47,623 nucleotides of DNA from the sequence record PQ850630.1; one strand, given 5' to 3'. The notes beneath the pieces are model-generated. The model was given only the letters and a program-made list of their open reading frames with translations. It had not been told where the DNA came from and made no database searches. The translations under genes were made by a program, and so were the position numbers. The number at the start of each line of letters is the position of its first letter. The first letter of the stretch is position 1. Source of the DNA: Escherichia phage TanjaMuster_Bas81. This document shows positions 1 through 47,623 of this stretch, in pieces.

Positions 1-441
1 ATGGCGAATCCAAATCCAAAACACAAGTTTTCCTCTACAAATCAACCACCTCCGCGCGGCAAGAGCTATCGTACTGTGCTACTTGAGGCATTGCGTGCTG
101 CAAATACGCCGATGAATGAGATTGAATTCGTCACGTACTACATCAATAGAGCAATGACATGTGAAGATGCTCAAGCTACCGGTATGTTGCGGGAAATATT
201 TCTGCGGCTCAATCCAATTCCAAAGCCTGTAGCTCCTCCTGTAGAATTTGATTTCCCAGCTGACGGAACTCCAGTGCAAAAAATGGATGCAATCATCAAG
301 GGCGTCTCCACTGGCGTTGTTCCTGCTGATATCGGCAAGATGATGGCTGACATTATCAAGTCTGGCCTTGATATTCAGGAGATCACCGAACTCGCCGCGA
401 GACTTGAGCGACTGGAGAAATTACTGGAGCAACAACAGTAA
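1..441 (+). CDS. putative terminase small subunit
   Basis: 146-aa ORF directly upstream of the HNH and terminase large subunit genes; call is positional only, no motif recognised. Confidence 0.4.
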   Translation: MANPNPKHKFSSTNQPPPRGKSYRTVLLEALRAANTPMNEIEFVTYYINRAMTCEDAQATGMLREIFLRLNPIPKPVAPPVEFDFPADGTPVQKMDAIIKGVSTGVVPADIGKMMADIIKSGLDIQEITELAARLERLEKLLEQQQ

Positions 442-540
442 CTGATTTATAATAATCAATGCGGCTAGGGGGCACCCGAAAAGCGACTCATCACCGCCTG
501 CCGCATTCACTTCAATGATGCCCTGATGAGGAAGCTATAT

Positions 541-1056
541 ATGCTTACGCAAGCAGAATTAAAACACATCCTTGATTACAATCCTGACACCGGAATTTTT
601 ACATGGAAAAACCCACACAAGCAGGGAAGGGCTAAACCCGGGAAGATAGCAGGAACAATAAAATTATGCGGCACCGTTGGTAGCAAGCGGCTGTATCACT
701 ACATTCATTTTGGAAGGAAGTGGTATAGATCACACAGGCTGGCTTGGCTTTACATGACTGGTAGTTGGCCTGAAAAAGAAATAGACCACATAAACAACAA
801 TACGCTTGATAATCGTTTTGTTAATCTGCGAGAGGCTGACCATCAACAAAATGGTTACAACAAAAAGCTACAGGCAAACAACATGTCAGGGGTTAAGGGT
901 GTGTACTGGGATAAATCAAGATGCAAGTGGATGGCGAGATTAAATATAAATGGCAGGGAGGTTAACATTGGCAGGTTTGCCAACATTGAAGATGCAGTCA
1001 AAAAGATAATGGAAGAAAGAGAGAAACATCACGGGGAGTCTTGTAATCATGGCTAG
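541..1056 (+). CDS. HNH homing endonuclease (HNH motif plus C-terminal AP2-like DNA-binding domain)
   Basis: GIFTW N-terminal motif, HINNN..N..LREADHQQN HNH-like motif, GVKGVYWDKSRCKWMARLNINGREVNIGRF AP2-like segment; GAGGAAG RBS 6 nt before ATG 541 (track ORF begins at 526); sits between terS and terL. Confidence 0.7.
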   Translation: MLTQAELKHILDYNPDTGIFTWKNPHKQGRAKPGKIAGTIKLCGTVGSKRLYHYIHFGRKWYRSHRLAWLYMTGSWPEKEIDHINNNTLDNRFVNLREADHQQNGYNKKLQANNMSGVKGVYWDKSRCKWMARLNINGREVNIGRFANIEDAVKKIMEEREKHHGESCNHG

Positions 1057-2473
1057 AAAAAGACTCTCAAGTGTGGCAATTGAAAAACTTGAACAGGTAG
1101 TAGGTAACTCAACTGCAAAGCCTGAGTCTGCCGTGTTTGGGCTTGTAGATAAGTTACTCCATGATGGCACTCCCAATGTCGTAAAGCGCCTTAAGATGAC
1201 AGCCACTGGGGTATCTGAAACTGATGAAGAACCAACAATATTAATTCCTGAGCGGATGGAACTTATCCTTTACCCACGGCGCTTTAAGGTGTTTTATGGT
1301 GGTAGGGGCAGCTCCAAGAGCCGAACGTGTATATCCTACCTTATCGAAAAGGCAAGGTTCCGCAACAGTCGCGTTGGTTGTTTTCGTGAGATACAGAACT
1401 CAATCAAAGAATCAAGCTATGCAGAGCTGGTCGATGAGATAAACAGGAAGGGCCACACTCAGGAATACCGTTGCGTTGATGGTGAGATAACACACCACTC
1501 AACGAGGTCAAAGTTTGTTTTTCGTGGCCTGTGGCGAAACATAACCGCCATCAAAGGTATGGCTGGTCTTACAGATGTGTTCTGTGAAGAATCCGAGAAT
1601 ATTAGTCAGGTGTCATGGGATACATTAATCCCGACAGTCCGTGCGGCTGGCTCTGAAATTATTATTGTTTTTAACCCAAACAAAGAGACTGACCCCACGT
1701 GGACTAACTTTGTTGAGCCTTACATCGACAAGATGGTAGGTGGCATATATCAGGATGATGATATTGTTGTTGTTAATGTTAACTACGTCCACAACCCGTG
1801 GTTCACTGAAGAACTTAAACAGCACATGAACCAGATGAAGGCAGTGGATTATGATCGCTATCTGTGGGTGTATGAAGGGTTATTCAACAAGCGTTCCGAA
1901 GAAGCCGTGCTTGGCGGGAAATGGCAAACGCTGGACTTCGAGCCATCTCCCGAATGGGGAGGGCCATATTATGGCATTGACTTTGGTTTTTCTCAGGATG
2001 CAACCGCAGCAACAGAATCATATGTAGAAGATTTTGGCGATGGACGCAGAAACCTGTATATCTATCGTGACTTTGCAAAGGTTGGCCTTGAGATAACTGA
2101 CACGCCGGAAGCGATGAGATCAGCATTCCCAAATTCAGAGAAGTACAGATGGTATGGGGATTGCGCAAGGCCTGAAACAATAAGCCATATACGCCGATCT
2201 GGATTCGACATTCATCCGTGCGCAAAATGGCCGGGGAGCATTGAGGACAGTATTACGTGGCTGCGTGGGTGTGACAGGATTTACGTGCACTCAAGATGCA
2301 AGCACGTCATTGAAGAGATGACAATGTACAGCTACAAGGTGGATAAATTAACAGGGAACATACTCCCCGACATAGTTGATAAATACAATCACGCGATTGA
2401 TAGTTTACGCTATGGACTTGGAGACCACATCGTTCAGCGCGGTAGCGGGATGCTAATCCGGCGCAGGCGATAA
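1049..2473 (+). CDS. terminase large subunit
   Basis: 474-aa ORF with Walker A-like GGRGSSKSR near N-terminus and C-terminal nuclease-type acidic residues; typical terL size and position. Confidence 0.85.
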   Translation: MARKRLSSVAIEKLEQVVGNSTAKPESAVFGLVDKLLHDGTPNVVKRLKMTATGVSETDEEPTILIPERMELILYPRRFKVFYGGRGSSKSRTCISYLIEKARFRNSRVGCFREIQNSIKESSYAELVDEINRKGHTQEYRCVDGEITHHSTRSKFVFRGLWRNITAIKGMAGLTDVFCEESENISQVSWDTLIPTVRAAGSEIIIVFNPNKETDPTWTNFVEPYIDKMVGGIYQDDDIVVVNVNYVHNPWFTEELKQHMNQMKAVDYDRYLWVYEGLFNKRSEEAVLGGKWQTLDFEPSPEWGGPYYGIDFGFSQDATAATESYVEDFGDGRRNLYIYRDFAKVGLEITDTPEAMRSAFPNSEKYRWYGDCARPETISHIRRSGFDIHPCAKWPGSIEDSITWLRGCDRIYVHSRCKHVIEEMTMYSYKVDKLTGNILPDIVDKYNHAIDSLRYGLGDHIVQRGSGMLIRRRR

Positions 2474-2500
2474 AAATAAAGCCCTCATCTGAGGGCTTAA
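2474..2500 (-). terminator. intrinsic terminator (hairpin aagccctc/gagggctt followed by T-run on minus strand)
   Basis: perfect 8-bp GC-rich stem at 2479-2498 with 4-nt loop; rev-comp is followed by TTTATTTTT; ends the minus-strand two-gene cassette and lies just after the terL stop. Confidence 0.6.
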
Positions 2501-2694
2501 AGCTCATCTCTCAATCTTGATATATCACTCACAGCGGCATACATGTTAGATTTAACGCGTTCAGACTTTTCATCTCTGCATCTGTCTTTTATTATTGAAA
2601 TTGCAATATTGAAAGCCTCAATCTTTGCCTCCCTTATCGCTTGATTCCTTGGTTTCACTTTCGCCTTCGGTATTTCACGAAGGCATCTCGGCAT
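2497..2694 (-). CDS. hypothetical small charged protein (65 aa)
   Basis: ATG 4 nt downstream of the stop of the upstream minus-strand ORF (possible coupling); helical, charged sequence MPRCLREIPKAKVKPRNQAIREAKIEAF...; same frame as C-terminal part of track ORF 2497..2850. Confidence 0.3.
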   Translation of the reverse strand: MPRCLREIPKAKVKPRNQAIREAKIEAFNIAISIIKDRCRDEKSERVKSNMYAAVSDISRLRDEL

Positions 2695-2698
2695 GTAA

Positions 2699-2854
2699 TT
2701 AGTAGGCATTTGATGGGTAGTAACCTTCTTTGATACCAAGCACCTTGGCGATTGTTGGGCCAACTTTCTGGGCGGTAACGATGCCAAATTTAACGTAATC
2801 AGCACCATAAGTTTCGGCAATGTACGCTTCGCATTCTTTTTTAGTCTCAAACAT
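2699..2854 (-). CDS. hypothetical protein (51 aa)
   Basis: manual translation MFETKKECEAYIAETYGADYVKFGIVTAQKVGPTIAKVLGIKEGYYPSNAY; AAGGA RBS 9 nt upstream; not in track (<60 aa). Confidence 0.4.
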   Translation of the reverse strand: MFETKKECEAYIAETYGADYVKFGIVTAQKVGPTIAKVLGIKEGYYPSNAY

Positions 2855-2955
2855 TTCTTTTGTTCCTTAATCTCTTGTCGATAAGATGATTCTACATCAC
2901 CACTATATCCACTTCAACATTTATTATTATTGTTGATAAACCCGCATCACCACAC

Positions 2956-2987
2956 TTGACCAATCTACACCGAGCGCATAGTATAAT
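2956..2987 (+). promoter_or_regulatory. sigma70-like promoter (-35 TTGACC, -10 TAGTAT/TATAAT) overlapping AATCTACA motif copies
   Basis: TTGACC 2956-2961, 17-nt spacer, TAGTAT 2979-2984 (TATAAT 2982-2987); upstream of gene starting 3016. Confidence 0.5.
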
Positions 2988-3015
2988 CTACATCAGGTTT
3001 ATCGGAGATATCACT

Positions 3016-3222
3016 ATGCGCAGCTATGCAGGATTCACACAGGAGGAAAAAGAGCAGGTTTATTCACTGGCACGGGCTGGTGTGCCTGATGACGTGATTT
3101 GCCGTAGGTATGACATCGACGAGGATTTTCTGCTGCGCGTTATTGATGACGTCTTCGTTAACCTGCAAGAGAAGCGCGGGTACAAGGGTATCTGCTGCAA
3201 GAATGATTTTTTGAGAGGGTGA
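3016..3222 (+). CDS. hypothetical protein
   Basis: ORF with GGAGA RBS 7 nt before ATG 3016 (track ORF extends to 2956 without RBS). Confidence 0.5.
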   Translation: MRSYAGFTQEEKEQVYSLARAGVPDDVICRRYDIDEDFLLRVIDDVFVNLQEKRGYKGICCKNDFLRG

Positions 3223-3223
3223 T

Positions 3224-3631
3224 ATGTTTAATAATAAACTAAAGAAAATAATCCGCGATGCTGCGGATAAGAAATACACCAAAAAGATTGATATATCATT
3301 CATTGACGGCACTGGCCTGTACAATCACGCCTGTCACCTGAATGCGGTAAACCGGGCTAGAGATGGGAGTTCGTGCGCAGTGGTTGAGGTTGTGGTGATT
3401 GATGATAAGTCGGTGAGCGCTCATTACATCAATATGCAGTCAGACGGCACATACATCGACTACACGCTTGGGTGGCACTGGTCAGGTGCCGATTACCGAT
3501 TTGTGCGATATGTTCCGTTTACTGAATGGAGTGATATAACAAGTTCGCTTGAGCGCCTCAAGTCAGAACTTTGTAAGCCAGTCAGCAAATGGATGCGCGC
3601 CTTTATGTTAACTAATAACGAAATGTGTTGA
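3224..3631 (+). CDS. hypothetical protein
   Basis: 135-aa track ORF, tightly packed with neighbours. Confidence 0.55.
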   Translation: MFNNKLKKIIRDAADKKYTKKIDISFIDGTGLYNHACHLNAVNRARDGSSCAVVEVVVIDDKSVSAHYINMQSDGTYIDYTLGWHWSGADYRFVRYVPFTEWSDITSSLERLKSELCKPVSKWMRAFMLTNNEMC

Positions 3632-3639
3632 GGTGATTT

Positions 3640-3807
3640 ATGATTATTGAAGGTAAAATTTTTACTGATTTGTCGGTCAGCGAGATAAAAGAAAAATTTT
3701 CAATGAACATCAACCAGGAAGGCGATGCAATTATCATCGACAAACACCAGGCCGCACAGCTCATCGAAGTCCTGCAGCGTTGGATTAATGGTGAGAAGAT
3801 TGAGTGA
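3640..3807 (+). CDS. hypothetical protein (55 aa)
   Basis: manual translation MIIEGKIFTDLSVSEIKEKF...; GAGGTGA RBS; stop overlaps next ATG (TGATG). Confidence 0.45.
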   Translation: MIIEGKIFTDLSVSEIKEKFSMNINQEGDAIIIDKHQAAQLIEVLQRWINGEKIE

Positions 3808-3995
3808 TGAGCGTTTATTTTATTCATGCTGAAGCCGTGCTGAGTAACGGCTGCGTTGCTGAGAAGATAGGAAGAATCGCAATTGCTGATAGCGCCGTGA
3901 CGGCGTTCGATGGATTCTTTTCTGATGCTACGGTTGCCAAGCTACGAGAGCAAGGTATTGAAGTTGTAATTGATAAATTCGAAAAGGTGGAGTGA
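3807..3995 (+). CDS. hypothetical protein
   Basis: track ORF; ATG at 3807 overlapping upstream stop. Confidence 0.5.
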   Translation: MSVYFIHAEAVLSNGCVAEKIGRIAIADSAVTAFDGFFSDATVAKLREQGIEVVIDKFEKVE

Positions 3996-4156
3996 TGGCA
4001 CTATTCTGGTCGTTCTGGATTCCATTTAACTTTATGTTCTGGTGGGCTATGGCCGCCGGAGTGAATGAACCAAGCATGCTACACTTCATGATCGGTTCAT
4101 TTTTCGCGGTGGTAACTGGTATTGTGCCATGTTTACTGTATCAATATTTCAAATAG
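3995..4156 (+). CDS. small hydrophobic membrane protein (53 aa, two predicted TM segments)
   Basis: manual translation MALFWSFWIPFNFMFWWAMAAG...; strong AAGGTGGAG RBS; TGATG coupling with upstream gene. Confidence 0.45.
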   Translation: MALFWSFWIPFNFMFWWAMAAGVNEPSMLHFMIGSFFAVVTGIVPCLLYQYFK

Positions 4157-4405
4157 AGGTGGGGTAATGACAAGGAAATAGGTTCACGAATATTCTATTG
4201 CAGCCAGGAAGCGCGTCGAAGGTGTATGGACGAATCATGGATTGCGCAGCAATAGAGCTAAATTGTTTGCAAAATGTCACCAAGTAGTAATTGGCGACAG
4301 GATTGAGTGTTACGCGTTTAATCAGTGGATGAAGTCTGGTGTTGTTAATAAGGGATAATTACATCAGCACCGCGAGCATCATAATCAGCATTGCCACCAT
4401 GCTAT

Positions 4406-4435
4406 AATCCCATCCAACGTGATGGGATTTTTTTA
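4406..4435 (+). terminator. intrinsic terminator/attenuator hairpin immediately upstream of portal RBS
   Basis: 9-bp perfect stem aatcccatc/gatgggatt, 6-nt loop, followed by TTTTT; ends a ~250-nt ORF-free stretch. Confidence 0.55.
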
Positions 4436-4442
4436 TTGGTGA

Positions 4443-5858
<1,416 letters not shown>

Positions 5859-5946
5859 CGCAAGACTGCCGCAACCTCGCATATCGCAGAGCCTGACCGA
5901 CCCGTTAGGCGCTGCAACCCGCCTGTCAAAGATGGATAAGGTGATA

Positions 5947-6789
5947 ATGCGCAAATACAGACAACTCAGGACTCGTGCGCTTGAGTTGTTTTGCGCCATT
6001 CCGCATAGTCAGGTTAACGCAGAATCAAGCGGCCTGTATTTCTACGATTTCAGTAGTGCACGTGCTGCCACGTTCATGGATGAATTGCGGGCGCTGATTG
6101 ACGAGATTCTGCTGGAAGGTGACGATTTCGGTCACGGCAAGATGTGGGCTAATGTGTTTATTGGTGATGCGTATCAGGCCGGAACGCAGAAGGCTAACTA
6201 TGAACTATCAAGCCTGTCTCCTGTTTACGCCGAGCAACGACCGATTGCTGCAATACTCTATAGCGAGCCTTATCTTAACCGTCTGCAACTGGCTTATACG
6301 CAGGGATACTCAGACTGGCGCGGATTGAGCGATTATTCCCGACAGCAACTGGCATCAGTCATTATGGAAGGCATTGCCCGTGGTGCTAATCCTCGCGATG
6401 TTGAAGCCGACATCGTTAAGCGTGTCGATGTGTCTCACAGCTACGCTAAGCAGCTGGCGCAGACAGAAATCACCGGTACGCTGCGTCAGGCTAACAGGCG
6501 TGAGGTCATTGAGGCGCGAGAGGAATTGGGTATTGAGACGGTGATGCTGTGGCAATCAGCATTAATGCGCACAACCCGCCAGACTCACGCAGCCAGGCAT
6601 GGACGGTTTTACACGCCAGAAGAGATTGATACGTTCTATAGCGAGAATGGCAACAGATATAATTGCCACTGCGCACAAACTCCGGCACTGGTGATGGATG
6701 GTAAGCCTGTCATTCTTGAGTCATCGCAGGAAAGGCTTAATAAGCAGCGTGAAGCATGGCAATCGGCAAACAAAAAGCCCTCTAAGTGA
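5947..6789 (+). CDS. head morphogenesis protein (Mu F / SPP1 gp7-like minor head protein)
   Basis: follows portal; start chosen at ATG 5947 after AAGGTGA; track ORF extends upstream to 5803 overlapping portal, so start is uncertain. Confidence 0.55.
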   Translation: MRKYRQLRTRALELFCAIPHSQVNAESSGLYFYDFSSARAATFMDELRALIDEILLEGDDFGHGKMWANVFIGDAYQAGTQKANYELSSLSPVYAEQRPIAAILYSEPYLNRLQLAYTQGYSDWRGLSDYSRQQLASVIMEGIARGANPRDVEADIVKRVDVSHSYAKQLAQTEITGTLRQANRREVIEAREELGIETVMLWQSALMRTTRQTHAARHGRFYTPEEIDTFYSENGNRYNCHCAQTPALVMDGKPVILESSQERLNKQREAWQSANKKPSK

Positions 6790-6805
6790 GGGCTTTGGTT
6801 TATCT
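6774..6805. terminator. bidirectional intrinsic terminator
   Basis: stem aaagccctc/gagggcttt 6774-6796 flanked by A-run and T-rich tract; at convergence of plus and minus gene blocks. Confidence 0.6.
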
Positions 6806-6872
6806 TATCAGCATACACAGAACAAATATTATTATCGCATAGCACAATATCTCTGCGACGCTGAATATTGTT

Positions 6873-7481
6873 TTAATCATCCAGTTTCACACCGGGAATT
6901 TTTCCTGCTGCGATTGCGTCATAAATATGTTTAGCAATGTGCTTGATTTGCTCCTTATTGTTGCTAATTAACTGACTAGCTTTTCCTATCTCAGAAATAG
7001 TCTCATCACGCTTCCTTTCTGATTCTGTGCGGAGTGGGCGGAAATTATGCGTGTTTGATTGCAGAGCTACCGGTGTGTTATTGCTCCAACCAAAAACAGC
7101 TTTACCATCAACGGCTACGCACTTAAATCTACACCACTCACTTCCGTGAACCTTGTATTGGTATTCGCACTCACACCCTGCTGGCGGCAGACCTTCTCCG
7201 TTCCATGCTGGCTTTTGAGATTCGGCTAGTGCTGCTTTGTATTGCCAATAGGTCACTATCGACTCCTTGTGGTCGCAAGATAAAGGTACGGCATTAATTC
7301 CATGCCAGTAATACACAAGGCTATTCCCAGTGTGATGTTTCCATGAAAATCCATCATAGTGCGGGTCATTTGTGTCCCATACGCACAGCGAACCGTCATT
7401 ATCTTGAGTAATTGACAGTGCACCATCAGGCCACCCACCACGCTTAGGCAATTCTTGAACTAACAGGTCGATAAGTTTCAT
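6873..7481 (-). CDS. hypothetical protein (Cys/Trp-rich)
   Basis: 202-aa track ORF, last gene of minus-strand cassette. Confidence 0.55.
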   Translation of the reverse strand: MKLIDLLVQELPKRGGWPDGALSITQDNDGSLCVWDTNDPHYDGFSWKHHTGNSLVYYWHGINAVPLSCDHKESIVTYWQYKAALAESQKPAWNGEGLPPAGCECEYQYKVHGSEWCRFKCVAVDGKAVFGWSNNTPVALQSNTHNFRPLRTESERKRDETISEIGKASQLISNNKEQIKHIAKHIYDAIAAGKIPGVKLDD

Positions 7482-7702
7482 TTTGTTTCTCCATCAAAAA
7501 GGATTTCTTTGTATTCATCACTAACTTCATATGCCTTATTTAGTTCGAATACTTCATACGAGTTTTGACCACCTTCTCGCCATGAGAGTTTGTCATTTAG
7601 TTTTGCGGCAACAGCGTCGGCTTCATGCTTGTGTGGATAAACAGCAACGACATTTGATGAGACGCCGCATTCGATGCAACCAACATTAAATACAAGCCAC
7701 AT
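7478..7702 (-). CDS. hypothetical protein
   Basis: 74-aa track ORF, overlaps neighbour by 4 nt. Confidence 0.5.
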   Translation of the reverse strand: MWLVFNVGCIECGVSSNVVAVYPHKHEADAVAAKLNDKLSWREGGQNSYEVFELNKAYEVSDEYKEILFDGETK

Positions 7703-7704
7703 AA

Positions 7705-7968
7705 TTATTCCCCCAGCGCCTTATTAACCGCCTCACGCGCATTATCCAGAGCGCGACGCTTGCTTGATATTGTCCAGACTTTGCCTGAGTGGTCGTCGTA
7801 GATTTCAAGTAGCTGCTGGAGTGCGGCGAGCATGGTCTTGTTATTGTCGTGACGATACCCAACAGAAAACCCAAGCCAAAGCCAGTCCTTTTCTCTATCC
7901 GTCATGCAGCCAAAGTCAACAGAATCGAACCATTTGCTAAATAATTTGTGCACTTCGCGCTGCGTCAT
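7705..7968 (-). CDS. hypothetical protein
   Basis: track ORF; ATG at 7968 preceded by GAGGT RBS. Confidence 0.5.
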   Translation of the reverse strand: MTQREVHKLFSKWFDSVDFGCMTDREKDWLWLGFSVGYRHDNNKTMLAALQQLLEIYDDHSGKVWTISSKRRALDNAREAVNKALGE

Positions 7969-7976
7969 CGCCAACC

Positions 7977-8117
7977 TCACTTAATATATTCCACAATCTC
8001 GCATTCGCGCATCTGCACCAGACCAAATGGCGCGCAGAGTTTGCCGAATTTCATAACTTTAATCTGAGACAAATCGAATGCGGCGGTTTGTCCGGTGGTG
8101 AATTTTATGATTGCCAT
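7977..8117 (-). CDS. hypothetical protein (46 aa)
   Basis: manual translation MAIIKFTTGQTAAFDLSQIKVMKFGKLCAPFGLVQMRECEIVEYIK; GGGAGA RBS; TAATG overlap with upstream gene. Confidence 0.3.
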   Translation of the reverse strand: MAIIKFTTGQTAAFDLSQIKVMKFGKLCAPFGLVQMRECEIVEYIK

Positions 8118-8323
8118 TATTCTATCTCCCTAATTGACCAGCCGGTTTTCTGCCAGTCGTATTCAGATGAGTATCCACACGCCTGAAACCAGTCATCCAT
8201 GTTGTACCCCATCTCGTCTATGATGGCCCCGCATTGCATCTCGAAAAACTCATCACCACAAAACGCCTCATGGACAACTCTACTACCTAGCCGCATTGCC
8301 ATTACCGCCTCTTCGTATGTCAT
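8117..8323 (-). CDS. hypothetical protein
   Basis: 68-aa track ORF. Confidence 0.5.
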   Translation of the reverse strand: MTYEEAVMAMRLGSRVVHEAFCGDEFFEMQCGAIIDEMGYNMDDWFQACGYSSEYDWQKTGWSIREIE

Positions 8324-8385
8324 AAATCACCTCAATTATTTGTGTATCTGAATGATTAAAGCCGTCATGATGACGGCGGCATGGA

Positions 8386-8514
8386 CTAAATTGCAGTCCA
8401 GAGTTTATCAGCCCATGCAAGCATCGCCGACTTAGCCTTACCATCTGGCGCGTCACGCCATGCCTTGCGGATTACTGCGGCGCGACATTTGTTTTTGAGT
8501 GGTTGGTAGGTCAT
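8386..8514 (-). CDS. hypothetical protein (42 aa)
   Basis: manual translation MTYQPLKNKCRAAVIRKAWRDAPDGKAKSAMLAWADKLWTAI; GAGGATGA RBS; first gene of minus cassette. Confidence 0.3.
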   Translation of the reverse strand: MTYQPLKNKCRAAVIRKAWRDAPDGKAKSAMLAWADKLWTAI

Positions 8515-8581
8515 GGTTGTCATCCTCAATTAACATTGCGGAGGTGTTTCCGCTTGATGTAGATACTATGCATCATCACTC

Positions 8582-8610
8582 AATCTACGTCAACATCATT
8601 GTGATAGAAT
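8582..8610 (+). promoter_or_regulatory. extended -10 promoter (TGaTAGAAT) with AATCTACGTCA motif at -35 position, upstream of lysis genes
   Basis: TG 8602-8603, TAGAAT 8605-8610; motif 8582-8592; inverted motif copy at 8555-8565. Confidence 0.5.
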
Positions 8611-8636
8611 TAATCATTATTTGAACAGGAGGCAGA

Positions 8637-9077
8637 ATGAAACTATCGCAACGAGGTAAAAATTTCATCAAGTCATTCGAGGGGCTTGAACTACGCGTTT
8701 ATCCAGACCCAGCAACTGGCGGCGCACCATATACAGCGGGTTACGGTCACACTGGCGGTGACATAAAGCCCGGCATGACGGTAACACAAGCAATGGCTGA
8801 CGCATGGTTTGATAAGGATGTGGAGAAGTTCGAATCCGGCGTATCCGCGCTACTAACTGCGCCAACAACCCAGCCACAATTTGATGCAATGGTGTCTCTG
8901 GCGTACAACATCGGACTAGGTAACTTTGGTAAATCCACACTCCTGAAGAAGCACAATGCTAAATGCTACCAGTGCGCCGCTGGTCAGTTTCCTTTGTGGA
9001 ATCGTGCTAATGGCAAGGTTATGAATGGATTAACGCGGAGGCGTAACGCGGAGCGCGCTATGTATATGGGGCAATGA
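8637..9077 (+). CDS. endolysin (lysozyme, glycoside hydrolase family 24-like)
   Basis: N-terminal KLSQRG.NFIKSFEGL...GYGHTG motif typical of lambdoid R/R21-type lysozymes; AGGAGG RBS. Confidence 0.8.
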   Translation: MKLSQRGKNFIKSFEGLELRVYPDPATGGAPYTAGYGHTGGDIKPGMTVTQAMADAWFDKDVEKFESGVSALLTAPTTQPQFDAMVSLAYNIGLGNFGKSTLLKKHNAKCYQCAAGQFPLWNRANGKVMNGLTRRRNAERAMYMGQ

Positions 9078-9313
9078 AAAAGCTAAGCAACTGGCTGCTC
9101 GGCGTGTGGATTTCGTTCTGCTCGCTGTTGCAGTTATGGCCTGATGCAATGATGCATGTATGGGTAATGATGCCGGATGACCTGAAAGCGGCGCTACCGC
9201 CAATCGTGGTTAAAGGGGTGAGCTACTCAATCATGCTGATTGGCATCCTCGGCAAAATGCACGGCATGAGGAAAGAAAACCGGAGGCTGCGCGATGATGG
9301 CAACTCTCATTAA
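9074..9313 (+). CDS. putative holin (two TM segments, charged C-terminus)
   Basis: 79 aa, hydrophobic LLGVWISFCSLLQLW and VSYSIMLIGILG segments, basic/acidic tail; located between endolysin and Rz. Confidence 0.5.
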   Translation: MKKLSNWLLGVWISFCSLLQLWPDAMMHVWVMMPDDLKAALPPIVVKGVSYSIMLIGILGKMHGMRKENRRLRDDGNSH

Positions 9314-9791
9314 ATACTGGCGACCGCTGGCAATTATTATAATTGTTGCCGCTGGAGCGCTGTGGGTGGCAAATAAGGTATCCAATTATGGTGAACAGCA
9401 ATATGCCGATGGATATGCAAAAGCCATTGCCGAACAGAAGGCCGCAGAAGAACAAGAGGAGCAACGACGCAATGCAGAACTGCAAAAGATTCATGCCGAC
9501 GCACAGCAAAGGATTGACGCTGCGCGTAATGATGCTGTTAATGCTGCTACTAAGTCTGGCAGGTTGCAGCAACAGCTCGCAAATATCCGCAAGCAGCTCG
9601 TCGGATATTCCACCGCTGAGTCCATTGGCAATCCAGCCGCAGAAACCGGAGTTTTGCTTGCCCAATTGCTCTCAGAATCTGTCGAAAGAAATCGACAGCT
9701 GGCAGATTACGCTGACAGGGCCAGAGACGCAGGATTAGCGTGTGAGGCGCAATATAATTCATTGAGAGCGAGAAATGCTAAGCAGAGATAA
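9294..9791 (+). CDS. Rz: Rz-like inner-membrane spanin (i-spanin)
   Basis: N-terminal TM (LAIIIIVAAGALWVA) followed by long coiled-coil region rich in A/Q/E/R; GGAGG RBS; contains embedded +1-frame lipoprotein ORF. Confidence 0.7.
   Translation: MMATLIKYWRPLAIIIIVAAGALWVANKVSNYGEQQYADGYAKAIAEQKAAEEQEEQRRNAELQKIHADAQQRIDAARNDAVNAATKSGRLQQQLANIRKQLVGYSTAESIGNPAAETGVLLAQLLSESVERNRQLADYADRARDAGLACEAQYNSLRARNAKQR
9529..9738 (+). CDS. Rz1: Rz1-like outer-membrane lipoprotein spanin (o-spanin), embedded in Rz
   Basis: +1-frame ORF inside Rz with lipobox LSLAGC then Pro/Ser-rich mature region; start codon uncertain (ATG 9529/9532/9541). Confidence 0.6.
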   Translation: MMLLMLLLSLAGCSNSSQISASSSSDIPPLSPLAIQPQKPEFCLPNCSQNLSKEIDSWQITLTGPETQD

Positions 9792-9921
9792 GCGAAAAGA
9801 ATATGACAAGATGGCTTCTGATGTGGTAAGTGGTCGCGCTGGTTATCAGCCTGCGGTGAAATGCAGGCTAAGCAAATCGCCAAAGAAATGCTATGGAAAA
9901 CCACCTGAATCACTGCGCAAT

Positions 9922-9950
9922 AAAAAACCCCTCAATTGAGGGGTTTTTCT
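9922..9950. terminator. bidirectional intrinsic terminator
   Basis: cccctc/gagggg stem 9928-9943 flanked by A6 and T5 tracts. Confidence 0.75.
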
Positions 9951-9951
9951 T

Positions 9952-10089
9952 ATGAGTCAGCGATTCGCAGTCGCTGACTGCTACCAGAAAACATGTACCG
10001 AAGCTCACGTTGTCGTTACTTATAGCAAAGTAATAGTAGCAATAACCTTTCCCTGCGTCAACTCCATGCGCAATAAAAAAACCCCGTAA
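9952..10089 (+). CDS. candidate small hydrophobic peptide (45 aa)
   Basis: manual translation MSQRFAVADCYQKTCTEAHVVVTYSKVIVAITFPCVNSMRNKKTP; putative SD GAGGGG is buried in terminator stem; flanked by two terminators; speculative. Confidence 0.2.
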   Translation: MSQRFAVADCYQKTCTEAHVVVTYSKVIVAITFPCVNSMRNKKTP

Positions 10090-10099
10090 TGGGGCTTTG
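10074..10099 (-). terminator. intrinsic terminator of minus-strand cassette
   Basis: cccc/gggg stem 10082-10094, rev-comp followed by T7; directly after stop of gene 10102..10308. Confidence 0.6.
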
Positions 10100-10101
10100 T
10101 T

Positions 10102-10308
10102 TTAGAACTGAGTAATGCGAGCGTCTAAAATATTCCCATAGGTTCGCATTGCGTTAAGTTGAGTGAAGAGTAGATGCTTTTCAATTTCAGGAAGAAGCAT
10201 ATATTCAGGATTATTTTTGATAAAGGCATCAAGCATTTCCGCCCTTCCCCATAAGTCGCGAGCCTCATCAATAACTCTTTTTTGGTAAGGTTTCATTTCT
10301 TTAGTCAT
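10102..10308 (-). CDS. hypothetical protein
   Basis: 68-aa track ORF. Confidence 0.5.
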   Translation of the reverse strand: MTKEMKPYQKRVIDEARDLWGRAEMLDAFIKNNPEYMLLPEIEKHLLFTQLNAMRTYGNILDARITQF

Positions 10309-10460
10309 TTTAATTTTCCGTATAGCGGTTTAATTTCATACCCAAACATCTGCGCATTCTCATGCTCAACGCTACCAGCAAACACCAGGTAACGCTTGCC
10401 TCGATTATCCGTAACGATGTAGGCAGATGGCTCACTCTGCTGGCAATGTTGTTGGCTCAT
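10305..10460 (-). CDS. hypothetical protein (51 aa)
   Basis: track ORF 10305..10523 trimmed to ATG 10460 preceded by GAGGAA RBS. Confidence 0.4.
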   Translation of the reverse strand: MSQQHCQQSEPSAYIVTDNRGKRYLVFAGSVEHENAQMFGYEIKPLYGKLK

Positions 10461-10740
10461 CAACAGATTCCTCAACCGCAGCTTCAACGATGCGCACCAG
10501 TGAACACTCAAGGTTCGGTGCATTGTAATTACCAGCCAGAAACAGAACGCTACCCGTACTAATCAGCACCTGCTTTGCGCCTGCCTGTGACAGATTCTGC
10601 ACGATGAATTGCGCCGTTTCCGTGCCGATTTTCAGCACTGCACTACCGTCGCTGTTCAGTGATACCAGTTGTGCGGATGTGTCAGCAATATTGGTAAAGT
10701 TCGCATTTCGTTGCGCGATTGTGATGTCGCAGAATGACAT
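10432..10740 (-). CDS. hypothetical protein
   Basis: 102-aa track ORF; 29-nt overlap with downstream gene. Confidence 0.45.
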   Translation of the reverse strand: MSFCDITIAQRNANFTNIADTSAQLVSLNSDGSAVLKIGTETAQFIVQNLSQAGAKQVLISTGSVLFLAGNYNAPNLECSLVRIVEAAVEESVDEPTTLPAE

Positions 10741-11231
10741 TATTTAATCTCTCCATTCAGTTCATTAACAATTAACGTCGCATAGCCAGCAATATCTTTC
10801 CAGCTATCGTCATAAGTCGGGTCGCCATTCAGGATGCGCCCAATCTTGTGCTGAATCATGTCGAGCGCCTCGCGTTGGCTTGGCGTCAGGTTGCGCCAGC
10901 CATCTACCTCGCGCATTACATCTTTCAGCTCCTGCATGATTTCAGCGCCGTCTTTGAATTTGCCGTATCGACTACCGCGTTCGGTGATGAGTTGCTCGGT
11001 TGCGTCAGCCTCTGGCGCGCCAATGCAATCGTTGAGGTCTTGCTCGTCGGTAATTGGCTCACGGTATGCAATAACAACATCCCCGCAACCCTCAATCACT
11101 TCAATGCGACCAGCATAATCTATGCTTAGATAGAAAATCTCACCAGTACTTCCTGACTTAACTACAAGATAAGCCGTGTCATGGCCAGCAAAATCATCAT
11201 CACATCCTTTCAGATATTTCCACTTTTTCAT
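10740..11231 (-). CDS. hypothetical protein (acidic, conserved-looking LTPSQREALDMIQHKIGRI...DSWKDIAGYA segment)
   Basis: 163-aa track ORF; family not confidently recognised. Confidence 0.55.
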   Translation of the reverse strand: MKKWKYLKGCDDDFAGHDTAYLVVKSGSTGEIFYLSIDYAGRIEVIEGCGDVVIAYREPITDEQDLNDCIGAPEADATEQLITERGSRYGKFKDGAEIMQELKDVMREVDGWRNLTPSQREALDMIQHKIGRILNGDPTYDDSWKDIAGYATLIVNELNGEIK

Positions 11232-11422
11232 TTCATCGTCACCAGATTATTTTCATCAACATTAAAATTCTCACGAATCACCTGGTACATCTCATCTTTA
11301 GGCATATCAGCCAGTGCCACATAGCAGCGGGCAAAGTAGCGAACATCACGGAGTGTCAGCGGCTGGCGCTTCTCCACAATGCTGGTGATAATGTCCATCG
11401 GCTCGCGTCGTGGTCTTGGCAT
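11228..11422 (-). CDS. hypothetical protein
   Basis: track ORF trimmed to ATG 11422 with AAGGAG RBS. Confidence 0.5.
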   Translation of the reverse strand: MPRPRREPMDIITSIVEKRQPLTLRDVRYFARCYVALADMPKDEMYQVIRENFNVDENNLVTMK

Positions 11423-11522
11423 ATTTACTACTCCTTCTCGAAAATTATTGTTGACCAATCTACATCATTTAGTCAATACTTATTGACGTAGATTGTACCA
11501 CAACGGAAAAGGTGATGTGGAA

Positions 11523-11720
11523 ATGCGATACAAAGAAATAGCAGCGAGATATCAGAAAGAGGTGCGCGAGGTTATGGAAATCCTTAACGTTCGCGAAGAT
11601 ACCATTAAGTATGTGGAAACTGCCATGTGTTCACTGGCTCTTGAAGCGGAGGTTGCAGGTCGTGAAAAGGCTGACGAACTTATATCTGCGGTGGTTTATA
11701 GTTCAACCAGTAACGGTTGA
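11523..11720 (+). CDS. hypothetical protein
   Basis: track ORF trimmed to ATG 11523 after AAAAGGTGA. Confidence 0.5.
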   Translation: MRYKEIAARYQKEVREVMEILNVREDTIKYVETAMCSLALEAEVAGREKADELISAVVYSSTSNG

Positions 11721-11780
11721 AGACGAAGGTTATCTGTGCGTTGAGCATGTTGTTATTAAATTCTACGGGAGAAATTACAA

Positions 11781-11975
11781 ATGGCGCATGACGAGCTGTA
11801 CGAAAACTCGCTAATCCAGCGACTGAATGAAGTTGAACGTACTCGCGAATGGCTTGAGTGTGACCTGCGAGAAGTGCGTAACCGCCTGCAACGCAATCGC
11901 AGCCAGCAGAAGGACGTTATCGACTGGTCGGGCGATACGCCTAAATTTAACAACATTGGAGAATGGATAAAATGA
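11781..11975 (+). CDS. hypothetical coiled-coil protein
   Basis: 64-aa track ORF, GGGAGA RBS. Confidence 0.5.
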   Translation: MAHDELYENSLIQRLNEVERTREWLECDLREVRNRLQRNRSQQKDVIDWSGDTPKFNNIGEWIK

Positions 11976-12193
11976 GAAAGTTCAGCACGATACACGAATT
12001 GGTTTTAGCTGATATTCGTGAGTCAAACGCCAGAAATAAGAAGTCAAGAAATCAGCGGCAAGATATTACTTTTCGCACACTGCTTAAGCAATCGATGCGC
12101 AATAAAAAGGAATGGAGATACAGACGCGACCGAGTTCTGATAAGACTGTGCAAGTTAAACATGAATAAGATACTTAAGGATATGACAAAATGA
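11972..12193 (+). CDS. hypothetical basic protein
   Basis: track ORF, ATG 11972 overlapping upstream stop (ATGA). Confidence 0.5.
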   Translation: MRKFSTIHELVLADIRESNARNKKSRNQRQDITFRTLLKQSMRNKKEWRYRRDRVLIRLCKLNMNKILKDMTK

Positions 12194-12441
12194 GCGCACC
12201 ACATATGCCGATGATGAATGAGGAAGGATTTTTGAACTGCCCATTCTGTGGCTGCAATGAAGTTAGCATTGCTGTCGATGAGGATGGGTGGGAGTACATA
12301 GAATGCGGAGATTGCTATTGCCGTACAGACGCATTTCGTAACAGAGAGCTAATGACTAAATCATGGAACACGAGAGAGGGACACATCTACACCGCAGACG
12401 ACTTCAATCAGGCAGCGGAGGAGCGCGATTATGGATTATAA
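12190..12441 (+). CDS. Lar-family restriction alleviation protein (zinc-ribbon)
   Basis: CPFCG...C..C motif and KSWNTRE segment match my recollection of the Lar (Rac prophage) family signature. Confidence 0.55.
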   Translation: MSAPHMPMMNEEGFLNCPFCGCNEVSIAVDEDGWEYIECGDCYCRTDAFRNRELMTKSWNTREGHIYTADDFNQAAEERDYGL

Positions 12442-12919
12442 ATCACAAATCATGCGCGTGATTATGATGCATCCCGGCGCAACGCGTGCATACATTGAGA
12501 AGCATTGCGGAGGAAAGCACTCTAGCACTACAACGCACCGTCTGCATGAGATGCTTGCGCTTGGCTTTATTCGCCGCGAGAAGTCAGTGATTCGTGGTGG
12601 CAAGTGGCAGTATAAGTATTTCATCTCTGATGATGCGGCAGGTATTGATGATGCAATTAAGTGCCATCTGATTGATAACGCTGGCGCAGAAGTGAAAGAA
12701 ATCAGCATCGCAACTGGCATTGATTACCGAATCGTGAAAAGCCGCGTCCGCATTATGTTTCATAACGGTGATGTGACGCGAAGCTATGACCACCACAAGA
12801 AACTGTGGCGTTACTCATGGAAGGAGCAGGAAGTAAATGTGAGCAACCTGTTTAATTCACTTCTTCGCAACGCAAGAGGTCGTCATGGGGAAAGCGAAAC
12901 GCAAGAAGCAAGAGTATGA
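12431..12919 (+). CDS. hypothetical protein
   Basis: 162-aa track ORF. Confidence 0.55.
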   Translation: MDYKSQIMRVIMMHPGATRAYIEKHCGGKHSSTTTHRLHEMLALGFIRREKSVIRGGKWQYKYFISDDAAGIDDAIKCHLIDNAGAEVKEISIATGIDYRIVKSRVRIMFHNGDVTRSYDHHKKLWRYSWKEQEVNVSNLFNSLLRNARGRHGESETQEARV

Positions 12920-13061
12920 GCCACTGCCGCCATGCGAAATGTCAGGAATGCCACAGCAAGAGGACGTGATTCTCACCGAGGCAGAGTGGCGCAAGGTGGC
13001 AAGGGTGCAAATCATGTTCCGCAAACTTGCTGAGGACGTACTAAATGAGATGGGCTATTAA
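12885..13061 (+). CDS. hypothetical protein (58 aa)
   Basis: manual translation MGKAKRKKQEYEPLPPCEMSGMPQQEDVILTEAEWRKV...; AGAGGT RBS; overlaps both neighbours. Confidence 0.3.
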   Translation: MGKAKRKKQEYEPLPPCEMSGMPQQEDVILTEAEWRKVARVQIMFRKLAEDVLNEMGY

Positions 13062-13395
13062 GCACAAATCCGGCAGAACTCTGTTTGTAACATCAGATGA
13101 GTTCATTGCCAATAACCGTAAAGAGATGGGCTGGATAGTGGAGGAAGTGAAGATGACGAGTAAAGAGCAGTTTAACGAATGGTTTTATGAATATACCGGG
13201 TGCAACCCAAAGGACAGTAGATATGTGAATATGGTCGAGATGTACTGGATGGCATGGCAGGCATCTCGCGCAGCAATTGAGATTGAATTGCCAGAGCCGT
13301 GCTCCCCAGGTGATTTCTGTGTTGATATACCAGCACAAGCACATCATGAAGTTATTGAAGCAATCGAAAACGCAGGCTTAAAGGTGAAAAAATGA
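13045..13395 (+). CDS. hypothetical protein
   Basis: 116-aa track ORF. Confidence 0.55.
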   Translation: MRWAIKHKSGRTLFVTSDEFIANNRKEMGWIVEEVKMTSKEQFNEWFYEYTGCNPKDSRYVNMVEMYWMAWQASRAAIEIELPEPCSPGDFCVDIPAQAHHEVIEAIENAGLKVKK

Positions 13396-13721
13396 TTATC
13401 CAGTTAAACGACATTATGAAAGCAGACATCATTCAGCTTGAAGATTATGACATGCAATTGGCGTTTGAAATCGAAACTGTTGAGCGTCAACTGCAATATG
13501 CAGATAAGAAGAATGACCGCGTCTGGCATGAGAAAGCACTTAAGGCACGCGACCACATGAAGCGCACGCGAGCACTCATCAAAACGCGACTCGATAAGCT
13601 GTATTTTGGCGAAGAAAGGATGTTGCATGGCGCAATTCTTGCCGAGGTGCGCAAAACAATGTCAGTTGGTCGCTTCATGGAACTGGTACATAAGGCTAAA
13701 CGTAATGCGGGGTTGGTTTGA
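13392..13721 (+). CDS. hypothetical protein
   Basis: 109-aa track ORF. Confidence 0.55.
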   Translation: MIIQLNDIMKADIIQLEDYDMQLAFEIETVERQLQYADKKNDRVWHEKALKARDHMKRTRALIKTRLDKLYFGEERMLHGAILAEVRKTMSVGRFMELVHKAKRNAGLV

Positions 13722-13969
13722 TGGAATTTAATATAAATGAGTCTGTAAAAATTAAGCTCAACGATAATGGCATCAATATTCTGCGCAAGCGACACAATGA
13801 ACTTCGTTTGAGAGTTCCTGGTATTGGTGATTTTGTCGAGCCAGCAAAAGATGATGATGGATATTCGTCATTTCCGCTGTGGGCGCTATTCGATACATTT
13901 GGAGAATATGTCCACCTTGGGTGCATTCCACCATTCGACACTACAATTATCATCCCGGAGCGAAAATGA
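13718..13969 (+). CDS. hypothetical protein
   Basis: 83-aa track ORF. Confidence 0.5.
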   Translation: MMEFNINESVKIKLNDNGINILRKRHNELRLRVPGIGDFVEPAKDDDGYSSFPLWALFDTFGEYVHLGCIPPFDTTIIIPERK

Positions 13970-14112
13970 TTCCATTACTTTGGATATTATCCGCCTACGC
14001 ATTCGCAAGGGTATTTGAGGCTGACACGCTGTACCAGATGATTTGCTATGGCGCTCTGTTCTGCCTGTCAGGTGCTGCGCTTGCATTCATGGATGATGTG
14101 ATTTCAGACTAA
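13966..14112 (+). CDS. small membrane protein (48 aa)
   Basis: track ORF 13879..14112 trimmed to ATG 13966 after GGAGCGAAA; hydrophobic MIPLLWILSAYAFARVF... Confidence 0.45.
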   Translation: MIPLLWILSAYAFARVFEADTLYQMICYGALFCLSGAALAFMDDVISD

Positions 14113-14264
14113 CACCGTATATCTTTTGTTCATCATGGGCTGCTATCATTTAATCAGGAGGTAGCCCATGAACATAATCCCTATCACTTACTTTCTCACG
14201 CTCTACGCGCTCACCGACTCGCCATTGTTTGCACTGGCTACCGCCTCATGGTGCTACATCTCCC

Positions 14265-14275
14265 TGTGTTATAAT
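14265..14275 (+). promoter_or_regulatory. extended -10 promoter (TGtTATAAT) upstream of capsid genes
   Basis: tgtgttataat at 14265-14275, about 30 nt before RBS of gene 14307. Confidence 0.45.
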
Positions 14276-14306
14276 TCGACCACAAACTAACCGTGGAGAG
14301 TTAACC

Positions 14307-16183
<1,877 letters not shown>

Positions 16184-16194
16184 GGAGCCGAATA

Positions 16195-17265
16195 ATGGAA
16201 AAGATTATTTTTACCAAAGACTTGGTAGCCAACTCCGCAGTAGTGGCTGACCAGTGGAAACATCTCACTATCGACCGTAAGGTGTTCTGCAATGCAGAAG
16301 CTGAGCTGGCGAAAACTTACGGTGTGAACGCCACCGCACTGGTAACGAAAGATTACTGGCGCGACGTGGACAACGTCACCACCCGCGTTTTCCGCAACGA
16401 AGCTGGTCAGGACATGATGGCTGACCTGATGGTTATCGCGGCAAACATCAACATCGGTAAGACTGTAGCAATCAGCCGCATCGCTTCCGATGCTGGTAAG
16501 GTCGTCCGCACCCTGTCTGGTCAGGAACCGGAAGATTTGGATAAAACTCGCTACGATTACACTGGCGATGTGATTCCAATCTTCAAGACTGGCTACAGCC
16601 GCGAATGGCGCGAACTGCTGGGTATGCAGTCTGAAGGTTTTGACCCACTGCTGGACGATCAGGCTAACGTCACCTTCAACCTGCGTTCCGACATGGCGCA
16701 GTATCTGCTGACTGGTGACCAGACTCTGAACGTGAACGGCGTTTACACTGGATACGGTATCACCAACCACCCGAACACTGTTCAGGTTAACCTGAATGCT
16801 TCCGGCGGCCTGAACATCGACCTGCAAACCGCAACACCAGACGAAATCGTGACCTTCTTCAATCAGGATTTCCAGGCTATTCTTGATGCGCAGAACGTAT
16901 TTGAGCAGGTGACTCTGTGGGTTTCCCCAGCAGTACGCCGCAGCTTCATGCGCCCGTATTCTGATGCAGCAGGTTTCAAAGGTGGCACTGTTGAGCAGTA
17001 CATCACGCAGTTTGGCAACGGTCGCATCGGCAAGATCGGCACCAACTTCCTGCTGACCGGCAACCATTTCGTTGGCTATGTTCGCAACGACATGTACATC
17101 CGTCCGCGTGTTGCTCAGCCTGTTTCCACCTACGCAGCAGCCCGTGCAAACCCGCACGATAACTTCAATTTCCTCGTGTGGTCTGCTTTTGGTCTGCAAA
17201 TTCGCAAGGATGCCACTGGCAAGTCAAGAGTATTCAACGGCTACGGCACGCAAACTACGGTGTAA
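16195..17265 (+). CDS. major capsid protein
   Basis: 356 aa, strong GGAG RBS, followed by attenuator hairpin; position after scaffold/decoration genes. Confidence 0.6.
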   Translation: MEKIIFTKDLVANSAVVADQWKHLTIDRKVFCNAEAELAKTYGVNATALVTKDYWRDVDNVTTRVFRNEAGQDMMADLMVIAANINIGKTVAISRIASDAGKVVRTLSGQEPEDLDKTRYDYTGDVIPIFKTGYSREWRELLGMQSEGFDPLLDDQANVTFNLRSDMAQYLLTGDQTLNVNGVYTGYGITNHPNTVQVNLNASGGLNIDLQTATPDEIVTFFNQDFQAILDAQNVFEQVTLWVSPAVRRSFMRPYSDAAGFKGGTVEQYITQFGNGRIGKIGTNFLLTGNHFVGYVRNDMYIRPRVAQPVSTYAAARANPHDNFNFLVWSAFGLQIRKDATGKSRVFNGYGTQTTV

Positions 17266-17267
17266 TA

Positions 17268-17290
17268 AAAAAGGGGCGAAAGCCCCTTTA
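17268..17290 (+). terminator. attenuator hairpin downstream of major capsid gene
   Basis: aggggc/gcccct stem with GAAA loop followed by short TTT. Confidence 0.45.
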
Positions 17291-17308
17291 TAACCACTAG
17301 AGGTCACC

Positions 17309-17683
17309 ATGAGCGATAAAGACATTGAGCAGGAAATCCAAGAAAAAGGATTGACAGCGCCACGCATCACTCTGCAGCACATTCAGTCACTCATTGATGG
17401 TGAATATTATTTTACGGCAGCAGACGGTGTGCAACAGTCGATGCACAAACAGGATGAGTTAACCAGACTCGTTGGCCCCCATAGAGAAATTGAATTTCTT
17501 ACCTTTTGTGTTTTGGTGTTGAAAAATGGCTTCACCGTCACAGGTGAAAGCGCATGTGCCAGCCCTGAGAATTTCGATGCTGAAATTGGTCGCAAGATTG
17601 CGCGCGAAAATGCGGTTAACAAAATTTGGATGCTGGAAGGATACCTACTTAAACAGCGTCTTTCGGAGGTGAATAATGGCTAA
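17309..17683 (+). CDS. hypothetical protein
   Basis: 124-aa track ORF, AGAGGT RBS. Confidence 0.55.
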   Translation: MSDKDIEQEIQEKGLTAPRITLQHIQSLIDGEYYFTAADGVQQSMHKQDELTRLVGPHREIEFLTFCVLVLKNGFTVTGESACASPENFDAEIGRKIARENAVNKIWMLEGYLLKQRLSEVNNG

Positions 17684-17873
17684 GTACGAAGTGATCGCTC
17701 GCGGAATCTTTGTTAAAGAGAAAGGCAAGATTCGTGAGTTGCAGCTTGGCGAGGTGATTACCGAACCAGACGAGCATCTGCTACCAAAACTGCGCATCAT
17801 GCCAGAGCTGGAAAAGTCTTTCGAAGTCGCAACCCCGCAAGAAAAGACGACAAAGAAAAAGAAAGCAGAGTAA
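17676..17873 (+). CDS. hypothetical protein
   Basis: 65-aa track ORF, lysine-rich C-terminus. Confidence 0.5.
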   Translation: MAKYEVIARGIFVKEKGKIRELQLGEVITEPDEHLLPKLRIMPELEKSFEVATPQEKTTKKKKAE

Positions 17874-17875
17874 AC

Positions 17876-17901
17876 AAAACCCGCATTATGCGGGTTTTTT
17901 A
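17876..17901. terminator. bidirectional intrinsic terminator
   Basis: cccgc/gcggg stem flanked by A4 and T6. Confidence 0.75.
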
Positions 17902-17904
17902 TTG

Positions 17905-18441
17905 CTACAGACGCATCGGCATAACAACAATCTTCGCAGTCTCGCCAGATGGCGCACTAAGGCAGCAAACTGCGGCATTTGTATTTCCATTCAACTCAAA
18001 CTTAACGCCACAGAATTTAGGATTAAACAACTTAGCCACTTTCTCGATATCAACAAGGTAGCCAGCATTAAAGCCAATTTCCTCTGCTGCTTTAGTTTCT
18101 TTTGGTATCACGCGGTCAATATCAGGGAATCGACCATCAATCTCTTCGCAGATACCAGCTCCAACCATCACGCCAGCTTCATCATGATACGTTGAAATTT
18201 TCGACTTGGTATCAATGATGGCGTACTCATAACGTTTTGTTGGAGATTTGCCAATCTTGATAATCACCTTTTCTGTCAGCTTATTGTCATGGCTGCCGCC
18301 AATAAATGCGCGATGACCGTCAGTTGATGCGACGCGACCATCAGGCATGAAGCAGATGCCATTCAGGTAGTAACGCACATCGTTTTTCGCCTGAAATATC
18401 AACGCGCCTTCAAGTAATAATTTGCTGATTTTTAGTTTCAT
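17905..18441 (-). CDS. truncated DNA polymerase III beta-clamp (DnaN)-like protein
   Basis: 178 aa; motifs DVRYYLNG, TDGHR, DGRFPD..RVIPK, IGFNAGY and C-terminal IVVMPMRL resemble domain II/III of bacterial beta clamp as I recall E. coli DnaN (...YVVMPMRL); about half clamp length. Confidence 0.55.
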   Translation of the reverse strand: MKLKISKLLLEGALIFQAKNDVRYYLNGICFMPDGRVASTDGHRAFIGGSHDNKLTEKVIIKIGKSPTKRYEYAIIDTKSKISTYHDEAGVMVGAGICEEIDGRFPDIDRVIPKETKAAEEIGFNAGYLVDIEKVAKLFNPKFCGVKFELNGNTNAAVCCLSAPSGETAKIVVMPMRL

Positions 18442-18617
18442 CACTTCACCTTAATCATGTGTTGTTTTGCAACCTTCAGGCATTCTTCAAAAATGCCACC
18501 CTTCTTTGCGCTCTGATTGCGCCTGTAGTGGGTAATTGCGGCCTCTATGGCCGCGTTGTCGATGCCCGGCAGTTTGTCGCGCAGGTTTTTCTCGATGAAT
18601 TGTTCAGGAGTCATCAT
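18441..18617 (-). CDS. hypothetical protein (58 aa)
   Basis: manual translation MMTPEQFIEKNLRDKLPGIDNAAIEAAITHYRR...; start and stop overlap neighbours by 1 nt (TGATG). Confidence 0.4.
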   Translation of the reverse strand: MMTPEQFIEKNLRDKLPGIDNAAIEAAITHYRRNQSAKKGGIFEECLKVAKQHMIKVK

Positions 18618-18880
18618 CAATCACCATCATCGTGAAGGCTGTTGAGTTTGCCTCCGCAGAAAGGACAAAAATTAAGCAGAACTGGATTTTTATTTCCAGC
18701 TTGATAGGTGACTTTTTCACCCAATGATTCTCCTGTGGAAATTAGCACCGATTGCACAGAAACTAATCCTTTTGTGTTTTTATTTGCTGCACGCTGAAGG
18801 TATTCAGCGAGATGTGCGCAAATATTAGTTGCGTATCTTTTCCCTTCGCTTGCGCATGGAATTAATTTTTCGGTCATCAC
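18617..18880 (-). CDS. zinc-finger protein (C-terminal CPFCG motif)
   Basis: 87-aa track ORF with Cys..Cys...CPFCGGK. Confidence 0.5.
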   Translation of the reverse strand: MMTEKLIPCASEGKRYATNICAHLAEYLQRAANKNTKGLVSVQSVLISTGESLGEKVTYQAGNKNPVLLNFCPFCGGKLNSLHDDGD

Positions 18881-19686
18881 ATCTTCTCCAGAATAGCCAT
18901 AACTTCGTGAATATCAGCAACAGGGATCTGGATAAATTCCTCATCCTCTGCCACCACATGACCAGCAGGAAGAATCACATGGTCGGCTGGCTTCAATAAC
19001 TCAATCAAACGGTCTACTGGCTTAATCTTTTTCGACTTCAGCACCTTCGCAGTGACCTTATCCTTACCTTGCGCCTTCGCTTCTTCCACTGCCTCGTCGA
19101 TAAGTTTAACCGCATCATCACCATGCTCACGCGTTACTGCTACGGCATTTGCATAGCTGATTTGCCCGGCGCTGATGCGCGCCTTTACTTCCGCCGTAAC
19201 GTCACCAAGCGATAGGTGCATTTGCACGTCAGATACTGAGCGACCTACCTTTTTTGCTATTTCTTCATTAGTCCAGCCAAAGCCTTTCAGTCGCGTGTAA
19301 GCCTTTGCGCGTTCAAACGGGTCGAGCTTCTTGCCCTGACTTGATGACACCATAAAGGCGATTTTATCCGCCTCATCCCCTGTGAAATCCTTACACTCAA
19401 TACGAACGATTGGTGCTCCGCGCTCAATGGCTCGCAGTGCGCCGAGATAGCGATGCTGACCATCAAGAATGCGGATTCCCTTCTCGTCAGGAATAACTGT
19501 TAATGCTGGTAATGGTTGGCCTGACTCCCAGCACTGCGCGAAATATTCCACATGCTGCTCATCTGCTTCGCGGATGTTGTATCCCGGCTCCAGATAGATT
19601 TGCTCCACTGGCACGAGATAGGTTTTGTTAACAGCGATGCCGTTTCGCGTCTCTTTGTCTGAATAGATTTTGCTGAGTGTTTTCAT
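18877..19686 (-). CDS. ParB-like nuclease-domain (ParB/sulfiredoxin) protein
   Basis: ILDGQHRYLGA motif characteristic of ParB N-terminal domain; 269 aa. Confidence 0.65.
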   Translation of the reverse strand: MKTLSKIYSDKETRNGIAVNKTYLVPVEQIYLEPGYNIREADEQHVEYFAQCWESGQPLPALTVIPDEKGIRILDGQHRYLGALRAIERGAPIVRIECKDFTGDEADKIAFMVSSSQGKKLDPFERAKAYTRLKGFGWTNEEIAKKVGRSVSDVQMHLSLGDVTAEVKARISAGQISYANAVAVTREHGDDAVKLIDEAVEEAKAQGKDKVTAKVLKSKKIKPVDRLIELLKPADHVILPAGHVVAEDEEFIQIPVADIHEVMAILEKM

Positions 19687-19697
19687 TGTTTATCCTA

Positions 19698-20174
19698 TTA
19701 ATCAAAAATCCAATTTTCTGTTTCCGAGTTGTGACCGAGGTTGTAGCTAATAACAGGTTTTGATGTGTCTATTTTTTTTAATTCATCAACAACAGTTGTG
19801 ATTACGGCTATATCCTGTTTTAGTCGCATCAAGTGATATTTCTTTCTACGCAACAAGCTTTCAAGCGCTAGTTGCTGAGATTGAAACGCATAAGATCGTT
19901 CTGCTGACTTAGCAATTTTCTTGATTGCATATCTATTTTTCTTATCTTTCCACTCCGCAAGCCAGCGGGGAATATCACGTTCATGATTGTATACTTTGAA
20001 CCAGTGGGCTGGGGCTATCCATACATAGTACGCTGTCTGGTGAAAAGCAATGAACTGCTGAGAAATTATTTTGATACCGTCACTTTCGACTGTTTCAAAA
20101 TACTTCCAGTAAACAGGCATGCCGTTGAACTCTGTTTTAGCATCTGGAAATGGAACTGACCATGATTCACTCAT
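19698..20174 (-). CDS. hypothetical protein
   Basis: 158-aa track ORF, first gene of minus cassette. Confidence 0.55.
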   Translation of the reverse strand: MSESWSVPFPDAKTEFNGMPVYWKYFETVESDGIKIISQQFIAFHQTAYYVWIAPAHWFKVYNHERDIPRWLAEWKDKKNRYAIKKIAKSAERSYAFQSQQLALESLLRRKKYHLMRLKQDIAVITTVVDELKKIDTSKPVISYNLGHNSETENWIFD

Positions 20175-20216
20175 TTTTCATCACCTCTAACATTTATTGT
20201 TGTTTCTACGCCACCA

Positions 20217-20245
20217 ACTATAAACGCCGCACTAATCTACGTCAA
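20217..20245 (-). promoter_or_regulatory. sigma70-like promoter for minus-strand cassette (-35 TTGACG, 17-nt spacer, -10 TATAGT)
   Basis: rev-comp of 20240-20245 is TTGACG; rev-comp of 20217-20222 is TATAGT; 35-40 nt upstream of gene start 20174. Confidence 0.6.
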
Positions 20246-20262
20246 CAGGAATATGCTAAAAT
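20234..20262 (+). promoter_or_regulatory. extended -10 promoter (TGcTAAAAT) with AATCTACGTCA motif at -35 position; face-to-face with the minus-strand promoter
   Basis: motif 20234-20244, TG 20254-20255, TAAAAT 20257-20262. Confidence 0.5.
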
Positions 20263-20292
20263 CATGCTAATCAAACAACAGGGGATTTAAAC

Positions 20293-20412
20293 ATGGGTTC
20301 AACAAACGGTCCATCTCGTTCACGCGCTACTGGCAACACAAAAACTGGCGGCAAAACTGGCGCAGTGAAGCCAAACGGTTCTACCCGCTCACCGTCGCGC
20401 GGTAAAAAATAA
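20293..20412 (+). CDS. small basic Gly/Ser/Thr/Lys-rich peptide (39 aa)
   Basis: manual translation MGSTNGPSRSRATGNTKTGGKTGAVKPNGSTRSPSRGKK; TAATG overlap with next gene. Confidence 0.3.
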   Translation: MGSTNGPSRSRATGNTKTGGKTGAVKPNGSTRSPSRGKK

Positions 20413-33008: not shown

Positions 33009-35165
33009 ATGGCTACCACACCAACCAATAAACCAATTCCGTCAGAATACCCTCGCGACCTGAAATTTAATGCCGGGAAGATTGACGAGGTAGTGACATC
33101 TGATGCGCATTACTACACCGATCGCTTCGGCGTGCGCCGCTGGACAATTGCTGGCTTCCAGCACACCGCAGAAGAAGCCATCCGTAACTATGGCTACATC
33201 ACTATTGACAGCTTCGAAGATGGTGCAACACTGACGCTACCAAATCAGGTTTTGCGTTATGAGGCTACTGGAGAATATTACCGCTGGGATGGAGATTTCC
33301 CAAAAATAGTTCCGGCTGGTTCAACTCCAGATAGCACAGGCGAGGTTAAATTAGGAGCGTGGGTTAGTGTTGGTGATGCTTCATTGAGAAGTGATTTGGC
33401 CCTAACCACAGGCGCAGGTCTAGTTGGTACAACATCCGGCAGGACCGTACAGGCAGAGTTTGATTACCGCAAAACTCAAGCGGAAAAAACAGAGATAAAC
33501 ATACTTGACTACCTTCCGGATAACGTGATCGCGGCGCTAAACGATGTTAATGCATCAATGGCTCTAGGAAGCGTAAGGACATACATCGAACAGGCTTTGG
33601 CGGCAGCAACGAGCGAGAATATCGGTACTGGGGTTACTTTACGTTTCCCGGCTGGGTTCTTTTGGCTTGATTCTACTCTTAACCTTCCTAAAAGGACGCG
33701 TATTGTTGGGGTCTACCCAGAAACATACTTTATGGCGCTCCCCAACTTTACCGGCACTAACGTAATTGCTGGCTCCACGGGACCAGCTATAGTCGCTATT
33801 GATAACTCAGGACAAGACCCGTTTTATATTGAAGGTTTCCAGATAAACGCAGATGGCTCACAACCGAATGTGGTTGGACTGCACATTGGCGGATGCCGTA
33901 ATTCCGTCGTCCGCCGAATATCTGTATCGGGGACCTTCGATGCTGCTGTTGTTATCCACCCTAAAAACGCAACATCTGGAGACGTGGAGAACCTGGAATT
34001 AAGCCACGTATGGACATTAGGTGGTGGGCTTGTGCTCAGGACTAATACAGATATCGACCGTGGAAATTTAACAGGTCTGTCATTCCGGGATTGTATGTTT
34101 TTCAGCACAATCGACAACAACCCTTCATGGGCGACGTCCGGTAACCCATCCATCAGATTCTCATGTCATACTGACAGACAGATTTTTTCATGTACATTCG
34201 ACCGCGTTGGTTGGGCTAGTCGTGCGACATACGCTATTTACTCAGAAAGTCTTGCAGGAAATAGCGAGGCAGATGTAAAAGGTTTCCGTGATATCCATTT
34301 CTCTGATTTCGCCGGAGAATCCCACAACGCTGACGGCTCGCTAACATCAGACTGTACGTATGCCCTACTTACGAAGATGCGGAATAGCACATTTACTAAC
34401 ATCCAACGCTCTGGCGCCGTGACCCGTGGGGGTATCATTATGGATGGGTGCGAATATGTGACCTTCAACTCAGTGTCTTTTGCAGATCCCAATATTAGCA
34501 CTGGAACAACTGCCCCACGGTGCGTATATCAAAACTCTACTAATAGATTTAACCGTTTTATCAATTGTGACTTAACAGATGCTACTGGTAGTATGTTTGA
34601 TTTAGATGGTTGGACCATAGCTAACAGTGTGATGTACTACTTTAAGGGCCTGTTCTGGGATGACAGTGGGACTAGTATCTGGGAATGTGAACAAATGTCT
34701 AGCACTCCTGGCGTTATGTTCGCAAGAAGTACATTAAACCAAAATAACGGGTCGGCCTTCCCTCAACAGTCTGGGGTTACAATGCTAACTTCAGGCGACA
34801 ACCTTCAAGTTACTTTTGCAAGAGACACCACTACTAAAACCTTTACAATACCTATTACTACATCTTCTGGTGTATTTAATAACCATGACAGGGTGTATGT
34901 GGCATTTAGACATCAGTTCCTTAGCTATGGAACCAATACTGTAGTGAAAATAGGGATTGGAGGTAAGTATGTTACAATCAGTCCTCAATCGGGAACTGAT
35001 TATTTTGCGGTGGTTAGTAGAGCACGTTCTTTGGCAACATCATTTGATATCCAAGTCACTTATAGTGGCGCTTCGGGAGATTGCATTATTCTTATTAGAG
35101 ATTTAATTGTATCAAATAAAATGCCGTGGCTCCCTAACTTCACCAAAGTCTTACTTTGCGATTAA
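33009..35165 (+). CDS. tailspike/receptor-binding protein with right-handed beta-helix (putative depolymerase)
   Basis: 718 aa; N-terminal conserved tail-attachment-like domain (GAWVSVGDASLRSDLA); central region with repeated hydrophobic beta-strand pattern typical of pectate-lyase-like beta-helix. Confidence 0.6.
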   Translation: MATTPTNKPIPSEYPRDLKFNAGKIDEVVTSDAHYYTDRFGVRRWTIAGFQHTAEEAIRNYGYITIDSFEDGATLTLPNQVLRYEATGEYYRWDGDFPKIVPAGSTPDSTGEVKLGAWVSVGDASLRSDLALTTGAGLVGTTSGRTVQAEFDYRKTQAEKTEINILDYLPDNVIAALNDVNASMALGSVRTYIEQALAAATSENIGTGVTLRFPAGFFWLDSTLNLPKRTRIVGVYPETYFMALPNFTGTNVIAGSTGPAIVAIDNSGQDPFYIEGFQINADGSQPNVVGLHIGGCRNSVVRRISVSGTFDAAVVIHPKNATSGDVENLELSHVWTLGGGLVLRTNTDIDRGNLTGLSFRDCMFFSTIDNNPSWATSGNPSIRFSCHTDRQIFSCTFDRVGWASRATYAIYSESLAGNSEADVKGFRDIHFSDFAGESHNADGSLTSDCTYALLTKMRNSTFTNIQRSGAVTRGGIIMDGCEYVTFNSVSFADPNISTGTTAPRCVYQNSTNRFNRFINCDLTDATGSMFDLDGWTIANSVMYYFKGLFWDDSGTSIWECEQMSSTPGVMFARSTLNQNNGSAFPQQSGVTMLTSGDNLQVTFARDTTTKTFTIPITTSSGVFNNHDRVYVAFRHQFLSYGTNTVVKIGIGGKYVTISPQSGTDYFAVVSRARSLATSFDIQVTYSGASGDCIILIRDLIVSNKMPWLPNFTKVLLCD

Positions 35166-35168
35166 AAC

Positions 35169-35195
35169 TAAGGCCCCGAAAGGGGCCTTTTCTCT
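35169..35195. terminator. bidirectional intrinsic terminator
   Basis: aggcccc/ggggcct stem with GAAA loop then TTTT; between convergent tailspike and ssb genes. Confidence 0.75.
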
Positions 35196-35210
35196 ATGCT
35201 TCTGATATTT

Positions 35211-35714
35211 TCAAAACGGAATGTCGTCGTCGAAGTCCATCGGAGGCTCATTACCTCCTTGTTGGCTTTGTTGTTTTGGTTGCTGCTGCTGTTGCGGATT
35301 TGTTCCCCATCCACCTTGAGGTTGTTGTCCTGATTGCTGGCGTGGTTGCTGACCAGAATCATCGCGTTTACCACCAAGCATCTGCATAACGCCGCCCATC
35401 TGTGGAATGACAATCTCAGTTGTGTATCGGTCCACGCCGTTACTGTCAGTCCATTTTCGAGTGCGCAGCTGGCCTTCTATGTAAACTTGCGATCCTTTGC
35501 GAAGATATTCTGCTGCAACTTCCGCAAGTTTCCCGAATATGACAACACGATGCCATTCAGTTTGCTCTTTCTTTTCTCCTGTTTGTTTGTCTTTCCACTG
35601 CTCAGATGTTGCAACGGAAAGGTTGGCAATTGCAGAGCCTGATGCTGAATATTTAACTTCAGGGTCATTACCGAGAGTGCCGACAATAATTACTTTGTTT
35701 ACGCCTCGTGCCAT
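35211..35714 (-). CDS. ssb: single-stranded DNA-binding protein
   Basis: OB-fold N-terminal region typical of bacterial SSB, Gln/Gly-rich linker, acidic C-terminal tail DFDDDIPF. Confidence 0.9.
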
Positions 35715-35717
35715 TTA

Positions 35718-36764
35718 TTAAAATCCTTCAATTGGGGTTGGTTTATGTTCGGTTTTTTCTTCCTGTGGTTCTGGCTGTTGGGGTTGCGGTTTAGCCAGTT
35801 TTGCAGGGTTGAAGTTATCTTGCGGTGTGATTACCACAGGAGATAATTGCTCATCATTGATGAAAGACTCAATGCGATCATATTCAGTAGCAGAAGCAGC
35901 GAGAGAAGGCCAGATTGCACGAATCTTATCTTTCAGGTTATCAGGTATTGATTTTGCCTCTTCCTTCAGGCCTTCCATGCCTTTTGCGGCAGAGAGCTGA
36001 AGTCGTGAGCGCCATGACTCAAACTCTTCGTCAACTTTAACTCCAGAGTCCACCCATTTGATGAGTCCGCGACCATGTGCCTCGCCAATGTATCCATGTC
36101 GAACGCTTTCACGACCAGACTCAAAGAAGATTGGGCGTAGTTCTTCTGGTAATTTGGTGAACTCCTGAATTTTTCCTCCATCGTGCATCATCATGCTCAC
36201 AGTCATTTCGAACATGAAGTCTTTCTCGCACACTGGCTGTAACCCAAGTGATACAGGCTCCTTCGGGTTTGCGAAATCAGTTTTCTGGCGAGCACGAAGA
36301 CATACAATGATATGCATATTGCTTTGCAGCATGGCATTCATAAACTTCTTGTGTTCAGCTTTGGCGCGCTTCCAGTCAGCCATCTTTTTGCCGTTAAGCA
36401 ACGGCTTTTCAGCAATCTCCGTGCAACTCCCTTCCCCTTCCCATTCGTGCGAGCCTGAATCAATAACAAGAACCTTAACGCCAGCAGCCTGAAACTCTTC
36501 AATGGCCTGACGGTAACGAGCAGGACTGAATGGAGCATACATATCAGCATGCAGGAATTTACCATCAAGGATGTTTGAGTACAGGCGACCGCGACCGTTT
36601 TCAGTATCAAGGAATCCGATTTCTTCTGGTGAGTCAACCATCCCGCGAGCAAGCTTAAGTGCGCTATATGTTTTCCCGCTACCAGACTGGCCTGAAATAC
36701 CGATTACCACACGAGAACCGGAACGCTCTGCTGGTTTTATATTGAGAATACCCATTTGCATCAC
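35718..36764 (-). CDS. RecA-like NTPase (AAA_24/Sak4-like recombination ATPase)
   Basis: Walker A GISGQSGSGKT near N-terminus, Walker B-like hhhhD (VLVIDSG); in recombination module next to ssb and exonuclease. Confidence 0.55.
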   Translation of the reverse strand: MMQMGILNIKPAERSGSRVVIGISGQSGSGKTYSALKLARGMVDSPEEIGFLDTENGRGRLYSNILDGKFLHADMYAPFSPARYRQAIEEFQAAGVKVLVIDSGSHEWEGEGSCTEIAEKPLLNGKKMADWKRAKAEHKKFMNAMLQSNMHIIVCLRARQKTDFANPKEPVSLGLQPVCEKDFMFEMTVSMMMHDGGKIQEFTKLPEELRPIFFESGRESVRHGYIGEAHGRGLIKWVDSGVKVDEEFESWRSRLQLSAAKGMEGLKEEAKSIPDNLKDKIRAIWPSLAASATEYDRIESFINDEQLSPVVITPQDNFNPAKLAKPQPQQPEPQEEKTEHKPTPIEGF

Positions 36765-36772
36765 CTCACTAA

Positions 36773-37723
36773 TTATAAATTAAATTGCTTCTTGAACCAT
36801 TCAGGCGTTTCCATTTCTATGACAGGATTACCTATTGAATAACCCGGCCACGAATTGGCTTTTTTACACGCCTTGTAAATTTCCATAGCTCCATGCAACT
36901 GAATGCGACCGATGCGCAACTGCTCTTCCGTTAATCTAATTAACGCAGGAATAAACGGTGCTTTCTTTTCCTGAACTAAAAGGTTTACCGAACGAGGCGC
37001 ATGACCGTATGCCGCAACAAACATATCGTGTTGCATAGCCATTTTCATGAAGTAGCCAAGTCGCGCAGCATGTCGGAAAAACTCTTCAGGCTTGGCGCTA
37101 ACTGCTGTTTTGTAGTCAATGATGTCTCCTCCTTTTGTCAGGCAGTCAAAGCGAACTTTTGCTTTTTCTCCATTAAGCTCACCGAGAATTGACACTTCAG
37201 CATAAGCACCAGCAAGAAGACTGCTGTAATAGCTATTTGCGTGGATTACAGCACGCATTTGCTGAATGGATTCATAATCACCACCTTCCAGCATTTGCCT
37301 TCCTGCAGCAGATTTTTCAGCCTCTTCACGGATAACATCGTAAATTTTAACTGGTTCGCCAGTCGCCTGAATGATTTTAATCACCTCAGCCTTCGACTTT
37401 CCAGAAAGCCCTTTAATTCCTCGCTCTTTCGCCCATGAGTTCATGTCGCTCACGGTAACAAGCAGGTCATCACCAAAATCTTCTTTGGTTGGCATGCGAG
37501 CATATTCAGCATCAAAACGCTCTGGTTCAAGCAGAGCTGTATGACTTCCTGTACCGAAGATAAGTGCTTTTGACTGCTCATCTTCTTCGTCTTTGTAGCG
37601 CCATGCCGCTGGACAGCGGTCATAAATGTTCCACAAACCAGAGCCATTAATGTGCTCTGTGTCGGCGTGGTAATCCTCATTACTGAGTTCATTGTTGAAA
37701 TAGACTTTCATTGTTAACCTCAC
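36773..37723 (-). CDS. PD-(D/E)XK family exonuclease (RecE/YqaJ-like)
   Basis: motif FDCLTKGGDIIDYKT consistent with PD-(D/E)XK nuclease core. Confidence 0.55.
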   Translation of the reverse strand: MRLTMKVYFNNELSNEDYHADTEHINGSGLWNIYDRCPAAWRYKDEEDEQSKALIFGTGSHTALLEPERFDAEYARMPTKEDFGDDLLVTVSDMNSWAKERGIKGLSGKSKAEVIKIIQATGEPVKIYDVIREEAEKSAAGRQMLEGGDYESIQQMRAVIHANSYYSSLLAGAYAEVSILGELNGEKAKVRFDCLTKGGDIIDYKTAVSAKPEEFFRHAARLGYFMKMAMQHDMFVAAYGHAPRSVNLLVQEKKAPFIPALIRLTEEQLRIGRIQLHGAMEIYKACKKANSWPGYSIGNPVIEMETPEWFKKQFNL

Positions 37724-37748
37724 TCATCATCACGTAAATGAATCTACA

Positions 37749-38183
37749 TCAATCCACATCAAAAGGCAAGCCAAAATAGAAAAGTGTGGCTTTTTTTAGT
37801 TCATCAAGTCCATAAGCGATGGCGGCATAATGACCAAGCCTACACATCTCTGTTAGCACATCCGATTGCTCCTTGCTCACTCTGCTTTTACTTTTATCGC
37901 GGCGCTTTGACTCAATCATTCCGCAACTGTGATTTACACCCGGAGTCATTATTACGTTGTCGCCTATTCCAGTCTTAACTCCCATCTTCTGGCGCTTCAG
38001 CACAAACTGCACTCTGCTTGATGTGCCAGTTTCGTTTGGTACATGAAACCACAGAACATCAGGGAATCGGTGTTGCATCCATGTGCCGTAACCCATCTGG
38101 TCAGTCTCCTCTTTAGGACACTCACCACGATAACCGCTATCAAATACCCATATACCGCTATCAAGCTGCTTCACTTTGCTCAC
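37749..38183 (-). CDS. VRR-NUC domain nuclease
   Basis: 144 aa with D...E.K-type nuclease motif arrangement resembling VRR-NUC. Confidence 0.5.
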   Translation of the reverse strand: MSKVKQLDSGIWVFDSGYRGECPKEETDQMGYGTWMQHRFPDVLWFHVPNETGTSSRVQFVLKRQKMGVKTGIGDNVIMTPGVNHSCGMIESKRRDKSKSRVSKEQSDVLTEMCRLGHYAAIAYGLDELKKATLFYFGLPFDVD

Positions 38184-40098
38184 CTGTAAAATCTTTTCTG
38201 TGGATTATGTCTCGGCCTTTATCATTAATACGATGCGTGATGCGTTTTGGCGATTTAATCAATCCAGCATACATCATGAATTGTTTTGCGTTCTGGCATT
38301 TCAGTATTTTCCCAGCCATTGACTTATCATCAAGGTGAGGAAAGATAGCCTTTGCCTTAAACATGTTTTTCATGTGAGTTGCGCCGCTATAAGGGTAGAA
38401 AACCTCGCTAGCCCATCCTTCTTTTCCGTCACAACGATTAATCCAGTAGCGATATAAAACCCCCTCTCCATCCTTCGTTAACTGAACCTTGAAATCCATA
38501 ACGTCAGCCCATTCATTATCCGTATACGCACGCTCATTCAGTGCCGCATTAGGGTCGCGCAGAACATGATCGCAATGTCGGCAATAACGCGCAGTAGGGT
38601 CATTTTTAGTCCCGCAACCATCATCAAAAATCCGTATTCCATGCTTGTCGAAACCGCAACGAATGTAGCTGAAAAATTCTTCGCATCGACCATCTGGCGA
38701 TAGTACATCTTTGCCAATGCAGCGGCGCGCATATGGGCTGTTCATTGTTCCGCATTTCGGGCACGGAACCTGTTCACCACTGCGCCTTGAACGCTGAGCC
38801 TCAGCTTCTTCCAGAATCGGGTCTTCATACAGCTGACCAAGCTCAAACATCGTGCCTGAGAAATCAAGAACCAGATGGTCTTCTTTATGATACCCAGCAT
38901 CAATTTGCTCCTTCTTCAGCAGGCGCATACCGCGACCAAGCAACTGGACAAGGAGAGTTAGCGACATTATTTTCCTGAGGATTACGCTTACATCCCATAG
39001 CGGAATGTTTACTCCGGTCGTCAGCGCGGCTATCTGGAATGTGTATTTTATTTTGCCAGTGTACGCATCCTTTAGAGCCTTACGTCTGGCTTTTTGCCCC
39101 ATATCTTCGGTGACAATAGCGTAGCTACCTTCTGGCAGATATTTAGCAGCTTCTAAACAATGCTTCTTGCCTGCGCAGGTAATTAACACTCCATTTCTAT
39201 CTTTTGTAAGCTCCATCACTTTGAGCATGATTTTCTGTGTGAGAGTACCTTGCTCAAGGATTTCTTCCTGCATCTGCTTAAGTTGTTCGGCAGTGAAGTC
39301 CTGCGTTCCGTCGATATCAGATCCACGGAATGCTGAAAGGTCGTAATGCAAATCATCAACATCATGAAGGCCAAAGATTGTTGGAACAACAAATCCGCGA
39401 TCTACCATGTACTTTGTGTCAATGTTTATTATTTCATTCTTCCAGTACGCACCTTTCATTGATTCAGTGCCACGGAATGGGCTTCCGGTGAATCCAATTG
39501 TTATCATTTCATGACCATGTTTTGCCTTGCATCTCCTGTTAAGTTCCGTAAGTATTACACCATATTGTGTTGTTGGATTCTCACTAATAATGTCCTGCCA
39601 CGGAACTTGGTGCCCTTCATCGCACAGGCAAAATCTGGGGGCAAAATCACTCAATCCACCTTTCTTAACGTCACCACTTGATTCATCTTTTTTATCAAAA
39701 AGTGCGTTAACGATTGTTCCTTCAGTTCCGCATATAATAGGGTATGCTGTACTTTTCCTGCCAAGAGATGCGCTATAAAGAGAATTTTTTACACCGCACT
39801 CCCACATCATTTCAGCATTCTGCTCTGCTATTTCCCCCTGCCTTGAAATAACAAGGCCATCCCACCCCATATCCTGAAATCTACTGCAAAGCATTGAAAT
39901 TATCACGGTCTTTCCTGATGAAACCGACGCTGTAACATAGCTTGGTTCAGGTTTCTTGCCAAAATTACGAATAACCTCAGCGCACTTTGCGTAAACAAGC
40001 CATTGGTAATCATATGGCTCTATGGAGCCTAATTTTATTGATTGCTTTAACTTCTCAATATTAATCTCTGAAATCATTTTGTCTATTTTGTTCATCAC
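38161..40098 (-). CDS. SF2 (DEAD/DEAH-box type) DNA helicase with C-terminal zinc-finger region
   Basis: Walker A-like SSGKT, DEGH motif II, helicase C-terminal motifs, multiple C-terminal Cys pairs (CPKCG, CRHCDH). Confidence 0.7.
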   Translation of the reverse strand: MMNKIDKMISEINIEKLKQSIKLGSIEPYDYQWLVYAKCAEVIRNFGKKPEPSYVTASVSSGKTVIISMLCSRFQDMGWDGLVISRQGEIAEQNAEMMWECGVKNSLYSASLGRKSTAYPIICGTEGTIVNALFDKKDESSGDVKKGGLSDFAPRFCLCDEGHQVPWQDIISENPTTQYGVILTELNRRCKAKHGHEMITIGFTGSPFRGTESMKGAYWKNEIINIDTKYMVDRGFVVPTIFGLHDVDDLHYDLSAFRGSDIDGTQDFTAEQLKQMQEEILEQGTLTQKIMLKVMELTKDRNGVLITCAGKKHCLEAAKYLPEGSYAIVTEDMGQKARRKALKDAYTGKIKYTFQIAALTTGVNIPLWDVSVILRKIMSLTLLVQLLGRGMRLLKKEQIDAGYHKEDHLVLDFSGTMFELGQLYEDPILEEAEAQRSRRSGEQVPCPKCGTMNSPYARRCIGKDVLSPDGRCEEFFSYIRCGFDKHGIRIFDDGCGTKNDPTARYCRHCDHVLRDPNAALNERAYTDNEWADVMDFKVQLTKDGEGVLYRYWINRCDGKEGWASEVFYPYSGATHMKNMFKAKAIFPHLDDKSMAGKILKCQNAKQFMMYAGLIKSPKRITHRINDKGRDIIHRKDFTGEQSEAA

Positions 40099-40670
40099 CT
40101 ACTCCTGCTAAAATCACCGTGTAATGATTTTCTATATTTCTTTATGGCGTTACCTGCTTCCTCTGCTGTATTAAAGTAACCAAGATTAAATCTCCTGCCG
40201 TTAACCGCTATCCTTGCTCTCCACTTTTTACTTTTTGCATCAAAGCCAACCCCTTTAAATCCAGATTGGTTATCAATTCTGATTTTCCTATTCATGCAGT
40301 TTTCGCTTGGTTTTGCCTCTCTTAAATTTAAGATGGCGTTATTTGATTTATCTAAGTCGATATGGTCAATCTCAAATTAAGGCCACTTCCCGTTAACATA
40401 AAACCATGCAAGTCTGTGGGCCATAAACCTGTATCCACCTATAACTATGCGTACATATCCGGTATTCTCAACATATCCAGCTCTCGGTGAGTTACTGTGA
40501 TTACCATTTCTCCACGTAAAAATTCCTGTTGATTTTTCATAATTAATTTTTGATTTAAGAAACTCATGGCTTAGCGATGACTCCTTTTGCTTTCTTCTCT
40601 CTAAATTTCTTGACTCTGCACCTGACAGAGCAGCACTTCGCCTTTGCAGTTCCGATGAACTCATTTCCAC
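40095..40670 (-). pseudogene. HNH homing endonuclease gene disrupted by in-frame TAA stop (N-terminal fragment 40377..40670, C-terminal AP2 fragment 40095..40295)
   Basis: same reading frame across TAA at 40377-40379; translation ...HRLAWFYVNGKWP*FEIDHIDLDKSNNAILNLREA...MNRKIRIDNQSGFKGV aligns with intact paralog 541..1056 ([35 protein letters not shown]). Confidence 0.6.
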
Positions 40671-40701
40671 AAACCTCGCACTTCTTTACGGTGATCGCCA
40701 T
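40564..40701 (-). CDS. small zinc-ribbon protein (45 aa)
   Basis: manual translation MAITVKKCEVCGNEFIGTAKAKCCSVRCRVKKFREKKAKGVIAKP; GAGGT RBS; overlaps out-of-frame with 5' part of HNH pseudogene. Confidence 0.35.
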   Translation of the reverse strand: MAITVKKCEVCGNEFIGTAKAKCCSVRCRVKKFREKKAKGVIAKP

Positions 40702-40808
40702 TTCATAACCTCTATTGTAACGATTAATTGTTTCATTTCAAGTAACGATTGATTGTTTCATGCGAGTAAATTACAATGATTCTACATCATCGTCAACAGG
40801 AAGATTTT

Positions 40809-41762
40809 ATGAGATACGACTGGAAAGACATTGAGCCAAAAATGCTCGGAAATTGGCAGGCCGCCATCATGTCTATCGTCAATGTGGATAGCAGAGTTTT
40901 CAATGGCAAGCACCAGCCATGCCCGTCATGCTCAGGAAAAGACAGATATCGCTTTGATGATAACTTCGAAACAAAAGGCGATGGCGGCGCAATATGCAAT
41001 CAGTGCGGGTCCGGCAGCGGCATGAACTGGCTGATGAAACTTTCAGGCATGAACTTCCCTGAAGCACTGGAGGCGCTTGGTGGATTCCTGAACATGCACC
41101 CACGCGAAAAGCTGGAGGCAATCAGGAAGGAACTACCGAAGATAAATTACAACGATGACTTCATCACCGAGCAGGAAGTAGCCGCAATCATGTCTAAAAC
41201 GACGCGTGTCGCGATGAGTGAGTGGACTTTGATAAATGGTATTGGTTGCGACGTTAGCGTCGTCAGAGGGAAATCTGGGGAGCTTATTGCGGTTGAGATG
41301 GTGCGCGCTGACACAATGAGTCCGTGCAACGTGGCATTCATTGGCATGGATGGTGATGCATTCAGAACATTCTACAAAGCAGGATATAACAAAGACTCAG
41401 CCATAAACGGCAAACTCACACGAGGCGCGATAAGCCCAATCGGAGAAGATAACGGAAAGTTCATTTATCTGGTGTCTGATTATGCCGACGCGTGGAAATG
41501 CCATTACTTCACTGGCGCGCATGTCTGGTGCTGCTGGTCGCCGGAAAATATGTGGGAAGTGGTGCGCTCGGTTAGCGGTGAGACGAAAGCAAGGTTACGC
41601 TGCATAGTTAATTATAAATTTGACGAGCTTTGCGCTGCGGAAAATGCAGGACTTCCGGTGATGCTGCCTGATGATTCCGACACAATCAGGATGGCGAAGC
41701 GAATCAGAAGAAAGATTTATGACGCTGGCGAGTTGATAGAGAAGATCTCAGTTTGCAGATAA
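40809..41762 (+). CDS. DNA primase (N-terminal zinc-ribbon plus TOPRIM-like domain)
   Basis: CPSCSGKDRYRFDD...CNQCG zinc-binding motif as in phage primase-helicases; AGGAAG RBS before ATG 40809; TACAAT -10 at 40771-40776. Confidence 0.65.
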   Translation: MRYDWKDIEPKMLGNWQAAIMSIVNVDSRVFNGKHQPCPSCSGKDRYRFDDNFETKGDGGAICNQCGSGSGMNWLMKLSGMNFPEALEALGGFLNMHPREKLEAIRKELPKINYNDDFITEQEVAAIMSKTTRVAMSEWTLINGIGCDVSVVRGKSGELIAVEMVRADTMSPCNVAFIGMDGDAFRTFYKAGYNKDSAINGKLTRGAISPIGEDNGKFIYLVSDYADAWKCHYFTGAHVWCCWSPENMWEVVRSVSGETKARLRCIVNYKFDELCAAENAGLPVMLPDDSDTIRMAKRIRRKIYDAGELIEKISVCR

Positions 41763-41861
41763 AGGAAACCATCCAGTTGGAGGGTTTTTGTTATTCATTG
41801 AACTCTGGCGCTTCAGTCCAGAAGTGCTCAGGTAAAATTTTAAGTTCGTGTGTTTTGCTCA

Positions 41862-43454
41862 TCACAACCCCCTCATAAATCTCATGCGCTTAACGGCAGC
41901 GGAAAGATAATTTCTAACCGTTGAGTTCATCCGCAGGCCATCCCATGAACCATCACTACACATCTTAATTGCTCTTGGATTATCCCTGTCCAGCATTAGT
42001 GGTGAATGTTTGTTCTCCTCAATGGCAAGAAGAACCTCATAAACAAACTTATCAGGTGTTAGTGTGATGTTATTAGAGTCAGCAGAATTGATTATCTTTT
42101 CAACTCTGTCACGGCACAGCTTGTTCTTTATAACAGACAAATAAGGCGTTTTAATGAATGCCTGTGATTCACAAATTCGCTTTATTTTTTCAACAATATT
42201 CGACCACTCAGTATTCTCAAGTCCATCAAATGCCTGTTCACCCTCAAGGAATCTTTTCAGCCCTGACAGGTGTTCAAGAACCGTGATATAACCCCACTCG
42301 ATATGCTCCATCGTCACTGATGGTGTCATTCCCTGCCGACTTGACAGATCGGTATACGCCGCCAGAGTTGCAAGATCGACAATCATTAGACCCATACGAG
42401 GGATAACATCACCAACAACACCATCGCAATCACCAAGCTCACTTTCCAGTTTCATAGACAGAGATCGGTGCAGTTTTTTAGCATTATCATCAGCCCATAC
42501 AACGTGAGTTTTCGCGGTAAGAACCCTACCTTTCCACTCATTGATTATTTTTCTTGAAAGCGTACCACTCACTTCCACATCCTTCATCGCTGGCATTTCC
42601 TCACCAGCAAGATGTCCAAGCTGGAACAGCACGCGCCCCATACCGCCATCTTTCTGCCATGAACGCGCAGCATCTATTCCCTGCTCTGGTGTGACAGTAA
42701 TCAGCGGAACAAATTTTGCGTTTTCAATTCCACCTTCTTTTGTTGCAATTTCGTACTCATTCATTGCCGACTTTAGTGCTCTCCCAACGCTGTGGTCCAT
42801 CATCGCAAGACGCTTATAATCTATGACTCCTTTCCCGTCATCTCCACCAGTAAGTGGCACTATCCATCCCTCTGCGCTTGCTGCCGCCATGATGCGTTTT
42901 GGGTTTTGTTCCCACGTAAGGTTTTCAAGCAACTCCTTTATTATTGGTCTATTAGGAACCCACACGCCGCCATCAGTTAGGGCTCTATACCACGCCATAG
43001 TGCCGCCAAGATATGCATTGCGCGGGTTGTTCCAGTCTTCAAGATGTTGCTTGTCATCGTTCACAACGTAGAGCAAAGACCCACCTCCGGCAATCAGGTC
43101 TAACTGCATCTGTTTCGTCGATGTTGATTTGGATGCGCAAACTCTGGACCCTATTCCCAGCGCATTGGCATACGCCCTGACGAAACTCACCGGTGCACCC
43201 TTACCTGCACCAGAGCGAGCCACGAGAAATATTCCAGTATTGCAGATACTACCTGTTGGACCAATCAAGTATCGTCCAGCCATCGCCTGAGCAAGACCCA
43301 ACGCGCCAGTTAAACGATATCTTCCCCCTCCCTCACGGCGCTCAAACCCCCTTGCGATCTCATCCATAAACTCACCAAGTGCCCCGGGAGCATCCCGCTT
43401 TATGCCCATAGCCAGAGACTCAAAATCAATCGAACTCATCAATACACCCTCCAT
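41862..43454 (-). CDS. putative replication protein with P-loop NTPase motif (helicase/initiator candidate)
   Basis: 530 aa; Walker A-like GIFLVARSGAGKGAP; located in replication module; family not confidently recognised. Confidence 0.35.
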   Translation of the reverse strand: MEGVLMSSIDFESLAMGIKRDAPGALGEFMDEIARGFERREGGGRYRLTGALGLAQAMAGRYLIGPTGSICNTGIFLVARSGAGKGAPVSFVRAYANALGIGSRVCASKSTSTKQMQLDLIAGGGSLLYVVNDDKQHLEDWNNPRNAYLGGTMAWYRALTDGGVWVPNRPIIKELLENLTWEQNPKRIMAAASAEGWIVPLTGGDDGKGVIDYKRLAMMDHSVGRALKSAMNEYEIATKEGGIENAKFVPLITVTPEQGIDAARSWQKDGGMGRVLFQLGHLAGEEMPAMKDVEVSGTLSRKIINEWKGRVLTAKTHVVWADDNAKKLHRSLSMKLESELGDCDGVVGDVIPRMGLMIVDLATLAAYTDLSSRQGMTPSVTMEHIEWGYITVLEHLSGLKRFLEGEQAFDGLENTEWSNIVEKIKRICESQAFIKTPYLSVIKNKLCRDRVEKIINSADSNNITLTPDKFVYEVLLAIEENKHSPLMLDRDNPRAIKMCSDGSWDGLRMNSTVRNYLSAAVKRMRFMRGL

Positions 43455-43729
43455 ACGCGCAAGAATTTACCCTGGATAACACCCTGTTTCACCGTTAACA
43501 CAGCACCCACCCTGTCAGCCTCAATTTTTAGCGCCTTCTGAAGTGACGCCATTGTCATCTGAAAACCTCGCTCTATGTCGTATGCGTAGCACCCATCTCT
43601 GCCCCCAATCAAAATTGAAGTTGAATACCCGTTCTCAAAGTAAAACTGACACCCATCAGGAGCGGTAAGATTATTTATCACGTCGTGAGCAAGCGATGTC
43701 GTAACAGGGAATATCGGCGCGCAACTCAT
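43439..43729 (-). CDS. hypothetical protein
   Basis: track ORF trimmed to ATG 43729 with GGTGAGG RBS. Confidence 0.45.
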   Translation of the reverse strand: MSCAPIFPVTTSLAHDVINNLTAPDGCQFYFENGYSTSILIGGRDGCYAYDIERGFQMTMASLQKALKIEADRVGAVLTVKQGVIQGKFLRVWRVY

Positions 43730-43736
43730 ACTCACC

Positions 43737-43967
43737 TCACCCAACTCGCTTAATGTGCAAAACTTCATCGAAATATGAGCACGTTCTGAATTTCATCCCA
43801 AAATCCTCACCAACCCTTCCGAGACACGCGCGAAATCTTTCAACAGACATCACTTTATCTGCAATATCCTCATAAGAAATCGAATTAACCTGACCAACAT
43901 CCATATGTTTTGCAACGCGATACACGAATTCCATCTTTGAACCATCACGGTACATTTTGTTTCTCAT
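43737..43967 (-). CDS. hypothetical protein
   Basis: track ORF trimmed to ATG 43967 with GGAGGTG RBS; first gene of leftward operon. Confidence 0.45.
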   Translation of the reverse strand: MRNKMYRDGSKMEFVYRVAKHMDVGQVNSISYEDIADKVMSVERFRACLGRVGEDFGMKFRTCSYFDEVLHIKRVG

Positions 43968-44132
43968 AGACACCTCCATCCGCATTCCAACAGGAACTAT
44001 AGATAAAAAATAAAATTAGCGCAACACAAAACAGGTCTAACCAGCAATAATAGCTACCACACTTAACAACTGGTCAGACCACCATCTCGTATCTGATATA
44101 TGTGGATGGTGCACGTCGTTCAATTTGTGCTC

Positions 44133-44487
44133 GATTTTTACCTAATTTACCGTATATTTATTAGTCAGTTTTTTGCATAACCAATTGATTTATATGATTT
44201 TACCTGTTTTACCGGAAATCTAATGAGTATTTTCATCATTGAGAGTAGTAGTATATTAATTGGTCTAATTTTTAAAGAACTCTAATAAAATCAATATATT
44301 AATATAAGAAAGTAACTTACTTACTTATATAGGATTTACCGGGTAAAACCGGTAACTCCTCCGCAGTCCGCGTCATTACTGGATTGATTTTTACCACCTG
44401 TAGGTAAATACAGTAGTTTTTAAGTCAGGATTGTTTTGTAAGATGTTGATTACCGGTACTTTATTTGAAAAACCGGGATTTACCGGG
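44133..44487. repeat. AT-rich region with six iteron-like repeats GAT(T)nTACC / TTTACCGG (candidate origin or operator cluster)
   Basis: copies at 44133-44142, 44196-44204, 44333-44340, 44386-44395, 44448-44454, 44477-44484; spacing roughly multiples of 10 bp. Confidence 0.5.
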
Positions 44488-44623
44488 TTTTTGTGGTGTG
44501 ATTAATAATCGCGCAATTAGCCATGTTTCACCAGAACTCACTGATGCGACACCTGAAAATCGCATTGACGTAGAATTACAACTGATGTAGATTGAACTCA
44601 TCAAAACAAACGAGGGTGAAGAG

Positions 44624-44770
44624 ATGAAAATCAAATACCGTGAAGAATTTGAAGATGCACAGGTTATGGCACGTATCGCAGTTGAGCGCACAGACAACAT
44701 CATTCCTGCCGAAGCATTCTGGAACGCAGCAATGCAGGCTTTAATCTCTGCGTATGGGTTAAGTAAATGA
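44624..44770 (+). CDS. hypothetical protein (48 aa)
   Basis: manual translation MKIKYREEFEDAQVMARIAVERTDNIIPAEAFWNAAMQALISAYGLSK; GAGGGTGA RBS; first gene of rightward operon. Confidence 0.4.
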   Translation: MKIKYREEFEDAQVMARIAVERTDNIIPAEAFWNAAMQALISAYGLSK

Positions 44771-44947
44771 CAGGCGCAAAACTCGAGCTTATCGCCAGTC
44801 TGGTTATCTTGGCATTCATCATTATCGCAGTGGCAGTTTCAAAATCAGGGTATGAGAGGTGAAATGAGCAATTGGCATAACGAACATATCATGCAGTGGT
44901 ATCGCCGTAGCATCAAGGCAATCATTAACTCTTATGAGGTTTAACAA

Positions 44948-45130
44948 ATGGCAAAGACTATCTATCGCCGCGAGAAACTGGAACCAGAACTCGGTCACGT
45001 TGGCGCGCAAAACTTTATGAGCAAGCAGGCACGTAATGCGATGGAATCTATCCGCGTGAATCGCGTTGTGCGCGTGTTTAATGGTGAAGGTAAGCGTAGG
45101 GTAATGGATGAGCTGATTATCGTATTCTGA
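44948..45130 (+). CDS. hypothetical protein
   Basis: 60-aa track ORF, GAGGT RBS. Confidence 0.45.
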   Translation: MAKTIYRREKLEPELGHVGAQNFMSKQARNAMESIRVNRVVRVFNGEGKRRVMDELIIVF

Positions 45131-45166
45131 ACTCGATTCAGCGATCTTATTTCTAATGGTGATGAT

Positions 45167-45400
45167 ATGGCAAAAGTAAAAACATACGAGTTCTGGTTTG
45201 TTCAGAACAAAATGTATGCAAGCAGGACAATCAGGCGAGTCAGCTGGTGGAATAAGTGGTTAATCATGTCTGGCTGCATTGTGCTGGCAAAGTGCAAATT
45301 CAAAGCGATTGACATCACAGATGAGGATGCGCTCAAAATCGCAAAGATTGAGTTTGAAGAAGATGGCTATTACGAAGAAATTATGGGGGTTAGGGTATGA
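45167..45400 (+). CDS. hypothetical protein
   Basis: 77-aa track ORF, GGTGA RBS. Confidence 0.5.
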   Translation: MAKVKTYEFWFVQNKMYASRTIRRVSWWNKWLIMSGCIVLAKCKFKAIDITDEDALKIAKIEFEEDGYYEEIMGVRV

Positions 45401-45894
45401 GTGAAGTTAAGCGAATTGATATCGACCACAAAGGACTTCCATTCACTGATAATAATGGGGTTTACGTTTTCTACGAAGACTATGCAGCACTAGAAGCTAA
45501 ATGCGCTGCGCTGGTGGTGGAGAATGCGGTGCTGAATAAATTTATCGTACAGAGTTGCTACGTGTTTGACGGCGAGCAGGGTGAACTATCTGATGCGTAT
45601 ATCTGCGCAATAGATGGAAGGATGCCGCAAACCACAGCCACCGACGCTTTCTTGGCTGAAGTGAAGACTGAAGCACGCAAGGAGGGAGCTTACTTTGTGG
45701 CGAACAGAATGCTGGCTGCCTGGGAAGCTGGTTTTATTGATGATACTGCAAAGAACGCCGCGGATATTGCCAGGATGATTCTTACCTCTACTGAGTTTAT
45801 GGCTAATGCGCCGGAAGGCGATTTTGACCGCTCATTCTCTGATGGCGTTCTCGAAGATATCGCCGCCCAGCTTCGCAAAGGAGGCAACCAGTGA
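45397..45894 (+). CDS. hypothetical protein
   Basis: 165-aa track ORF. Confidence 0.55.
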   Translation: MSEVKRIDIDHKGLPFTDNNGVYVFYEDYAALEAKCAALVVENAVLNKFIVQSCYVFDGEQGELSDAYICAIDGRMPQTTATDAFLAEVKTEARKEGAYFVANRMLAAWEAGFIDDTAKNAADIARMILTSTEFMANAPEGDFDRSFSDGVLEDIAAQLRKGGNQ

Positions 45895-46499
45895 GCGAGA
45901 TTAATTACCAGGCTCTGCGTGAAGCGGCGGAGAAGGCGACGAAAGGCCGGTGGGCTGTTGAGTTCGACGATGAGATTTACTCCACTGACGGCGTGAACCA
46001 TGAGCAAATAGCCATGGTATTCAGTGAAAACGAAGCGCGTGATGCTGCATTTATCGCCGCAGCCAACCCCGCCACCGTGCTGGCGCTGCTGGATGAGCTG
46101 GAGAAGACGCAGGCGCAATCGTCAAAGTGGTGCGAAGCCTTCCATAAAGCCGTATCGGTTGGTGCTCGCTATGAAGAGCGCATAGCAGAACTGGAGGGGG
46201 ACGCATTCAATCCCGCAATTATTGATGTGGTAGCAGAACGCCAGCGGCAACAGTCGGTTGAAGGATGGACTCCTGAACATGACAACGCATATCAAAATAG
46301 CGAATTAGCAGATGCAGCGGCTTGTTACGCAATTCATGCGCACAACCAAGGTTTCTCCACTCCAGCACATTGGCCGTGGTCTCCTGACTGGTGGAAGCAA
46401 TCAGGAGCACGCCGCGACTTAGTAAAAGCTGGCGCTCTTATTCTGGCAGAAATTGAACGTATTGACCGCGCCGCTGGCATTGGCGTGAAGGGGGAGTGA
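45891..46499 (+). CDS. Ead/Ea22-like protein
   Basis: N-terminal INYQALREAAEKAT.G.W and AAANPATVLALLDELE segments resemble lambdoid Ea22 family as recalled. Confidence 0.5.
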   Translation: MSEINYQALREAAEKATKGRWAVEFDDEIYSTDGVNHEQIAMVFSENEARDAAFIAAANPATVLALLDELEKTQAQSSKWCEAFHKAVSVGARYEERIAELEGDAFNPAIIDVVAERQRQQSVEGWTPEHDNAYQNSELADAAACYAIHAHNQGFSTPAHWPWSPDWWKQSGARRDLVKAGALILAEIERIDRAAGIGVKGE

Positions 46500-46500
46500 T

Positions 46501-47163
46501 ATGAGCACTATCACCAAAGAATTCACCAAAGAGCAGTTACAGCAAATTATCGAAACTGACCACGTTCAATGTGGTGAGGCTTCTGCACTGGCGCGTATCG
46601 CGCTGGCATCACTCGAAGCGGAGCCTGTAGCGTGGGCGCACAGATTAATCAACAAGCGTAACGGAGTCGTTCACCCTTGGGTTTACGGTAGCGCAGAGGC
46701 GTGTCCAAGCGAGGTGGATATCTTCAATATTGAGGTAATGCCGCTCTACACCGCCCAGCCAGCGCCGGTATCTGTGCCCGTAGCTCTGAATCGACTGCGC
46801 TCCATAGTGGCTGACCCAAGAGCTTTACCTCGGCGCAAGGAGTGGATTAGTGGGCAGCAATACAGCTATGTGCTTCTTGAAAACGTAGAGGCGATGGTAG
46901 ATGACGCCTGCCGCACCGCCATGCTTCATGGCTCAGAACCGGAAACTGATAACACAAACCAGCAATTCGAAAGCCTGGATAAAAGTGAATATCTACCCGT
47001 TCATATTAATTATCAGTGCGCTCTATGTGGCGCACGCTTTAGTGGGGATGTATTGATGACCAGACACCAACGACGCCGCTATACCACTGGCGCTAAAATC
47101 TTCCTTGCTGTTTATATGTTAGCACTGGTGGCAGCCATTGCAGGAGTTGTGCATTATGTTTAA
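46501..47163 (+). CDS. hypothetical protein with C-terminal TM segment
   Basis: 220-aa track ORF; hydrophobic IFLAVYMLALVAAIAGVV at C-terminus. Confidence 0.55.
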   Translation: MSTITKEFTKEQLQQIIETDHVQCGEASALARIALASLEAEPVAWAHRLINKRNGVVHPWVYGSAEACPSEVDIFNIEVMPLYTAQPAPVSVPVALNRLRSIVADPRALPRRKEWISGQQYSYVLLENVEAMVDDACRTAMLHGSEPETDNTNQQFESLDKSEYLPVHINYQCALCGARFSGDVLMTRHQRRRYTTGAKIFLAVYMLALVAAIAGVVHYV

Positions 47164-47335
47164 CGATATCAACGAAGCCATTCTTCATGCCATAAAGAAG
47201 CACGCAATGTATGGCAAGCGATACCATTTCGCTCTTATCCAGAGATTAAACAAAATTGAGGTGAGCACTCATCCAGAAGATGACAGACGACAGGTGATGT
47301 GGTCAACGAGGTCTATGAAGCATGCAAACAACTAA
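47156..47335 (+). CDS. hypothetical protein
   Basis: track ORF trimmed to ATG 47156 (track start 47138 is TTG). Confidence 0.4.
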   Translation: MFNDINEAILHAIKKHAMYGKRYHFALIQRLNKIEVSTHPEDDRRQVMWSTRSMKHANN

Positions 47336-47495
47336 ACAGAAAGTCTGGCAACTCGCCAAACAACACGAGCTGGATGATTTTATCGCAAAGGTGGCAAAGA
47401 CATTCCCTGACGCACTTGAAATCGTTCATGTGCAGACGCGAACAGAAAATGCATGGTGCTATGCTGGCAAGCGTGATAATGATGGTATACAATAA
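47322..47495 (+). CDS. hypothetical protein (57 aa)
   Basis: manual translation MQTTKQKVWQLAKQHELDDFIAKVAKTFPDALEIVHVQTRTENAWCYAGKRDNDGIQ; preferred over antisense track ORF 47313..47519 on composition. Confidence 0.35.
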   Translation: MQTTKQKVWQLAKQHELDDFIAKVAKTFPDALEIVHVQTRTENAWCYAGKRDNDGIQ

Positions 47496-47538
47496 GCACA
47501 TAACCACCATTGCTTTCACTCATATCATCACCCAACCT

Positions 47539-47567
47539 TTAACCCGCCTTGTGCGGGTTCTTTTTTA
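47539..47567 (+). terminator. intrinsic terminator
   Basis: aacccgc/gcgggtt stem then T6. Confidence 0.7.
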
Positions 47568-47577
47568 TCTACGTCTA

Positions 47578-47588
47578 TGTGTTAAAAT
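47578..47588 (+). promoter_or_regulatory. extended -10 promoter (TGtTAAAAT) reading toward window end
   Basis: tgtgttaaaat 47578-47588, same class as promoters at 14265 and 23873; degenerate AATCTAC motif at 47566-47576. Confidence 0.4.
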
Positions 47589-47623
47589 TAACGTATGTGA
47601 GTTACTCAAAGAACACAAAAGAC

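Follow-up and report, generated by a model that had tools for sequence, protein, structure and literature searches.

The window analysed here, a 47,623-nucleotide stretch of a Skatevirus/Macdonaldcampvirus-like siphophage genome, carries a short sequence which recurs in front of many of its genes, and the question is what this sequence does there. In a preliminary description it was written as AWTCTACRYCA and taken for a phage-specific operator or promoter-associated element.

Distribution of the motif

The recurrent 11-bp motif lies far above chance. On both strands 13 exact matches to AWTCTACRYCA were found against 0.12 expected, and none of 100 shuffles reached this number (maximum 1), so the expectation of the shuffled model is clearly exceeded. 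Written on the opposite strand as TGRYGTAGAWW the same motif has 15 exact copies in the window, and 30 copies at up to one mismatch against 9.8 expected. It is the most over-represented oligomer class of the window phage; its 8-mers rank first by over-representation in the relatives L001-L003 and close to first in the window and in L004.

By our own gene map 14 of the 15 exact copies lie in non-coding DNA, which makes up 4,280 bases (9.0%) of the window. The density is 3.27 copies per kb in non-coding and 0.023 per kb in coding sequence, thus abundance in the two is not equal. The earlier statement that copies are always outside coding sequence holds for all but the one at 7126-7136, which is probably non-functional or due to chance. 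All eight divergent intergenic regions have at least one copy, and the convergent (terminator) gaps of the window have none. Copies are indeed often paired or inverted, with direct pairs at 17, 23 and 31 bp and with inverted pairs spaced by 27 bp at 8555/8582 and at 11457/11484.

The positions first given for the copies at 2889, 2985, 8582, 11457, 20234, 23840, 25897, 37741, 8555, 11484, 44566 and 44583 were right, and the one listed as 40778-40788 is to be moved to 40779-40789. The copy at 2962 is present, as an 11-mer (2962-2972) ending in G with one mismatch. The one at 47566-47576 (TATCTACGTCT) is degenerate, as had been said, with two mismatches, and among relatives L002 lacks it and seszw_290L has it in mutated form. 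Two copies, 20203-20213 (TTTCTACGCCA) and 7126-7136, had been missed.

Strand and promoter geometry

The strand on which the motif is read was examined in five genomes. In the orientation first proposed a gene start lies within 150 nt of 41 of the 66 copies (median 57 nt), whereas in the reverse complement a ribosome-binding site and start codon follow within 150 nt for 58 of the 66 (median 34.5 nt), the distances forming a tight cluster of 24-35 nt. The reverse complement fits better, and the original strand and register are given up. At 37741 the copy is flanked by two minus-strand genes within a block of such genes, and only a minus-strand reading of it is sensible. It had been observed correctly that the G-containing variant carries TTGACG on the opposite strand, and this turns out to be the key to the element.

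Read as TGRYG-TAGAWT, the element is very probably the core of the family's own host-polymerase promoters for non-structural genes. Where TAGAWT is placed as the -10, TTGACA, TTGACG or TTGAAG lies exactly 17 bp upstream in several copies. A -35 with at least four of six matches at 16-18 bp was found for 6 of the 15 window copies (background 12.6%), and one with at least five of six for 3 copies (background 1.6%). Three further window copies act as TTGACG for a downstream -10: in the CG variant the preceding T and TGACG make up a -35 hexamer, and its partner (TATAGT, CATAGT or a second motif copy) lies 17 bp downstream. Among the five best sigma-70-like matches within 20-38 kb, three are motif sites. 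The copies at 8555, 11457, 11484, 20203 and 40779 (about one third) lack both a good -35 at 16-18 bp and a -10 partner further downstream, and their role is assigned from position. The copies are given below with the strand of the TGRYGTAGAWW reading; +1 positions are predicted.

2889-2899, minus: TGATGTAGAAT; TAGAAT is the -10, with TTGAAG (2917-2912) 17 bp upstream; target is the minus-strand ORF 2844-2497, start codon 34 nt downstream
2962-2972, minus: degenerate CGGTGTAGATT; first 11 spacer nucleotides of the rightward promoter TTGACC(2956-2961)-17-TAGTAT(2979-2984), whose first downstream gene is a 68-aa ORF (3016-3222)
2985-2995, minus: TGATGTAGATT; antisense, at about -6 to +5 of the rightward promoter 2956-2984
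7126-7136, minus: exact copy inside ORF 6873-7481, not conserved in Bas77
8555-8565, plus: TGATGTAGATA; lies where a minus-strand unit (from about 8514) and the lysis genes (from 8637) diverge; coincides, on the opposite strand, with +1 of the leftward TTGACG-17-CATAGT
8582-8592, minus: TGACGTAGATT; with base 8593 forms the -35 of the leftward TTGACG(8593-8588)-17-CATAGT(8570-8565); 12 nt from the hexamer TAGAAT of the rightward lysis promoter
11457-11467, minus: TGATGTAGATT; start codon of ORF 11422-11228 34 nt downstream; also part of the spacer in a conserved rightward promoter, TTGACC(11451)-18-AATACT(11480)
11484-11494, plus: TGACGTAGATT; start codon of ORF 11523-11720 28 nt downstream; near +1 of TTGACC-18-AATACT; the other strand overlaps a conserved extended -10 TGGTACAAT (11500-11492)
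20203-20213, minus: TGGCGTAGAAA; a poor -10 because of its last base A; at about +1 to +11 of the promoter 20245-20217; kept in all relatives, 28 nt ahead of the start of ORF 20174-19698
20234-20244, minus: TGACGTAGATT; -35 of TTGACG(20245-20240)-17-TATAGT(20222-20217)
23840-23850, minus: TGGTGTAGATT; -10 of TTGACA(23868-23863)-17-TAGATT, driving a minus-strand unit in which a non-coding stretch precedes tRNA-Ser and tRNA-Arg
25897-25907, minus: TGATGTAGATT; -10 of TTGACA(25925-25920)-17-TAGATT; ORF 25861-25568 starts 35 nt downstream
37741-37761, minus: tandem overlapping TGATGTGGATT and TGATGTAGATT; TTGCCT (37769-37764) 17 bp upstream; internal promoter 29 nt ahead of the exonuclease gene 37711-36773
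40779-40789, minus: TGATGTAGAAT; antisense, covering about +2 to +12 downstream of the primase promoter, TTGATT(40749)-17-TACAAT(40777); a separate leftward promoter, TTGAAA(40741)-16-TACAAT(40714), is there as well
44566-44576, plus: TGACGTAGAAT; with base 44565 forms TTGACG, the -35 for the 44583 copy
44583-44593, plus: TGATGTAGATT; -10, 17 bp after TTGACG; ORF 44624-44770 starts 30 nt downstream
47566-47576, minus: degenerate AGACGTAGATA; flanked by a terminator and by the extended -10 TGTTAAAAT (47580-47588)

The unit of the 44583 promoter is the first rightward one past the large AT-rich non-coding region. The motif had also been described as following a -10-like hexamer. This is so at the promoter 2956-2984, at the primase promoter and at 11500-11492, and is not general; it is an overlap of +1 in opposite orientation, which is operator-like behaviour.

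Conservation across the family

Motif copies were found in the relatives Bas77 (9), Roufvirus pYD38-A (11) and SB28 (15), and they are kept at orthologous sites in Klebsiella/Roufvirus relatives where the flanks diverge. T1-like SECphi27 has no motif copy and has its own, different repeat instead. The conserved islands are the -35, the motif and the extended -10 (the last at the loci near 25897, 20234, 8582 and 23840), and the Salmonella/E. coli and the Klebsiella clades differ in spacers and leaders. At the 20234 site TTGACGTAGATT is kept throughout about 45 family contigs, TAGATT included, and the next 11 spacer bases vary freely. At the 23850-type promoter the downstream cargo is unlike among the family contigs and the break falls directly after TAGATT. 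The plus-strand tail operon of Vi II-E1 and of SB28 contains a minus-strand homing-endonuclease gene that comes with its own motif copy or copies. The element is thus family-specific and promoter-associated, as the preliminary description had it; the protein which it supposed to bind there is a putative one.

A second promoter class

The window also has nine promoters of the extended -10 type (TGnTAnnAT) that lack a -35, all of them on the plus strand, in non-coding DNA and before structural or lysis operons. The words early and late are used here for gene content only.

4400-4408, plus: extended -10 TGCTATAAT, upstream of the portal gene
8602-8610, 14141-14149, 14267-14275, 20254-20262, 23875-23883, 25937-25945, 32967-32975 and 47580-47588, plus: the other eight extended -10 promoters

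Several of these stand back to back with motif promoters. Their hexamers vary (TATAAT, TAGAAT, TAAAAT, TATCAT, TACAAT), and the motif hexamer is always TAGAWW. The TG of the motif is at -17/-16, compared with -15/-14 in an extended -10.

A possible regulator of the motif

Besides its promoter role the 11-mer may be the docking site, or operator, of one dedicated putative regulator, a finely balanced reading towards which we lean only slightly. The 11-mer does not change with its place in a promoter (-10, -35, spacer or +1) or with its direction relative to the promoter that it overlaps, and sigma-70 has no need of TGRYG or of the G at -10; from these together an operator is inferred. The G at -10, the A at -9 and TGRYG show no variation in the 15 copies or across clades, and a search for TGRYG beside other -10 hexamers found none. 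The TGRYGTAGAAA copy is a poor -10 without T at -7, yet it is conserved, and it sits at +1. Antisense copies lie in the spacer or at +1 of the 2956-2984, the primase and the 11451-11480 promoters. Against an operator counts the asymmetry of the motif, as most dimeric repressors have palindromic operators.

Two candidate genes for this regulator were noted.

12431-12919, plus: winged-helix (MarR-like) protein, 162 aa; PHROG 1687, 7e-57
3016-3222, plus: family-specific 68-aa protein, a weak candidate, directly after the promoter with two motif copies

The MarR-like protein has a Pfam MarR_2 match below the cut-off (E=0.011). Its gene is in every natural family genome checked and is deleted in the reduced mutant seszw_290L; the protein is dispensable, since this mutant is viable. 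The model of the 68-aa protein is a three-helix HTH-like bundle (pLDDT 82) whose helix 3 is acidic, and its best Foldseek matches are HTH domains, none of them significant. No convincing binder of the motif was found among the ORFs scanned.

The window phage also encodes a ParB/KorB-like protein (Pfam HTH_ParB and KorB domains). It is naturally absent from SB28, where all 15 motif copies are kept, and its more plausible targets are the TTTACC(G)GGTAAA-type repeats at 44130-44490.

Alternative explanations

A promoter core overlapped by the operator of a phage regulator is the joint reading which we consider fairly probable. The motif might instead be a promoter consensus only, made of a shared -10 and its upstream context, with the other registers being tandem or overlapping promoters and with no dedicated binder. 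TGRYG would then help open-complex formation through flexible pyrimidine-purine steps at -17/-16, -14/-13 and -12/-11, or reflect descent from a common promoter cassette. The orientation and start-codon distances, the canonical -35 at 17 bp and the variable cargo starting directly after TAGATT all suit this reading, as do the lack of a convincing binder among the scanned ORFs and the persistence of the motif in SB28, which has no ParB-like protein, and in the viable mutant that lacks the MarR-like one; tandem or overlapping promoters alone could yield the whole pattern if selection favours one highly active -10 context. However, the nine late promoters show that sigma-70 accepts many different -10 hexamers, and the motif keeps its G at -10, its A at -9 and TGRYG, the last with no other hexamers and with TG off the extended -10 position (-15/-14). 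TAGATT is moreover conserved in the spacer of TTGACG-17-TATAGT where no -10 is needed, and TAGAAA copies without T at -7 are conserved as well. We therefore consider a consensus without a binder rather unlikely.

The orientation first proposed would make AWTCTACRYCA an upstream, -35-replacing activator box, like a MotA box, which switches on the extended -10 late promoters. The geometry exists at 8582 and 20234, whose copies and orthologues end 11-13 nt before an extended -10 hexamer without -35, and the copies at 23840 and 25897 lie 27 and 32 nt upstream of TGATATAAT; nowhere else does the motif occupy the -35 position before an extended -10. Within 40 bp of four of the nine promoters of this class (4400, 14141, 14267, 32967) there is no exact copy, the promoter at 32967 being followed only by a one-mismatch copy. 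For the other five the gap from motif to -10 is 6-32 nt and unequal between orthologues (22 against 32 nt, 23 against 27 nt), therefore the motif is no activator box of fixed position. In that direction many copies face no gene, the one at 37741 would point antisense, and no MotA or AsiA family match was found among the ORFs scanned, which leaves an activator box very improbable. Short homologies for cassette exchange among related phages, that is module-boundary repeats with no transcription role, would agree with the unlike cargo behind the same promoter, with a break that falls at the motif's 3' end and with the mobile homing-endonuclease genes that carry a copy. But homologous exchange needs more than 11 bases, the block conserved at these junctions takes in the -35 and the adjoining late promoter further upstream so that the boundary is the promoter end, and copies are also at stable, non-mosaic loci; we regard this explanation as scarcely credible.

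Proposed mechanism and comparison with known systems

Under the joint reading of promoter core and operator, host sigma-70 RNA polymerase would use the motif promoters in Skatevirus, Macdonaldcampvirus and Roufvirus for units of small early, replication, recombination, exclusion or moron, tRNA and homing-endonuclease genes. In most copies TAGAWT would be the -10, with a predicted start about 7 nt downstream and 5' leaders of about 18-28 nt; a CG-variant copy would serve as -35 for a -10 hexamer 17 bp downstream. The structural and lysis operons would be transcribed from the extended -10 promoters without -35. The regulator would most likely be phage-encoded and most likely a repressor turning the motif promoters down together, and this repression may free the overlapping extended -10 promoters. 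The operator role and the early/late switching of the preliminary description are both compatible with this architecture and are kept here as proposals; no start-site, RNA-seq or binding study was found in the literature for any family member. The motif set gives a useful map of the phage transcription programme and is not a new kind of element.

Phage T4 has a consensus class of early promoters, and middle promoters with a MotA box and AsiA. T4 and the window phage are alike in using the host polymerase and in marking a temporal or functional gene class by a conserved sequence beyond the sigma-70 hexamers. The MotA box, (a/t)(a/t)(a/t)TGCTTtA, is fixed at -30 and replaces the -35, whereas the window motif has another sequence and no constant register, being centred on the -10 (-17 to -7) or placed on the -35. 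In phi29 the p4 protein switches between the divergent early A2b/A2c and late A3 promoters. Early promoters with -35 and -10 and late ones lacking a -35 stand likewise back to back within about 60 bp at 8555-8610, 20203-20262, 23840-23883 and 25897-25945, a layout in which one bound protein could silence one promoter and release or activate the other. However, p4 binds inverted repeats upstream and acts with p6, and the window site is asymmetric and on the promoter core; we know of no p4-like protein in the family. Thermus phage P23-45 (gp39/gp76) and related anti-sigma-region-4 strategies switch from -35/-10 to extended -10 promoters, and its two classes per genome, -35-dependent early and TGn-extended -10 without -35 later, resemble those found here. 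That switch needs no operator in the early promoters and leaves the conserved 11-mer unexplained, and a gp39 homologue was not identified.

KorA and KorB of the IncP plasmid RK2 act at global operators, palindromes bound by dimers. One short operator is there repeated at many promoters of a mobile genome, over the -10 (KorA) or the -35 (KorB), as may be the case here, but the window motif is asymmetric. The promoter-early stem-loop (PeSL) repeats of T4-type phages are similar in that variable cargo is bordered by recurring early-promoter sequences, which fall on mosaic junctions; the window repeat differs in having no stem-loop and in being only 11 bp plus the -35.

Distribution of the motif

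Genome-wide counting was done of the 11-bp motif AWTCTACRYCA, which reads TGRYGTAGAWW on the other strand. The window has 13 exact matches to AWTCTACRYCA against 0.12 expected from dinucleotide-preserving shuffles; for TGRYGTAGAWW there are 15 exact copies, and 30 with at most one mismatch against 9.8 expected. Chance origin of the motif is excluded, and the feature is real and strongly non-random. On the curated gene map, 14 of the 15 exact copies lie in non-coding DNA, which is 9.0% of the window, so that the density is 3.27 per kb in non-coding DNA and 0.023 per kb in coding DNA. The preliminary description had placed the motif always outside coding sequence; this holds for all exact copies except the one at 7126, which is coding, and the motif is more frequent than in shuffled sequence and far from equally abundant in coding DNA. 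Its coordinates were mostly exact, with 40778 to be read as 40779 and the copies at 2962 and 47566 being degenerate, and its copy list had omitted 20203 as well as 7126.

None of the eight divergent intergenic regions is without a copy, and none of the convergent gaps of the window has one. The copies are arranged singly, in direct pairs (17, 23 and 31 bp) or in inverted pairs (27 bp), and none of these arrangements is constant. In an unbiased scan of 8-mers, sub-words of the motif were the most over-represented words of three relatives, and for the window and phage Vi II-E1 they ranked close to the top. Phages Bas77, pYD38-A and SB28 have 9, 11 and 15 copies respectively, and the T1-like phage SECphi27 has none. 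A scan of IMG/VR for TTGACA-N12-motif returned mostly members of the family, along with scattered single matches in unrelated contigs, and no second family with such a regulon.

The window itself is an essentially complete genome, about 47.6 kb, of a virulent siphophage in the Skatevirus/Macdonaldcampvirus group. It is about 91% identical in nucleotides to E. coli phage Bas77 and to the Salmonella phages KFS-SE2, Skate and 64795_sal3. Between its helicase and the one from Vi II-E1 the identity is 96.9%, and the annotated relatives have the same gene order; the layout is also found in the remoter Klebsiella phage ZX4, Flyfo siphovirus Tbat1_6 and Roufvirus pYD38-A. The searchable literature holds no description of the motif (by exact sequence, Skatevirus, Roufvirus or TAGATT), no transcription start-site data for this family and nothing on the transcription organisation of Skatevirus, Macdonaldcampvirus and Roufvirus phages, and the GenBank record of Vi II-E1 annotates other repeats and not the motif.

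Strand and promoter geometry

The reverse complement, TGRYG-TAGAWT, holds a -10-like hexamer, TAGATT or TAGAAT, and the CG variant with a preceding T gives the -35-like hexamer TTGACG. Over five genomes, a ribosome-binding site and start codon follow within 150 nt for 58 of 66 copies in this direction, and the distances have a median of 34.5 nt and cluster tightly at 24-35 nt; in the direction chosen by the preliminary description the same is true of 41 of 66 copies, with a median of 57 nt. The strand given there was therefore wrong, while its general idea of a promoter-associated element was partly right. At 37741 the copy is flanked by two minus-strand genes and stands 29 nt ahead of the exonuclease gene, and the copy at 23840-23850 is followed by a non-coding stretch and then two tRNAs, all on the minus strand. 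Vi II-E1 and SB28 have a homing-endonuclease gene on the minus strand, inserted amid their plus-strand tail genes, and this gene too has one or more copies immediately upstream.

An independent consensus scan for sigma-70-like -35/-10 pairs gave the following hits at the motif:

25925-25897, minus strand, TTGACA-17-TAGATT
23868-23840, minus strand, TTGACA-17-TAGATT
20245-20217, minus strand, TTGACG-17-TATAGT
44565-44593, plus strand, TTGACG-17-TAGATT
2917-2889, minus strand, TTGAAG-17-TAGAAT
8593-8565, minus strand, TTGACG-17-CATAGT

The first three of these are among the best five hits of the scan between 20 and 38 kb. The hexamer ends as TAGATT or TAGAAT, and hence has the TAnnnT form of a sigma-70 -10, in 13 of the 15 exact copies; the other two end as TAGATA and TAGAAA, both without T at -7. 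A -35 with at least four of six matches stands 16-18 bp upstream of TAGAWT at 6 of 15 copies (background 12.6%), and one with at least five of six at 3 of 15 (background 1.6%). At three other copies the motif itself supplies the -35, with the -10 hexamer 17 bp further down, and six of the 15 have neither their own -35 nor a downstream -10 partner. The copies are upstream of transcription units and co-oriented with them, with short leaders. The TG of the motif stands at -17/-16 and its Y-G at -14/-13, so the TG at -15/-14 of an extended -10 promoter is not found. None of the records of the relatives annotates a phage RNA polymerase or sigma factor, nor was one found among the ORFs scanned; transcription should therefore depend on the host polymerase.

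Downstream of the promoter at 23868-23840, the minus strand has about 860 nt (22979-23839) without a convincing ORF, situated upstream of tRNA-Ser and tRNA-Arg. Parts of it (23412-23831 and 23663-23831) match many unrelated phages at 79-93%, including Vi01-like myoviruses, Kuravirus-like phages, FSL SP-076 and HK633, with nothing annotated there. Rfam gave only sub-threshold tmRNA-like matches in this stretch, and the fold of its first 196 nt has no unusual structure (z = 0.2). This stretch may represent a non-coding RNA that is widespread among phages, or else the remnant of a tRNA cluster.

Extended -10 promoters

A search for TGnTAnnAT with at least five of six matches to TATAAT gave nine non-coding sites, all on the plus strand and all without a -35:

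4400, 8602, 14141, 14267, 20254, 23875, 25937, 32967 and 47580, plus strand, extended -10 sites

They precede the portal, lysis, capsid, head-tail, major tail, tape-measure, tail-fibre and terminase operons and form a class apart from the motif, without its hexamer. At four divergent regions they stand back to back with motif promoters, their -10 hexamers being 17-37 bp from the motif. By the units that lie behind them, the motif class serves non-structural units and the extended -10 class serves structural and lysis units; we infer the labels "early" and "late" for the two classes from this gene content.

One-mismatch motif copies on the minus strand, TGATGTTGATT (25943-25953) and TGATGTATATT (32973-32983), directly follow the hexamers of the late extended -10 sites 25937-25945 and 32967-32975; read in the opposite orientation they give TATAAT-CAACATCA and TACAAT-ATACATCA. 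They may be weak operators at +1 of the late promoters, or chance occurrences.

Conservation of the motif sites

When seven orthologous regions were aligned, the -35 hexamer, the 11-mer and the adjoining extended -10 stood out as conserved islands, whereas spacer and leader sequences are not the same in the Klebsiella clade as in the Salmonella/E. coli clade. Among IMG/VR contigs of the family, at least eight unrelated cargo sequences lie behind the promoter upstream of the major tail gene region, and homology among these contigs stops directly after TAGATT. Such a break is as would be expected if transcription starts just beyond, and a role of the motif as a recombination boundary would be at most a by-product.

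Promoter consensus or operator

A pure promoter consensus is a serious rival reading, to which we assign a rather low probability. Several features exceed the requirements of sigma-70. Five different hexamers occur among the nine late promoters; the motif hexamer, by contrast, never departs from TAGAWW, and its G at -10 and A at -9 do not vary. TGRYG occupies -17 to -13, outside the extended -10 position, and is conserved across clades; in this genome it was not found as a general prefix of -10 hexamers, being tied to TAGA only. About 45 family contigs preserve TAGATT in the copy that provides the -35; the 11 spacer bases behind it are free to vary, and TATAGT, the actual -10 there, is invariant. 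Another conserved copy, TGRYGTAGAAA, has no T at -7 and lies at about +1 of that promoter; copies in the spacer by the -35 and at +1, partly antisense, occur at the 2956-2984, primase (especially in Bas77) and conserved 11451-11480 promoters. The same site is thus found on the -10, -35, spacer and +1, as in the operators of a global regulator, and because it stays intact while sliding over these parts of different promoters, a regulator which reads the 11-mer is favoured. That such a putative regulator binds it we consider about as probable as its opposite, or slightly more so. The most economical role of such a regulator would be coordinated repression of the motif promoter class, and at back-to-back loci repression would also clear the overlapping extended -10 promoters.

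The preliminary description had put the motif at the -35 position of some extended -10 promoters, from where it could be read as an activator box. The loci at 8582 and 20234 fit this, but they are the only two: elsewhere the distance from motif to extended -10 is 6, 27 or 32 nt, so that the motif does not keep to 11-13 bp from the -10, in place of a -35, throughout the class as a MotA box does. Moreover, four of the nine late promoters have no exact copy, and at 32967 there is then a one-mismatch copy only. A more specific scheme, which we regard as rather improbable, has one asymmetric 11-bp operator in every early-class -10 or -35, read by one small phage protein for an early-to-late switch. 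The binder would be, for example, the winged-helix protein at 12431-12919 or the 68-aa protein at 3016-3222; its binding would shut the early class and simultaneously hand the polymerase to the late class, since the early promoters adjoin, back to back, the extended -10 promoters that lack a -35.

Promoter-class signatures and global operators are known from the early and middle promoters of T4, the p4 switch of phi29, the KorA/KorB operators of RK2 and the switch of P23-45 to extended -10 promoters, and the motif can be likened to each of them. It is a member of none of these families; of the defining features looked for, a fixed -30 box, dyad symmetry and TG at -15/-14 are not found. In particular, TGRYGTAGAWT has no internal dyad of the kind in palindromic operators of CI/Cro, KorA/KorB or MarR type.

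Replication iterons and a partition site were rejected, as the copies are dispersed over the genome with one or two per intergenic region. A known RNA family or RNA-level element was likewise rejected, since Rfam finds nothing at the copies; under the promoter reading most copies would go untranscribed. Host-factor boxes were compared as well, and the invariant GTAGA core agrees with none of the consensus sequences for DnaA, IHF, CRP, Fur, NarL and MetJ. There is a resemblance to DnaA boxes in some degenerate neighbours (GTGGAT), but the motif itself has A where DnaA needs G.

Candidate binding proteins

The proteins considered as binders were:

12431-12919, winged-helix MarR-like protein (PHROG 1687, 7e-57; Pfam MarR_2 only at E=0.011)
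3016-3222, 68-aa protein directly behind a promoter carrying two motif copies
18877-19686, minus strand, ParB/KorB-like protein (Pfam HTH_ParB 1e-10, KorB 6.6e-5)
11422-11228, 11781-11975, 13392-13721 and 44948-45130, further small conserved proteins, like the 68-aa protein without family assignment

The MarR-like protein and the five small unassigned proteins are kept in every natural family genome examined. The MarR-like gene is confined to the family (155 phage-database records) and is deleted in the viable genome-reduced mutant seszw_290L; the model of its protein has low confidence (pLDDT 51), with only an N-terminal winged-helix topology visible. The 68-aa protein is modelled confidently (pLDDT 82) as a three-helix HTH-like bundle whose third, putative recognition helix is acidic. 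Its Foldseek matches to HTH domains (NarL, GerE, ArdK, transposase) all have E above 0.2 and none is significant, and on this model it would be a weak candidate only. A homologue is annotated in longer form, 113 aa, in Vi II-E1 (L004, 2203-2544) and in record L127 (31400-31741), the extra 45-residue N-terminus running through the promoter and its two motif copies; alignment of homologues supports the short 68-aa form.

All the seszw mutants listed, down to one of 36.0 kb, retain the ParB/KorB-like gene despite deletion of its neighbours, which together with the Pfam matches made its product an attractive binder. The natural isolate SB28, however, lacks nearly all of the gene and retains its 15 motif copies in the usual places, and the ParB/KorB-like protein is therefore an unlikely binder.

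An AT-rich non-coding region of about 600 bp (43968-44560) carries about ten TTTACC/TTACCG units. Repeats of TTTACC type are confined to it and cluster at 44130-44490, with a perfect palindrome TTTACCGGGTAAA at 44335-44347 and also TTTACC-N7-GGTAAA; related GGGGTAAA-TTTTACCCC sequences are at the same place in the Klebsiella clade. The form of the repeats recalls ParB/KorB operators, the phage encoding the ParB/KorB-like protein, and the region is probably a replication origin or a parS-like site.

Value of the data

Many Skatevirus, Macdonaldcampvirus and Roufvirus phages are under development against Salmonella, E. coli and Klebsiella. Once read on the right strand, the motif yields a near-complete promoter map, with about a dozen motif promoters and nine extended -10 promoters, which will be useful for annotation because several database ORFs overlap these promoters. 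The map can also aid phage engineering, by indicating where cargo fits under which promoter class, and help in interpreting genome-reduction mutants, and it gives a testable hypothesis of a temporal switch along with a short list of candidate regulators. If the single-protein switch were true, it would represent genome-wide early-to-late control in a virulent enterobacterial siphophage family.

Additional observations

At 458-521 on the plus strand there is an Rfam match to the int-alpA sRNA family, which scores 42.6 bits where the gathering score is 35.8; it falls in the gap separating the small-terminase-like ORF 1-441 from the HNH endonuclease ORF 541-1056 (plus strand). The minus-strand ORFs 40377-40664 and 40095-40295, between the helicase and primase genes, correspond to different parts of the same HNH-endonuclease PHROG, phrog_99, and they look like a split or decayed homing endonuclease. 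Phage SECphi27 (L005) has its own 20-bp intergenic repeat, TTTTAACAAAAAGTGCTATT, in 14 copies (for example at 7081, 9842 and 12505), often after terminator-like hairpins, and lineage-specific intergenic signatures may be general in these siphophages.

What the first reader, a model, noticed from the sequence alone, without database searches (positions are those of the whole stretch)
8637..9791. Lysis cassette in endolysin-holin-Rz order with Rz1 lipoprotein embedded in the +1 frame of Rz
A soluble GH24-type endolysin is followed by a 79-aa two-TM holin candidate and a coiled-coil Rz. Inside Rz, the +1 frame encodes a peptide with lipobox LSLAGC and a Pro/Ser-rich body (9529..9738), the classic embedded o-spanin architecture. 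The cassette sits between head genes and is driven by its own extended -10 promoter carrying the recurrent motif.
Basis: partly seen in the sequence, partly recalled or inferred. Interest (0 to 1): 0.35.

Follow-up and report, generated by a model that had tools for sequence, protein, structure and literature searches.

The report
Ordinary phage lysis cassette, embedded spanin
This is a standard four-gene bacteriophage host-lysis module (cell-wall enzyme, membrane hole-former, and a two-part outer-membrane disruptor with one gene nested inside the other); the same layout is already described for closely related Salmonella and E. coli phages, so it is real but ordinary.

Summary
Window 8637-9791 (+) holds four lysis genes:
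- a soluble GH24 endolysin (8637-9077)
- a 79-aa holin candidate with two transmembrane domains (TMDs) (9074-9313)
- an Rz-type i-spanin (9294-9791)
- an o-spanin lipoprotein gene wholly embedded in the +1 frame of Rz, ending at 9738

The embedded frame is not chance. It is open, with an L[AV]GC lipobox and two further Cys, in all 28 distinct relatives. The other alternative frame carries 132 stops. Rz third-codon-position variability drops inside the overlap. The protein is 64% identical to the annotated Rz1 of phage epsilon15.

Corrections:
- The o-spanin precursor most likely starts at 9472, not 9529. That ATG is conserved, has a GAGGAG Shine-Dalgarno (SD) sequence, and is the start used in the curated phage Skate record. 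The mature lipoprotein is unchanged.
- The "recurrent motif" is real, with 4 copies. It reads best as the -35/-10 of divergent minus-strand promoters lying back-to-back with TGnTAnAAT extended -10 elements.
- The head genes are 1.8 kb and more than 4.5 kb away, not adjacent.

The architecture is published for relatives (Skate, swi2, D10). Holin activity is untested; one flawed negative test exists for swi2. Interest is low.

The parts
8602..8610 (+). Extended -10 promoter element TGATAGAAT (TGn + TAGAAT), 26 nt upstream of the endolysin ATG. No recognisable -35.
   Evidence: Invariant or near-invariant in 22/22 aligned relatives. The simple sigma-70 scan did not call it because no -35 is present. 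Function is inferred, not shown.
8565..8593 (-). Divergent leftward sigma-70-like promoter (TTGACG-17-CATAGT) lying back-to-back with the lysis promoter. Its -35 is the 'recurrent motif' GTCAACA read on the + strand.
   Evidence: 9/12 match. The same arrangement occurs at 20245..20217, 23868..23840 and 25925..25897. The composite motif is found 4 times against about 0 expected.
8627..8632 (+). Shine-Dalgarno AGGAGG for the endolysin
   Evidence: Read directly from the sequence.
8637..9077 (+). Soluble GH24 (T4/P22-type) muramidase endolysin, 146 aa. Catalytic E15, D24 and T33, with no signal or SAR segment.
   Evidence: PF00959 1.5e-43. phrog_7 endolysin 2.8e-55. PDB 6et6 9e-34 and P22 lysozyme 2anv 5e-22, with the FEG...D...T residues aligned. 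Maximum KD17 0.8.
9074..9313 (+). Holin candidate, 79 aa, class II topology. TMD1 about residues 6-22 (Trp-rich, moderately hydrophobic), TMD2 about 43-61, and a highly charged C-terminal tail. The start overlaps the endolysin stop (ATGA).
   Evidence: phrog_13249 'holin' 1.1e-51, phrog_1356 'holin' 3.6e-07 and Pfam DUF7940 2.5e-10. Hydropathy. AF2 helices 2-20, 22-32 and 35-76. Homologues 92-95% identical are described as class II holins with 2 TMDs in Skate, swi2 and D10 (PMC6606912, PMC8185280, PMC8402666). Distant homologue: the BcepNazgul holin.
9294..9791 (+). i-spanin (Rz-like, DUF2514), 165 aa. N-terminal TMD (about residues 9-27), two long periplasmic helices separated by a short linker (108-113), and one periplasmic Cys (C150). 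It overlaps the holin by 20 nt, with GGAGG 7 nt upstream.
   Evidence: PF10721 3.9e-29 and phrog_312 9e-48. Hydropathy. AF2 H9-107 and H114-164, pLDDT 80.6. 47% identical to epsilon15 Rz.
9472..9738 (+). o-spanin (Rz1-like) precursor, 88 aa, in the +1 frame and wholly embedded in Rz (0.36-0.89 of Rz length). Lipobox LAGC with the Cys codon at 9565-9567. The mature lipoprotein is 57 aa (9565-9735), with Ser at +2, 12 Ser, 7 Pro and 2 further Cys.
   Evidence: phrog_11621 1.4e-32. Frame, lipobox and Cys residues conserved in 28/28 relatives. 76% identical over the full 88 aa to the curated Skate o-spanin and 64% to epsilon15 Rz1. The ATG at 9472 is conserved in all relatives, with GAGGAG 10 nt upstream.
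9923..9951 (+). Intrinsic terminator hairpin AAAAACCCCUC-AAUU-GAGGGGUUUUU followed by a T-rich tail. An A-run on the 5' side makes it potentially bidirectional. It closes the lysis transcription unit.
   Evidence: RNA fold -22.7 kcal/mol, z = -5.4, 0 of 200 shuffles as stable. The stretch 9910-10102 is conserved in relatives.

Best explanation
This is the host-lysis transcription unit of a roughly 47.6-kb siphophage. The phage belongs to the Cedarrivervirus/Skatevirus/Swiduovirus group of enterobacterial phages.

The unit appears to run from an extended -10 promoter (8602-8610) to a hairpin terminator (9923-9951). It carries four tightly packed genes that look translationally coupled.

1. A cytoplasmic GH24 muramidase accumulates in active form.
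2. A 79-aa class II (N-in/C-in, two-TMD) holin accumulates in the inner membrane. At a programmed time it forms holes large enough to release the soluble endolysin to the murein.
3. The i-spanin Rz is a type II inner-membrane protein with two periplasmic helical domains. The o-spanin Rz1 is an outer-membrane lipoprotein made from the +1 frame inside the Rz gene. The two join through their C-termini into a periplasm-spanning complex that is probably disulfide-stabilised. Once the murein is degraded, the complex fuses or disrupts the outer membrane.

Shown here: gene presence, family membership, sequence features, and conservation of the overlapping frame.

Inferred from established knowledge of lambda S/R/Rz/Rz1 and related systems: all biochemical steps (hole formation, lipoylation, outer-membrane sorting, complex formation, membrane fusion) and promoter and terminator use.
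For: Gene content and coordinates.

Endolysin: PF00959 1.5e-43, PDB GH24 homologues with E/D/T aligned, and no hydrophobic N-terminus.

Holin: PHROG holin families, DUF7940, two hydrophobic helices plus a charged tail, positioned between endolysin and spanins, and 223 phage records with homologues mostly annotated as holin.

Rz: DUF2514, phrog_312, an N-terminal TMD, and helix-linker-helix.

Rz1:
- Lipobox LAGC with Ser at +2; the mature part is Pro/Ser-rich.
- PHROG 11621.
- 28/28 relatives keep the frame, lipobox and Cys residues, with 0 stops against 132 in the other alternative frame and reduced Rz third-position entropy in the overlap.
- 64% identity to annotated epsilon15 Rz1 and 76% to curated Skate o-spanin.
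- Its position within Rz (end at 0.89 L) matches the typical embedded geometry reported by Kongari et al. 2018 (PMC6139136).

Promoter and terminator.
Against: No function was tested here.

The only published test of a 94%-identical holin (swi2 orf49) found no lethality or lysis. That protein was expressed as a soluble 61-kDa trigger-factor fusion at 16 C (PMC8185280). The test is weak, but it is the only experimental datum.

Holin TMD1 is only moderately hydrophobic. Its KD17 is about 1.25, and only TMD2 passed my 1.4 threshold.

The Rz1 start codon is ambiguous, with ATGs at 9472, 9493, 9529, 9532 and 9541. The ATG at position 9517, which many relatives have, is ACG here.

The + strand promoter has no -35 and was not called by the consensus scan. 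The genome-wide count of TGnTAKAAT (6 against 3.4 expected) is not significant on its own.
Confidence: 0.9

Rival explanations
1. The 79-aa DUF7940 membrane protein is not the functional holin. It might be an accessory or regulatory membrane protein, or a holin that works in a non-canonical way. Release of the endolysin would then depend on another, unidentified factor.
For: The swi2 homologue (94% identical) showed no lytic or toxic activity when expressed (PMC8185280). There is no NCBIfam model hit. The Pfam family is a DUF, and no paper in the library mentions it. TMD1 is weakly hydrophobic.
Against: The swi2 test used a soluble trigger-factor fusion at 16 C, which would not be expected to insert into the membrane normally. 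The gene sits between, and overlaps, the endolysin and the spanin genes in more than 200 phage genomes. It has the size, two-TMD layout and charged C-tail typical of class II holins. No other small membrane-protein gene lies within 4 kb. The other membrane ORFs in the window match superinfection-immunity and 'lipoprotein' PHROGs or nothing at all. The endolysin is soluble and therefore needs a holin.
Confidence: 0.08
2. The +1-frame 'Rz1' is a chance open frame inside a low-complexity coiled-coil gene, not a gene.
For: Rz-type genes rich in Gln, Ala and Arg codons easily give long alternative open frames. The antisense frame 9231-9665 is also open for 144 codons. Most GenBank relatives do not annotate it.
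Against: The frame is open in 28/28 distinct relatives, down to 61% Rz identity, with the lipobox Cys and two downstream Cys conserved. There are 0 stops against 132 in the other alternative frame. Rz third-position entropy is depressed in the overlap. There are significant hits to an o-spanin PHROG (1.4e-32) and to annotated Rz1 proteins of unrelated phages: epsilon15, N4-like Klebsiella phages and Pectobacterium phage Possum. By contrast, the length of the antisense open frame varies from 80 to 175 codons among relatives.
Confidence: 0.02
3. This is a pinholin/SAR-endolysin system, as in phage 21. The weakly hydrophobic TMD1 of the holin leaves the membrane, and small holes merely depolarise the membrane to release a membrane-tethered endolysin.
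For: The holin has class II two-TMD topology like S21-68, with a moderately hydrophobic TMD1 containing Gly, Ser and Trp.
Against: The endolysin has no N-terminal hydrophobic or SAR segment at all (maximum KD17 0.8; its N-terminus is MKLSQRGKNFIKSFEG). In most relatives the alternative endolysin paired with the same holin is a lambda-R-like soluble transglycosylase. Both need large holes.
Confidence: 0.02

Closest known systems
Lysis cassettes of Salmonella phage Skate (NC_054639), Escherichia phage swi2 (NC_054649), Salmonella phage D10 (MZ489634) and Salmonella phage gmqsjt-1 (PP530290)
   Same: The genomic position, the order (endolysin, holin, then Rz with embedded Rz1) and the upstream promoter region are the same. 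The holin is 92-95% identical, Rz 80-90% identical and the o-spanin 76% identical to Skate. gmqsjt-1, D10 and HC6 also share the intact GH24 endolysin at 86-88% nucleotide identity. The cassette is described in print as a class II holin plus an embedded i-/o-spanin pair (PMC6606912, PMC8185280, PMC8402666).
   Different: Skate, swi2, STGO-35-1 and most other relatives carry a 92-aa remnant of the GH24 gene plus an inserted lambda-R-like transglycosylase ahead of the holin. The window has a single intact GH24 gene: the distance from endolysin start to holin start is 437 nt against 729 nt. The exact protein sequences of the window are not in the 15-billion-protein collection.
Phage epsilon15 / phiV10 Rz-Rz1 (DUF2514-type embedded spanins)
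   Same: The spanin sequence family is the same: Rz is 47% identical and Rz1 64% identical. Both have the embedded +1 architecture, the LAGC lipobox, and the two conserved Cys in 'PEFCLPxC'.
   Different: epsilon15 has the order holin-endolysin-Rz/Rz1. Its holin is unrelated (no alignment) and its endolysin is different. It is a temperate podophage.
Phage lambda S-R-Rz-Rz1 (the experimental paradigm)
   Same: The logic is the same: a soluble endolysin released by a holin, then a two-component spanin with the o-spanin gene embedded in the +1 frame of the i-spanin gene. The i-spanin has the same TMD plus two-helical-domain layout, and periplasmic Cys residues are available for disulfides (PMC6139136).
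   Different: The gene order differs: lambda has the holin first. The lambda holin is class I (3 TMDs) with a dual-start antiholin, whereas here there are two TMDs and a single start. Lambda R is a transglycosylase, not a GH24 muramidase. The Rz sequences are barely alignable (25% identity, E 0.02), and Rz1 similarity is confined to the signal peptide.
Burkholderia phage BcepNazgul / KL1 and Pseudomonas phage holins (DUF7940, phrog_1356)
   Same: These are distant homologues of the 79-aa holin (36-38% identity) and are annotated as holins next to endolysins.
   Different: The spanin and endolysin partners are different. None of these holins, to my knowledge, has been characterised experimentally.

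Membership tests
GH24 / Pfam Phage_lysozyme (PF00959) endolysin | Profile match above the curated threshold | tested here: met
   148.5 bits against a gathering score of 22.3, covering profile positions 1-125 of 125.
GH24 / Pfam Phage_lysozyme (PF00959) endolysin | Catalytic Glu...Asp...Thr triad in the N-terminal lobe | tested here: met
   E15 (FEG), D24 and T33 align with the corresponding residues of solved GH24 lysozymes (6et6, 9kbq). There is a 3-residue loop insertion, so the spacing is E-x8-D-x8-T rather than E-x8-D-x5-T.
Soluble (holin-dependent) as opposed to SAR or signal-peptide endolysin | No N-terminal hydrophobic segment | tested here: met
   The maximum 17-residue Kyte-Doolittle mean is 0.8. 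The N-terminus MKLSQRGKNFIKSFEG is polar.
Class II holin | Small protein with two TMDs, N-in/C-in, and a charged C-terminal cytoplasmic tail | tested here: met
   The protein is 79 aa. Hydrophobic helices lie at about residues 6-22 (KD about 1.25) and 43-61 (KD 1.89). The N-terminus is MKK, the loop is acidic, and the tail KMHGMRKENRRLRDDGNSH is charged. TMHMM on the 94%-identical swi2 protein gave 2 TMDs (PMC8185280). No dedicated TM predictor was available here.
Class II holin | Gene adjacent to the endolysin gene in a lysis cassette | tested here: met
   It overlaps the endolysin stop (ATGA) and overlaps the Rz start by 20 nt. The arrangement is conserved in relatives.
Class II holin | Lethal, timed hole formation that releases endolysin | not testable with these tools
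   The only published test, a TF fusion of the swi2 homologue at 16 C, was negative but poorly suited to the question (PMC8185280).
Two-component spanin, i-spanin (Rz-like, DUF2514) | Type II inner-membrane protein: a single N-terminal TMD and a periplasmic alpha-helical or coiled-coil body with a central linker | tested here: met
   TMD about residues 9-27 (KD up to 2.15). AF2 helix 9-107, break at 108-113, helix 114-164. PF10721 102 bits against a cut-off of 26. Coiled-coil propensity itself was not computed.
Two-component spanin, o-spanin (Rz1-like) | Lipoprotein signal with lipobox [LVI][ASTVI][GAS]C and no Asp at +2 (outer-membrane sorting) | tested here: met
   LAGC with Ser at +2, preceded by the hydrophobic stretch VMMLLMLLLS and, from the 9472 start, by a K/R-containing n-region. 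The lipobox definition is from PMC6139136. LipoP and SignalP were not available.
Two-component spanin, o-spanin (Rz1-like) | Short, Pro-rich mature periplasmic domain with Cys residues for disulfide bonding | tested here: met
   The mature domain is 57 aa with 7 Pro, 12 Ser and 2 Cys beyond the lipid-modified Cys. Rz has 1 periplasmic Cys.
Two-component spanin, embedded architecture | o-spanin ORF lies entirely within the i-spanin ORF in another frame, and is conserved as a coding frame | tested here: met
   9472/9529-9738 lies inside 9294-9791 in the +1 frame. The frame is conserved in 28/28 relatives, with signs of constraint on both frames.
Two-component spanin | Lipoylation, outer-membrane localisation, Rz-Rz1 complex formation, and requirement for outer-membrane disruption | not testable with these tools
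   These need complementation of lambda Rz-am/Rz1-am and biochemical assays.
Lambda Rz/Rz1 sequence family specifically | Significant sequence similarity to lambda Rz and Rz1 | tested here: not met
   Rz against lambda Rz: 25% identity, E 0.02. Rz1 against lambda Rz1: similarity only in the signal peptide. It is a functional analogue that belongs to the epsilon15/DUF2514 family instead.

The most novel reading that the evidence does not exclude
The DUF7940 79-aa protein, with its Trp-rich, weakly hydrophobic first TMD, might not be a canonical large-hole holin. This would fit the one negative expression test in swi2. It could instead release a soluble endolysin by an undescribed route, or need a partner. 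That would make this widespread cassette, present in more than 200 phage genomes, an uncharacterised holin type. Nothing in the sequence evidence requires this.
Probability: 0.06. Interest if true: 0.4.

Novelty: already known. Interest (0 to 1): 0.08.

Why it matters
It matters little beyond correct annotation. The cassette is a textbook Gram-negative phage lysis module, and the same arrangement is already published and annotated for genus-level relatives.

There are two practical points. First, most GenBank relatives, and automatic gene callers, omit the embedded o-spanin gene, so it should be annotated here as 9472-9738. Second, the endolysin slot in this phage group is a swap site. Some members have an intact GH24 gene; others have a GH24 remnant plus a lambda-R-like transglycosylase. 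This is a neat but already noticed example of lysis-gene mosaicism.

Tried and rejected
- The consensus promoter scan found no + strand promoter upstream of the endolysin, because no -35 is present. The extended -10 was found only by pattern search, and its genome-wide count is not significant on its own.
- The terminator scan missed the 9923-9948 hairpin. Folding showed it.
- The literature search for 'DUF7940' gave 0 papers.
- NCBIfam had no model for the holin or Rz. For Rz1 it gave only weak signal-peptide-level lipoprotein hits, and its endolysin hits were below cut-off.
- The exact-sequence look-up of the four proteins found none of them.
- My Kyte-Doolittle threshold of 1.4 flagged only TMD2 of the holin.
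- Other holin candidates were considered and rejected. The homologue of STGO-35-1 gp25, annotated 'holin' (window 11228-11422, minus strand), has no TMD and matches an unknown-function PHROG. ORF 25341-25535 (minus strand) matches superinfection immunity. ORF 20412-20852 matches a 'lipoprotein' PHROG. ORF 3995-4156 has no hits and lies 4.5 kb away.
- The 54-aa ORF 9775-9939 was rejected as a gene. It has no PHROG hit and runs through the terminator. In the four contigs that share it, amino-acid identity (85-89%) is lower than DNA identity (91-97%).
- The antisense ORF 9231-9665 was rejected because its open length is not conserved.
- A pinholin/SAR reading was rejected because the endolysin lacks any SAR segment.
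Full report
**What the window is.** The 47.6-kb window looks like a complete siphophage genome. Megablast of the first 25 kb gives about 90% identity over about 70% of the query to several phages: Escherichia phages ASO78B and Bas77-80, Shigella phage Sf11 (genus Cedarrivervirus) and Salmonella phages INT55/59. The portal gene is at 4446-5858 and head morphogenesis at 5803-6789. Head decoration is at 15719-16183 and the capsid-type virion protein at 16195-17265. Between them lies about 7.5 kb of small genes on both strands. The finding sits inside this stretch.

- **Endolysin, 8637-9077, 146 aa.** It is a GH24/T4-P22-type lysozyme.
  - It hits PF00959 at 1.5e-43, 148.5 bits against a cut-off of 22.3, and phrog_7 at 2.8e-55.
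  - Its solved homologues are 6et6 (9e-34) and P22 lysozyme 2anv (5e-22), among others. E15, D24 and T33 align to the catalytic positions, apart from a three-residue loop insertion.
  - It has no hydrophobic segment (maximum KD17 0.8), so it is a soluble, holin-dependent enzyme.
- **Holin candidate, 9074-9313, 79 aa.**
  - Its start overlaps the endolysin stop as ATGA.
  - It hits phrog_13249 'holin' (1e-51), phrog_1356 'holin' and Pfam DUF7940.
  - The N-terminus is MKK. There is a Trp-rich, moderately hydrophobic helix at about residues 6-22, an acidic loop, a strongly hydrophobic helix at about 43-61, and a highly charged tail.
  - A single-sequence AlphaFold model gives helices 2-20, 22-32 and 35-76.
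- **Rz, 9294-9791, 165 aa.**
  - It overlaps the holin by 20 nt and has GGAGG 7 nt upstream of its start.
  - It hits DUF2514 (3.9e-29) and phrog_312 'Rz-like spanin' (9e-48).
  - It has an N-terminal TMD (KD up to 2.15). The model shows helix 9-107, a break at 108-113 and helix 114-164.
- **Rz1, +1 frame inside Rz.**
  - The frame reads ...MMLLMLLLSLAGC, with a canonical LAGC lipobox and Ser at +2.
  - The mature part is 57 aa, with 12 Ser, 7 Pro and two further Cys.
  - It hits phrog_11621 'Rz-like spanin' at 1.4e-32.

**Is the embedded frame more than chance?** Yes. I fetched 28 related loci from IMG/VR and two from GenBank.

- Every relative keeps the +1 frame open, including one with only 61% Rz identity. 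All keep an L[AV]GC lipobox and the downstream Cys pair.
- In a codon alignment of 28 distinct sequences, the +1 frame has 0 internal stops. The other alternative frame has 132.
- Mean entropy at Rz third-codon positions, which are Rz1 second positions, is 0.41 in the overlap. It is 0.62 upstream and 0.86 downstream. This is what selection on both frames predicts.
- tblastn finds the C-terminal half of the peptide in 159 phage records. These include unrelated phages whose records annotate an Rz1, such as epsilon15.
- Pairwise, the window protein is 64% identical to epsilon15 Rz1, and Rz is 47% identical to epsilon15 Rz.
- Lambda Rz is barely alignable (E 0.02). This is the epsilon15/DUF2514 spanin family, a functional analogue of lambda Rz/Rz1 rather than a member of its sequence family.

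**Correction to the Rz1 start.**

- Many relatives have an ATG four codons upstream. In the window that codon is ACG (9517).
- The window uniquely has an ATG at 9493.
- All relatives, and the window, share an ATG at 9472 with GAGGAG 10 nt upstream.
- The curated phage Skate record, from the Center for Phage Technology, starts its 88-aa o-spanin at this same ATG. The window's 88-aa version aligns to it end to end at 76% identity.
- I therefore give 9472-9738 as the likely precursor. The mature lipoprotein, starting at the Cys codon 9565, is the same whichever start is used.
- The gene ends at 0.89 of the length of Rz, typical of embedded spanins (Kongari et al. 2018, PMC6139136).

**Transcription signals.** TGATAGAAT, an extended -10, lies at 8602-8610, 26 nt before the endolysin ATG. 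It is conserved, with about 85 nt of flanking sequence, in all 22 relatives aligned. No -35 is recognisable.

The 'recurrent motif' is real. ATCTAC-N0/17-GTCAACA-N4-9-TGnTAnAAT occurs four times (8583, 20235, 23841, 25898), all on the + strand, against about 0 expected. Read on the minus strand, however, GTCAACA is TGTTGAC. This is the -35 of a sigma-70-like leftward promoter at each site:

| Site (+ strand coordinates) | Leftward promoter | Match |
|---|---|---|
| 8593..8565 | TTGACG-17-CATAGT | 9/12 |
| 20245..20217 | TTGACG-17-TATAGT | 10/12 |
| 23868..23840 | TTGACA-17-TAGATT | 10/12 |
| 25925..25897 | TTGACA-17-TAGATT | 10/12 |

At two of the sites ATCTAC is the -10 TAGATT. So the motif marks back-to-back divergent promoters, at points where minus-strand gene clusters meet rightward genes. 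It is not a feature particular to the lysis promoter.

Downstream, a strong hairpin at 9923-9948 followed by a T-run closes the unit (-22.7 kcal/mol, z = -5.4). None of these signals has been tested functionally.

**Comparison with what is known.** The same cassette is in print for close relatives.

- swi2: one holin with two TMDs, two lysins and Rz/Rz1 equivalents (PMC8185280).
[quoted passage not shown] Its lysozyme is explicitly noted to differ from that of LPST10 (PMC8402666).

The order endolysin-holin-Rz/Rz1 is shared by all of them. The exact window proteins are not in the 15-billion-protein collection. They are nonetheless 76-95% identical to annotated ones.

**The one real difference among relatives is the endolysin slot.** The window has one intact GH24 gene. 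So do gmqsjt-1 and, on the evidence of their contiguous 86% DNA matches across the endolysin gene, HC6, D10 and others. Most relatives carry two genes ahead of the same holin:

- a 92-aa remnant of the GH24 gene, which keeps the first 7 residues and the C-terminal lobe but has lost the catalytic N-lobe;
- an inserted lambda-R-like transglycosylase.

**Uncertainties.** Holin function rests on homology, topology and position. The only experiment on a homologue, swi2, was negative. It used a soluble trigger-factor fusion at 16 C, which I regard as uninformative. No alternative holin is nearby. A pinholin/SAR reading is excluded because the endolysin is soluble. The lipoprotein and TM calls were made with a regex, hydropathy and AlphaFold, not with LipoP or TMHMM.

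**Verdict.** The finding is real and correctly interpreted in all essentials. It is an ordinary, already described lysis module.

Noticed in passing
window 8583-8610, 20235-20262, 23841-23883, 25898-25945: There are four copies of the composite motif ATCTAC-N0/17-GTCAACA-N4-9-TGnTAnAAT, all on the + strand, against about 0 expected. They read as back-to-back divergent promoters: a minus-strand TTGAC(A/G)-17-TAnAnT promoter abutting a + strand extended -10 with no -35. The sites at 8583, 20235 and 25898 lie where minus-strand gene clusters meet rightward genes. Strand assignment upstream of 23841 is uncertain.
   Followed up: partly
window 4400, 8602, 14267, 23875, 25937, 30388: All six TGnTAKAAT matches in the genome are on the + strand. 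Five lie about 25-40 nt upstream of a + strand gene start (portal, endolysin, the 14301 ORF, major tail protein, tail assembly). The one at 30388 lies about 95 nt upstream of the ORF at 30483. The count itself (6 against 3.4 expected) is not significant.
   Followed up: partly
L001 2584-3316 (STGO-35-1), L033 512-1244 (Skate), compared with window 8637-9077: Most relatives carry two genes before the same holin. One is a 92-aa remnant of the GH24 endolysin: it keeps the first 7 aa and the C-terminal lobe but has lost the catalytic E/D/T lobe. The other is an inserted lambda-R-like transglycosylase. The window keeps a single intact GH24 gene. The remnant forms its own PHROG (10457) and is annotated 'endolysin'. 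The swi2 paper reports weak activity for it.
   Followed up: partly
window 11228-11422 (-); L001 5187-5381: The RefSeq annotation 'holin' for STGO-35-1 gp25 looks wrong. This 64-aa protein and its window homologue have no hydrophobic segment and match only an unknown-function PHROG (14963).
   Followed up: yes
window 9472-9541: Start-codon turnover in the o-spanin signal peptide. The ATG present in about two thirds of relatives (window position 9517) is ACG in the window and in six relatives. The window alone has gained an in-frame ATG at 9493. The ATG at 9472, with its GAGGAG Shine-Dalgarno sequence, is universal.
   Followed up: yes
window 9740-9925: The last 50 nt of Rz and the 130 nt after it are shared with only four IMG/VR contigs (91-97% DNA identity) and not with the GenBank relatives. 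A 54-aa ORF here (9775-9939) has no family hit and runs into the terminator. Its amino-acid identity is lower than the DNA identity, so it is probably non-coding.
   Followed up: partly
window 25341-25535 (-), 20412-20852 (+), 3995-4156 (+): There are other small membrane proteins far from the lysis cassette. One is a superinfection-immunity-like protein (phrog_1039, 3.7e-24). One is a 146-aa multi-TM protein in a PHROG labelled 'lipoprotein' (phrog_14688). One is a 53-aa two-helix hydrophobic ORF with no family hit, lying between the terminase and portal genes.
   Followed up: partly
window 9231-9665 (-): A 144-codon antisense open frame lies opposite Rz. Its open length varies from 80 to 175 codons among relatives, so it is probably a by-product of Rz codon composition.
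   Followed up: yes

Follow-up and report, generated by a model that had tools for sequence, protein, structure and literature searches.

A plasmid-related, predicted minus-strand small RNA unit behind the lysis genes of an Escherichia phage, a candidate orphan type I antitoxin RNA

Genomic setting of the element

The window analyzed here is the whole stretch of 47,623 nucleotides from Escherichia phage TanjaMuster_Bas81 (PQ850630.1), a siphophage genome of Skatevirus/Cedarrivervirus-like type whose closest genomes, at ~90% identity, are those of ASO78B, Bas77, Sf11 and INT59. Its lysis genes are read rightward and a block of small genes beyond them leftward; between the two lies a segment of 190 bp (Table 1), which a first-pass annotation, prepared from the sequence alone, had flagged as a terminator-flanked element containing either a small type I toxin-like peptide gene on the plus strand or a short non-coding RNA. 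The Rz gene of the window stops 130 nt upstream of terminator 1. For an extra 150 bp at 9762-9912, neither the phage nor the plasmid collection yielded a match, and a 54-aa plus-strand ORF (9775-9939), which ends in a relic of the Rz 3' end, matched nothing in Pfam, NCBIfam or PHROG.

Table 1. Features of the element and its surroundings (positions in the window)
Feature	Position	Strand	Remarks
Lysozyme gene	8637-9077	+	Lysis genes
DUF7940 gene	9074-9313	+	Lysis genes
DUF2514/Rz spanin gene	9294-9791	+	Lipoprotein frame embedded
Relic of Rz spanin 3' end, left repeat copy	9913-9939	+	Codes ...LRNKKPLN*
Terminator 1, bidirectional	9921-9949	both	Perfect inverted repeat I4; fold
Predicted small RNA (sRNA), ~105 nt	9922-10026	-	5' tail, SL1, SL2, terminator hairpin
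45-aa ORF	9952-10089	+	Judged non-coding; start, frame or stop not conserved
Stem-loop SL2	9955-9979	-	9-bp stem, 7-nt loop; the "perfect hairpin" of the first-pass annotation
Stem-loop SL1	9990-10011	-	AACGUG-A-GC-UUCG-GU-A-CAUGUU, cUUCGg tetraloop; 95.8% of cells paired
Predicted sigma-70 promoter of the sRNA	10033-10061	-	Promoter scan; -35 TTGACG 10061-10056, -10 TACTAT 10038-10033
Right copy of Rz-end repeat, TGCGCAATAAAAAAACCCC	10067-10085	+	D1; matches empty-site sequence in L004-L007
Terminator 2, bidirectional	10074-10104 (scan: 10078-10098)	both	Flagged on both strands by terminator scan
Leftward small-gene block	10102-10308 onward	-	Ended by terminator 2
Lar restriction-alleviation gene	12190-12441		2 kb from the element

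A duplicated Rz end with two terminators

The two terminators that had been proposed to bracket the segment are both present, as judged by inverted repeats, RNA folding and a terminator scan, and both fit the intrinsic bidirectional type, in which a G+C-rich hairpin lies between an A-tract and a T-tract. Terminator 1, AAAAAACCCCTCAATTGAGGGGTTTTT (9921-9948), is a perfect 13+13 inverted repeat with A and T runs on either side, and is predicted to end the minus-strand RNA described below (GGGGUUUUUU) as well as the rightward lysis transcript (GGGGUUUUUCUU). In each of the 7 distinct phage alleles, its minus strand has six T. The terminator scan left it unflagged, in our reading because the A/T extension of its stem uses up T residues, so that too few remain beyond the stem as counted. 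On the minus strand, RNA folding does yield the hairpin with six U behind it.

The 18-19-nt repeat reported in front of each terminator, TGCGCAATAAAAAA(A)CCCC, is likewise present (repeat family D1), and the full direct repeat covers 35 nt (9914-9948 versus 10067-10101), with 74% identity and a 14-nt exact core plus CCCC. A repeat of this length within 200 bp is far beyond chance. Most relatives (STGO-35-1, Bas77, ASO78B, Skate) have no insert; their Rz ends in ...YNSLRNKKAP*, with the last codons and the stop lying inside a single bidirectional terminator, TGCGCAATAAAAAAGCCCCGTAATGGGGCTT. In CECAV_048, DS8 and INT59, the left repeat is the true Rz C-terminus, and the stop codon falls in the loop of terminator 1. 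An insert of ~150 bp bounded by the duplicated Rz end and terminator was found in eight phage copies, namely the window, CECAV_048, INT59 (with INT55), NX263, DS8, Seszw_1 (with ZK22), an IMG/VR contig and a metagenome contig. Since the Rz end and its terminator flank the insert in filled sites and are single in empty ones, the repeat represents a duplicated target and not a regulatory motif. Terminator 2, kept directly after Rz in about 100 relatives, is the ancestral Rz terminator; the leftward gene block now stops at it, immediately before the sRNA promoter.

The element is carried by only about six distinct phage lineages among roughly 230 related records. Other insertions occur at the same site, including an HNH endonuclease gene (Seszw_1), a DUF1353 gene (Sf11, IME207) and the extra 150 bp of the window, which makes the Rz terminator a permissive hotspot. 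As an autonomous unit running from its own sigma-70 promoter to its own terminator between conserved genes, present in only some relatives and absent from close ones, the element corresponds to a phage moron; it differs from other morons in that its cargo is a non-coding RNA whose source can be traced to plasmids.

Anatomy and strand of the predicted RNA unit

The flagged 190 bp very probably constitute a self-contained minus-strand RNA gene of plasmid origin. The search for an antisense promoter that the first-pass annotation had suggested returned a sigma-70 promoter on the minus strand, TTGACG-17(TGn)-TACTAT, in which the hexamers are separated by a 17-nt spacer with TGn. With its 5' end placed 7 nt after the -10 hexamer, the predicted RNA folds into three stem-loops with a minimum free energy (MFE) of -40.8 kcal/mol and a z-score of -5.9. 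The perfect 9-bp hairpin noted previously exists both in the sequence and in this fold, as SL2, and its loop is inverted between alleles (CUGCGAA / UUCGCAG). A covariance model of the RNA (R1) gives a single strong match in the window, on the minus strand, at 112.8 bits. The phage element thereby offers what the RNA half of a type I locus has, a candidate small RNA with its own predicted promoter and terminator (9922-10061), and the fallback reading as a short non-coding RNA is supported as such, with the strand now assigned as minus. An Rfam search of the window at a permissive E-value produced only sub-threshold, terminator-like matches, the best scores being 29.5 bits for LLnc147 (gathering threshold 127) and 26 bits for RNAI (gathering threshold 47).

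Several comparisons among the copies favor the minus strand as the functional one. The promoter scan gives a hit at the corresponding place in five independent variants, namely the window and the plasmid variants L012, L014, L017 and L018; the hexamers and the 17-nt spacing are invariant, and the spacer sequence differs between phage and plasmid. The -35 and -10 hexamers, this spacing, TGn and the six-U terminator are kept in all eight phage copies; across all 15 distinct variants the minus-strand RNA ends in six to nine U, and the minus-strand MFE lies below that of the plus strand in every one of them (15/15). Within the SL1 and SL2 helices, 32 G-U cells stand against 3 A-C cells, and pairing amounts to 90.5% of cells for the minus strand and 79.1% for the plus strand. 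The SL2 of IncX4 plasmids and all terminators have different sequences and still form hairpins at the same positions. Examination of fold and covariation in relatives, another check proposed at the outset, gave a divided answer: the hairpins persist, and column-wise covariation in the covariance-model alignment, a set of related sequences of low diversity, is not significant, with one pair changing on both sides and a score not above that of shuffles. Because covariation is not significant and the IncX4 SL2 was not re-registered by MAFFT or Infernal, the strand is argued from the G-U asymmetry and the per-sequence folds.

Plasmid homologs and a type I-like cassette

When the sRNA core (9944-10034) was compared by blastn with 5426 complete E. 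coli genomes, 31 matched (about 0.6%); every match was on a plasmid, and no chromosomal match was seen. The full plasmid unit was present in 68 of 72,556 PLSDB plasmid records, from Escherichia, Salmonella, Shigella, Klebsiella and others. On these plasmids, the minus-strand sRNA and a divergent hydrophobic ORF of 33-36 aa (pattern MAE(V/L)LTAFIKAP...PHLF) make up a cassette of ~355 bp bounded by two terminators, and the two occur together in every plasmid variant examined. The ORF is kept in ColE1-like, IncX4, F-like and ~32-kb plasmids and is under purifying selection (pN/pS 0.18-0.51). A protein search with it yielded nine unnamed clusters, and no match was obtained in Pfam, NCBIfam, PHROG or PADLOC; the plasmid copy of the sRNA matched no Rfam family, giving only sub-threshold terminator-like hits. 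A search of the accessible literature for the peptide motif and for type I systems of small plasmids returned nothing specific describing the cassette.

The cassette occupies diverse settings. It lies apart from RNAI on ColE1-like plasmids of 1.9-3.6 kb, near relE on IncX4 plasmids, next to hicAB and Shedu on a Kosakonia plasmid, and beside higBA and partition genes on larger plasmids. The plasmid sRNA resembles ColE1 RNAI (RF00106) in its length of ~100 nt, its three stem-loops and its place beside the ColE1 origin of small plasmids, whereas the element scores below the RNAI gathering threshold, true RNAI scores 92-98 bits elsewhere, and the cassette is also found on IncX4 and F-like plasmids. 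For the same reasons, and with RNAI a separate locus in the small plasmids, we rejected a part in the control of ColE1 replication.

With regard to expression of the plasmid ORF, its Shine-Dalgarno sequence is buried in a predicted anti-SD hairpin, so that the ribosome-binding site would be occluded by structure, and this hairpin is held through differing sequences (UAUUCCUU/AAGGAAUA, CUCCU/AGGAG and ACUCCA/UGGAGU). In addition, a predicted 14-bp plus-strand helix (arm1:arm2) pairs a segment inside the sRNA gene with one just upstream of the ORF, spanning the sRNA promoter. In seven sequences, the helix and the anti-SD hairpin together are 96.7% paired, compared with 36-46% in slid controls, and their covariation (0.207 versus 0.158) was reached by 1 of 500 shuffles. 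Since the helix reaches into the sRNA gene, the leader of the ORF mRNA is predicted to overlap that gene. In RNAduplex comparisons of the sRNA with its own ORF region, trans complementarity was no better than in shuffles, which led us to drop a model based on trans-pairing alone, as for istR or orzO.

Type I toxin-antitoxin modules are found on enterobacterial plasmids and chromosomes and include hok/sok, tisB/istR-1, zorO/orzO and shoB/ohsC. The plasmid cassette resembles these modules in its short hydrophobic ORF with a sequestered Shine-Dalgarno sequence and a structured leader, in its adjacent sRNA of ~105 nt with its own promoter and terminator, and in its location beside other addiction and defense genes. 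It departs from them in having no sequence or profile similarity to known toxin or antitoxin families, and in the divergent arrangement of its genes, with a toxin leader that is predicted to run through the sRNA promoter. Judged by these sequence features, the cassette looks like an undescribed type I toxin-antitoxin module and its ORF is a candidate toxin. The type I idea raised for the phage locus survives in part: the phage RNA is homologous to the sRNA of a plasmid module with type I hallmarks, and the toxin-like ORF is absent from the phage, whose element differs from type I modules in having no toxin gene.

Relationship between phage and plasmid alleles

The RNA core of the window is 90% identical to the plasmid RNA gene, with values of 82-97% across the phage copies. 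The BLAST match between phage and plasmid spans only the transcribed core (9944-10034), and alignment extends a common layout, comprising the hexamers, the 17-nt spacing and the terminator position, from the -35 element to the terminator. This is also the extent of what the phages retain, as nothing of the neighboring plasmid ORF is kept. A tblastn search with the toxin-like ORF found nothing in 50,697 phage records and only noise in the window. The phages carry what would be expected of an antitoxin mimic, that is, a homolog of the RNA of the plasmid module without the toxin-like ORF.

The promoter spacer, -10 hexamer and terminator are phage-specific and common to all phage copies, which points to a single capture. 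The transcribed core gives a different picture. The core of the window is closest to a 3.6-kb E. coli plasmid (90%), that of Seszw_1 to a 1.9-kb Salmonella plasmid (96%), and those of L022 and L027 to Klebsiella-type plasmids (97%), and the cores of the window and L022 are only 82% identical to each other. Multi-nucleotide alleles occur in mosaic combinations across phage and plasmid copies, and runs of 40-42 nt identical to a plasmid allele comprise the 5' tail and SL1, starting at or beside the first nucleotide of the RNA. In these sequence comparisons, the interleaving of phage alleles with plasmid alleles indicates repeated exchange, for which the simplest account would be repeated gene conversion between the phages and resident multicopy plasmids. 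Homologous recombination with high-copy plasmids could leave such shared alleles behind as a neutral by-product.

With respect to sampling, a first pattern scan of IMG/VR recovered only DS8 and Seszw_1, and a first scan of metagenomes found nothing. A looser gapped pattern retrieved two further phage-type sequences at three loci (L022, identical to L028, and L027), together with more plasmid copies. One other locus, L020 in a Bacteroidetes metagenome-assembled genome, matches the looser pattern by chance only and was discarded.

Possible function and competing explanations

The best reading, offered tentatively, is that the phages carry a captured orphan antitoxin-like sRNA unit that would silence the plasmid module during infection. 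An ancestor phage would have captured the minus-strand unit from an enterobacterial plasmid, the insertion taking place at the terminator after Rz and duplicating it. During infection, host sigma-70 RNA polymerase would start at 10061-10033, read leftward for ~105 nt and stop at terminator 1, and the RNA would fold into SL1 with its UUCG tetraloop, SL2 and the terminator hairpin. On the plasmids, where the leader of the ORF mRNA would overlap the sRNA gene and the ribosome-binding site would be sequestered, the two genes would form a type I-like pair. By retaining the RNA alone, the phage might supply antitoxin-like RNA early in plasmid-bearing cells, replacing or supplementing the labile resident sRNA through pairing with the toxin mRNA leader. 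The toxin would thus be kept silent, and the plasmid module would not fire, for example as abortive infection.

The predicted anatomy of the unit, its homology to the plasmid RNA, the lack of a toxin-like ORF in the phages and the alleles shared between phages and plasmids are read directly from the sequences; from these we infer transcription of the RNA, its pairing with toxin mRNA, toxicity of the ORF and an anti-defense role. That the phage RNA acts as an antitoxin decoy is possible, though doubtful on balance. Given how rarely the module occurs (in about 0.6% of complete E. coli genomes and in 68 of 72,556 plasmid records), selection for such a decoy would be intermittent. The more specific proposal, a first phage-encoded type I antitoxin mimic in the form of an orphan antisense sRNA kept matched to plasmid alleles by gene conversion, must be considered rather unlikely at present.

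Among the alternatives to a captured antitoxin-like unit, the strongest is that the element is a neutral relic. Illegitimate recombination at the Rz terminator would have brought in a piece of plasmid DNA, which would have persisted because it is small and harmless, with no working parts in the phage other than the two terminators, which keep the converging lysis and leftward transcripts apart. The sporadic distribution of the element among relatives, the acceptance of other insertions by the same site (the HNH endonuclease and DUF1353 genes and the extra 150 bp) and the lack of significance in the formal covariation test of the RNA are all compatible with such an origin. We nevertheless regard it as unlikely, given that the -35, -10, 17-nt spacing, TGn and six-U terminator are retained in 8/8 phage copies despite strong divergence of the spacer and flanks from those of the plasmids, that only the minus strand accommodates the stem substitutions as G-U pairs, that the retained segment runs from -35 to terminator with nothing of the neighboring ORF, and that the unit has stayed intact through repeated replacement by plasmid alleles.

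In general build, the RNA resembles enterobacterial Hfq-type sRNAs: its 5' tail is single-stranded, stem-loops follow, and its terminator carries at least six U. This build and the position of the RNA adjoining the lysis cassette would also suit a trans-acting phage sRNA directed at a host chromosomal or phage mRNA, for example in lysis timing or host reprogramming, in which case the plasmid homology would reflect origin only. This possibility appears improbable. No complement of at least 11 nt is present elsewhere in the 47.6-kb phage genome, where about 1.5 would be expected by chance, and blastn of the 5426 E. coli genomes matched plasmids only, in a search that would miss short seed matches. 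Furthermore, the stretch that stays identical to plasmid alleles comprises the first 40 nt of the RNA, antisense to the predicted plasmid leader.

Parallels to a captured antitoxin-like unit can be drawn with several phage RNAs and antitoxin homologs. The lambda OOP RNA is a short phage RNA that is convergent to its upstream gene and whose terminator overlaps the 3' end of that gene. Similarly, the loop of the sRNA terminator, terminator 1, contains the Rz stop codon in CECAV_048 and DS8; unlike in OOP, overlap does not extend beyond the shared terminator hairpin, Rz of the window ends well upstream of it, and there is no sequence relation between the two RNAs. The pseudo-ToxI of phage phiTE is reportedly a phage RNA mimic of a type III antitoxin, which binds a protein toxin. 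Phage-encoded antitoxin mimics also include DarG-like mimics (PMC10760071). The element shares with pseudo-ToxI and other antitoxin mimics the presence in a lytic phage of a homolog of an antitoxin component, here an RNA, without a toxin, as well as evident sequence exchange with the host element. It would differ from pseudo-ToxI in its mode of action, pairing as an antisense RNA with the mRNA of a type I toxin.

A role in phage defense has long been suspected for type I toxin-antitoxin systems. In the searchable literature, no phage countermeasure at the type I or RNA-antisense level was found. If the proposed reading is true, a phage could silence an abortive-infection or addiction system based on a membrane toxin, and the same evidence would define a new plasmid type I family on ColE1-like, IncX4 and higBA-bearing plasmids. 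A phage orphan antitoxin RNA that tracks the alleles of multicopy plasmids would make the phage-defense question for type I systems directly testable. The comparison also exposes an unannotated two-gene cassette, consisting of an sRNA and a putative membrane peptide of 33-36 aa, on clinically common plasmid backbones, and provides a clear case of recurrent phage-plasmid recombination over ~80 nt. Even if the RNA is inert, the duplicated terminator is explained.

The 45-aa plus-strand reading frame

The weakest explanation is the one with which the analysis of this locus began, namely that the 45-aa ORF on the plus strand encodes a membrane toxin whose start is occluded by terminator 1 and which would form a type I locus in the phage. 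The observations behind it are accurate insofar as the ORF exists, with GAGGGG located 7 nt before its ATG and within the terminator 1 stem, and the same combination of ATG and GAGGGG is found in CECAV_048 and INT59. The proposed hydrophobic core is present as a segment (VVVTYSKVIVAITFPCV), with weak hydrophobicity, and the peptide has no convincing transmembrane segment and no match in Pfam, NCBIfam or PHROG. The comparison with relatives that had been suggested as a decisive check goes against the ORF, which is broken in five of the seven other phage copies while the hairpins are kept throughout. Among the eight phage copies compared, the ATG is absent in DS8 and Seszw_1, a 1-nt indel throws the C-terminal half out of frame in L022 and L027, and no stop is present in DS8, Seszw_1 and NX263. 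Moreover, the stems tolerate changes that break plus-strand pairing, and no plus-strand promoter is flagged within or upstream of the element, the nearest one (10178-10205) lying downstream. As the phage element has no conserved small hydrophobic toxin ORF of the type I kind, a plus-strand toxin is scarcely credible. A 32-aa ORF on the minus strand is likewise broken in phage copies, by indels that are not multiples of three. Recognition of the 45-aa ORF as non-coding allows a false small-protein annotation to be removed from at least one deposited genome (cecavS48_021 in CECAV_048).

Variation at the insertion site

The position immediately 3' of the spanin gene Rz is an insertion hotspot, and the genes found there differ between phages (see the table below). 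In Seszw_1 and ZK22, a partial second copy of the Rz 3' end follows the HNH endonuclease gene, while the DUF1353 gene of Sf11, IME207 and swi2 has been annotated as 'tail assembly chaperone'. In the window, the Rz 3' end is itself interrupted by approximately 150 extra bp (9762-9912) containing a 7-bp hairpin (AGCCTGC...GCAGGCT), such that the protein ends in ...SLRARNAKQR*, with its stop at 9791, instead of ...SLRNKKPLN*, and the old Rz tail forms the C-terminal end of a 54-aa ORF. Searches of the phage and plasmid collections returned no match to this extra segment, whose sole other copy lies in a metagenome contig (L027). At the start of the leftward block, the position of the first gene is taken by different small genes in relatives.

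Features at the insertion site and next to the plasmid cassettes
Feature	Sequence	Coordinates	Strand	Remarks
HNH endonuclease after Rz	Seszw_1 (L003)	1974-2474		also in ZK22
DUF1353 gene after Rz	Sf11 (L008)	1290-1631		also in swi2
DUF1353 gene after Rz	IME207 (L009)	1290-1631		also in swi2
54-aa ORF	window	9775-9939		
First gene, leftward block	window	10102-10308	-	PF21825 'crAss001_48 related protein', E 3e-16; phrog_774
cecavS48_021, hypothetical protein over sRNA	CECAV_048 (L001)	2542-2679	+	deposited annotation
DS8 gp55, hypothetical protein over sRNA	DS8 (L002)	2498-2638	-	deposited annotation
-10-like motif	plasmid L014	475-490	+	by eye
-10-like motif	plasmid L015	~2520-2535	+	by eye
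-10-like motif	plasmid L016	~1178-1192	+	by eye
-10-like motif	plasmid L012	~2530-2545	+	by eye
-10-like motif	plasmid L017	~2918-2932	+	by eye

Database records and annotations

Approximately 60 records of 36-46 kb (MZ375295-MZ375355, 'Salmonella phage seszw') terminate no more than about 5 bp from the equivalent of window position 10066, where the sRNA promoter adjoins the right copy of the repeat. The shared end probably reflects either a break in assembly at the duplicated terminator or a deliberate choice of that site for linearisation. The hypothetical proteins deposited over the sRNA, cecavS48_021 and DS8 gp55, are probably false gene calls.

The plasmid cassette

In NZ_CP044965 (L014, 1888 bp) and similar ColE1-like plasmids of 1.9-2.2 kb, the cassette of approximately 350 bp, comprising the sRNA and the toxin-like ORF, lies directly upstream of the RNAII promoter. 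It is among the very few features these plasmids carry besides the origin, which is consistent with a role in plasmid maintenance. Directly upstream of the left terminator, an extended -10-like motif (TGTGATATAAT, TGTTATGAT) recognized by eye on the plus strand is conserved in five plasmid lineages. A consensus promoter scan did not flag this motif; it may serve as promoter for the toxin-like mRNA, with transcription passing through the left terminator hairpin.

Loop forms of the sRNA stem-loop

Comparison of the SL2 loop of the sRNA (window 9962-9972) with the homologous loops of two phages (L001 and L002) and four plasmids (L012 and L014-L016) revealed two reverse-complement forms of its 7 nt, CTGCGAA versus TTCGCAG/TTCGCAC when read on one strand, both present among phages and among plasmids. 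The hairpin thus appears to have been inverted, and loop identity might define specificity groups of an antisense pair.

What the first reader, a model, noticed from the sequence alone, without database searches (positions are those of the whole stretch)
11523..14112. Early-type cluster of about 12 small genes including a Lar-family restriction-alleviation protein, embedded between lysis and capsid genes
The plus-strand block from 11523 to 14112 consists of tightly coupled small ORFs (48-162 aa) of unknown function. One (12190..12441) has the CPFCG...C..C...WN.R signature I associate with Lar anti-restriction proteins. Clusters like this typically hold host-takeover and anti-defence factors, and their position between late gene blocks is atypical.
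Basis: partly seen in the sequence, partly recalled or inferred. Interest (0 to 1): 0.5.

Follow-up and report, generated by a model that had tools for sequence, protein, structure and literature searches.

The report
Small-gene operon with Lar-like gene
This is a real operon of about eleven small phage genes, typical of its phage lineage, and it includes a zinc-ribbon protein distantly related to the Lar/RalR "restriction alleviation" protein; that label is already in public annotation, is untested, and published plating data show the phage is still strongly restricted.

Summary
Ten tightly coupled plus-strand ORFs of 48-162 aa fill 11523-14112, and an eleventh lies at 14168-14290. All show purifying selection and match phage protein families.

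The window is almost certainly the published coliphage TanjaMuster (Bas81), a Skatevirus-like siphovirus.

ORF 12190-12441 is a genuine but distant Lar/RalR-family zinc ribbon:
- It passes the Pfam threshold.
- HHalign against K-12 RalR gives 97.9% probability.
- It falls just below the NCBIfam cut-off.
- It lacks the lysine that RalR needs for DNase activity.

Relatives already carry the "Lar-like" annotation, so the call is not new. I found no functional data. Bas81 itself plates at about 1e-3 on EcoKI, so the gene gives no strong protection.

The position between lysis and capsid genes is the norm for this lineage, not atypical.

"Early-type" is plausible but unproven. The operon starts at a conserved divergent control region carrying a genome-wide motif (TGAYGTAGATT) shared with recombination and accessory units. 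Capsid, portal and tail genes instead have perfect extended -10 boxes.

New here: the Lar-like gene has conserved ends but a hypervariable core that is swapped as a cassette among phages about 90% identical elsewhere. It is always followed by a translationally coupled tandem winged-helix gene.

Overall the finding is ordinary, with one interesting twist.

The parts
11423..11522 (.). Divergent control region between the leftward small-gene unit (first gene starts at ATG 11422) and the rightward cluster. It holds two inverted copies of the genome-wide motif TGAYGTAGATT, at 11457-11468 (minus) and 11483-11494 (plus).
   Evidence: 87% mean column identity with long invariant runs across 11 phages (A3). 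The motif is kept at the orthologous place even in Klebsiella and Vibrio relatives. Sigma-70-like hexamers are present, but the generic scan is not above chance.
11523..11720 (+). g1, 65 aa, unknown function
   Evidence: phrog_37091, E 1e-47. 95-100% aa identity in 9 of 10 relatives; pN/pS 0.08.
11781..11975 (+). g2, 64 aa, helical/coiled-coil-like, unknown function
   Evidence: phrog_15697, E 2e-41. 88-94% identity in 10 of 10 relatives; pN/pS 0.19.
11972..12193 (+). g3, 73 aa, very basic DUF7301 protein; missing in phages HC6 and Sf11
   Evidence: Pfam PF23975, 85.6 bits against a gathering threshold of 27.
12190..12441 (+). g4, 83 aa, Lar/RalR-family zinc-ribbon protein with lineage-specific N-terminal (residues 1-16) and C-terminal (residues 63-83) extensions
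   Evidence: Pfam PF14354 37.2 bits (above gathering threshold). TIGR03655 37.3 bits against a 39.6 cut-off. phrog_599. BLASTP to K-12 RalR 33% over 46 aa. HHalign 97.9%. AF2 model pLDDT 84.5, zinc-ribbon hairpin plus helix. No PDB neighbour beyond generic zinc ribbons.
12253..12363 (+). Hypervariable core of g4 (codons 22-58), exchanged as a cassette between phages
   Evidence: DNA identity is 0.30-0.54 here against 0.85-0.96 in the flanks for most phage pairs. Bas80/DS8 share 0.99 here while their flanks are 0.84-0.92. pN 0.48 and pS 0.82, against pN 0.08-0.15 at the ends. There are 20 core classes at 60% identity among 41 cluster representatives. By tblastn, 184 of 201 phage records are below 60% identical, while the next gene is at least 80% identical in 95 of 155.
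12431..12919 (+). g5, 162 aa, tandem winged-helix DNA-binding protein; overlaps the end of g4 by 11 nt
   Evidence: phrog_1687 'MarR family', E 7e-57. Pfam MarR_2 scores only 16 bits, below the gathering threshold. A profile hits the PDB winged-helix proteins 1sfx (E 0.0055) and AspA for residues 73-134. It co-occurs next to the Lar-like gene in Klebsiella, Vibrio and Aeromonas relatives.
12885..13061 (+). g6, 58 aa, unknown function
   Evidence: phrog_17117, E 9e-40. 95-100% identity in 9 of 10 relatives.
13045..13395 (+). g7, 116 aa, unknown function; second variable gene of the operon
   Evidence: phrog_343. 50-78% identity in relatives; pN/pS 0.62. No PDB sequence relative.
13392..13721 (+). 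g8, 109 aa, helical, unknown function
   Evidence: phrog_14549, E 2e-65. 86-90% identity in relatives.
13721..13969 (+). g9, 82 aa; horizontally acquired gene absent from all 10 relatives examined. It belongs to a widespread small-domain family with a confidently predicted fold that has no solved relative.
13966..14112 (+). g10, 48 aa, hydrophobic (probably membrane) peptide
   Evidence: phrog_18423, E 8e-37. 81-100% identity; pN/pS 0.07. Hydrophobicity was judged from the sequence.
14133..14172 (+). Strong conserved hairpin that buries the ribosome-binding site and start codon of g11. It has no U-tract, so it is not a canonical intrinsic terminator.
   Evidence: RNA fold. The region 14105-14312 is 97% identical over 11 phages (A8). 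The terminator scan finds nothing here. The ASO78B record annotates a WebGeSTer terminator at the orthologous site.
   Evidence: 90-100% identity in 10 of 10 relatives; pN/pS 0.08. Annotated as a CDS in Bas79, Bas80 and KFSST1.
14267..14275 (+). Perfect extended -10 box TGTTATAAT, 31 nt upstream of the prohead-protease start (14307)
   Evidence: Invariant in 11 phages. It is one of only four TGnTATAAT sites in the genome. All four are plus-strand and lie 29-37 nt upstream of structural genes: portal, protease/capsid, major tail and phrog_791.
10102..11422 (-). Leftward small-gene unit transcribed from the same control region; ends at the bidirectional terminator 10078-10098
   Evidence: ORFs and PHROG matches. 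Terminator. Conserved in relatives.

Best explanation
The region is a lineage-typical accessory operon of the Skatevirus-like coliphage TanjaMuster (Bas81).

Shown:
- Eleven real small genes are translationally coupled and run rightward from a conserved divergent control region.
- That region carries two inverted copies of a promoter-type motif (TGAYGTAGATT; TAGATT resembles a -10 hexamer). The motif heads about ten other transcription units, including the recombination (exonuclease VIII / Sak4-like) unit.
- The operon is separated from the capsid genes by an ultra-conserved hairpin and by a perfect extended -10 box of the kind found only before structural genes.
- Gene 4 is a distant member of the Lar/RalR zinc-ribbon family. 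Gene 5, coupled to it, is a tandem winged-helix DNA-binding protein.

Inferred:
- The operon belongs to the non-structural (early or middle) regulon.
- Gene 5 may bind the repeated motif.
- Gene 4 acts as Lar and Ral are thought to act. On this reading it engages the host type I restriction-modification complex and tilts it toward methylation. Rare escaping genomes and their progeny would then be modified. The incoming DNA would not be shielded. That fits the strong restriction actually measured.
- The hypervariable, cassette-swapped ribbon surface between conserved ends would be the part that contacts a polymorphic host partner.
For: Gene reality and coupling.

Identity of the phage: the window has the same length as Bas81 (47,623 bp) and the same site counts (EcoKI 2, EcoRI 6, EcoRV 28, EcoP1 47). 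Its closest relative is ASO78B, as the paper states.

Lar family membership.

Family breadth: 194 cluster representatives match mostly residues 14-64 only, so the terminal extensions are lineage-specific.

Hypervariable cassette.

Conserved Lar-like / winged-helix pairing across distant relatives.

Motif: 12 hits against 0.55 expected. Nearly all point toward, and lie 22-80 nt before, the first gene of a unit. The motif is conserved in relatives.

Structural-gene extended -10 boxes.

Literature: Ral and Lar are believed to enhance de novo methylation by EcoKI through an unknown mechanism, and lambda, which encodes Ral, still escapes at only 1e-4 to 1e-5 (PMC3177214).
Against: No experiment addresses this gene. 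All nine papers that use the 'Lar-like' label only repeat the annotation.

Bas81 plates at 6e-4 to 1.8e-3 on EcoKI with two sites and at 4e-3 to 1.5e-2 on EcoCFT_I. Its Lar-carrying relatives with one EcoKI site plate at 0.02-0.2. This scaling with site number is what an unprotected phage would show.

The paper calls these phages 'markedly sensitive to RM systems'.

The match misses the NCBIfam cut-off, and the fold is a generic zinc ribbon.

The founder protein has also been described as a non-specific DNase toxin (PMC4041452), so the family's biochemical function is itself unsettled.

Timing is inferred from motifs only. I found no transcriptome for this lineage. One copy of the motif also precedes the endolysin gene, which is usually late.
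Confidence: 0.4

Rival explanations
1. The Lar-like zinc ribbon is not an anti-restriction factor. It is a partner of the winged-helix protein encoded by the next, overlapping gene, and the pair acts as a phage regulator of transcription or replication at the repeated TGAYGTAGATT sites.
For: The two genes overlap by 11 nt and co-occur in about 155-200 phage records across distant hosts. The strongly conserved N- and C-terminal extensions are specific to this lineage, as expected for a surface that docks onto a conserved phage partner. The nearest structural neighbours are nucleic-acid-machinery zinc ribbons (NrdR, Rpb9/C11, eIF2-beta), although these matches are not significant. The motif sites occur mostly in pairs, like operators.
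Against: A regulator partnered with a 90%-conserved protein would not be expected to carry a core that is swapped among at least 20 unrelated classes. The whole g1-g8 block is syntenic, so adjacency alone is weak evidence. No interaction was tested.
Confidence: 0.2
2. The protein works like RalR as described in 2014. On this reading it is a small metal-dependent DNase that damages host DNA, and any restriction alleviation would be an indirect result of DNA damage.
For: It is homologous to RalR over the ribbon and the WNxR motif. RalR cleaves DNA non-specifically and induces SOS (PMC4041452). That DNA damage triggers ClpXP-dependent restriction alleviation is recalled from my own knowledge; the papers seen here (listed) describe ClpXP-dependent alleviation triggered by unmodified sites on the host chromosome.
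Against: The RalR equivalog model scores 19 against a cut-off of 113. RalR Lys52, whose K52Q change abolishes DNase activity, aligns with Thr61, and this threonine is nearly invariant in the phage clade. Arg49 and Tyr39 are also not kept. A non-specific nuclease would endanger the phage's own DNA. No RalA-like RNA was found at Rfam gathering thresholds.
Confidence: 0.08
3. The cluster is not early. It is the promoter-proximal part of the head operon and is expressed with the capsid genes.
For: It has the same strand as the capsid genes and is contiguous with them, with gaps of 55 and 16 nt. There is no canonical intrinsic terminator between 14112 and 14307. The next clear plus-strand terminator is at 17876-17898.
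Against: A conserved strong hairpin follows g10, and an invariant perfect extended -10 box sits 31 nt before the protease gene. The cluster's own control region shares its motif with recombination and accessory units, not with structural ones.
Confidence: 0.15
4. The hypervariable core reflects escape from recognition. On this reading the protein, or its gene, is sensed by a host defence, and allele swapping avoids the sensor. The core would then not be adapting to bind a host target.
For: The allele pattern is bimodal and cassette-like, with very old allele classes on a young backbone. This is typical of loci under balancing or diversifying selection in host-virus conflict.
Against: No sensor is known. 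There is no PADLOC or defence link. The zinc ligands, the WNxR motif and both ends are rigidly kept, which argues for a retained activity.
Confidence: 0.1

Closest known systems
Lar (= RalR) of the E. coli K-12 Rac prophage
   Same: A small four-cysteine zinc ribbon (CPFCGC...CxxC) followed by WNxR. 33% identity over 46 residues. Profile-to-sequence probability 97.9%. It falls in Pfam PF14354.
   Different: The phage protein has conserved 16-residue N-terminal and 21-residue C-terminal extensions that are absent from RalR. It lacks RalR Lys52, Arg49 and Tyr39. It misses the RalR equivalog model and narrowly misses TIGR03655. It sits in a lytic phage operon next to a winged-helix gene, rather than beside recET with a RalA antitoxin RNA. 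Its core is hypervariable.
Ral of phage lambda
   Same: The proposed mode of action is the same: modest alleviation of type IA restriction plus enhanced de novo modification, without shielding the infecting genome (PMC3177214). This fits the residual strong restriction of Bas81.
   Different: That Ral and Lar share no sequence similarity is recalled from King & Murray 1995; I did not test it here. The function of the phage gene is untested.
DNA-mimic anti-restriction proteins (T7 Ocr, ArdA)
   Same: Small phage- or plasmid-borne proteins aimed at type I R-M systems.
   Different: Those proteins give near-complete protection (my recollection). Bas81 is restricted 100- to 1000-fold by the two type I systems tested. 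The fold here is a zinc ribbon, not an acidic DNA mimic.
Accessory small-gene blocks of other Skatevirus- and Roufvirus-like phages (Skate, Vi II-E1, Sf11, C1, DS8, ASO78B, Bas77-80, KlebP_265)
   Same: Same gene order, same divergent control region and same Lar-like / winged-helix pair between the lysis and capsid modules. The Lar-like gene is listed as a core gene of the proposed 'Skatevirinae' (PMC11769527).
   Different: This phage carries its own Lar core allele, shared at 86-90% identity with only a few records. It also has a unique extra gene, g9.

Membership tests
Lar restriction-alleviation family (Pfam PF14354 / NCBIfam TIGR03655) | Small protein built on a four-cysteine zinc ribbon (CPxCG ... 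CxxC) | tested here: met
   C17, C20, C39 and C42 are invariant in 41 homologues. The AF2 model shows a ribbon hairpin with pLDDT above 92 over residues 11-60.
Lar restriction-alleviation family (Pfam PF14354 / NCBIfam TIGR03655) | Conserved WNxR motif after the ribbon | tested here: met
   W59, N60 and R62 are invariant, including in the alignment with K-12 RalR.
Lar restriction-alleviation family (Pfam PF14354 / NCBIfam TIGR03655) | Score above the Pfam gathering threshold | tested here: met
   37.2 bits against 28.6, covering profile positions 4-57 of 58.
Lar restriction-alleviation family (Pfam PF14354 / NCBIfam TIGR03655) | Score above the NCBIfam TIGR03655 cut-off | tested here: not met
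   37.3 bits against 39.6. This is a narrow miss. Homology is still supported by HHalign at 97.9%.
Lar restriction-alleviation family (Pfam PF14354 / NCBIfam TIGR03655) | Alleviates type IA (EcoKI) restriction and enhances modification | not testable with these tools
   Published plating data for this phage are EcoKI EOP 6e-4 to 1.8e-3 and EcoCFT_I EOP 4e-3 to 1.5e-2. So there is no strong protection. A Ral-like modification effect is neither shown nor excluded.
RalR type I toxin (NCBIfam NF007260 equivalog) | Equivalog-level sequence score | tested here: not met
   19.2 bits against a cut-off of 113.
RalR type I toxin (NCBIfam NF007260 equivalog) | Residues needed for toxicity and DNase activity (RalR positions 14, 37, 39, 49, 51, 52; K52Q is inactive) | tested here: not met
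   C14, T37 and N51 are kept. Y39 aligns with Ala47, R49 with Ser58 and K52 with Thr61, which is nearly invariant in the clade.
RalR type I toxin (NCBIfam NF007260 equivalog) | Partner antitoxin small RNA (RalA) | tested here: inconclusive
   The Rfam gathering search of the whole window finds only two tRNAs and an int-alpA RNA. I did not check whether Rfam holds a RalA model.
MarR-family regulators (for the neighbouring gene 12431-12919) | Score above the Pfam MarR or MarR_2 gathering threshold | tested here: not met
   MarR_2 scores 16.4 against 27, and MarR 13 against 24.6. Only the broader winged-helix assignment is supported (phrog_1687; PDB 1sfx and AspA profile hits).
Phage early (pre-replicative) gene cluster | Transcribed before structural genes from host-recognised promoters | not testable with these tools
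   The evidence is indirect only: the cluster has its own conserved control region and motif class, distinct from the extended -10 boxes of structural genes. I found no transcriptome.

The most novel reading that the evidence does not exclude
The Lar-like gene is a modular specificity device. Its conserved N- and C-terminal parts, possibly working with the coupled winged-helix protein, would provide a constant activity. The zinc-ribbon core, present in at least 20 unrelated allele classes and shuffled by recombination among otherwise near-identical phages, would then determine which polymorphic host defence component is engaged, for example different type I R-M families. That would make it a phage-side allelic library of counter-defence specificities and would give the long-unexplained Lar/Ral mechanism a tractable natural swap series.
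Probability: 0.2. Interest if true: 0.65.

Novelty: new member of a known kind. Interest (0 to 1): 0.3.

Why it matters
As stated, the finding adds little. The genome is published, the gene is already labelled Lar-like in relatives, and the layout is the norm for this lineage.

What could matter is the twist found here. How Ral and Lar redirect type I enzymes toward methylation has been unknown since the 1980s-90s (PMC3177214). This lineage offers dozens of natural core-swapped alleles on a constant scaffold, in phages from a well-phenotyped collection (BASEL). That makes allele-swap genetics against defined R-M systems straightforward.

The two promoter-like motif classes also give a testable map of the lineage's regulatory programme, which has not been studied.

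Tried and rejected
- PADLOC scan of the ten ORFs: no hits.
- PDB sequence searches for the Lar-like ORF, g5, g7 and g9: nothing significant by single sequence. The g5 profile gives only weak winged-helix hits.
- Foldseek PDB search with the Lar-like model: only non-significant generic zinc ribbons.
- Comparison of the Lar-like ORF with the other Rac zinc-binding protein, YdaE: no similarity.
- Generic sigma-70 and terminator scans: counts are at chance level, so they were not used as evidence on their own.
- Literature search for a Skatevirus transcriptome: none found. Searches for functional work on 'Lar-like' phage genes found annotation mentions only.
- A table in PMC11769527 looked as if it might be virion proteomics, which would have suggested packaging of the Lar-like protein. 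It is a core-gene table.
- Neutral drift as the explanation for the variable core: rejected. Identity is bimodal, at about 0.4 or at 0.85 or above. One allele is shared at 99% between phages whose flanks differ by 8-16%.
- The apparent Lar / winged-helix 'fusion' ORFs annotated in Sf11 and C1: I judged these to be over-extended start-codon calls, not fusions.
- Minus-strand ORFs in the region: no family support.
Full report
**Identity of the window**

The 47,623-bp window matches Escherichia phage TanjaMuster (Bas81, PQ850630) of the second BASEL collection.
- It has the same length as Bas81.
- Its restriction-site counts equal those tabulated for Bas81: EcoKI 2, EcoRI 6, EcoRV 28, EcoP1 47.
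- Its closest database relative is ASO78B, at about 71% coverage and 90% identity, as the paper states.

It belongs to the Skatevirus-like small siphoviruses (PMC11990801).

**The observation**

Ten plus-strand ORFs of 48-162 aa fill 11523-14112. An eleventh, of 40 aa, lies at 14168-14290. From the second gene on, eight of nine junctions overlap by 1-35 nt.

Each ORF matches a PHROG family. Ten of the eleven have orthologues in ten related phages. pN/pS is 0.07-0.24 for most of them. Eight minus-strand ORFs in the region have no family support.

- Endolysin and spanin lie upstream.
- The prohead-protease-like, decoration and capsid genes lie downstream.
- A leftward unit of small genes (10102-11422) lies in between. 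It ends at a bidirectional terminator at 10078-10098.

**Is the position atypical?**

No. The same order is present in Bas77-80, ASO78B, C1, DS8, ZK22, HC6, KFSST1, Sf11 and D10. That order is lysis genes, leftward small genes, a divergent control region, rightward small genes including the Lar-like and winged-helix genes, and then the protease-decoration-capsid genes. It is also present in the distant Klebsiella phage VLCpiS13c and Vibrio phage pYD38-A. A recent paper groups all of these as one proposed family with similar genome organisation and lists the Lar-like gene as a core gene of the Skatevirus-like half (PMC11769527).

**The Lar-like gene**

ORF 12190-12441 passes Pfam Lar_restr_allev at 37.2 bits against a threshold of 28.6. 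It narrowly misses NCBIfam TIGR03655 (37.3 against 39.6) and is far below the RalR equivalog model (19 against 113).

It aligns with K-12 RalR/Lar at 33% identity over 46 residues. A profile of 41 homologues matches RalR at 97.9% probability. The four cysteines and the WNxR motif are invariant.

The AlphaFold model (pLDDT 84.5) is a zinc-ribbon hairpin plus a helix, followed by a low-confidence C-terminal helix. It has no significant solved neighbour beyond generic zinc ribbons.

An exhaustive HMMER search finds 194 cluster representatives. Most are 55-70 aa and match only residues 14-64. The N- and C-terminal extensions therefore define a lineage-specific subfamily.

So this is a true but distant family member. 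The 'Lar-like restriction alleviation protein' label is already present in the records of relatives. All nine papers that use the phrase only repeat the annotation.

**What the label is worth**

Lar and Ral are believed to enhance de novo methylation by EcoKI, and the mechanism is unknown. Lambda, which encodes Ral, still escapes at only 1e-4 to 1e-5 (PMC3177214).

The founder protein was later described as a non-specific DNase toxin, RalR. Changes at positions 14, 37, 39, 49, 51 and 52 reduce its toxicity, and K52Q abolishes cleavage (PMC4041452). In the phage protein, Lys52 aligns with Thr61, which is nearly invariant in the clade. Arg49 and Tyr39 are not kept either. A RalR-type nuclease is therefore unlikely.

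Published plating data bear directly on function:

| Phage | EcoKI sites | EOP on EcoKI | EOP on EcoCFT_I | Source |
|---|---|---|---|---|
| Bas81 (this phage) | 2 | 6e-4 to 1.8e-3 | 4e-3 to 1.5e-2 | |
| Bas77-80 (also carry the gene) | 1 | 0.02-0.2 | about 1e-4 to 1e-3 | |

The authors call these phages markedly sensitive to R-M systems. The gene is therefore not an Ocr- or ArdA-type shield. A Ral-like modification enhancer remains possible but is not shown.

**The twist: a hypervariable core**

In ten relatives, the neighbouring proteins are 86-100% identical to those of the window, while the Lar-like protein is only 54-63% identical. The divergence is confined to codons 22-58:
- There, pN is 0.48 and pS is 0.82.
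- At the two ends, pN is 0.08-0.15.

At the DNA level the core is 30-54% identical in most phage pairs, while the flanks are 85-96% identical. Identity is bimodal:
- ZK22 and D10 share the core at 100%.
- D10 and KFSST1 share it at 85%.
- Bas80 and DS8 share it at 99%, although their flanks differ by 8-16%.

This is cassette exchange, not drift.

Among 41 cluster representatives there are 20 core classes at 60% identity. Median core identity is 22%, against 78% for the ends. Across the phage database, 184 of 201 matching records are below 60% identical. The adjacent winged-helix gene is at least 80% identical in 95 of 155 records. The zinc ligands are mostly retained; a few alleles, such as Bas80/DS8, have a non-canonical second knuckle. 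The WNxR motif and both ends are kept throughout.

Such a pattern points to a surface in conflict with something polymorphic. Whether that is a target being bound or a sensor being evaded cannot be decided here.

**The partner gene**

Gene 12431-12919 overlaps the Lar-like gene by 11 nt and follows it in all relatives examined, including the distant ones. It is a tandem winged-helix protein:
- phrog_1687 matches at E 7e-57.
- There is a weak Pfam MarR_2 match for residues 6-52.
- A profile hits winged-helix structures 1sfx and AspA for residues 73-134.

It does not reach the Pfam MarR thresholds.

**Regulation**

The 100-nt control region is much better conserved than synonymous sites nearby. 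It holds two inverted copies of a 12-mer, TTGAYGTAGATT. This 12-mer occurs 12 times in the genome at up to one mismatch, against 0.55 expected.

Nearly all copies point toward, and lie 22-80 nt before, the first gene of a transcription unit. These units include:
- the exonuclease VIII / Sak4-like recombination unit;
- the ParB-like block;
- several small-gene units;
- the endolysin gene.

TAGATT resembles a -10 hexamer. At two sites a perfect TTGACA sits 17 nt upstream. The motif is kept at the orthologous places in relatives, even in the Klebsiella and Vibrio phages.

The structural genes look different. The four perfect extended -10 boxes (TGnTATAAT) in the genome are all plus-strand. They lie 29-37 nt before the portal, prohead-protease, major-tail and phrog_791 genes.

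The box before the protease (14267-14275) lies in a 208-nt stretch that is 97% identical across eleven phages. That stretch also contains a strong hairpin over the g11 start.

The cluster therefore appears to be its own unit in the non-structural regulatory class. However, there is no canonical terminator after g10, and I found no transcriptome, so timing remains inferred.

**Other genes**

- g3 is a very basic DUF7301 protein.
- g7 is a second variable gene.
- g10 and g11 are hydrophobic peptides.
- g9 (13721-13969) is absent from all ten relatives. It belongs to a family found in Bacillus SPO1-like, Vibrio and Pantoea phages and is sometimes fused behind a LexA DNA-binding domain. Its model is very confident (pLDDT 94.7) but has no solved neighbour.
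- None of the ORFs matches a known defence-system protein.

**Verdict**

The Lar call is correct at the family level but is already public and functionally unproven. The claim of an atypical position is wrong. 'Early' is plausible.

The finding is ordinary. The exception is the hypervariable, cassette-swapped core of the Lar-like gene and its fixed pairing with a winged-helix gene. These are worth a modest follow-up, because the phages and defined R-M test strains already exist.

Noticed in passing
window 44864-44944 (+): A 26-aa ORF, MSNWHNEHIMQWYRRSIKAIINSYEV, whose first 14 residues match T4 Stp at 11 of 14 positions (the T4 sequence was recalled from memory). The BASEL paper's AntiDefenseFinder table lists 'stp, Anti_RM' at Bas81_0091. 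The phage therefore has a second, independent candidate factor against type I R-M, outside the cluster, in a unit headed by the TGAYGTAGATT motif at 44566 and 44583.
   Followed up: partly
window-wide; e.g. 2889, 8555, 8582, 11457, 11484, 20234, 25897, 37741, 37751, 40779, 44566, 44583: The motif TTGAYGTAGATT is about 20-fold over-represented. Nearly all copies are oriented toward the first gene of a non-structural transcription unit, usually in pairs, and the motif is conserved in distant relatives. It is either a promoter -10-region class or an operator for a phage regulator such as the tandem winged-helix protein.
   Followed up: partly
window 4400-4408, 14267-14275, 23875-23883, 25937-25945 (+): All four perfect extended -10 boxes (TGnTATAAT) lie 29-37 nt upstream of structural genes: portal, prohead protease, major tail protein and phrog_791. 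The count is not above chance (4 against 2.0), but the placement is striking. Two of them sit back-to-back with minus-strand TTGACA-17-TAGATT promoters.
   Followed up: partly
window 14105-14312: This stretch is 97% identical across eleven phages whose synonymous sites elsewhere differ by 12-50%. It contains a 12-bp-stem hairpin that buries the ribosome-binding site and start codon of a 40-aa hydrophobic ORF. The constraint appears to act on the nucleotide or RNA sequence and is unexplained.
   Followed up: partly
window 13721-13969 (+): g9 is a cross-phylum small domain found in Bacillus, Vibrio, Pantoea and enterobacterial phages. In some proteins it is fused behind a LexA DNA-binding domain or next to DUF551. 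The fold is confidently predicted and has no solved relative. It is unique to this phage among the ten relatives examined.
   Followed up: yes
window 22809-22884 and 22891-22978 (-): Two tRNA genes, Arg-TCT and Ser-GCT, lie inside the tail-gene region on the opposite strand.
   Followed up: no
window 458-521 (+): An Rfam int-alpA RNA match above the gathering score (42.6 against 35.8 bits), between the first two ORFs of the window.
   Followed up: no
window 11611-11814 (+): An alternative-frame ORF overlaps the end of g1, the g1-g2 gap and the start of g2, and matches phrog_27419 (E 3e-12). No plausible internal start codon was seen. It is either an annotation artefact propagated into PHROGs or an overlapping gene.
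   Followed up: partly
window 9914-9948 and 10067-10101: Two similar GC-rich hairpin terminators lie 153 nt apart between the lysis genes and the convergent leftward small-gene unit.
   Followed up: no
window 30353 and 43184: There are only two EcoKI sites (AACN6GTGC) in 47.6 kb, against about 5.8 expected from length alone. Relatives have one. Mild site avoidance may matter more than any anti-restriction gene.
   Followed up: no

What the first reader, a model, noticed from the sequence alone, without database searches (positions are those of the whole stretch)
17905..20262. Opposite-strand cassette encoding a half-length beta-clamp (DnaN) homolog, a ParB-like protein and zinc-finger proteins, inserted between capsid and neck genes
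Five minus-strand genes (19698..20174, ParB-like 18877..19686, Zn-finger 18617..18880, 58-aa ORF 18441..18617, clamp-like 17905..18441) are chained by 1-4 nt stop/start overlaps. They have their own near-consensus promoter (TTGACG-17-TATAGT, 20217-20245) and a strong terminator (17876-17901), and they interrupt an otherwise plus-strand structural operon. The 178-aa product carries DVRYYLNG, TDGHR, DGRFPD..RVIPK, IGFNAGY and ends in IVVMPMRL, which I recall as hallmarks of domains II/III of the bacterial sliding clamp, but it is about half the size of a bacterial clamp monomer and lacks domain I. A truncated clamp could be a decoy or hijacker of host Pol III, or a clamp for a phage process; co-transcription with a ParB-fold protein is unusual and suggests a functional unit.
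Basis: partly seen in the sequence, partly recalled or inferred. Interest (0 to 1): 0.8.

Follow-up and report, generated by a model that had tools for sequence, protein, structure and literature searches.

The report
Phage mini β-clamp keeping only the binding cleft
A Skate-like Salmonella/E. coli phage carries a half-length copy of the bacterial DNA sliding clamp that has lost the parts needed to form a ring but keeps, almost residue for residue, the groove where polymerases and repair proteins dock; it is common in phages, uncharacterised, and dispensable in the laboratory.

Summary
The cassette is real: five minus-strand genes (17905-20174) with a conserved sigma-70-type promoter and a bidirectional terminator, between the capsid and tail genes of a Skatevirus-like phage. 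The 178-aa product is a true DnaN homologue (E=2e-12 to solved clamps; AlphaFold pLDDT 97; Foldseek best hits E. coli beta). It consists of domain II (minus one helix) plus only the C-terminal half of domain III. Domain I and residues ~253-312 are gone, and with them both sides of the beta dimer interface. 16 of the 18 residues of the clamp-binding-motif cleft are identical to host DnaN, against 34% identity elsewhere, and they are 92-99% conserved across 133 diverse short homologues. This is a widespread phage family, usually labelled "DNA pol III beta" or, wrongly, "RusA-like resolvase". Deposited genome-reduced seszw mutants show the gene can be deleted, whereas the ParB-like neighbour is always kept. 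The pairing with ParB is specific to this lineage (not seen around the gene in 21 lineages), so the "functional unit" idea is not supported. Best reading: a cleft module that does not form a beta-type ring and binds clamp-client proteins. Whether it acts as sponge, adaptor or inhibitor is unresolved.

The parts
17876..17898 (.). Bidirectional intrinsic terminator (AAAACCCGCATTATGCGGGTTTT) that ends both the plus-strand capsid operon and the minus-strand cassette
   Evidence: 10-bp stem, 5 GC pairs, T-runs on both strands. The same feature is annotated as two terminators in Skate.
17905..18441 (-). 178-aa short beta-clamp homologue: DnaN domain II (second helix replaced by a loop) plus the C-terminal half of domain III, with an intact clamp-binding-motif cleft
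   Evidence: phmmer against PDB E=2e-12; PHROG 3007 E=6.6e-63; AF2 pLDDT 97.4, pTM 0.91; Foldseek best hits E. coli beta, probability 1.0, TM 0.66; cleft residues 16/18 identical.
18441..18617 (-). 58-aa protein of unknown function, translationally coupled to the clamp-like gene
   Evidence: phrog_4439 E=3.6e-22. Deleted together with the clamp gene in seszw mutants. Homologues lie directly next to the clamp gene in 3 of 21 lineages, once in flipped order.
18617..18880 (-). 87-aa protein with one CxxC (possible zinc ribbon); a variable slot that holds a DNA methyltransferase in Bas77 and is empty in Skate and seszw
   Evidence: phrog_4030 E=9e-16. Only sub-threshold Pfam hits (DUF6980 0.021, Zn_ribbon_Nudix 0.075). 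No PDB relatives. Slot contents.
18877..19686 (-). 269-aa ParB/Spo0J/KorB-like DNA-binding protein (ParB N-terminal domain plus HTH) with degenerate nucleotide-binding boxes
   Evidence: PF17762 HTH_ParB 42 bits (cut-off 22.6) and KorB; phrog_1033 E=5.6e-90; Spo0J 1vz0 E=1.5e-11 with GERRxRA aligned to GQHRYLG and ENLQRE to SSSQGK. Retained in all 70 seszw-lineage genomes.
19698..20174 (-). 158-aa first gene of the cassette, unknown function, no cysteines; a variable slot that holds anti-restriction or other genes in relatives
   Evidence: phrog_1636 E=1.2e-70. No significant Pfam, NCBIfam or PDB hit. Relatives carry different first genes.
20175..20245 (-). Conserved expression signal: sigma-70-type promoter TTGACG-17-TATAGT (20245-20217), leader and AGAGGTGA RBS
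   Evidence: 10/12 match. Nearly invariant in four phages.

Best explanation
The 178-aa protein is a phage derivative of the bacterial beta sliding clamp, cut down to the elements that build the groove where clamp-binding motifs (CBMs) dock: domain II, the interdomain linker and the C-terminal beta-alpha-beta-beta-beta half of domain III. It cannot make the canonical head-to-tail beta ring, because domain I and residues ~253-312, which carry both sides of that interface, are absent. It most likely works as a soluble cleft module, possibly a homodimer joined through its half-domain. [quoted passage not shown] Shown: homology, fold, architecture, selective conservation of the cleft, wide distribution, usual position in early replication modules, dispensability in the laboratory. 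Inferred: that the cleft binds CBM peptides, the oligomeric state, and the direction of the effect. My split within this reading: a competitor or 'sponge' for accessory clamp clients ~0.25, an adaptor that brings host replisome parts to phage proteins or DNA ~0.15, an inhibitor of host clamp loading or replication ~0.15. The ParB-like gene is a separate and more important function of the same early cassette, probably a KorB/Noc-type DNA-binding regulator.
For: Homology and fold: E=2e-12 to E. coli and Enterobacter beta over residues 136-289 plus 315-366. A family profile matches Salmonella DnaN at 3e-34. AF2 pLDDT 97.4, pTM 0.91. Foldseek best hits are all beta clamps. Cleft: 16 of the 18 cleft residues listed in PMC11139829 are identical to Salmonella DnaN, against 43/126 elsewhere, Fisher p=1e-5. 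Across 133 representatives (each from a different 50%-identity cluster): R152 98%, G174 99%, P242 98%, M362 97%, and L155, T172, H175, Y323 and P363 92% each. 9 of the 14 most conserved columns are cleft residues. Architecture: the P242-to-N320 spacing is 19-27 aa in every member, against 79 in DnaN, and domain I is always absent. The interface residues I78, F106, I272, L273, K74, R96, R103, R105 and E298-304 all lie in deleted regions. Precedent: a monomeric beta variant keeps its cleft, binds delta about 50-fold tighter than the ring, and cannot support processive synthesis (PMC11139829). Accessory status: about 26 of 68 deposited seszw genome-reduction clones lack the gene, confirmed in two. 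Context: early replication modules in 21 lineages, with helicases, primase-helicases, lambda P and methyltransferases nearby, and between cII and O/P in lambdoid phages. The gene occurs with and without a phage polymerase.
Against: No binding experiment exists and I could not inspect model coordinates, so the geometry of the cleft is inferred from sequence and from a global fold match (TM 0.66, rmsd ~5.8 A). Cleft residues are also the most conserved part of bacterial DnaN, and a real ring clamp would keep them too. The loop equivalent to DnaN residues 148-154, which I recall contacts DNA in the ring (not checked here), is also conserved, and the family is basic (median pI 8.2, against 5.3 for DnaN). 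Both fit a DNA-bound role. An indiscriminate cleft decoy would also titrate Pol III and the clamp loader, which this polymerase-less phage needs. No phage protein with a credible conserved CBM was found. Dispensability in rich laboratory culture says little about the mechanism.
Confidence: 0.55

Rival explanations
1. It is a real sliding clamp. Several copies (for example four, at about 90 degrees each) assemble through non-canonical interfaces into a ring that the host clamp loader puts onto phage DNA, where it tethers host Pol III or a phage polymerase.
For: A clamp needs the cleft both to be loaded and to bind a polymerase, and the cleft is conserved. The loop equivalent to DnaN 148-154 is conserved, and the protein is basic. 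The tandem two-copy AF2 model has pTM 0.76, whereas one rigid copy could give at most ~0.46, and strands 121-125 and 145-151 lengthen, which suggests self-association through edge strands as in clamp interfaces. Many annotators call it a clamp or processivity factor.
Against: Both sides of the beta interface are deleted. One of the three channel-lining helices expected for 1.5 domains is replaced by a loop. The two-copy model does not rebuild a beta-like crescent (TM 0.32-0.34, rmsd ~21 A). The phage has no clamp loader. The gene is deletable. It occurs with quite different replicases: none, family A, family B.
Confidence: 0.2
2. The clamp-like protein and the ParB-like protein form one functional unit, for example a clamp-like partner for a ParB/KorB-type DNA slider.
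For: They are co-transcribed and partly translationally coupled in this genus. A ParB-like gene lies ~2 kb from the clamp-like gene in Pseudomonas phage TC7.
Against: No ParB domain is among the 25 commonest Pfam families in 120 neighbours from 21 lineages, and none among the recurrent BLAST families. The gene is alone in Dhillonvirus and far from ParB in Vibrio R20L. The seszw mutants delete genes 16-17 and keep gene 18 in all 70 genomes. Variable genes such as methyltransferases are inserted between the two.
Confidence: 0.08
3. The cleft and the basic surface bind nucleic acid rather than proteins: the protein is an ssDNA or primer-template binder, or a recombination accessory factor.
For: ssDNA of a primed template occupies the beta cleft in a crystal and competes with a Pol III peptide (PMC11139829). 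The family has a basic pI. Neighbours often include PD-(D/E)XK and VRR-NUC nucleases, SSB and annealing proteins.
Against: Conservation covers both subsites in full, including the Gln-binding subsite II residues N320, Y323, M362-R365, which is what protein CBM recognition needs. No nuclease or resolvase motif or fold is present: there is no RusA Pfam hit and the fold is a clamp.
Confidence: 0.1
4. It is a RusA-like Holliday junction resolvase, as RefSeq/PHROG-derived annotations say.
For: The best PHROG (3007) carries that name, and many NC_ records repeat it.
Against: No RusA family hit in Pfam or NCBIfam. Sequence and fold are plainly those of DnaN. The second-best PHROG is 'DNA polymerase processivity factor'. 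The label is an annotation error.
Confidence: 0.01

Closest known systems
Bacterial DnaN (beta sliding clamp of Pol III), e.g. E. coli 2POL/1MMI
   Same: Homologous sequence and fold over domain II and the C-terminal half of domain III. 16 of 18 clamp-binding-motif cleft residues are identical, and the DVRYYLNG loop and the C-terminal VVMPMRL are kept.
   Different: 178 aa against 366 aa. It lacks domain I, residues ~253-312 and the second helix of domain II, so both halves of the dimer interface are missing. It is basic rather than acidic, and it scores far below the curated family cut-offs.
Monomeric beta variant I272A/L273A (engineered)
   Same: A beta protein that carries the cleft but cannot close a ring. 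It still binds DNA and binds the clamp-loader delta subunit ~50-fold tighter than the ring does (PMC11139829). This is the best functional analogy for what a cleft-only protein can do.
   Different: Engineered, full length with three domains. The phage protein is a natural family with half the mass that has been conserved for a long time.
E. coli beta* (short DnaN made from an internal start, domains II-III; from my own knowledge of Skaliter/Paz-Elizur/Livneh 1996; I could not retrieve it here)
   Same: A naturally produced N-terminally truncated clamp lacking domain I.
   Different: Beta* keeps the whole of domain III (about 26 kDa) and was reported to act as a clamp. The phage protein also lacks half of domain III and one helix, and it is a separate gene family.
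Full-length phage-encoded beta clamps (345-395 aa) and T4 gp45-type clamps
   Same: Phage-borne members of the clamp fold.
   Different: They are complete ring-forming clamps, usually paired with a phage polymerase and loader. The short family (163-250 aa) forms a separate structural class, with TM 0.8-0.88 among its members.
Phage factors that act on the host clamp: Twort Gp168 (blocks the DNA channel) and Mu MuC (uses beta for late transcription)
   Same: Both show that the host clamp is a target or tool of phages (PMC11139829; PMC12867686).
   Different: Those proteins bind the host clamp. This one is derived from the clamp and would instead compete for, or recruit, the clamp's clients.

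Membership tests
DnaN / beta sliding clamp (TIGR00663; Pfam PF00712+PF02767+PF02768) | Sequence and fold homology to DnaN | tested here: met
   phmmer E=2e-12 to 6amq/1mmi; Foldseek probability 1.0, TM 0.66.
DnaN / beta sliding clamp (TIGR00663; Pfam PF00712+PF02767+PF02768) | Three-domain monomer of ~366 aa that scores above the curated cut-offs | tested here: not met
   178 aa. TIGR00663 35.4 bits against a cut-off of 137.65. PF02767 15.3 and PF02768 15.6 against 27, and no PF00712 hit. P242-N320 spacing is 20 aa against 79.
DnaN / beta sliding clamp (TIGR00663; Pfam PF00712+PF02767+PF02768) | Hydrophobic cleft that binds clamp-binding motifs (subsites I and II) | tested here: met
   At the sequence level only: 16/18 residues identical, and 92-99% conserved in the family. 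Peptide binding itself cannot be tested with these tools.
DnaN / beta sliding clamp (TIGR00663; Pfam PF00712+PF02767+PF02768) | Head-to-tail dimer interface (I78/F106 against I272/L273; K74, R96, R103, R105 against E298-E304) | tested here: not met
   All of these residues (list from PMC11139829) lie in regions absent from the protein.
DnaN / beta sliding clamp (TIGR00663; Pfam PF00712+PF02767+PF02768) | Closed ring that encircles DNA and confers processivity | tested here: inconclusive
   The tandem AF2 model predicts self-association (pTM 0.76) but not a beta-like arc (TM 0.33).
Short phage clamp-like family (PHROG 3007; BFVD cluster of 163-250 aa) | Full-length match to the family profile and to its fold | tested here: met
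   PHROG 3007 E=6.6e-63 over 1-178. BFVD TM 0.80-0.88 in both directions. More than 100 clusters of 160-220 aa at 50% identity.
RusA Holliday junction resolvase | RusA domain or fold | tested here: not met
   No RusA hit in Pfam at E<=1 or in NCBIfam. The fold is a clamp.
ParB/Spo0J partition proteins (for the 269-aa neighbour) | ParB N-terminal domain plus HTH | tested here: met
   PF17762 at 42 bits (cut-off 22.6). Spo0J 1vz0 E=1.5e-11 over residues 40-202. TIGR00180 is below its cut-off (34.6 against 58.45).
ParB/Spo0J partition proteins (for the 269-aa neighbour) | Intact CTP-binding boxes (GERRxRA, ENLQRE; motif definitions from my own knowledge) | tested here: not met
   They align to GQHRYLG and SSSQGK. 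PF02195 gave no hit at E<=1.
ParB/Spo0J partition proteins (for the 269-aa neighbour) | Partner ParA ATPase and parS centromere | tested here: not met
   No ParA is annotated in Bas77, Skate or seszw. I did not search for parS. I saw no integrase or plasmid-maintenance gene.
Zinc-ribbon / zinc-finger proteins (87-aa and 158-aa ORFs) | Four metal ligands in a knuckle arrangement and a significant family match | tested here: inconclusive
   87 aa: C8, C20 and C71xxC74, with only sub-threshold hits (E 0.02-0.08). 158 aa: no cysteine, and zf-H2C2 at E=0.27 is noise, so the feature is not met for that protein.

The most novel reading that the evidence does not exclude
Phages of many lineages carry a dedicated 'clamp-client sponge': a minimal, non-ring (possibly dimeric, two-cleft) copy of the beta-clamp docking groove. 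It would soak up accessory clamp-binding proteins, such as the translesion polymerases Pol II/IV/V that flood the cell during SOS and prophage induction, Hda, or MutS/L. That would keep host Pol III and beta2 free for fast, accurate phage replication, or alternatively trap the clamp loader to shut down the host. This would be a new class of host-takeover protein that works by molecular mimicry of a hub protein's binding site.
Probability: 0.25. Interest if true: 0.8.

Novelty: new variant of a known kind. Interest (0 to 1): 0.58.

Why it matters
The beta clamp is the central hub of bacterial replication and repair, and its cleft is an antibiotic target. If this reading is right, a natural, stable 20-kDa protein that keeps that cleft without the ring would give a new way for phages to rewire the host replisome. 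It would also be a ready-made tool: a soluble cleft domain for screening, or an in-cell competitor of clamp clients. And it would fill in a gene that hundreds of phage genomes currently label either 'DNA polymerase III beta' or, wrongly, 'RusA-like resolvase'. Deletion mutants already exist (the seszw genome-reduction clones), so the hypothesis can be tested at once.

Tried and rejected
(1) Phage-encoded partner with a clamp-binding motif. A regex scan of the window's proteome gave 6 hits, with ~8 expected by chance. The ParB-like QMHLSL lies in the HTH recognition helix. QMQLDL in the 530-aa protein lies between Walker A and Walker B of a P-loop core and is not conserved. Both rejected.
(2) A neighbour with an extreme C-terminal QIDMLF/QIDMHF motif in L034 and L038 looked like a partner but is lambda-type CII (PF05269), so the adjacency is lambdoid gene order. 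Kept only as a curiosity.
(3) Whether two copies rebuild a three-domain beta crescent. The tandem AF2 model is confident but does not superpose on DnaN, so a head-to-tail mimic is rejected. A head-to-head dimer could not be tested without coordinates.
(4) A link to phages that lack a polymerase: rejected.
(5) A link to ParB: rejected as a general rule.
(6) A defence-system identity: PADLOC gave nothing relevant.
(7) Supplementary tables of the seszw paper are not held, so I inferred dispensability from the deposited mutant genomes instead.
(8) The search for related loci with the full 133-sequence alignment failed because it was too diverse; a 14-sequence alignment worked.
(9) Literature searches for any functional study of the short clamp, and for a citable source on E. 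coli beta*, found none.
Full report
WHAT IS THERE. The window is a near-complete genome of a Skatevirus-like siphophage. The cassette region and the first 25 kb are ~90% identical over about 70% of their length to Salmonella phages NX263, Skate and seszw, Shigella phage Sf11 and the E. coli BASEL phages Bas77-79. The five minus-strand ORFs exist exactly as described: 19698-20174 (158 aa), 18877-19686 (269 aa), 18617-18880 (87 aa), 18441-18617 (58 aa) and 17905-18441 (178 aa). Three junctions are 1-4 nt overlaps; the first junction is an 11-nt gap with an RBS. The consensus scan finds TTGACG-17-TATAGT at 20245-20217 as the best site and a 10-bp stem-loop at 17876-17898 that terminates both strands. 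The promoter, leader and RBS are nearly invariant in four phages even though the first gene differs, so this is a conserved early expression unit with swappable slots. The cassette sits at the same place, between the major capsid gene and the neck/tail genes, in Skate, seszw and Bas77. The genus has several other minus-strand islands in its structural region. It is therefore a standing feature of the genus and not a private insertion.

THE CLAMP-LIKE PROTEIN. Curated models score it below threshold (Pfam PF02767/PF02768 ~15 bits against 27; TIGR00663 35 bits against 138). Direct comparison is clear, however: E=2e-12 to solved beta clamps, and a profile of the short family matches Salmonella DnaN at 3e-34. 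AlphaFold gives pLDDT 97.4 and pTM 0.91, and every top Foldseek hit in the PDB is a beta clamp (probability 1.0, TM 0.66).

The alignments show that residues 1-~118 correspond to DnaN 130-252 (domain II plus the interdomain linker) and residues ~119-178 to DnaN 313-366 (the last beta-alpha-beta-beta-beta unit of domain III). The second helix of domain II (E. coli ~197-208) is replaced by a 9-residue loop. Domain I and DnaN ~253-312 are missing. According to the clamp review PMC11139829, the beta dimer is held by I78/F106 packing on I272/L273 and by salt bridges from K74, R96, R103 and R105 to E298-E304. Every one of these residues lies in a deleted region, so the canonical ring interface is lost on both sides.

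THE KEY OBSERVATION. The review lists subsite I as R152, L155, T172, G174, H175, R176, L177, P242, R246, V247, V360 and M362, and subsite II as H175, N320, Y323, V344, M362, P363, M364 and R365. Sixteen of these 18 residues are identical between the phage protein and Salmonella DnaN, against 34% identity over the other aligned positions (Fisher p=1e-5).

In 133 short homologues, each from a different 50%-identity cluster, R152, G174, P242 and M362 are 97-99% conserved, and L155, T172, H175, Y323 and P363 are 92%. Nine of the 14 most conserved columns are cleft residues. The truncation is a family character: the P242-N320 spacing is 19-27 aa in all members (79 in DnaN), and all of them lack domain I. 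The family is basic (median pI 8.2; DnaN 5.3).

HOW COMMON, AND WHAT IS KNOWN. An exhaustive search finds 2005 representatives at E<=1e-3. Nearly all of the best 150 are 160-220 aa, and full-length DnaN first appears at ~2e-12. tblastn finds the gene in 294 phage records from Salmonella, Escherichia, Vibrio, Klebsiella, Pseudomonas, Burkholderia, Acinetobacter, Xanthomonas and other hosts. BFVD holds many 163-250-aa phage proteins with the same fold (TM 0.80-0.88), distinct from full-length phage clamps of 345-395 aa. Annotations call it 'DNA polymerase III beta subunit', 'DNA polymerase' or, through PHROG 3007, 'RusA-like Holliday junction resolvase'. The last label is an error: there is no RusA signal. 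I found no functional study. Genome papers only repeat the label.

GENETIC EVIDENCE FROM DEPOSITED GENOMES. The CRISPR genome-reduction study of Skatevirus seszw (PMC9825161) deposited its mutants. The ParB-like gene is present at >=99% identity in 70 seszw-lineage records, but the clamp-like gene in only 47, five of which are other phages. So about 26 of 68 clones lack it. I confirmed that clones 290S (36.0 kb) and 260L (37.4 kb) lack genes 16 (clamp-like) and 17 (the 58-aa gene) and keep 18 (ParB-like) and 19. The only lesion seen in the ParB-like gene is an in-frame 45-bp deletion. The clamp-like gene is therefore accessory for lytic growth in the laboratory. The ParB-like gene behaves as important.

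CONTEXT. This phage encodes SSB, a Sak4/AAA_24-type ATPase, a PD-(D/E)XK exonuclease, an SF2 helicase, a primase and a 530-aa P-loop protein, but no DNA polymerase. The gene is not restricted to such phages, though. Dhillonvirus carries it as a lone opposite-strand gene in its structural module and has its own Pol I. Acinetobacter phage Loki lists it beside a family-B polymerase. A temperate Vibrio myovirus has it near a Dam methylase and SSB.

In 80 IMG/VR loci that collapse to 21 lineages, no neighbour family occurs in more than 5 lineages. By Pfam, the commonest neighbours are C5 methyltransferases (5), SF2 helicases (4), DUF5906/DUF3987 primase-helicases (3 and 2) and lambda P (2). No ParB domain is among the 25 commonest families. 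In lambdoid phages the gene sits between cII and O/P. The ParB pairing is thus a Skatevirus-group feature and not a general unit. The 58-aa gene is adjacent to the clamp gene in 3 of 21 lineages, once in flipped order, which is only a weak hint of partnership.

OLIGOMERIC STATE. A tandem two-copy construct with a 30-residue Gly/Ser linker and a paired 24-sequence alignment gave pTM 0.76, with only the linker disordered. Strands 121-125 and 145-151 were longer than in the monomer model. One rigid copy alone could account for a TM of at most ~0.46, so AlphaFold is placing the two copies confidently, probably through the exposed edge strands of the half-domain. The assembly does not superpose on a DnaN chain (TM 0.32-0.34, rmsd ~21 A), so it is not a head-to-tail rebuild of the beta crescent. 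A two-fold head-to-head dimer with two clefts would fit, but I could not inspect coordinates. This step is inference from a surrogate for multimer modelling.

MECHANISM. The best-supported reading (0.55) is a cleft module without a beta-type ring that acts by binding clamp-binding motifs. The engineered monomeric beta (I272A/L273A) shows what such a protein can do: it keeps the cleft, binds the clamp-loader delta subunit ~50-fold tighter than the ring, still touches DNA, and cannot confer processivity. Whether the phage protein works as a sponge for accessory clients, as an adaptor, or as an inhibitor of host clamp loading is not resolved. The last option sits awkwardly with this phage's dependence on host Pol III. 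The main rival (0.2) is a non-canonical oligomeric ring. The ParB-clamp unit (0.08), a nucleic-acid-binding role (0.1) and the RusA label (0.01) are less likely.

THE OTHER CASSETTE GENES. The 269-aa protein is a ParB/Spo0J/KorB-family DNA binder (PF17762 above threshold; Spo0J E=1.5e-11). Its nucleotide-binding boxes are degenerate (GQHRYLG, SSSQGK), no ParA is annotated in relatives, and I saw no integrase or plasmid-maintenance gene, so it is not a classical partition protein. A KorB/Noc-like regulatory role is an inference. The 87-aa ORF may be a zinc ribbon but is unconfirmed. The 158-aa ORF has no cysteine and no relatives of known function.

VERDICT. The 'decoy/hijacker' idea is strengthened, the 'ParB unit' idea is weakened, and the gene is common rather than exceptional. 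It is a new structural variant of a known family, uncharacterised and directly testable.

Noticed in passing
window 17905-18441, and RefSeq records such as NC_054639, NC_054642, NC_031918: PHROG 3007 is named 'RusA-like Holliday junction resolvase', and the name has spread into many RefSeq and Pharokka-style annotations of this gene. The protein is a DnaN-derived clamp fold with no RusA signal.
   Followed up: yes
window 18877-19686: The ParB-like gene is kept in all 70 seszw-lineage genomes, including the 36-kb minimal mutant; the only change seen is an in-frame 45-bp deletion. It behaves as an important gene even though its CTP-binding boxes are degenerate and there is no ParA.
   Followed up: partly
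window 17309-17683 (+): A 124-aa Phage_gp49_66 (PF13876, E=9.5e-35) gene sits between the major capsid gene and the 65-aa ORF. Skate, seszw and Bas77 have no gene at this spot, so it is a lineage-specific moron. A near-identical copy turned up in IMG/VR locus L025.
   Followed up: partly
L034 2471-2818; L038 3828-4169; L040, L042 and L059 4699-4992: CII proteins (PF05269) encoded just upstream of the short clamp gene in lambdoid phages end in QIDMLF, QIDMHF or QITINF. The first two fit the hexameric clamp-binding pattern Q-phi-x-[L/M]-x-[F/L] at the extreme C-terminus, and QITINF comes close (Ile at position 4). Lambda CII itself, as I remember it, ends QIQMEF. This is probably coincidence with the flexible degradation tail, but I did not test it.
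   Followed up: partly
window 18617-18880, and the same slot in Bas77 (L002 17676-18473), ZCEC08, ST1UNAM and S192: The slot between the 58-aa gene and the ParB-like gene is variable. It holds an 87-aa CxxC protein here, a DNA methyltransferase in several sister phages, and nothing in Skate or seszw. C5 methyltransferases are also the commonest Pfam neighbour of the short clamp across lineages (5 of 21). I did not test this for enrichment.
   Followed up: partly
window 41862-43454 (-): A 530-aa protein left unannotated in relatives is a P-loop NTPase (Walker A RSGAGKG, Walker B-like LLYVVNDD) with a weak match to the C-terminal part of a 'DNA primase' PHROG. It is probably the replicative helicase or primase-associated ATPase of this phage group.
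   Followed up: partly
window 22809-22978 (-): Two adjacent minus-strand tRNA genes, tRNA-Arg(tct) and tRNA-Ser(gct), lie inside the tail-gene region. Skate has a tRNA-Ile annotated at the equivalent place.
   Followed up: no
window 20175-20411: The ~240-bp divergent intergenic region between the cassette and the downstream plus-strand genes is almost invariant among the three relatives aligned across it (the Skate excerpt covered only the promoter-proximal half), well beyond the promoter itself. This suggests further regulatory elements, such as a late promoter or operator sites.
   Followed up: no
family alignment A1 (members such as those with 'IILPRAVVEAACKAAKA'): Some distant members of the short family appear to keep the second helix of domain II that this protein has lost, so the family is structurally heterogeneous in that segment: the H175-P242 spacing ranges from 50 to 98 aa.
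   Followed up: no

Follow-up and report, generated by a model that had tools for sequence, protein, structure and literature searches.

What does the 530-amino-acid (aa) protein encoded at positions 41862 to 43454 of Escherichia phage TanjaMuster_Bas81 do? The stretch of DNA that we analyzed (the window; 47,623 nucleotides, PQ850630.1) represents a Skatevirus-like siphophage, with DNA 88 to 91% identical to that of Escherichia coli phages Bas77/Bas80 and ZCEC08; Skatevirus-like phages are used for biocontrol and are also part of the BASEL collection. All 10 GenBank phages that carry the 530-aa type (10 of 50,697 records) have it annotated as "hypothetical." A sequence-only reading of this locus had found a Walker A-like GAGKG as the protein's only recognizable feature and suggested a novel replicative helicase or initiator. 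In our view, the best explanation is that open reading frame (ORF) 41862-43454 encodes the phage's replicative helicase, of the DUF3987 family, with the nearby iteron region as the origin; we give this a probability of about 0.8.

The same reading had described a contiguous series of minus-strand genes, which we found at these positions:

35211..35714, minus strand: SSB, 167 aa (PF00436, E = 2.6e-39; annotated as SSB in relatives)
35718..36764, minus strand: RecA-fold ATPase, AAA_24/Sak4-like, candidate single-strand annealing protein, 348 aa
36773..37723, minus strand: PD-(D/E)XK exonuclease, DUF3799 (PF12684, E = 3.9e-24; "exonuclease VIII" in the annotation of relatives)
37749..38183, minus strand: small protein, possibly a VRR-NUC-type nuclease
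38161..40098, minus strand: SF2 helicase, RadD-like, with C-terminal zinc ribbons

The Pfam matches listed bear out the SSB and exonuclease calls, and the RecA-like ATPase call agrees with matches to PF13479 (AAA_24; E = 4e-12), phrog_1366 (E = 3e-83), and phrog_124, "Sak4-like" (E = 2.5e-9). One relative, L003, has an ERF protein at the position of the Sak4-like ATPase. The small gene at 37749..38183 is present as described, but its proposed identity as a VRR-NUC nuclease fared less well: Pfam VRR_NUC matched below threshold (E = 0.19), a PDB sequence search gave zero matches, and the phrog it matches (phrog_824; E = 3e-39) has no known function, although one GenBank annotator applies the VRR-NUC name. 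The SF2 helicase matches Helicase_C (E = 6e-8), ResIII, zinc-ribbon profiles, phrog_16 (E = 7e-74), and NCBIfam RadD (E = 8e-50, 170 bits against a cutoff of 720); judged by sequence, its role is probably in repair or recombination.

Next to this block lie an inactivated gene and, on the opposite strand, the primase:

40095..40700, minus strand: HNH homing-endonuclease pseudogene
40749..40777, plus strand: putative sigma-70-like promoter of the primase gene, TTGATT-17-TACAAT (9 of 12 matches)
40809..41762, plus strand: DnaG/T7-type primase, zinc ribbon plus catalytic part, 317 aa

The plus-strand primase gene is indeed placed between the HNH pseudogene and the 530-aa ORF, and the pseudogene is real. 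Three-frame translation revealed a single in-frame TAA (40377-40379) directly preceding the HNH motif EIDHIDLDKSNNAILNLREA and an N-terminal zinc-ribbon portion in a different frame; the two pieces match phrog_99 at positions 92-173 and 203-265, with an AP2 domain in the 3' piece, and intact 334-aa versions are present in Skate and L004. The primase matches PF08273 (Zn_Ribbon_Prim; E = 3.7e-12) and phrog_510, "DNA primase" (E = 1.3e-83; profile positions 4-326 of 667), as its earlier naming would predict. As for a promoter of its own, a candidate site lies immediately upstream of the ribosome-binding site (RBS) and ATG (40809) and is conserved in Skate, Bas80, and L004; because promoter-like sites were no commoner than chance expectation in our scan overall, it is solely position and conservation, not enrichment, that speak for it. 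The primase gene is convergent with the 530-aa gene, 100 bp apart, an arrangement kept in relatives.

The 530-aa protein itself has the following features, all encoded on the minus strand:

41862..43454, minus strand: probable replicative helicase of the DUF3987 family (MCM-like AAA+), by profile, motif, fold, and synteny evidence
43197..43214, minus strand: Walker A, SGAGKG
43053..43070, minus strand: Walker B, YVVNDD
42690..42692, minus strand: sensor 1, T255
42633..42635, minus strand: arginine finger, R274
42396..42398, minus strand: sensor 2, R353
about 41961..42140, minus strand: predicted C-terminal winged helix; a basic C-terminal helix is also present

Its true start is probably the ATG at 43439 (giving 525 aa), which has GGAGG 8 nt upstream, overlaps the stop codon of the upstream gene as TGATG, and is annotated likewise in relatives. 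GAGKG (residues 82-86; 43197-43211) is the Walker A of the DUF3987-type family, and far from standing alone it belongs to a full set of AAA+ motifs. In a 25-sequence alignment of the family, G84, K85, S112, G270, R274, and R353 are invariant and T255 is nearly so; all 12 sequences of the close family have D133, which lines up with the acidic pair of Walker B (DD/DE) in more distant members. The AF2 model (pLDDT 88.6, pTM 0.79) puts the P-loop after strand 74-78, DD after strand 126-132, T255 after strand 247-254, R274 before strand 275-279, and R353 within the lid helix, all as expected for an AAA+ fold. Toward the C terminus, it predicts helices 439-446, 449-460, and 467-479, followed by strands 486-488 and 495-498; by this order of secondary structure, residues 439-498 would form a winged helix. 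The would-be recognition helix (467-479) is hydrophobic and acidic, not what is typical of a helix that reads specific DNA sequences. In Walker A, the Lys is not followed by the usual Ser/Thr (GKG, with GKQ, GKS, GKD, GKE, or GKN in relatives), and the first acidic position of Walker B is N132 (NDD) in this subtype; because that position aligns with Asn, Mg coordination may be unusual.

The protein is a far-diverged, stand-alone member of the known DUF3987 family (MCM-related AAA+, "SF6"), which profile and structure comparisons reveal more readily than single sequences do. The direct match to Pfam DUF3987 (PF13148) is subthreshold (13.5 bits against a gathering score of 27; E = 0.04; residues 253-385 aligned with profile positions 203-344), the five closest homologs all failed to match PF13148, and NCBIfam and PDB sequence searches gave zero matches; no single-sequence match reached a curated threshold. 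A match to phrog_3022 (E = 6e-12) covers the C-terminal, nonprimase part of "DNA primase" fusions (profile positions 357-712 of 788). Distant HMMER matches of the family profile carry DUF3987 in 22 of 38 cases (best E = 8e-16); others add Prim-Pol, PriCT_2, RepB_primase, or BT4734 primase domains. Alignment of the close family with the DUF3987-positive proteins (hhalign), themselves retrieved with the family's own profile, gave a probability of 99.7% (E = 7e-26; 411 aligned columns). Among predicted viral structures, Foldseek found a "Replicative DNA helicase" of Salmonella phage LPSTLL (E = 2e-18; TM 0.74-0.78), followed by primase-helicase fusions and DUF3987 proteins. Among the top 50 PDB matches, MCM subunits predominate (probability up to 1.0; E-values of 4e-3 or weaker), at low TM-scores of 0.3-0.36; dynein and a few unrelated chains also occur there.

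Kazlauskas et al. (2016, PMC4889955) proposed that DUF3987 proteins, with a wHTH at the C terminus, are replicative helicases tied to AEP or DnaG primases. One PriCT-DUF3987 protein, AgaPH, unwinds DNA 5'-3' at the expense of ATP and binds its primase (PMC11724360). The association with primases is seen here as well: a DnaG/T7-type primase gene adjoins, and distant matches are fused to Prim-Pol, PriCT, or RepB primase domains, while three distant family members have no primase gene within 5 kb. Two other assignments were rejected. The protein is a relative and not a member of the MCM family (PF00493), having no Pfam MCM match and no N-terminal domain of MCM size; as for DnaB/T7 gp4 (SF4), there was no DnaB_C match in Pfam, NCBIfam, or PDB, and the fold matches are to AAA+/MCM proteins. 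A confident match to a nonreplicative family, which would have counted against the earlier proposal, did not turn up; the confident match obtained was to a replicative one. Profile, structure, and gene order in relatives thus support the functional half of the earlier proposal; "novel" does not stand, because DUF3987/SF6 helicases had already been described (PMC4889955). This is not a new kind of protein or machine, and the result is an ordinary but useful annotation.

The surroundings of the helicase gene complete the picture:

41791..41862, minus strand: remnant (23 codons) of a DUF3850/ASCH-like gene that relatives have in full (138 aa)
43439..43729, minus strand: small protein, 96 aa, translationally coupled to the helicase
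43737..43967, minus strand: small protein, 76 aa, paralogous to the 96-aa one; its gene opens the leftward operon (RBS and start read)
43986..44564, no strand: candidate replication origin, AT-rich spacer of ~580 bp with 9 GGTAAA iterons and an AT-rich core
44565..44593, plus strand: conserved rightward early promoter-like site, TTGACG-17-TAGATT; right border of the cassette, the exact point from which relatives are similar again

The helicase gene is the last of the leftward operon, after the two small paralogous genes. The 96-aa protein belongs to a small-protein family that precedes these helicases; it is 26% identical to a 92-aa protein of L003 (E = 3e-11) and gave zero matches in Pfam, PDB, and PADLOC; the N terminus of the 76-aa protein is 37 to 43% identical to the 92-aa proteins of L003 and L006 and matches phrog_28700 (E = 1e-5), a phrog without known function. 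On the other side of the helicase gene, the remnant retains no more of the L003 gene than ~50 nt from its start and ~35 nt from its end (blastn); the Bas80 homolog matches PF12961 (E = 1e-19).

The spacer is AT rich (34% GC, measured over 43986-44620), with an iteron-flanked core (44216-44315) of 19% GC. Nine GGTAAA iterons lie at 44137-44484, several as tandem pairs 9 bp apart; 9 of the window's 37 such sites are thereby found within 350 bp (Poisson P of about 2e-11). Clustered direct repeats and an AT-rich element near a replication gene constitute the layout of an iteron-type origin, and on this pattern 43986-44564 is a candidate for the phage's replication origin. Analogous iteron arrays occur at 20 related loci; each helicase type has its own iteron variant in the same place in relatives (17 loci), and GGTAA-like iterons also precede family members of 27 to 39% identity in unrelated phage backgrounds. 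Beyond 41825-44564, DNA similarity to relatives with other helicase types is 86 to 94%; within those limits there is little or none. The DNA between the start of the helicase gene's reading frame at 41862 and about 44564 behaves as a swappable cassette with sharp borders that includes one or two small genes and the iterons, and this cassette behavior is what is new here. Since iterons, small genes, and helicase are exchanged as one, the protein that recognizes the iterons must be cassette encoded; since all parts are linked, covariation cannot single it out. A viable genome-reduced mutant, seszw_280L (36,975 bp), keeps a 495-aa homolog, an intact iteron region, and the primase; it has lost the small gene upstream, two genes downstream, and the HNH gene.

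We infer that the 530-aa protein forms rings around phage DNA and unwinds it with ATP. Nucleotide and Mg would be bound by K85 and D133/D134, T255 and R353 would serve as sensors 1 and 2, and R274 would be an arginine finger acting in trans; the neighboring DnaG-type primase would lay primers, and phage SSB would cover single strands. No polymerase gene was found among the large ORFs tested in the window, so the host polymerase would likely carry out DNA synthesis. As reader of the iterons we favor the helicase, acting as an initiator-helicase via its C-terminal winged helix plus a variable wing or the N terminus; one of the small cassette proteins could do so instead. A more ambitious and quite tentative version makes the 530-aa protein a self-sufficient initiator-helicase, which would read its own GGTAAA-type iterons by means of the variable wing or N terminus, open the AT-rich core next to them, and need no separate protein for its loading. 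If true, phages would reprogram origin specificity by swapping the iteron-helicase cassette, and bacterial viruses would have in this protein a counterpart to SV40 large T antigen or P4 alpha, with an MCM-type AAA+ core and an atypical Mg site (GKG/NDD).

The iterons might, however, mainly serve transcriptional control, with the 76-aa and/or 96-aa proteins binding GGTAAA as Cro-like regulators of divergent early promoters and the helicase loaded elsewhere or without sequence specificity. The repeats lie between the rightward promoter-like site and the start of the leftward operon and could be operators; the small proteins diverge fastest in the cassette (26% identity between types, compared to 51% for the helicase), and the loss of the small gene from seszw_280L is what one might see with an accessory regulator. 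Yet neither small protein has a recognizable DNA-binding domain, tandem iteron pairs around a 19% GC core are a classical origin layout, and GGTAA-type iterons precede distant members, including that of L018, which has no small gene between repeats and helicase. We consider such a role possible but rather doubtful; it concerns the iterons only and is compatible with the helicase assignment.

Two further alternatives bear on the 530-aa protein directly. It could be an AAA+ initiator or loader (Orc1/Cdc6- or DnaA/DnaC-like) rather than a translocating helicase, one that binds the iterons, melts the AT-rich core, and recruits host DnaB as the fork helicase. Initiators and loaders of the Orc1/Cdc6 type, which have no unwinding activity, share the architecture of an AAA+ core with a C-terminal winged helix; the departures seen in Walker A and B would fit an ATPase that works as a slow switch, pore-loop hairpins are not verifiable in the AF2 model, and the gene adjoins the iteron and AT-rich region, with helicase type and iteron variant covarying. 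We nonetheless think it improbable: the nearest solved structures are mostly MCM helicase subunits and not Orc, Cdc6, or DnaA, the nearest predicted structures are the helicase parts of primase-helicase fusions, helicase activity has been demonstrated for a DUF3987 member (PMC11724360), and the phage encodes a primase, as is usual where the fork helicase is also phage encoded. Far less credible still is that the RadD-like SF2 protein (38161-40098) works at the fork while the 530-aa ATPase has a nonreplicative task (transcription, antidefense, or packaging). In its favor, the SF2 protein is of large size, is conserved, and persists in the minimal seszw mutant, and curated families do not include the 530-aa protein. 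Against it, the SF2 protein resembles a repair helicase and sits within a block of exonuclease, annealing protein, and nuclease genes; all homology and fold evidence links the 530-aa protein to primase-linked replicative helicases, and a PADLOC search matched it to zero defense families.

Assignment of the 530-aa protein as a replicative helicase gives a function to a gene called "hypothetical protein" in every GenBank phage of this type. It also would complete the Skatevirus-like replication toolkit: candidate origin, helicase, primase, and SSB, with host polymerase for synthesis. The cassette with its matched iteron variants is a handy natural system for studying how DUF3987/MCM-like helicases find their origins and come to be loaded there.

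With known DUF3987 helicases (AgaPH, the SF6 protein of Mycobacterium phage Corndog, N4 dns), the 530-aa protein shares the AAA+ motifs, C-terminal winged helix, predicted fold, and genetic linkage to a primase. It differs in standing alone, without PriCT or primase fusion, in scoring below the Pfam threshold, in its Walker A (GKG instead of GK[ST]) and Walker B (NDD), and in having a helical insert of ~115 residues that separates Walker B from sensor 1 as well as the basic C-terminal helix; the primase gene here is convergent rather than directly upstream. The sole characterized DUF3987 helicase moves 5'-3' whereas MCM moves 3'-5' (PMC11724360), and any polarity ascribed to the 530-aa protein would be an expectation. 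MCM of archaea and eukaryotes is the closest group of solved structures: AAA+ motif order agrees, and in both the arginine finger immediately precedes strand 5 and the C-terminal part holds a winged helix, but the 530-aa protein lacks an N-terminal OB or zinc domain, and similarity is low (TM about 0.3-0.36, identity about 10%).

The Skate-type 495-aa protein (Skate gp64; also in seszw and LPSTLL) is encoded at the same genomic position, flanked by the primase gene on one side and the early intergenic region on the other, with the same motifs and predicted fold (TM 0.74-0.78) and likewise with a small upstream gene and iterons. It is only 23% identical to the 530-aa protein, its Walker B has the canonical DE form (FIIDECH), and its iterons differ (CGGGATAA); because the flanking genes are ~90% identical in DNA, one cassette has replaced the other. 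In Salmonella Skatevirus phages, this homolog is already annotated as "replicative DNA helicase" or "DNA primase." Exchangeable modules with iterons by an AT-rich stretch near a replication gene are familiar from lambda O/P-ori and from P4 alpha with its ori/crr iterons; lambda O works via recruitment of DnaB, and P4 alpha is an SF3 helicase. The TanjaMuster_Bas81 protein belongs to a different family and its iterons lie outside the gene, but, as in those systems, the module is swapped between related phages with matched iteron and protein types.

The 530-aa protein encoded at 41862-43454 (minus strand) belongs to a known helicase family, DUF3987, of which it is a new and deeply diverged member. 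Its true start is probably the ATG at 43439, which has GGAGG 8 nt upstream and overlaps the stop codon of the preceding gene as TGATG. Single-sequence searches of Pfam, NCBIfam, PADLOC, and the PDB (phmmer) gave nothing usable for this protein, nor did a profile search of the PDB; the best PDB phmmer matches, subtilisins (E = 0.17), were judged to be chance. A match to phrog_3022, "DNA primase" (E = 6e-12), covers only profile positions 357 to 712 of 788, which is the nonprimase C-terminal part, and Pfam DUF3987 itself scored E = 0.04. Word-indexed homolog searches retrieved only 6 to 10 proteins. When an HMMER profile built from six close homologs was searched against 1.84 billion representatives, only 51 proteins were found at E ≤ 1e-3, 10 of them at E ≤ 1e-30; by these searches, the subfamily is small and isolated. 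Pfam DUF3987 is present in 22 of 38 distant hits, and others add Prim-Pol, PriCT_2, RepB_primase, or BT4734 domains and so are primase-helicase fusions. Aligning the 12-member close family with six DUF3987-positive proteins (hhalign) yielded 411 aligned columns at a probability of 99.7% (E = 7e-26).

In an alignment of 25 sequences, G84 and K85 (Walker A, SGAGKG), S112, G270, R274, and R353 are invariant, and T255, G273, and G348 are nearly so. Walker A (43197-43214) lacks a Ser/Thr after the lysine: the residue following the P-loop lysine is Gly, and in relatives it is Gln, Ser, Asp, Glu, or Asn. Walker B (YVVNDD, 43053-43070) has Asn at the first acidic position, compared to hhhDD/hhhDE in relatives. 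The Mg-binding site of this helicase subtype may be shifted or atypical relative to the textbook arrangement. Because all of the remaining catalytic residues are conserved, the ATPase is probably active.

AlphaFold2 yielded a useless model from a 6-sequence alignment (pLDDT 46.7); the 25-sequence alignment was required for a confident one (pLDDT 88.6, pTM 0.79).

Features of the 530-aa protein in the AlphaFold2 model (residue numbers)
P-loop: after strand 74-78
D133/D134: after strand 126-132
T255 (sensor 1): end of strand 247-254
R274 (arginine-finger position, as in the MCM "SRF"): directly before strand 275-279
R353 (sensor 2): within the lid helix
Winged helix: 439-498, three helices plus hairpin
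Conserved basic helix: 511-529, after the winged helix

Among predicted viral structures, the first Foldseek match was the "Replicative DNA helicase" of Salmonella phage LPSTLL (E = 2e-18; TM 0.74 to 0.78; 19% identity), followed by primase-polymerase/helicase fusions (Serratia Eta, Pantoea LIET2, Brucella Pr, and NrS-1-like); many "DUF3987 domain-containing" proteins were matched as well. Among solved structures, MCM subunits prevail in the top 50 (probability up to 1.0, at a TM of just 0.3 to 0.36), with dynein and a few unrelated chains mixed in.

The protein fits the picture drawn by Kazlauskas et al. (PMC4889955), who placed DUF3987 proteins in SF6 as helicases related to MCM, carrying a wHTH at the C terminus and linked to AEP/DnaG primases, and proposed them as phage replicative helicases. 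One member, AgaPH, is an ATP/dATP-dependent 5'-3' helicase that binds its own primase (PMC11724360); pull-down assays were done on AgaPP and AgaPH. The sequence-only reading had suggested a novel replicative helicase or initiator; that function agrees with the profile, fold, and synteny evidence, from which we infer activity, but "novel" does not hold for a member of the known DUF3987 family. A DnaB-type or SF3-type helicase was ruled out, as there were no matches to either and the fold is MCM-like AAA+. A defense or antidefense ATPase was also ruled out, given the lack of a PADLOC match and the wrong genomic context.

The 47.6-kb window is essentially the entire genome of a small siphophage. 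Its 8.8-kb replication/recombination region (35211-43967) shares 88 to 91% DNA identity with the E. coli phages ClaudiaMuster_Bas77, ChristineMuster_Bas80, vB_Eco_ZCEC08, and ASO78B (for the phage collection, see the BASEL paper, PMC11990801), and the left two-thirds of the region also match >100 Salmonella Skatevirus phages, e.g., Skate, SeSz-2, and seszw. The remainder consists of terminase, portal, capsid, and tail genes. Amid the structural genes lie a 269-aa protein (18877-19686, minus strand) with ParB-HTH and KorB domains (E = 1e-10), which could be a partition protein, nuclease, or regulator, and a 496-aa ORF (14229-15719, plus strand) with a TTG start and no Pfam match at E ≤ 1e-3. 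The ten large ORFs that we scanned include neither a DNA polymerase nor a second replicative helicase. Around the helicase gene, the ORFs are present as the sequence-only reading described them.

Replication and recombination genes near the helicase gene
35211-35714, minus strand: SSB (PF00436)
35718-36764, minus strand: ATPase, AAA_24/Sak4-like RecA fold
36773-37723, minus strand: exonuclease (DUF3799, PD-(D/E)XK)
38161-40098, minus strand: SF2 helicase, RadD-like
40809-41762, plus strand: primase (Zn_Ribbon_Prim; phrog_510, E = 1e-83)

The ORF at 37749-38183 also exists, with its VRR-NUC label tentative (Pfam E = 0.19). The presumed HNH pseudogene is indeed dead: a single in-frame TAA (40377-40379) lies immediately 5' of the catalytic EIDHIDLDKSNNAILNLREA motif, and the zinc-ribbon N terminus is in a different frame. 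The gene is intact (334 aa) in Skate and in another relative, L004. The plus-strand primase gene and the 530-aa gene are convergent, an arrangement kept in all relatives examined; the promoter proposed for it corresponds to a conserved promoter-like site, TTGATT-17-TACAAT, upstream of the RBS.

Homing-endonuclease and other insertions vary among close relatives. The gap separating the HNH pseudogene from the primase gene has divergent promoter-like sites, which are overlapped by a 20-bp direct repeat present in two copies (GTAACGATTAATTGTTTCAT and GTAACGATTGATTGTTTCAT; 40719-40763). The first copy occurs only in HNH-bearing genomes (the window, Skate, and L004) and is missing from Bas80, so it looks like the border of a homing-endonuclease insertion. 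ZCEC08 has an additional HNH gene between its SSB and recombinase genes (L001, 3489-3989), and Bas80 has an unrelated 257-aa zinc-ribbon-like ORF (L002, 7807-8580) at the position of the window's HNH pseudogene. The annealing-protein slot is mosaic, with an ERF-family protein in the close relative L003 (13170-13629) versus the AAA_24/Sak4-like ATPase in the window (35718-36764), Bas80, and Skate. A 23-codon remnant (MSKTHELKILPEHFWTEAPEFNE plus stop; 41791-41862, minus strand) derives from a DUF3850/ASCH-like gene, called "RNA-binding protein" in relatives and intact (138 aa) in Bas80, ZCEC08, and L003; ~330 nt of it are deleted in the window, where the helicase-primase gap is only 100 bp. A perfect 8-bp GC-rich hairpin (AAGGCCCC-GAAA-GGGGCCTT; 35170-35189) separates the convergent tailspike and SSB genes; because T runs flank it on both strands, it probably acts as a bidirectional terminator at the end of the leftward replication operon.

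In the Salmonella Skatevirus phages, the helicase slot is occupied by a 495-aa protein only 23% identical to the window's (pairwise E = 9e-5) and annotated as "DNA primase / may be primase-helicase" or "replicative DNA helicase." We compared the window by blastn with relatives carrying other helicase types (L003, L004, L014, and Skate): identity is 86 to 94% to the right of 44565 and 90 to 93% to the left of ~41825, and in between it is low (63 to 74%, helicase gene only) or undetectable. The divergent region thus behaves as a single unit, sharply bounded by the rightward early promoter on one side and a hairpin after the primase gene on the other. Within this cassette lie the helicase gene, the one or two small genes upstream of it, and an AT-rich spacer of ~580 bp.

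The spacer and adjoining promoter stretch (43986-44620) have a GC content of 34% and hold, within 350 bp, 9 of the window's 37 GGTAAA hexamers (Poisson P = 2e-11). Tandem pairs 9 bp apart (GGTAAA at 44137/44146 and 44199/44208; GGTAA at 44342/44351) flank a 100-bp core of 19% GC (44216-44315). Relatives have a related yet type-specific repeat at the same position.

Helicase types, identity to the window helicase, and repeat
Window type: 93-98%; CCGGTAAA
P0004 type: 51%; CCGGTAAC(TC), up to 11 copies
P0002 type: 57-58%; (C)GGGAACTC, up to 11 copies
Skate type: 23%; CGGGATAA

For family members at 27 to 39% identity, whose phage backgrounds are quite different, the gene is again preceded by an AT-rich spacer in which GGTAA-like repeats occur (TTGGTAA, T(A/G)GTAAA, or CAGGTAAA); one distant member, L018, lacks a small gene between the repeats and the helicase gene.

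As for the protein that reads these iterons, the rightward early genes were ruled out: their DNA remains ~89% identical even where the iterons of the phages differ, and on this comparison the specificity determinant must therefore be encoded within the cassette. The small cassette proteins (76 and 96 aa in the window; 92, 92, 73, 71, and 67 aa elsewhere) all belong to a single family, in which the window's two are paralogs, and have no domain recognizable in Pfam and PDB searches. The CiPGr study described a viable genome-reduced Skatevirus mutant, seszw_280L (36,975 bp; PMC9825161). In its deposited genome, the small gene upstream, two small genes downstream, and the HNH gene are missing; the iteron region (99% identical), helicase (99.9%), and primase remain. 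That system thus does without the small protein, which makes it more likely that the helicase or a host factor reads the iterons. Alternatively, the iterons could be operators for a small regulator that is nonessential. Within the helicase, conservation between iteron types is lowest in the first 22 residues and in the wing of the winged helix (481-505; 36 to 48% identity versus 72 to 80% for the adjacent basic helix), a weak pattern that is compatible with a role in iteron specificity.

The analysis establishes the family of the protein, its motifs and fold, the synteny, the repeat statistics, and the borders of the cassette; beyond these, we propose the following scheme. Early leftward transcription would supply the small proteins and the DUF3987 helicase, which would assemble at the iteron/AT-rich region, possibly guided by its winged helix, and unwind it at the expense of ATP. 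Priming would fall to the DnaG-type primase, encoded convergently, with SSB coating single strands and host Pol III carrying out synthesis. The Sak4-like protein, exonuclease, VRR-NUC-like protein, and RadD-like SF2 helicase would constitute a recombination/repair block with a probable role in recombination-dependent replication and in the formation of concatemers.

The putative origin-helicase cassette is neat and merits modest follow-up. Its iteron/AT-rich region and helicase form a candidate origin-initiator module with the classical signature: as in classical modules of this kind, iteron pairs lie around an AT-rich core next to a replication gene, and the two are exchanged together.

Follow-up and report, generated by a model that had tools for sequence, protein, structure and literature searches.

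The window analysed here, the whole stretch of 47,623 nucleotides of DNA, represents a siphophage of enterobacteria of approximately 47.6 kb that is related to Cedarrivervirus and Macdonaldcampvirus phages. In the slot between its divergent primase gene and its helicase gene we found a broken nuclease gene, a small zinc-finger gene overlapping it in another frame, and a predicted promoter with a pair of repeats, as follows:

40776 to 41762, plus strand: primase gene, divergent, the left boundary of the slot.
40742 to 40761 and 40717 to 40736, minus strand: two 20-nt direct repeats, ATGAAACAAT[C/T]AATCGTTAC, which flank the -35 hexamer and form a candidate operator.
40714 to 40741, minus strand: predicted sigma-70-like promoter, TTGAAA, 16 nt, TACAAT (10/12 match), its -10 hexamer ending 12 nt before the zinc-ORF ATG.
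40564 to 40701, minus strand: zinc-finger gene of 45 aa, probably of treble-clef type, with ligands C8, C11, C24 and C28, overlapping the first 33 nuclease codons.
40662 to 40677, minus strand: predicted internal nuclease start, GAGG (40677-40674), a 9-nt spacer and ATG (40664-40662), inside zinc-ORF codons 9-14.
40095 to 40664, minus strand: nuclease pseudogene of 189 codons for a freestanding homing endonuclease with HNH_3 (HNN-type) and AP2 domains, Glu96 changed to TAA.
40377 to 40664, minus strand: N-terminal fragment ORF, 95 aa from ATG 40664 or 97 aa from GTG 40670.
40377 to 40379, minus strand: premature TAA, with a coding-strand T at 40379 in place of the G of GAA (Glu96).
40299 to 40367, minus strand: catalytic core codons 100-122 (D100, H101, N109, N113, L114, R115, N122), intact in sequence but cut off by the stop on one side, with the next start codon only on the other.
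40095 to 40295, minus strand: AP2-only ORF, 66 aa from M124, with the AP2 domain at about 40116-40265.
38161 to 40095, minus strand: helicase gene, downstream of the nuclease, the right boundary of the slot.

Read from ATG 40664 to the TGA at 40095, the minus-strand nuclease frame has the TAA at 40377-40379 as its sole interruption, and its read-through product is by translation and Pfam matches an HNH_3 + AP2 homing endonuclease. A preliminary description of this DNA had reported two fragments in the same frame separated by 27 sense codons (those between the TAA and ATG 40295) and one TAA; retranslation returned the same ORF coordinates, translations and spacing. The absence of any in-frame start codon in the N-terminal region, also claimed there, proved to be wrong, as both ATG 40664 and GTG 40670 are in frame with GAGG 9 nt upstream of ATG 40664, and gene calls for SB28 and for the intact orthologs begin at the equivalent of this ATG. 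Downstream of the stop, no ATG, GTG or TTG occurs in the nuclease frame between 40376 and 40296.

The read-through product scores 52.1 bits against HNH_3 (PF13392, cut-off 24.8) and 33.8-36.0 bits against AP2 (PF00847, cut-off 33.3) in Pfam, and matches the PHROG family phrog_99 (HNH endonuclease) at E 2e-64. The stop splits the HNH_3 domain, with profile positions 2-16 falling on the N fragment and 19-44 on the downstream piece, each giving a partial match when scored alone (13.6 and 28.1 bits respectively). What remains in the N-terminal fragment is an unconstrained leader of ~27 aa, the N-terminal beta domain and the HRLAW helix; the catalytic core is missing. D100, H101, N109, N113 and N122 are invariant among the 53 homologs of a family alignment and are all encoded in the window 3' of the stop, and since the stretch from the stop to M124 contains all the catalytic residues (D100-N122), neither fragment is able to cleave DNA. 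The AlphaFold2 (AF2) model of the read-through nuclease has a pLDDT of 93.3 and its top Foldseek matches are I-HmuI (E 8e-4) and plant AP2 domains, its AP2 part superposing on those of AtERF1 and TEM1 with an rmsd of 1.1-1.3 Å over 48-51 residues. A PDB sequence search with the nuclease returned one match only, again I-HmuI, which was non-significant (E 0.41). An uninterrupted frame with both domains is missing in the window, where codon 96 is TAA, and is present in seven orthologous contigs; judged by its sequence, the window copy is thus a pseudogene of the HNH_3 + AP2 family rather than an active member. The preliminary description had further called it a second copy of the intact endonuclease between terS and terL; that gene, at 526-1056, is only 37% identical over 165 aa and on that comparison is a different endonuclease lineage, not a recent duplicate of the 40095-40664 gene.

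The seven contigs (L058-L064), which are public and independent, align with the locus ungapped at 96.5-99.2% identity. All seven (7/7) have G at 40379, making GAA (Glu96) the ancestral codon where Glu or Lys had earlier been suggested, and all encode a 189-aa nuclease identical to the window read-through product apart from Glu96 and the last residue. This intact ortholog (P0001), found via a metagenome protein index on six contigs plus L064, spans both fragments and differs from them only at the stop position and the last residue, which establishes their common origin and upholds the earlier view of an HNH-AP2 homing endonuclease recently inactivated by an in-frame TAA. Its cluster has 49 members, and the 15 listed are calls of 189 aa or 109 aa, both spanning codon 96, with no stop at this codon. 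Neither of the window's two fragment sequences, the exact 66-aa AP2 ORF included, occurs in a collection of 15 billion proteins. Among the 50,697 phage records of INPHARED, megablast and blastn found this endonuclease lineage in none; the best tblastn match to the nuclease was 48% identical and matches were otherwise to the flanks and the 5' module only.

With GAA in all seven relatives, the break is either a G-to-T nonsense change, private and very recent, or an error in the base call. Were it a sequencing or assembly error, GAA would really stand at 40377-40379, the endonuclease gene would be intact and there would be no decay, a reading in keeping with the uniqueness of the nonsense allele (the seven aligned relatives and the listed cluster members all read through codon 96) and with a protein otherwise unchanged except for its last residue. 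We nevertheless consider an error improbable, as a substitution, with no homopolymer indel, is an unusual type of error in a finished consensus, and inactivated HNH-AP2 copies are common, one relative (L037) carrying an independently frameshifted nuclease in the same slot and others having been published (PMC2248197, PMC10448857). Further private substitutions of the window also lie nearby, at 40763, 40280 and 39901 in the same 1.1 kb aligned to the relatives, so the codon-96 change fits ordinary lineage divergence.

The slot itself is variable. In the window the helicase ATG (40095-40093) overlaps the nuclease TGA by its A (TGATG), with an AGGAG of its own 6 nt ahead of it, and in relatives with an empty slot the primase and helicase genes are 63-78 nt apart. 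In a survey of 53 informative IMG/VR relatives the slot was empty in 19, held an unrelated 87-aa ORF in three, an HNH-AP2 nuclease without the zinc ORF in six, and the zinc ORF with a nuclease in 25 (15 HNH-AP2 of several lineages, 4 EndoVII-like and 6 chimeric), and in none of the 53 did it hold the zinc ORF alone. With a nuclease of some type between helicase and primase at 31 loci versus 19 empty slots, the insertion is a presence/absence polymorphism. The zinc ORF and the nuclease are mobile together: within this phage group no zinc ORF was seen without a +1-frame nuclease ORF, its nuclease partners are of four architectures, it occupies two insertion sites, and at the second site, which is empty in the window, the zinc + HNH-AP2 unit forms a discrete 670-nt insert. 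We also considered whether the zinc ORF could be an ancestral gene of the helicase operon in this phage group and rejected this, as it is absent from 19/19 empty slots and arrives with the nuclease at the second site.

The small Cys-rich ORF at 40564-40701 had been noted as overlapping out of frame behind a good RBS; it is there, with AGAGG ahead of its start, and the nuclease is read in the +1 frame with respect to it. Each of the 28 unique nuclease-linked versions that were found keeps the ORF open, and none of C8, C11, C24 and C28 varies among the 12 diverse or the 28 unique sequences compared. The zinc frame has pN/pS values of 0.14 and 0.31, against 1.47 for the overlapping +1 frame, and third codon positions account for 11/12 and 20/21 of its variable sites; the frame is under purifying selection and these two patterns rule out a chance ORF. 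On the strength of such sequence patterns we regard the zinc ORF as a real, conserved gene that forms part of the mobile cassette, more than the chance-like overlap to which the preliminary description had given little weight.

In the window the zinc ORF has no Pfam match at E <= 1 and homologous small ORFs give sub-threshold matches only (NinG, DUF2116, zf-FCS, zf-MYND), while longer zinc-finger relatives pass the DUF2116 and NinG thresholds and have strong DUF2116, NinG and Ecl1 matches. The AF2 model of the zinc protein (pLDDT 81.5) is a hairpin plus helix, with strands at 4-7 and 14-17 and a helix at 26-38, and its PDB fold matches are weak, the best being YacG (probability 0.9) and an FCS finger at E 0.26-2, with all E > 0.1. 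A profile search returned 1506 relatives, many of them fused to HNH or T5orf172 nucleases; P0232 combines an N-terminal finger with T5orf172, P0133 combines HNH_3 with 10 fingers, and HNH domains occur in about 20 of 115 long zinc-finger relatives. The in-frame zinc-HNH fusions seen in distant relatives by this exhaustive profile search have no counterpart among close homologs in a word-indexed search, which gave short proteins only and just 8 zinc-family proteins among 5.8 billion clustered gene calls. The zinc ORF also occurs in Vibrio phages and stand-alone homologs exist in other, unrelated phages; its role need not depend on the nuclease. It is mostly unannotated: dozens of records for phages of Salmonella, E. 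coli, Klebsiella and Vibrio have an "HNH endonuclease" gene whose annotated 5' end covers it, and in many of these records the nuclease start is a non-conserved upstream ATG. This upstream ATG (MKQLIVTIE...) was rejected as the true nuclease start, its frame being closed by stops in the window lineage, in L029 and in all of clade L.

Translation of the nuclease probably begins instead at the internal ATG 40664. An SD-like GGAG or GAGG lies 8-9 nt before a +1-frame start in 29/30 nuclease-linked zinc ORFs, the start being ATG, or GTG in L076, and the count leaving out L101, where the nuclease starts near the zinc-ORF end. In three stand-alone zinc ORFs the SD and internal start are absent and the +1 frame is closed, and only about 17% of synonymous resamplings of the zinc ORF kept the +1 frame open and an ATG within it. 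The predicted cassette promoter, which is likely to be active, is conserved in relatives (TTGACA-17-TAATAT in clade L) and also travels with the cassette to the second insertion site; the ATGAAAC... repeat pair is present in the divergent clade L as well. The -10 hexamer of the promoter is so near the zinc ATG that the AGAGG "RBS" might lie outside the transcript, which makes the proposed course of transcription and translation a tentative one.

A different account of the overlap would have a programmed +1 (or -2) frameshift, near zinc codons 33-40, link the zinc and nuclease ORFs into a single gene for a zinc-finger-HNH-AP2 fusion with the finger as N-terminal DNA-binding domain, which would be compatible with a real inactivating stop. 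It would suit the +1 relation of nuclease ORF to zinc ORF, which is constant in distant phages and with all four nuclease architectures, the in-frame fusions of the same finger family to nucleases elsewhere (P0232, P0133), and the zinc-ORF Arg34, which is always a rare AGA or AGG codon. However, no slippery motif is conserved across 31 unique sequences, and several different codons (TTT, TTC, TGC, CAC, CAT) occupy the P site before AGR. What is conserved instead is the SD with its +1-frame start, both lost in stand-alone zinc ORFs, and the +1 frame is open from the internal start, which a late frameshift would not need. No RNA element with an Rfam match near threshold and no stable RNA structure was found at the overlap, where folding was no better than in shuffled sequence (z about 0.5), and the zinc ORF exists alone in other phages. 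We think such recoding unlikely. Rfam gave a single match, to isrN within the helicase gene (17.6 bits, where the gathering score is 44).

The preliminary description had also offered a split gene in which the AP2 domain is still expressed, and more broadly the 66-aa AP2 ORF and/or the 95-aa N fragment could be kept as a small DNA-binding or regulatory protein. The AP2 ORF is indeed intact and begins at ATG 40295, and there are published cases both of remnants reduced to AP2 and of endonuclease DNA-binding domains that were co-opted (the group V proteins in PMC2248197; CapR and the plant AP2 parallel in PMC10448857). Yet the 5-13 nt ahead of ATG 40295 contain no SD (the closest GAGG is about 20 nt upstream), the AP2 fragment has the sequence of the intact allele and hence no adaptation to a split, and neither fragment appears in the protein collection searched. 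Moreover, a private allele as young as this one has left selection no time to work on a split, and we regard a functional split as very unlikely. Tolerance of the TAA, with full-length nuclease still made at a useful level by read-through, has nothing specific in its favour beyond a downstream frame that is still perfectly open and is extremely improbable, given that TAA is here followed by T (TAAT), the most efficient termination signal in E. coli, and that no relative has a stop here, so that there is no conserved recoding site.

Having weighed these alternatives, we consider it highly probable that 40095-40741 on the minus strand is a freestanding and compact homing-endonuclease cassette in the helicase/primase slot whose nuclease was killed by a single G-to-T change in this genome alone. 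The cassette would comprise a sigma-70-like promoter, the 45-aa treble-clef zinc-finger gene and the 189-codon HNH_3 (HNN) + AP2 gene, whose translation presumably begins at an SD and ATG lying within the zinc gene, in the +1 frame, and whose stop overlaps the helicase ATG. The change would have turned Glu96 (GAA) into TAA four codons ahead of the catalytic Asp-His, which leaves a 95-aa stub without active site and an AP2 domain without a credible start. With its nuclease dead the element could no longer home, and the codon-96 stop would be the first step in the usual invade, fix and decay cycle of homing endonuclease genes.

The zinc protein may be a DNA-binding or regulatory partner of the nuclease. 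A tentative reading, possible although we would not favour it, is that a family of phage homing-endonuclease cassettes has in the 45-aa zinc-finger gene an obligate partner encoded separately from the nuclease, which would either supply a trans-acting subunit for DNA binding or targeting or serve as a C-protein-like controller of nuclease timing, with the 20-nt repeats at its own promoter as binding site. If so, the overlap, with the nuclease SD and ATG in the +1 frame, would hold the pair together while nuclease bodies swap, and a two-gene homing endonuclease module would have been systematically missed by annotation pipelines. A zinc protein that targets or regulates the nuclease would explain the exchange of nuclease bodies behind a common 5' module and would offer a simple system for the control of selfish nucleases in therapeutic-type phages. 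The stop mutation itself is ordinary and the overlapping two-gene cassette is of modest novelty; the stop adds a snapshot of the earliest decay of a homing endonuclease, one private mutation with the rest intact and intact siblings circulating. At a minimum, the outcome is a set of corrected gene models across this phage group.

Among known systems the best structural match to the nuclease is I-HmuI, the HNH homing endonuclease of Bacillus phage SPO1 (PDB 1u3e; Foldseek probability 1.0). A beta-beta-alpha-metal motif after an N-terminal beta-sheet region for DNA binding is common to the two, although identity is only 21% over aligned columns with a TM-score of about 0.4. I-HmuI is intron-encoded and its C-terminal DNA-binding domain differs, with no AP2.

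The domain order, from the N-terminal beta domain through the HRLAW...WP, DH, NN/DNR, NLRE and EN boxes to AP2, is that of the freestanding HNN/HNH_3 + AP2 homing endonucleases (the Magnani et al. 2004 family; Xanthomonas phages Xp10, OP1 and Xop411; the "IPA-HNH" of ICP1). Shared with this family are also a freestanding intergenic gene, multiple divergent copies per genome, presence/absence polymorphism and decay by point mutation after fixation, its genes being known to degenerate after transmission (PMC2248197). ICP1 gp115/gp116 (PMC10448857), where a frameshift has broken up an HNH/AP2 endonuclease gene, is divided between HNH and AP2 in the same way; the window has a nonsense codon instead. 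Unlike members of this family, the window nuclease presumably starts in the +1 frame inside a co-travelling conserved zinc-finger gene, an arrangement of which we found no description in the literature searched.

The zinc protein, for its part, matches the treble-clef/FCS-like fingers of DUF2116, the lambda NinG N-terminus and YacG in its CxxCG-x2-F...(F/Y)CS-x2-CR motif, and may share with them the hairpin-plus-helix fold of its model. It differs from them in falling below every Pfam gathering score and in being encoded by a separate, overlapping gene, not as a domain of the nuclease, and we saw no indication of YacG-like gyrase inhibition. The layout of the cassette recalls controller (C) protein genes such as pvuIIC/pvuIIR, in which a small DNA-binding-protein gene lies directly upstream of and overlaps the nuclease gene, with promoter repeats and a very short leader (PMC2997769). 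The likeness is one of analogy and not of membership: the C proteins are of HTH type and the systems have a methyltransferase partner, where the window has a zinc finger and no such partner. By this analogy, it is possible that the zinc gene delays or limits nuclease expression in a C-protein-like manner.

The interval studied here lies between the helicase and primase genes of the window and has the following features:

38161-40095, minus strand, helicase gene, on one side of the nuclease region
40095..40295, minus strand, AP2 fragment ORF, ATG start
40377..40670, minus strand, N-terminal fragment ORF, GTG start, with an in-frame ATG at 40664
40564..40701, minus strand, 45-aa Cys-rich ORF (zinc ORF), in a different frame from the nuclease fragments
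40741..40714, minus strand, predicted sigma-70-like promoter, TTGAAA-16-TACAAT, ending 12 nt before the zinc ATG
40717-40736 and 40742-40761, two 20-nt direct repeats, 95% identical at 25-nt spacing, bracketing the -35 hexamer
40776-41762, primase gene, divergent from the helicase, on the other side of the nuclease region

The minus-strand frame between helicase and primase translates as VEMSSSELQ...GKWP-TAA-FEIDHIDLDKSNN...ENCMNRK...SRSR-TGA, and translation and ORF listing confirmed the two fragments and the in-frame TAA (40377-40379) of the preliminary description. That both belong to one HNH_3 + AP2 gene is borne out by Pfam, where the stop splits the HNH_3 profile (positions 2-16 ending the first fragment, 19-44 directly past the stop), and by the joined read-through protein, which reaches 52.1 bits against HNH_3 and 33.8 bits against AP2 and matches PHROG family phrog_99 (HNH endonuclease) at 2e-64. 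The frame had been thought to lack a start codon; ATG 40664 is in frame, has GAGG 9 nt upstream and is the start chosen by gene callers for intact orthologs and for phage SB28. It had also been called a second copy of the terS-terL gene (526-1056), which is likewise an HNH endonuclease, but the two are only 37% identical over 165 aa and represent separate endonuclease lineages, not a recent duplication.

No close copy of the window endonuclease was found in the phage collection (best tblastn match 48% identical). A large protein index yielded P0001 (189 aa), encoded on six metagenome contigs and matching 99% of the read-through query at 100% identity, with the runner-up reaching 49%; the locus is also present on L064, a Logan contig of 47.6 kb. 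The seven ortholog contigs share the order of primase, cassette (promoter-like element, zinc ORF and nuclease gene) and helicase, and align without gaps to 39900-41000 of the window at 96.5-99.2% identity. At 40379 on the coding strand the window has T and 7/7 orthologs have G, and the ancestral codon is therefore GAA (Glu96), in line with the suggestion that the stop replaced a Glu/Lys codon. Their translations match that of the window except at codon 96, at the last residue and at four more residues in L064, the most divergent contig. The P0001 cluster has 49 members, and the 15 listed are called either as 189 aa or as 109 aa from M82, codon 96 lying inside both. Neither the 95/97-aa nor the 66-aa fragment sequence of the window occurs among ~15 billion proteins. 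The simplest reading of these comparisons is that the stop is a real, young and private nonsense mutation. A base-call error at the stop is the main rival and in our judgement an improbable one; further private substitutions of the window are present in the same 1.1 kb. The slot gene is thus very probably a true HNH-AP2 homing endonuclease gene that lost its function only recently, and the search of relatives for intact orthologs, by finding P0001 and L064, favoured the recent decay that had been proposed.

In a 53-sequence family alignment D100, H101, N109, N113, L114, R115, N122 and N125 are invariant. With the stop at codon 96 and no ATG, GTG or TTG before M124, the first possible start past it, no part of the catalytic core can be translated. 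AF2 models the intact nuclease (pLDDT 93.3) with an N-terminal helix, a beta domain, a beta-beta-alpha motif and a C-terminal three-stranded sheet with a helix, and Foldseek matched it to I-HmuI (E 8e-4) and to plant AP2 domains (rmsd 1.1-1.3 A). Read-through of the stop is unlikely because TAA followed by T is a strong terminator. Nothing supports the other proposal, a functional split with an expressed AP2 protein, as no SD lies at a workable distance from the AP2-only ORF, whose sequence is unchanged from the intact allele. The helicase ATG overlaps the nuclease TGA (TGATG), and since the helicase has its own AGGAG its expression should not depend on the nuclease ORF.

The 45-aa Cys-rich ORF reported as overlapping out of frame is present, and is more than incidental. 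Over the 5' 170-190 nt of the region (about 40588-40775), relatives with unrelated nuclease bodies share 85-90% identity; the zinc ORF is open (41-51 aa) in 28/28 unique nuclease-linked versions, with C8, C11, C24 and C28 invariant. Variable sites fall at third zinc-codon positions in 11 of 12 cases in codons 1-12 and 20 of 21 in codons 13-33, and pN/pS is 0.14 and 0.31 in the zinc frame and 1.47 in the nuclease (+1) frame of the same stretch, constraint shifting to the nuclease frame ~120 nt past the zinc ATG. These substitution patterns indicate that the zinc ORF is a real gene and its frame the selected one in the overlap.

Outside one ORF in which the nuclease starts near the zinc ORF end (L101), 29 of 30 nuclease-linked zinc ORFs have GGAG/GAGG 8-9 nt before a +1-frame start, an ATG (GTG in L076) at zinc codon 13 or 16, with the +1 frame open from there. 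Three stand-alone zinc ORFs have TAC or CAC and no ATG at the equivalent codon, and their +1 frame is closed; synonymous-codon resampling retained an open +1 frame with ATG in only ~17% of trials per sequence. Several lineages, the window included, tolerate +1-frame stops upstream of the internal start. The nuclease is therefore probably translated by internal initiation, which we favour over a +1 frameshift joining the two ORFs, given the conserved SD and internal start and the finding of no conserved slippery site or RNA structure. The upstream ATG (MKQLIVTIE...) used as nuclease start in many GenBank records was rejected; it is non-conserved and swallows the zinc ORF. RefSeq versions and Bas80 have the nuclease CDS extended in this way. 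Most GenBank relatives leave the zinc ORF unannotated (e.g. MK947460 SB28, PQ850597 Bas80, AM491472 Vi II-E1), LPST10_00001 being an exception.

The zinc protein has no Pfam match reaching threshold; its homologs give sub-threshold matches to the NinG N-terminus, DUF2116, zf-FCS and zf-MYND. The AF2 prediction (pLDDT 81.5) is a zinc-knuckle hairpin followed by a helix, with YacG and an FCS finger as the nearest folds at weak E-values. An exhaustive profile search gave 1506 relatives at E <= 0.001, many of 40-60 aa and many with 3-12 tandem fingers. The 115 longer ones include 10 with PF01844 HNH, 8 with HNH_5, 2 with HNH_3 and 17 with a NinG match; P0232 fuses an N-terminal finger to a T5orf172 nuclease domain and P0133 joins HNH_3 to ten fingers. 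The finger, repeatedly joined to nuclease domains, is thus a nucleic-acid-binding module that recurs in mobile nucleases, and we infer a DNA-binding role, in targeting or regulation.

The helicase/primase slot is a hot spot for nuclease genes. A primase probe recovered 55 IMG/VR loci, 53 of them informative, with these contents:

19/53, empty slot, 63-78 nt between primase and helicase
3/53, unrelated 87-aa ORF
6/53, HNH-AP2 gene, no zinc ORF
15/53, zinc ORF + HNH-AP2, several lineages, 31-43% identical to that of the window
4/53, zinc ORF + EndoVII-like C-terminal-HNH protein (Bas80 type, phrog_1035)
6/53, zinc ORF + 358-aa chimera of HNH-AP2 and EndoVII-like (Vi II-E1 type)

The 358-aa 'HNH endonuclease' of L006, L011, L021, L028, L054 and L057 (Vi II-E1 / Skate type) joins an N-terminal HNH_3 module, with IEH in place of the usual IDH, to the zinc-finger + HNH body of Bas80 type, which suggests one endonuclease gene recombined into another. 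Nuclease type is not tracked by helicase N-terminal alleles, a mismatch that fits nuclease genes sitting at recombination boundaries (PMC10448857). In IMGVR_UViG_3300045988_069625 (L037) the HNH-AP2 gene upstream of primase was independently inactivated by a frameshift just before the AHRLAW helix, leaving 97-aa and 106-aa ORFs and an intact zinc ORF.

Within this phage group no zinc ORF occurs without a nuclease ORF, and every empty slot lacks it. In L083 (7350-8020), L069 and L044 the promoter-like element, zinc ORF and overlapping HNH-AP2 gene occupy a second site as a discrete insert of ~670 nt. This site, between genes of 144 aa (37749-38183) and 316 aa (36773-37723), is empty in the window (25-nt gap, 37724-37748). 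In Vibrio phages 1.276.O and phiHSIC a phrog_953 HNH gene overlaps the zinc ORF in +1, in other genomic contexts. A metagenomic phage has between primase and helicase the zinc ORF and then an EndoVII-like gene, which lies in the +1 frame with an 11-nt overlap. This distribution shows the zinc ORF to be part of a mobile unit with the nuclease. Stand-alone zinc ORFs are present in Yersinia phage P400 and Pseudomonas phage 15b, as well as on two metagenome contigs. One stand-alone ORF (L098 2501-2680, JGI 3300023276 contig), followed by a glucosyltransferase-like gene, retains the internal GGAG and ATG and a 38-codon open +1 stub (MEQPKRKCVVESAE...) similar to the Vibrio-type nuclease leader; it looks like a cassette that dropped its nuclease and retained the zinc gene.

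The motif TGATGTAGAWTCATT occurs four times in the window against 0.35 expected:

2885-2899, 25893-25907, 37737-37751 and 40775-40789, minus strand, copies of TGATGTAGAWTCATT

All copies precede a leftward gene by 30-60 nt and include TAGAAT/TAGATT, which resembles a -10 hexamer; at 3/4 sites a -35-like hexamer stands 17 nt upstream of it. Two of the four mark exactly the two sites of the relatives' zinc + HNH cassettes. The motif may represent a family of leftward promoters or an insertion/target context that the sites share. The window primase ORF is listed from MILHHRQQEDF-MRYDW (40776-40808 region); empty-slot relatives begin primase with the methionine of MRYDW, and the first 10 listed codons are not conserved. 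The true start may be 40809, which would place the TGATGTAGAATCATT motif in the intergenic region. The TACAAT -10 hexamer (40702-40719 region) predicts a leader of ~5 nt without the RBS-like AGAGG, so that either an upstream promoter is in use or the mRNA from which the zinc ORF is translated would be nearly leaderless. The window repeats are a possible operator; a divergent clade has retained a pair of ATGAAAC... repeats with the same spacing.

Inactivation of an HNH-AP2 endonuclease gene is ordinary and well precedented, both post-spread decay of HNN-AP2 genes (PMC2248197) and, in ICP1, a frameshift separating HNH from AP2 (PMC10448857) having been described. What the finding adds is a zinc-finger gene, conserved and in most records unannotated, which overlaps the start of the nuclease gene and is mobile together with it. 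This two-gene overlap makes the unit a variant form of freestanding homing endonuclease cassette; its promoter-like element and repeats recall the controller-protein operons of restriction systems.
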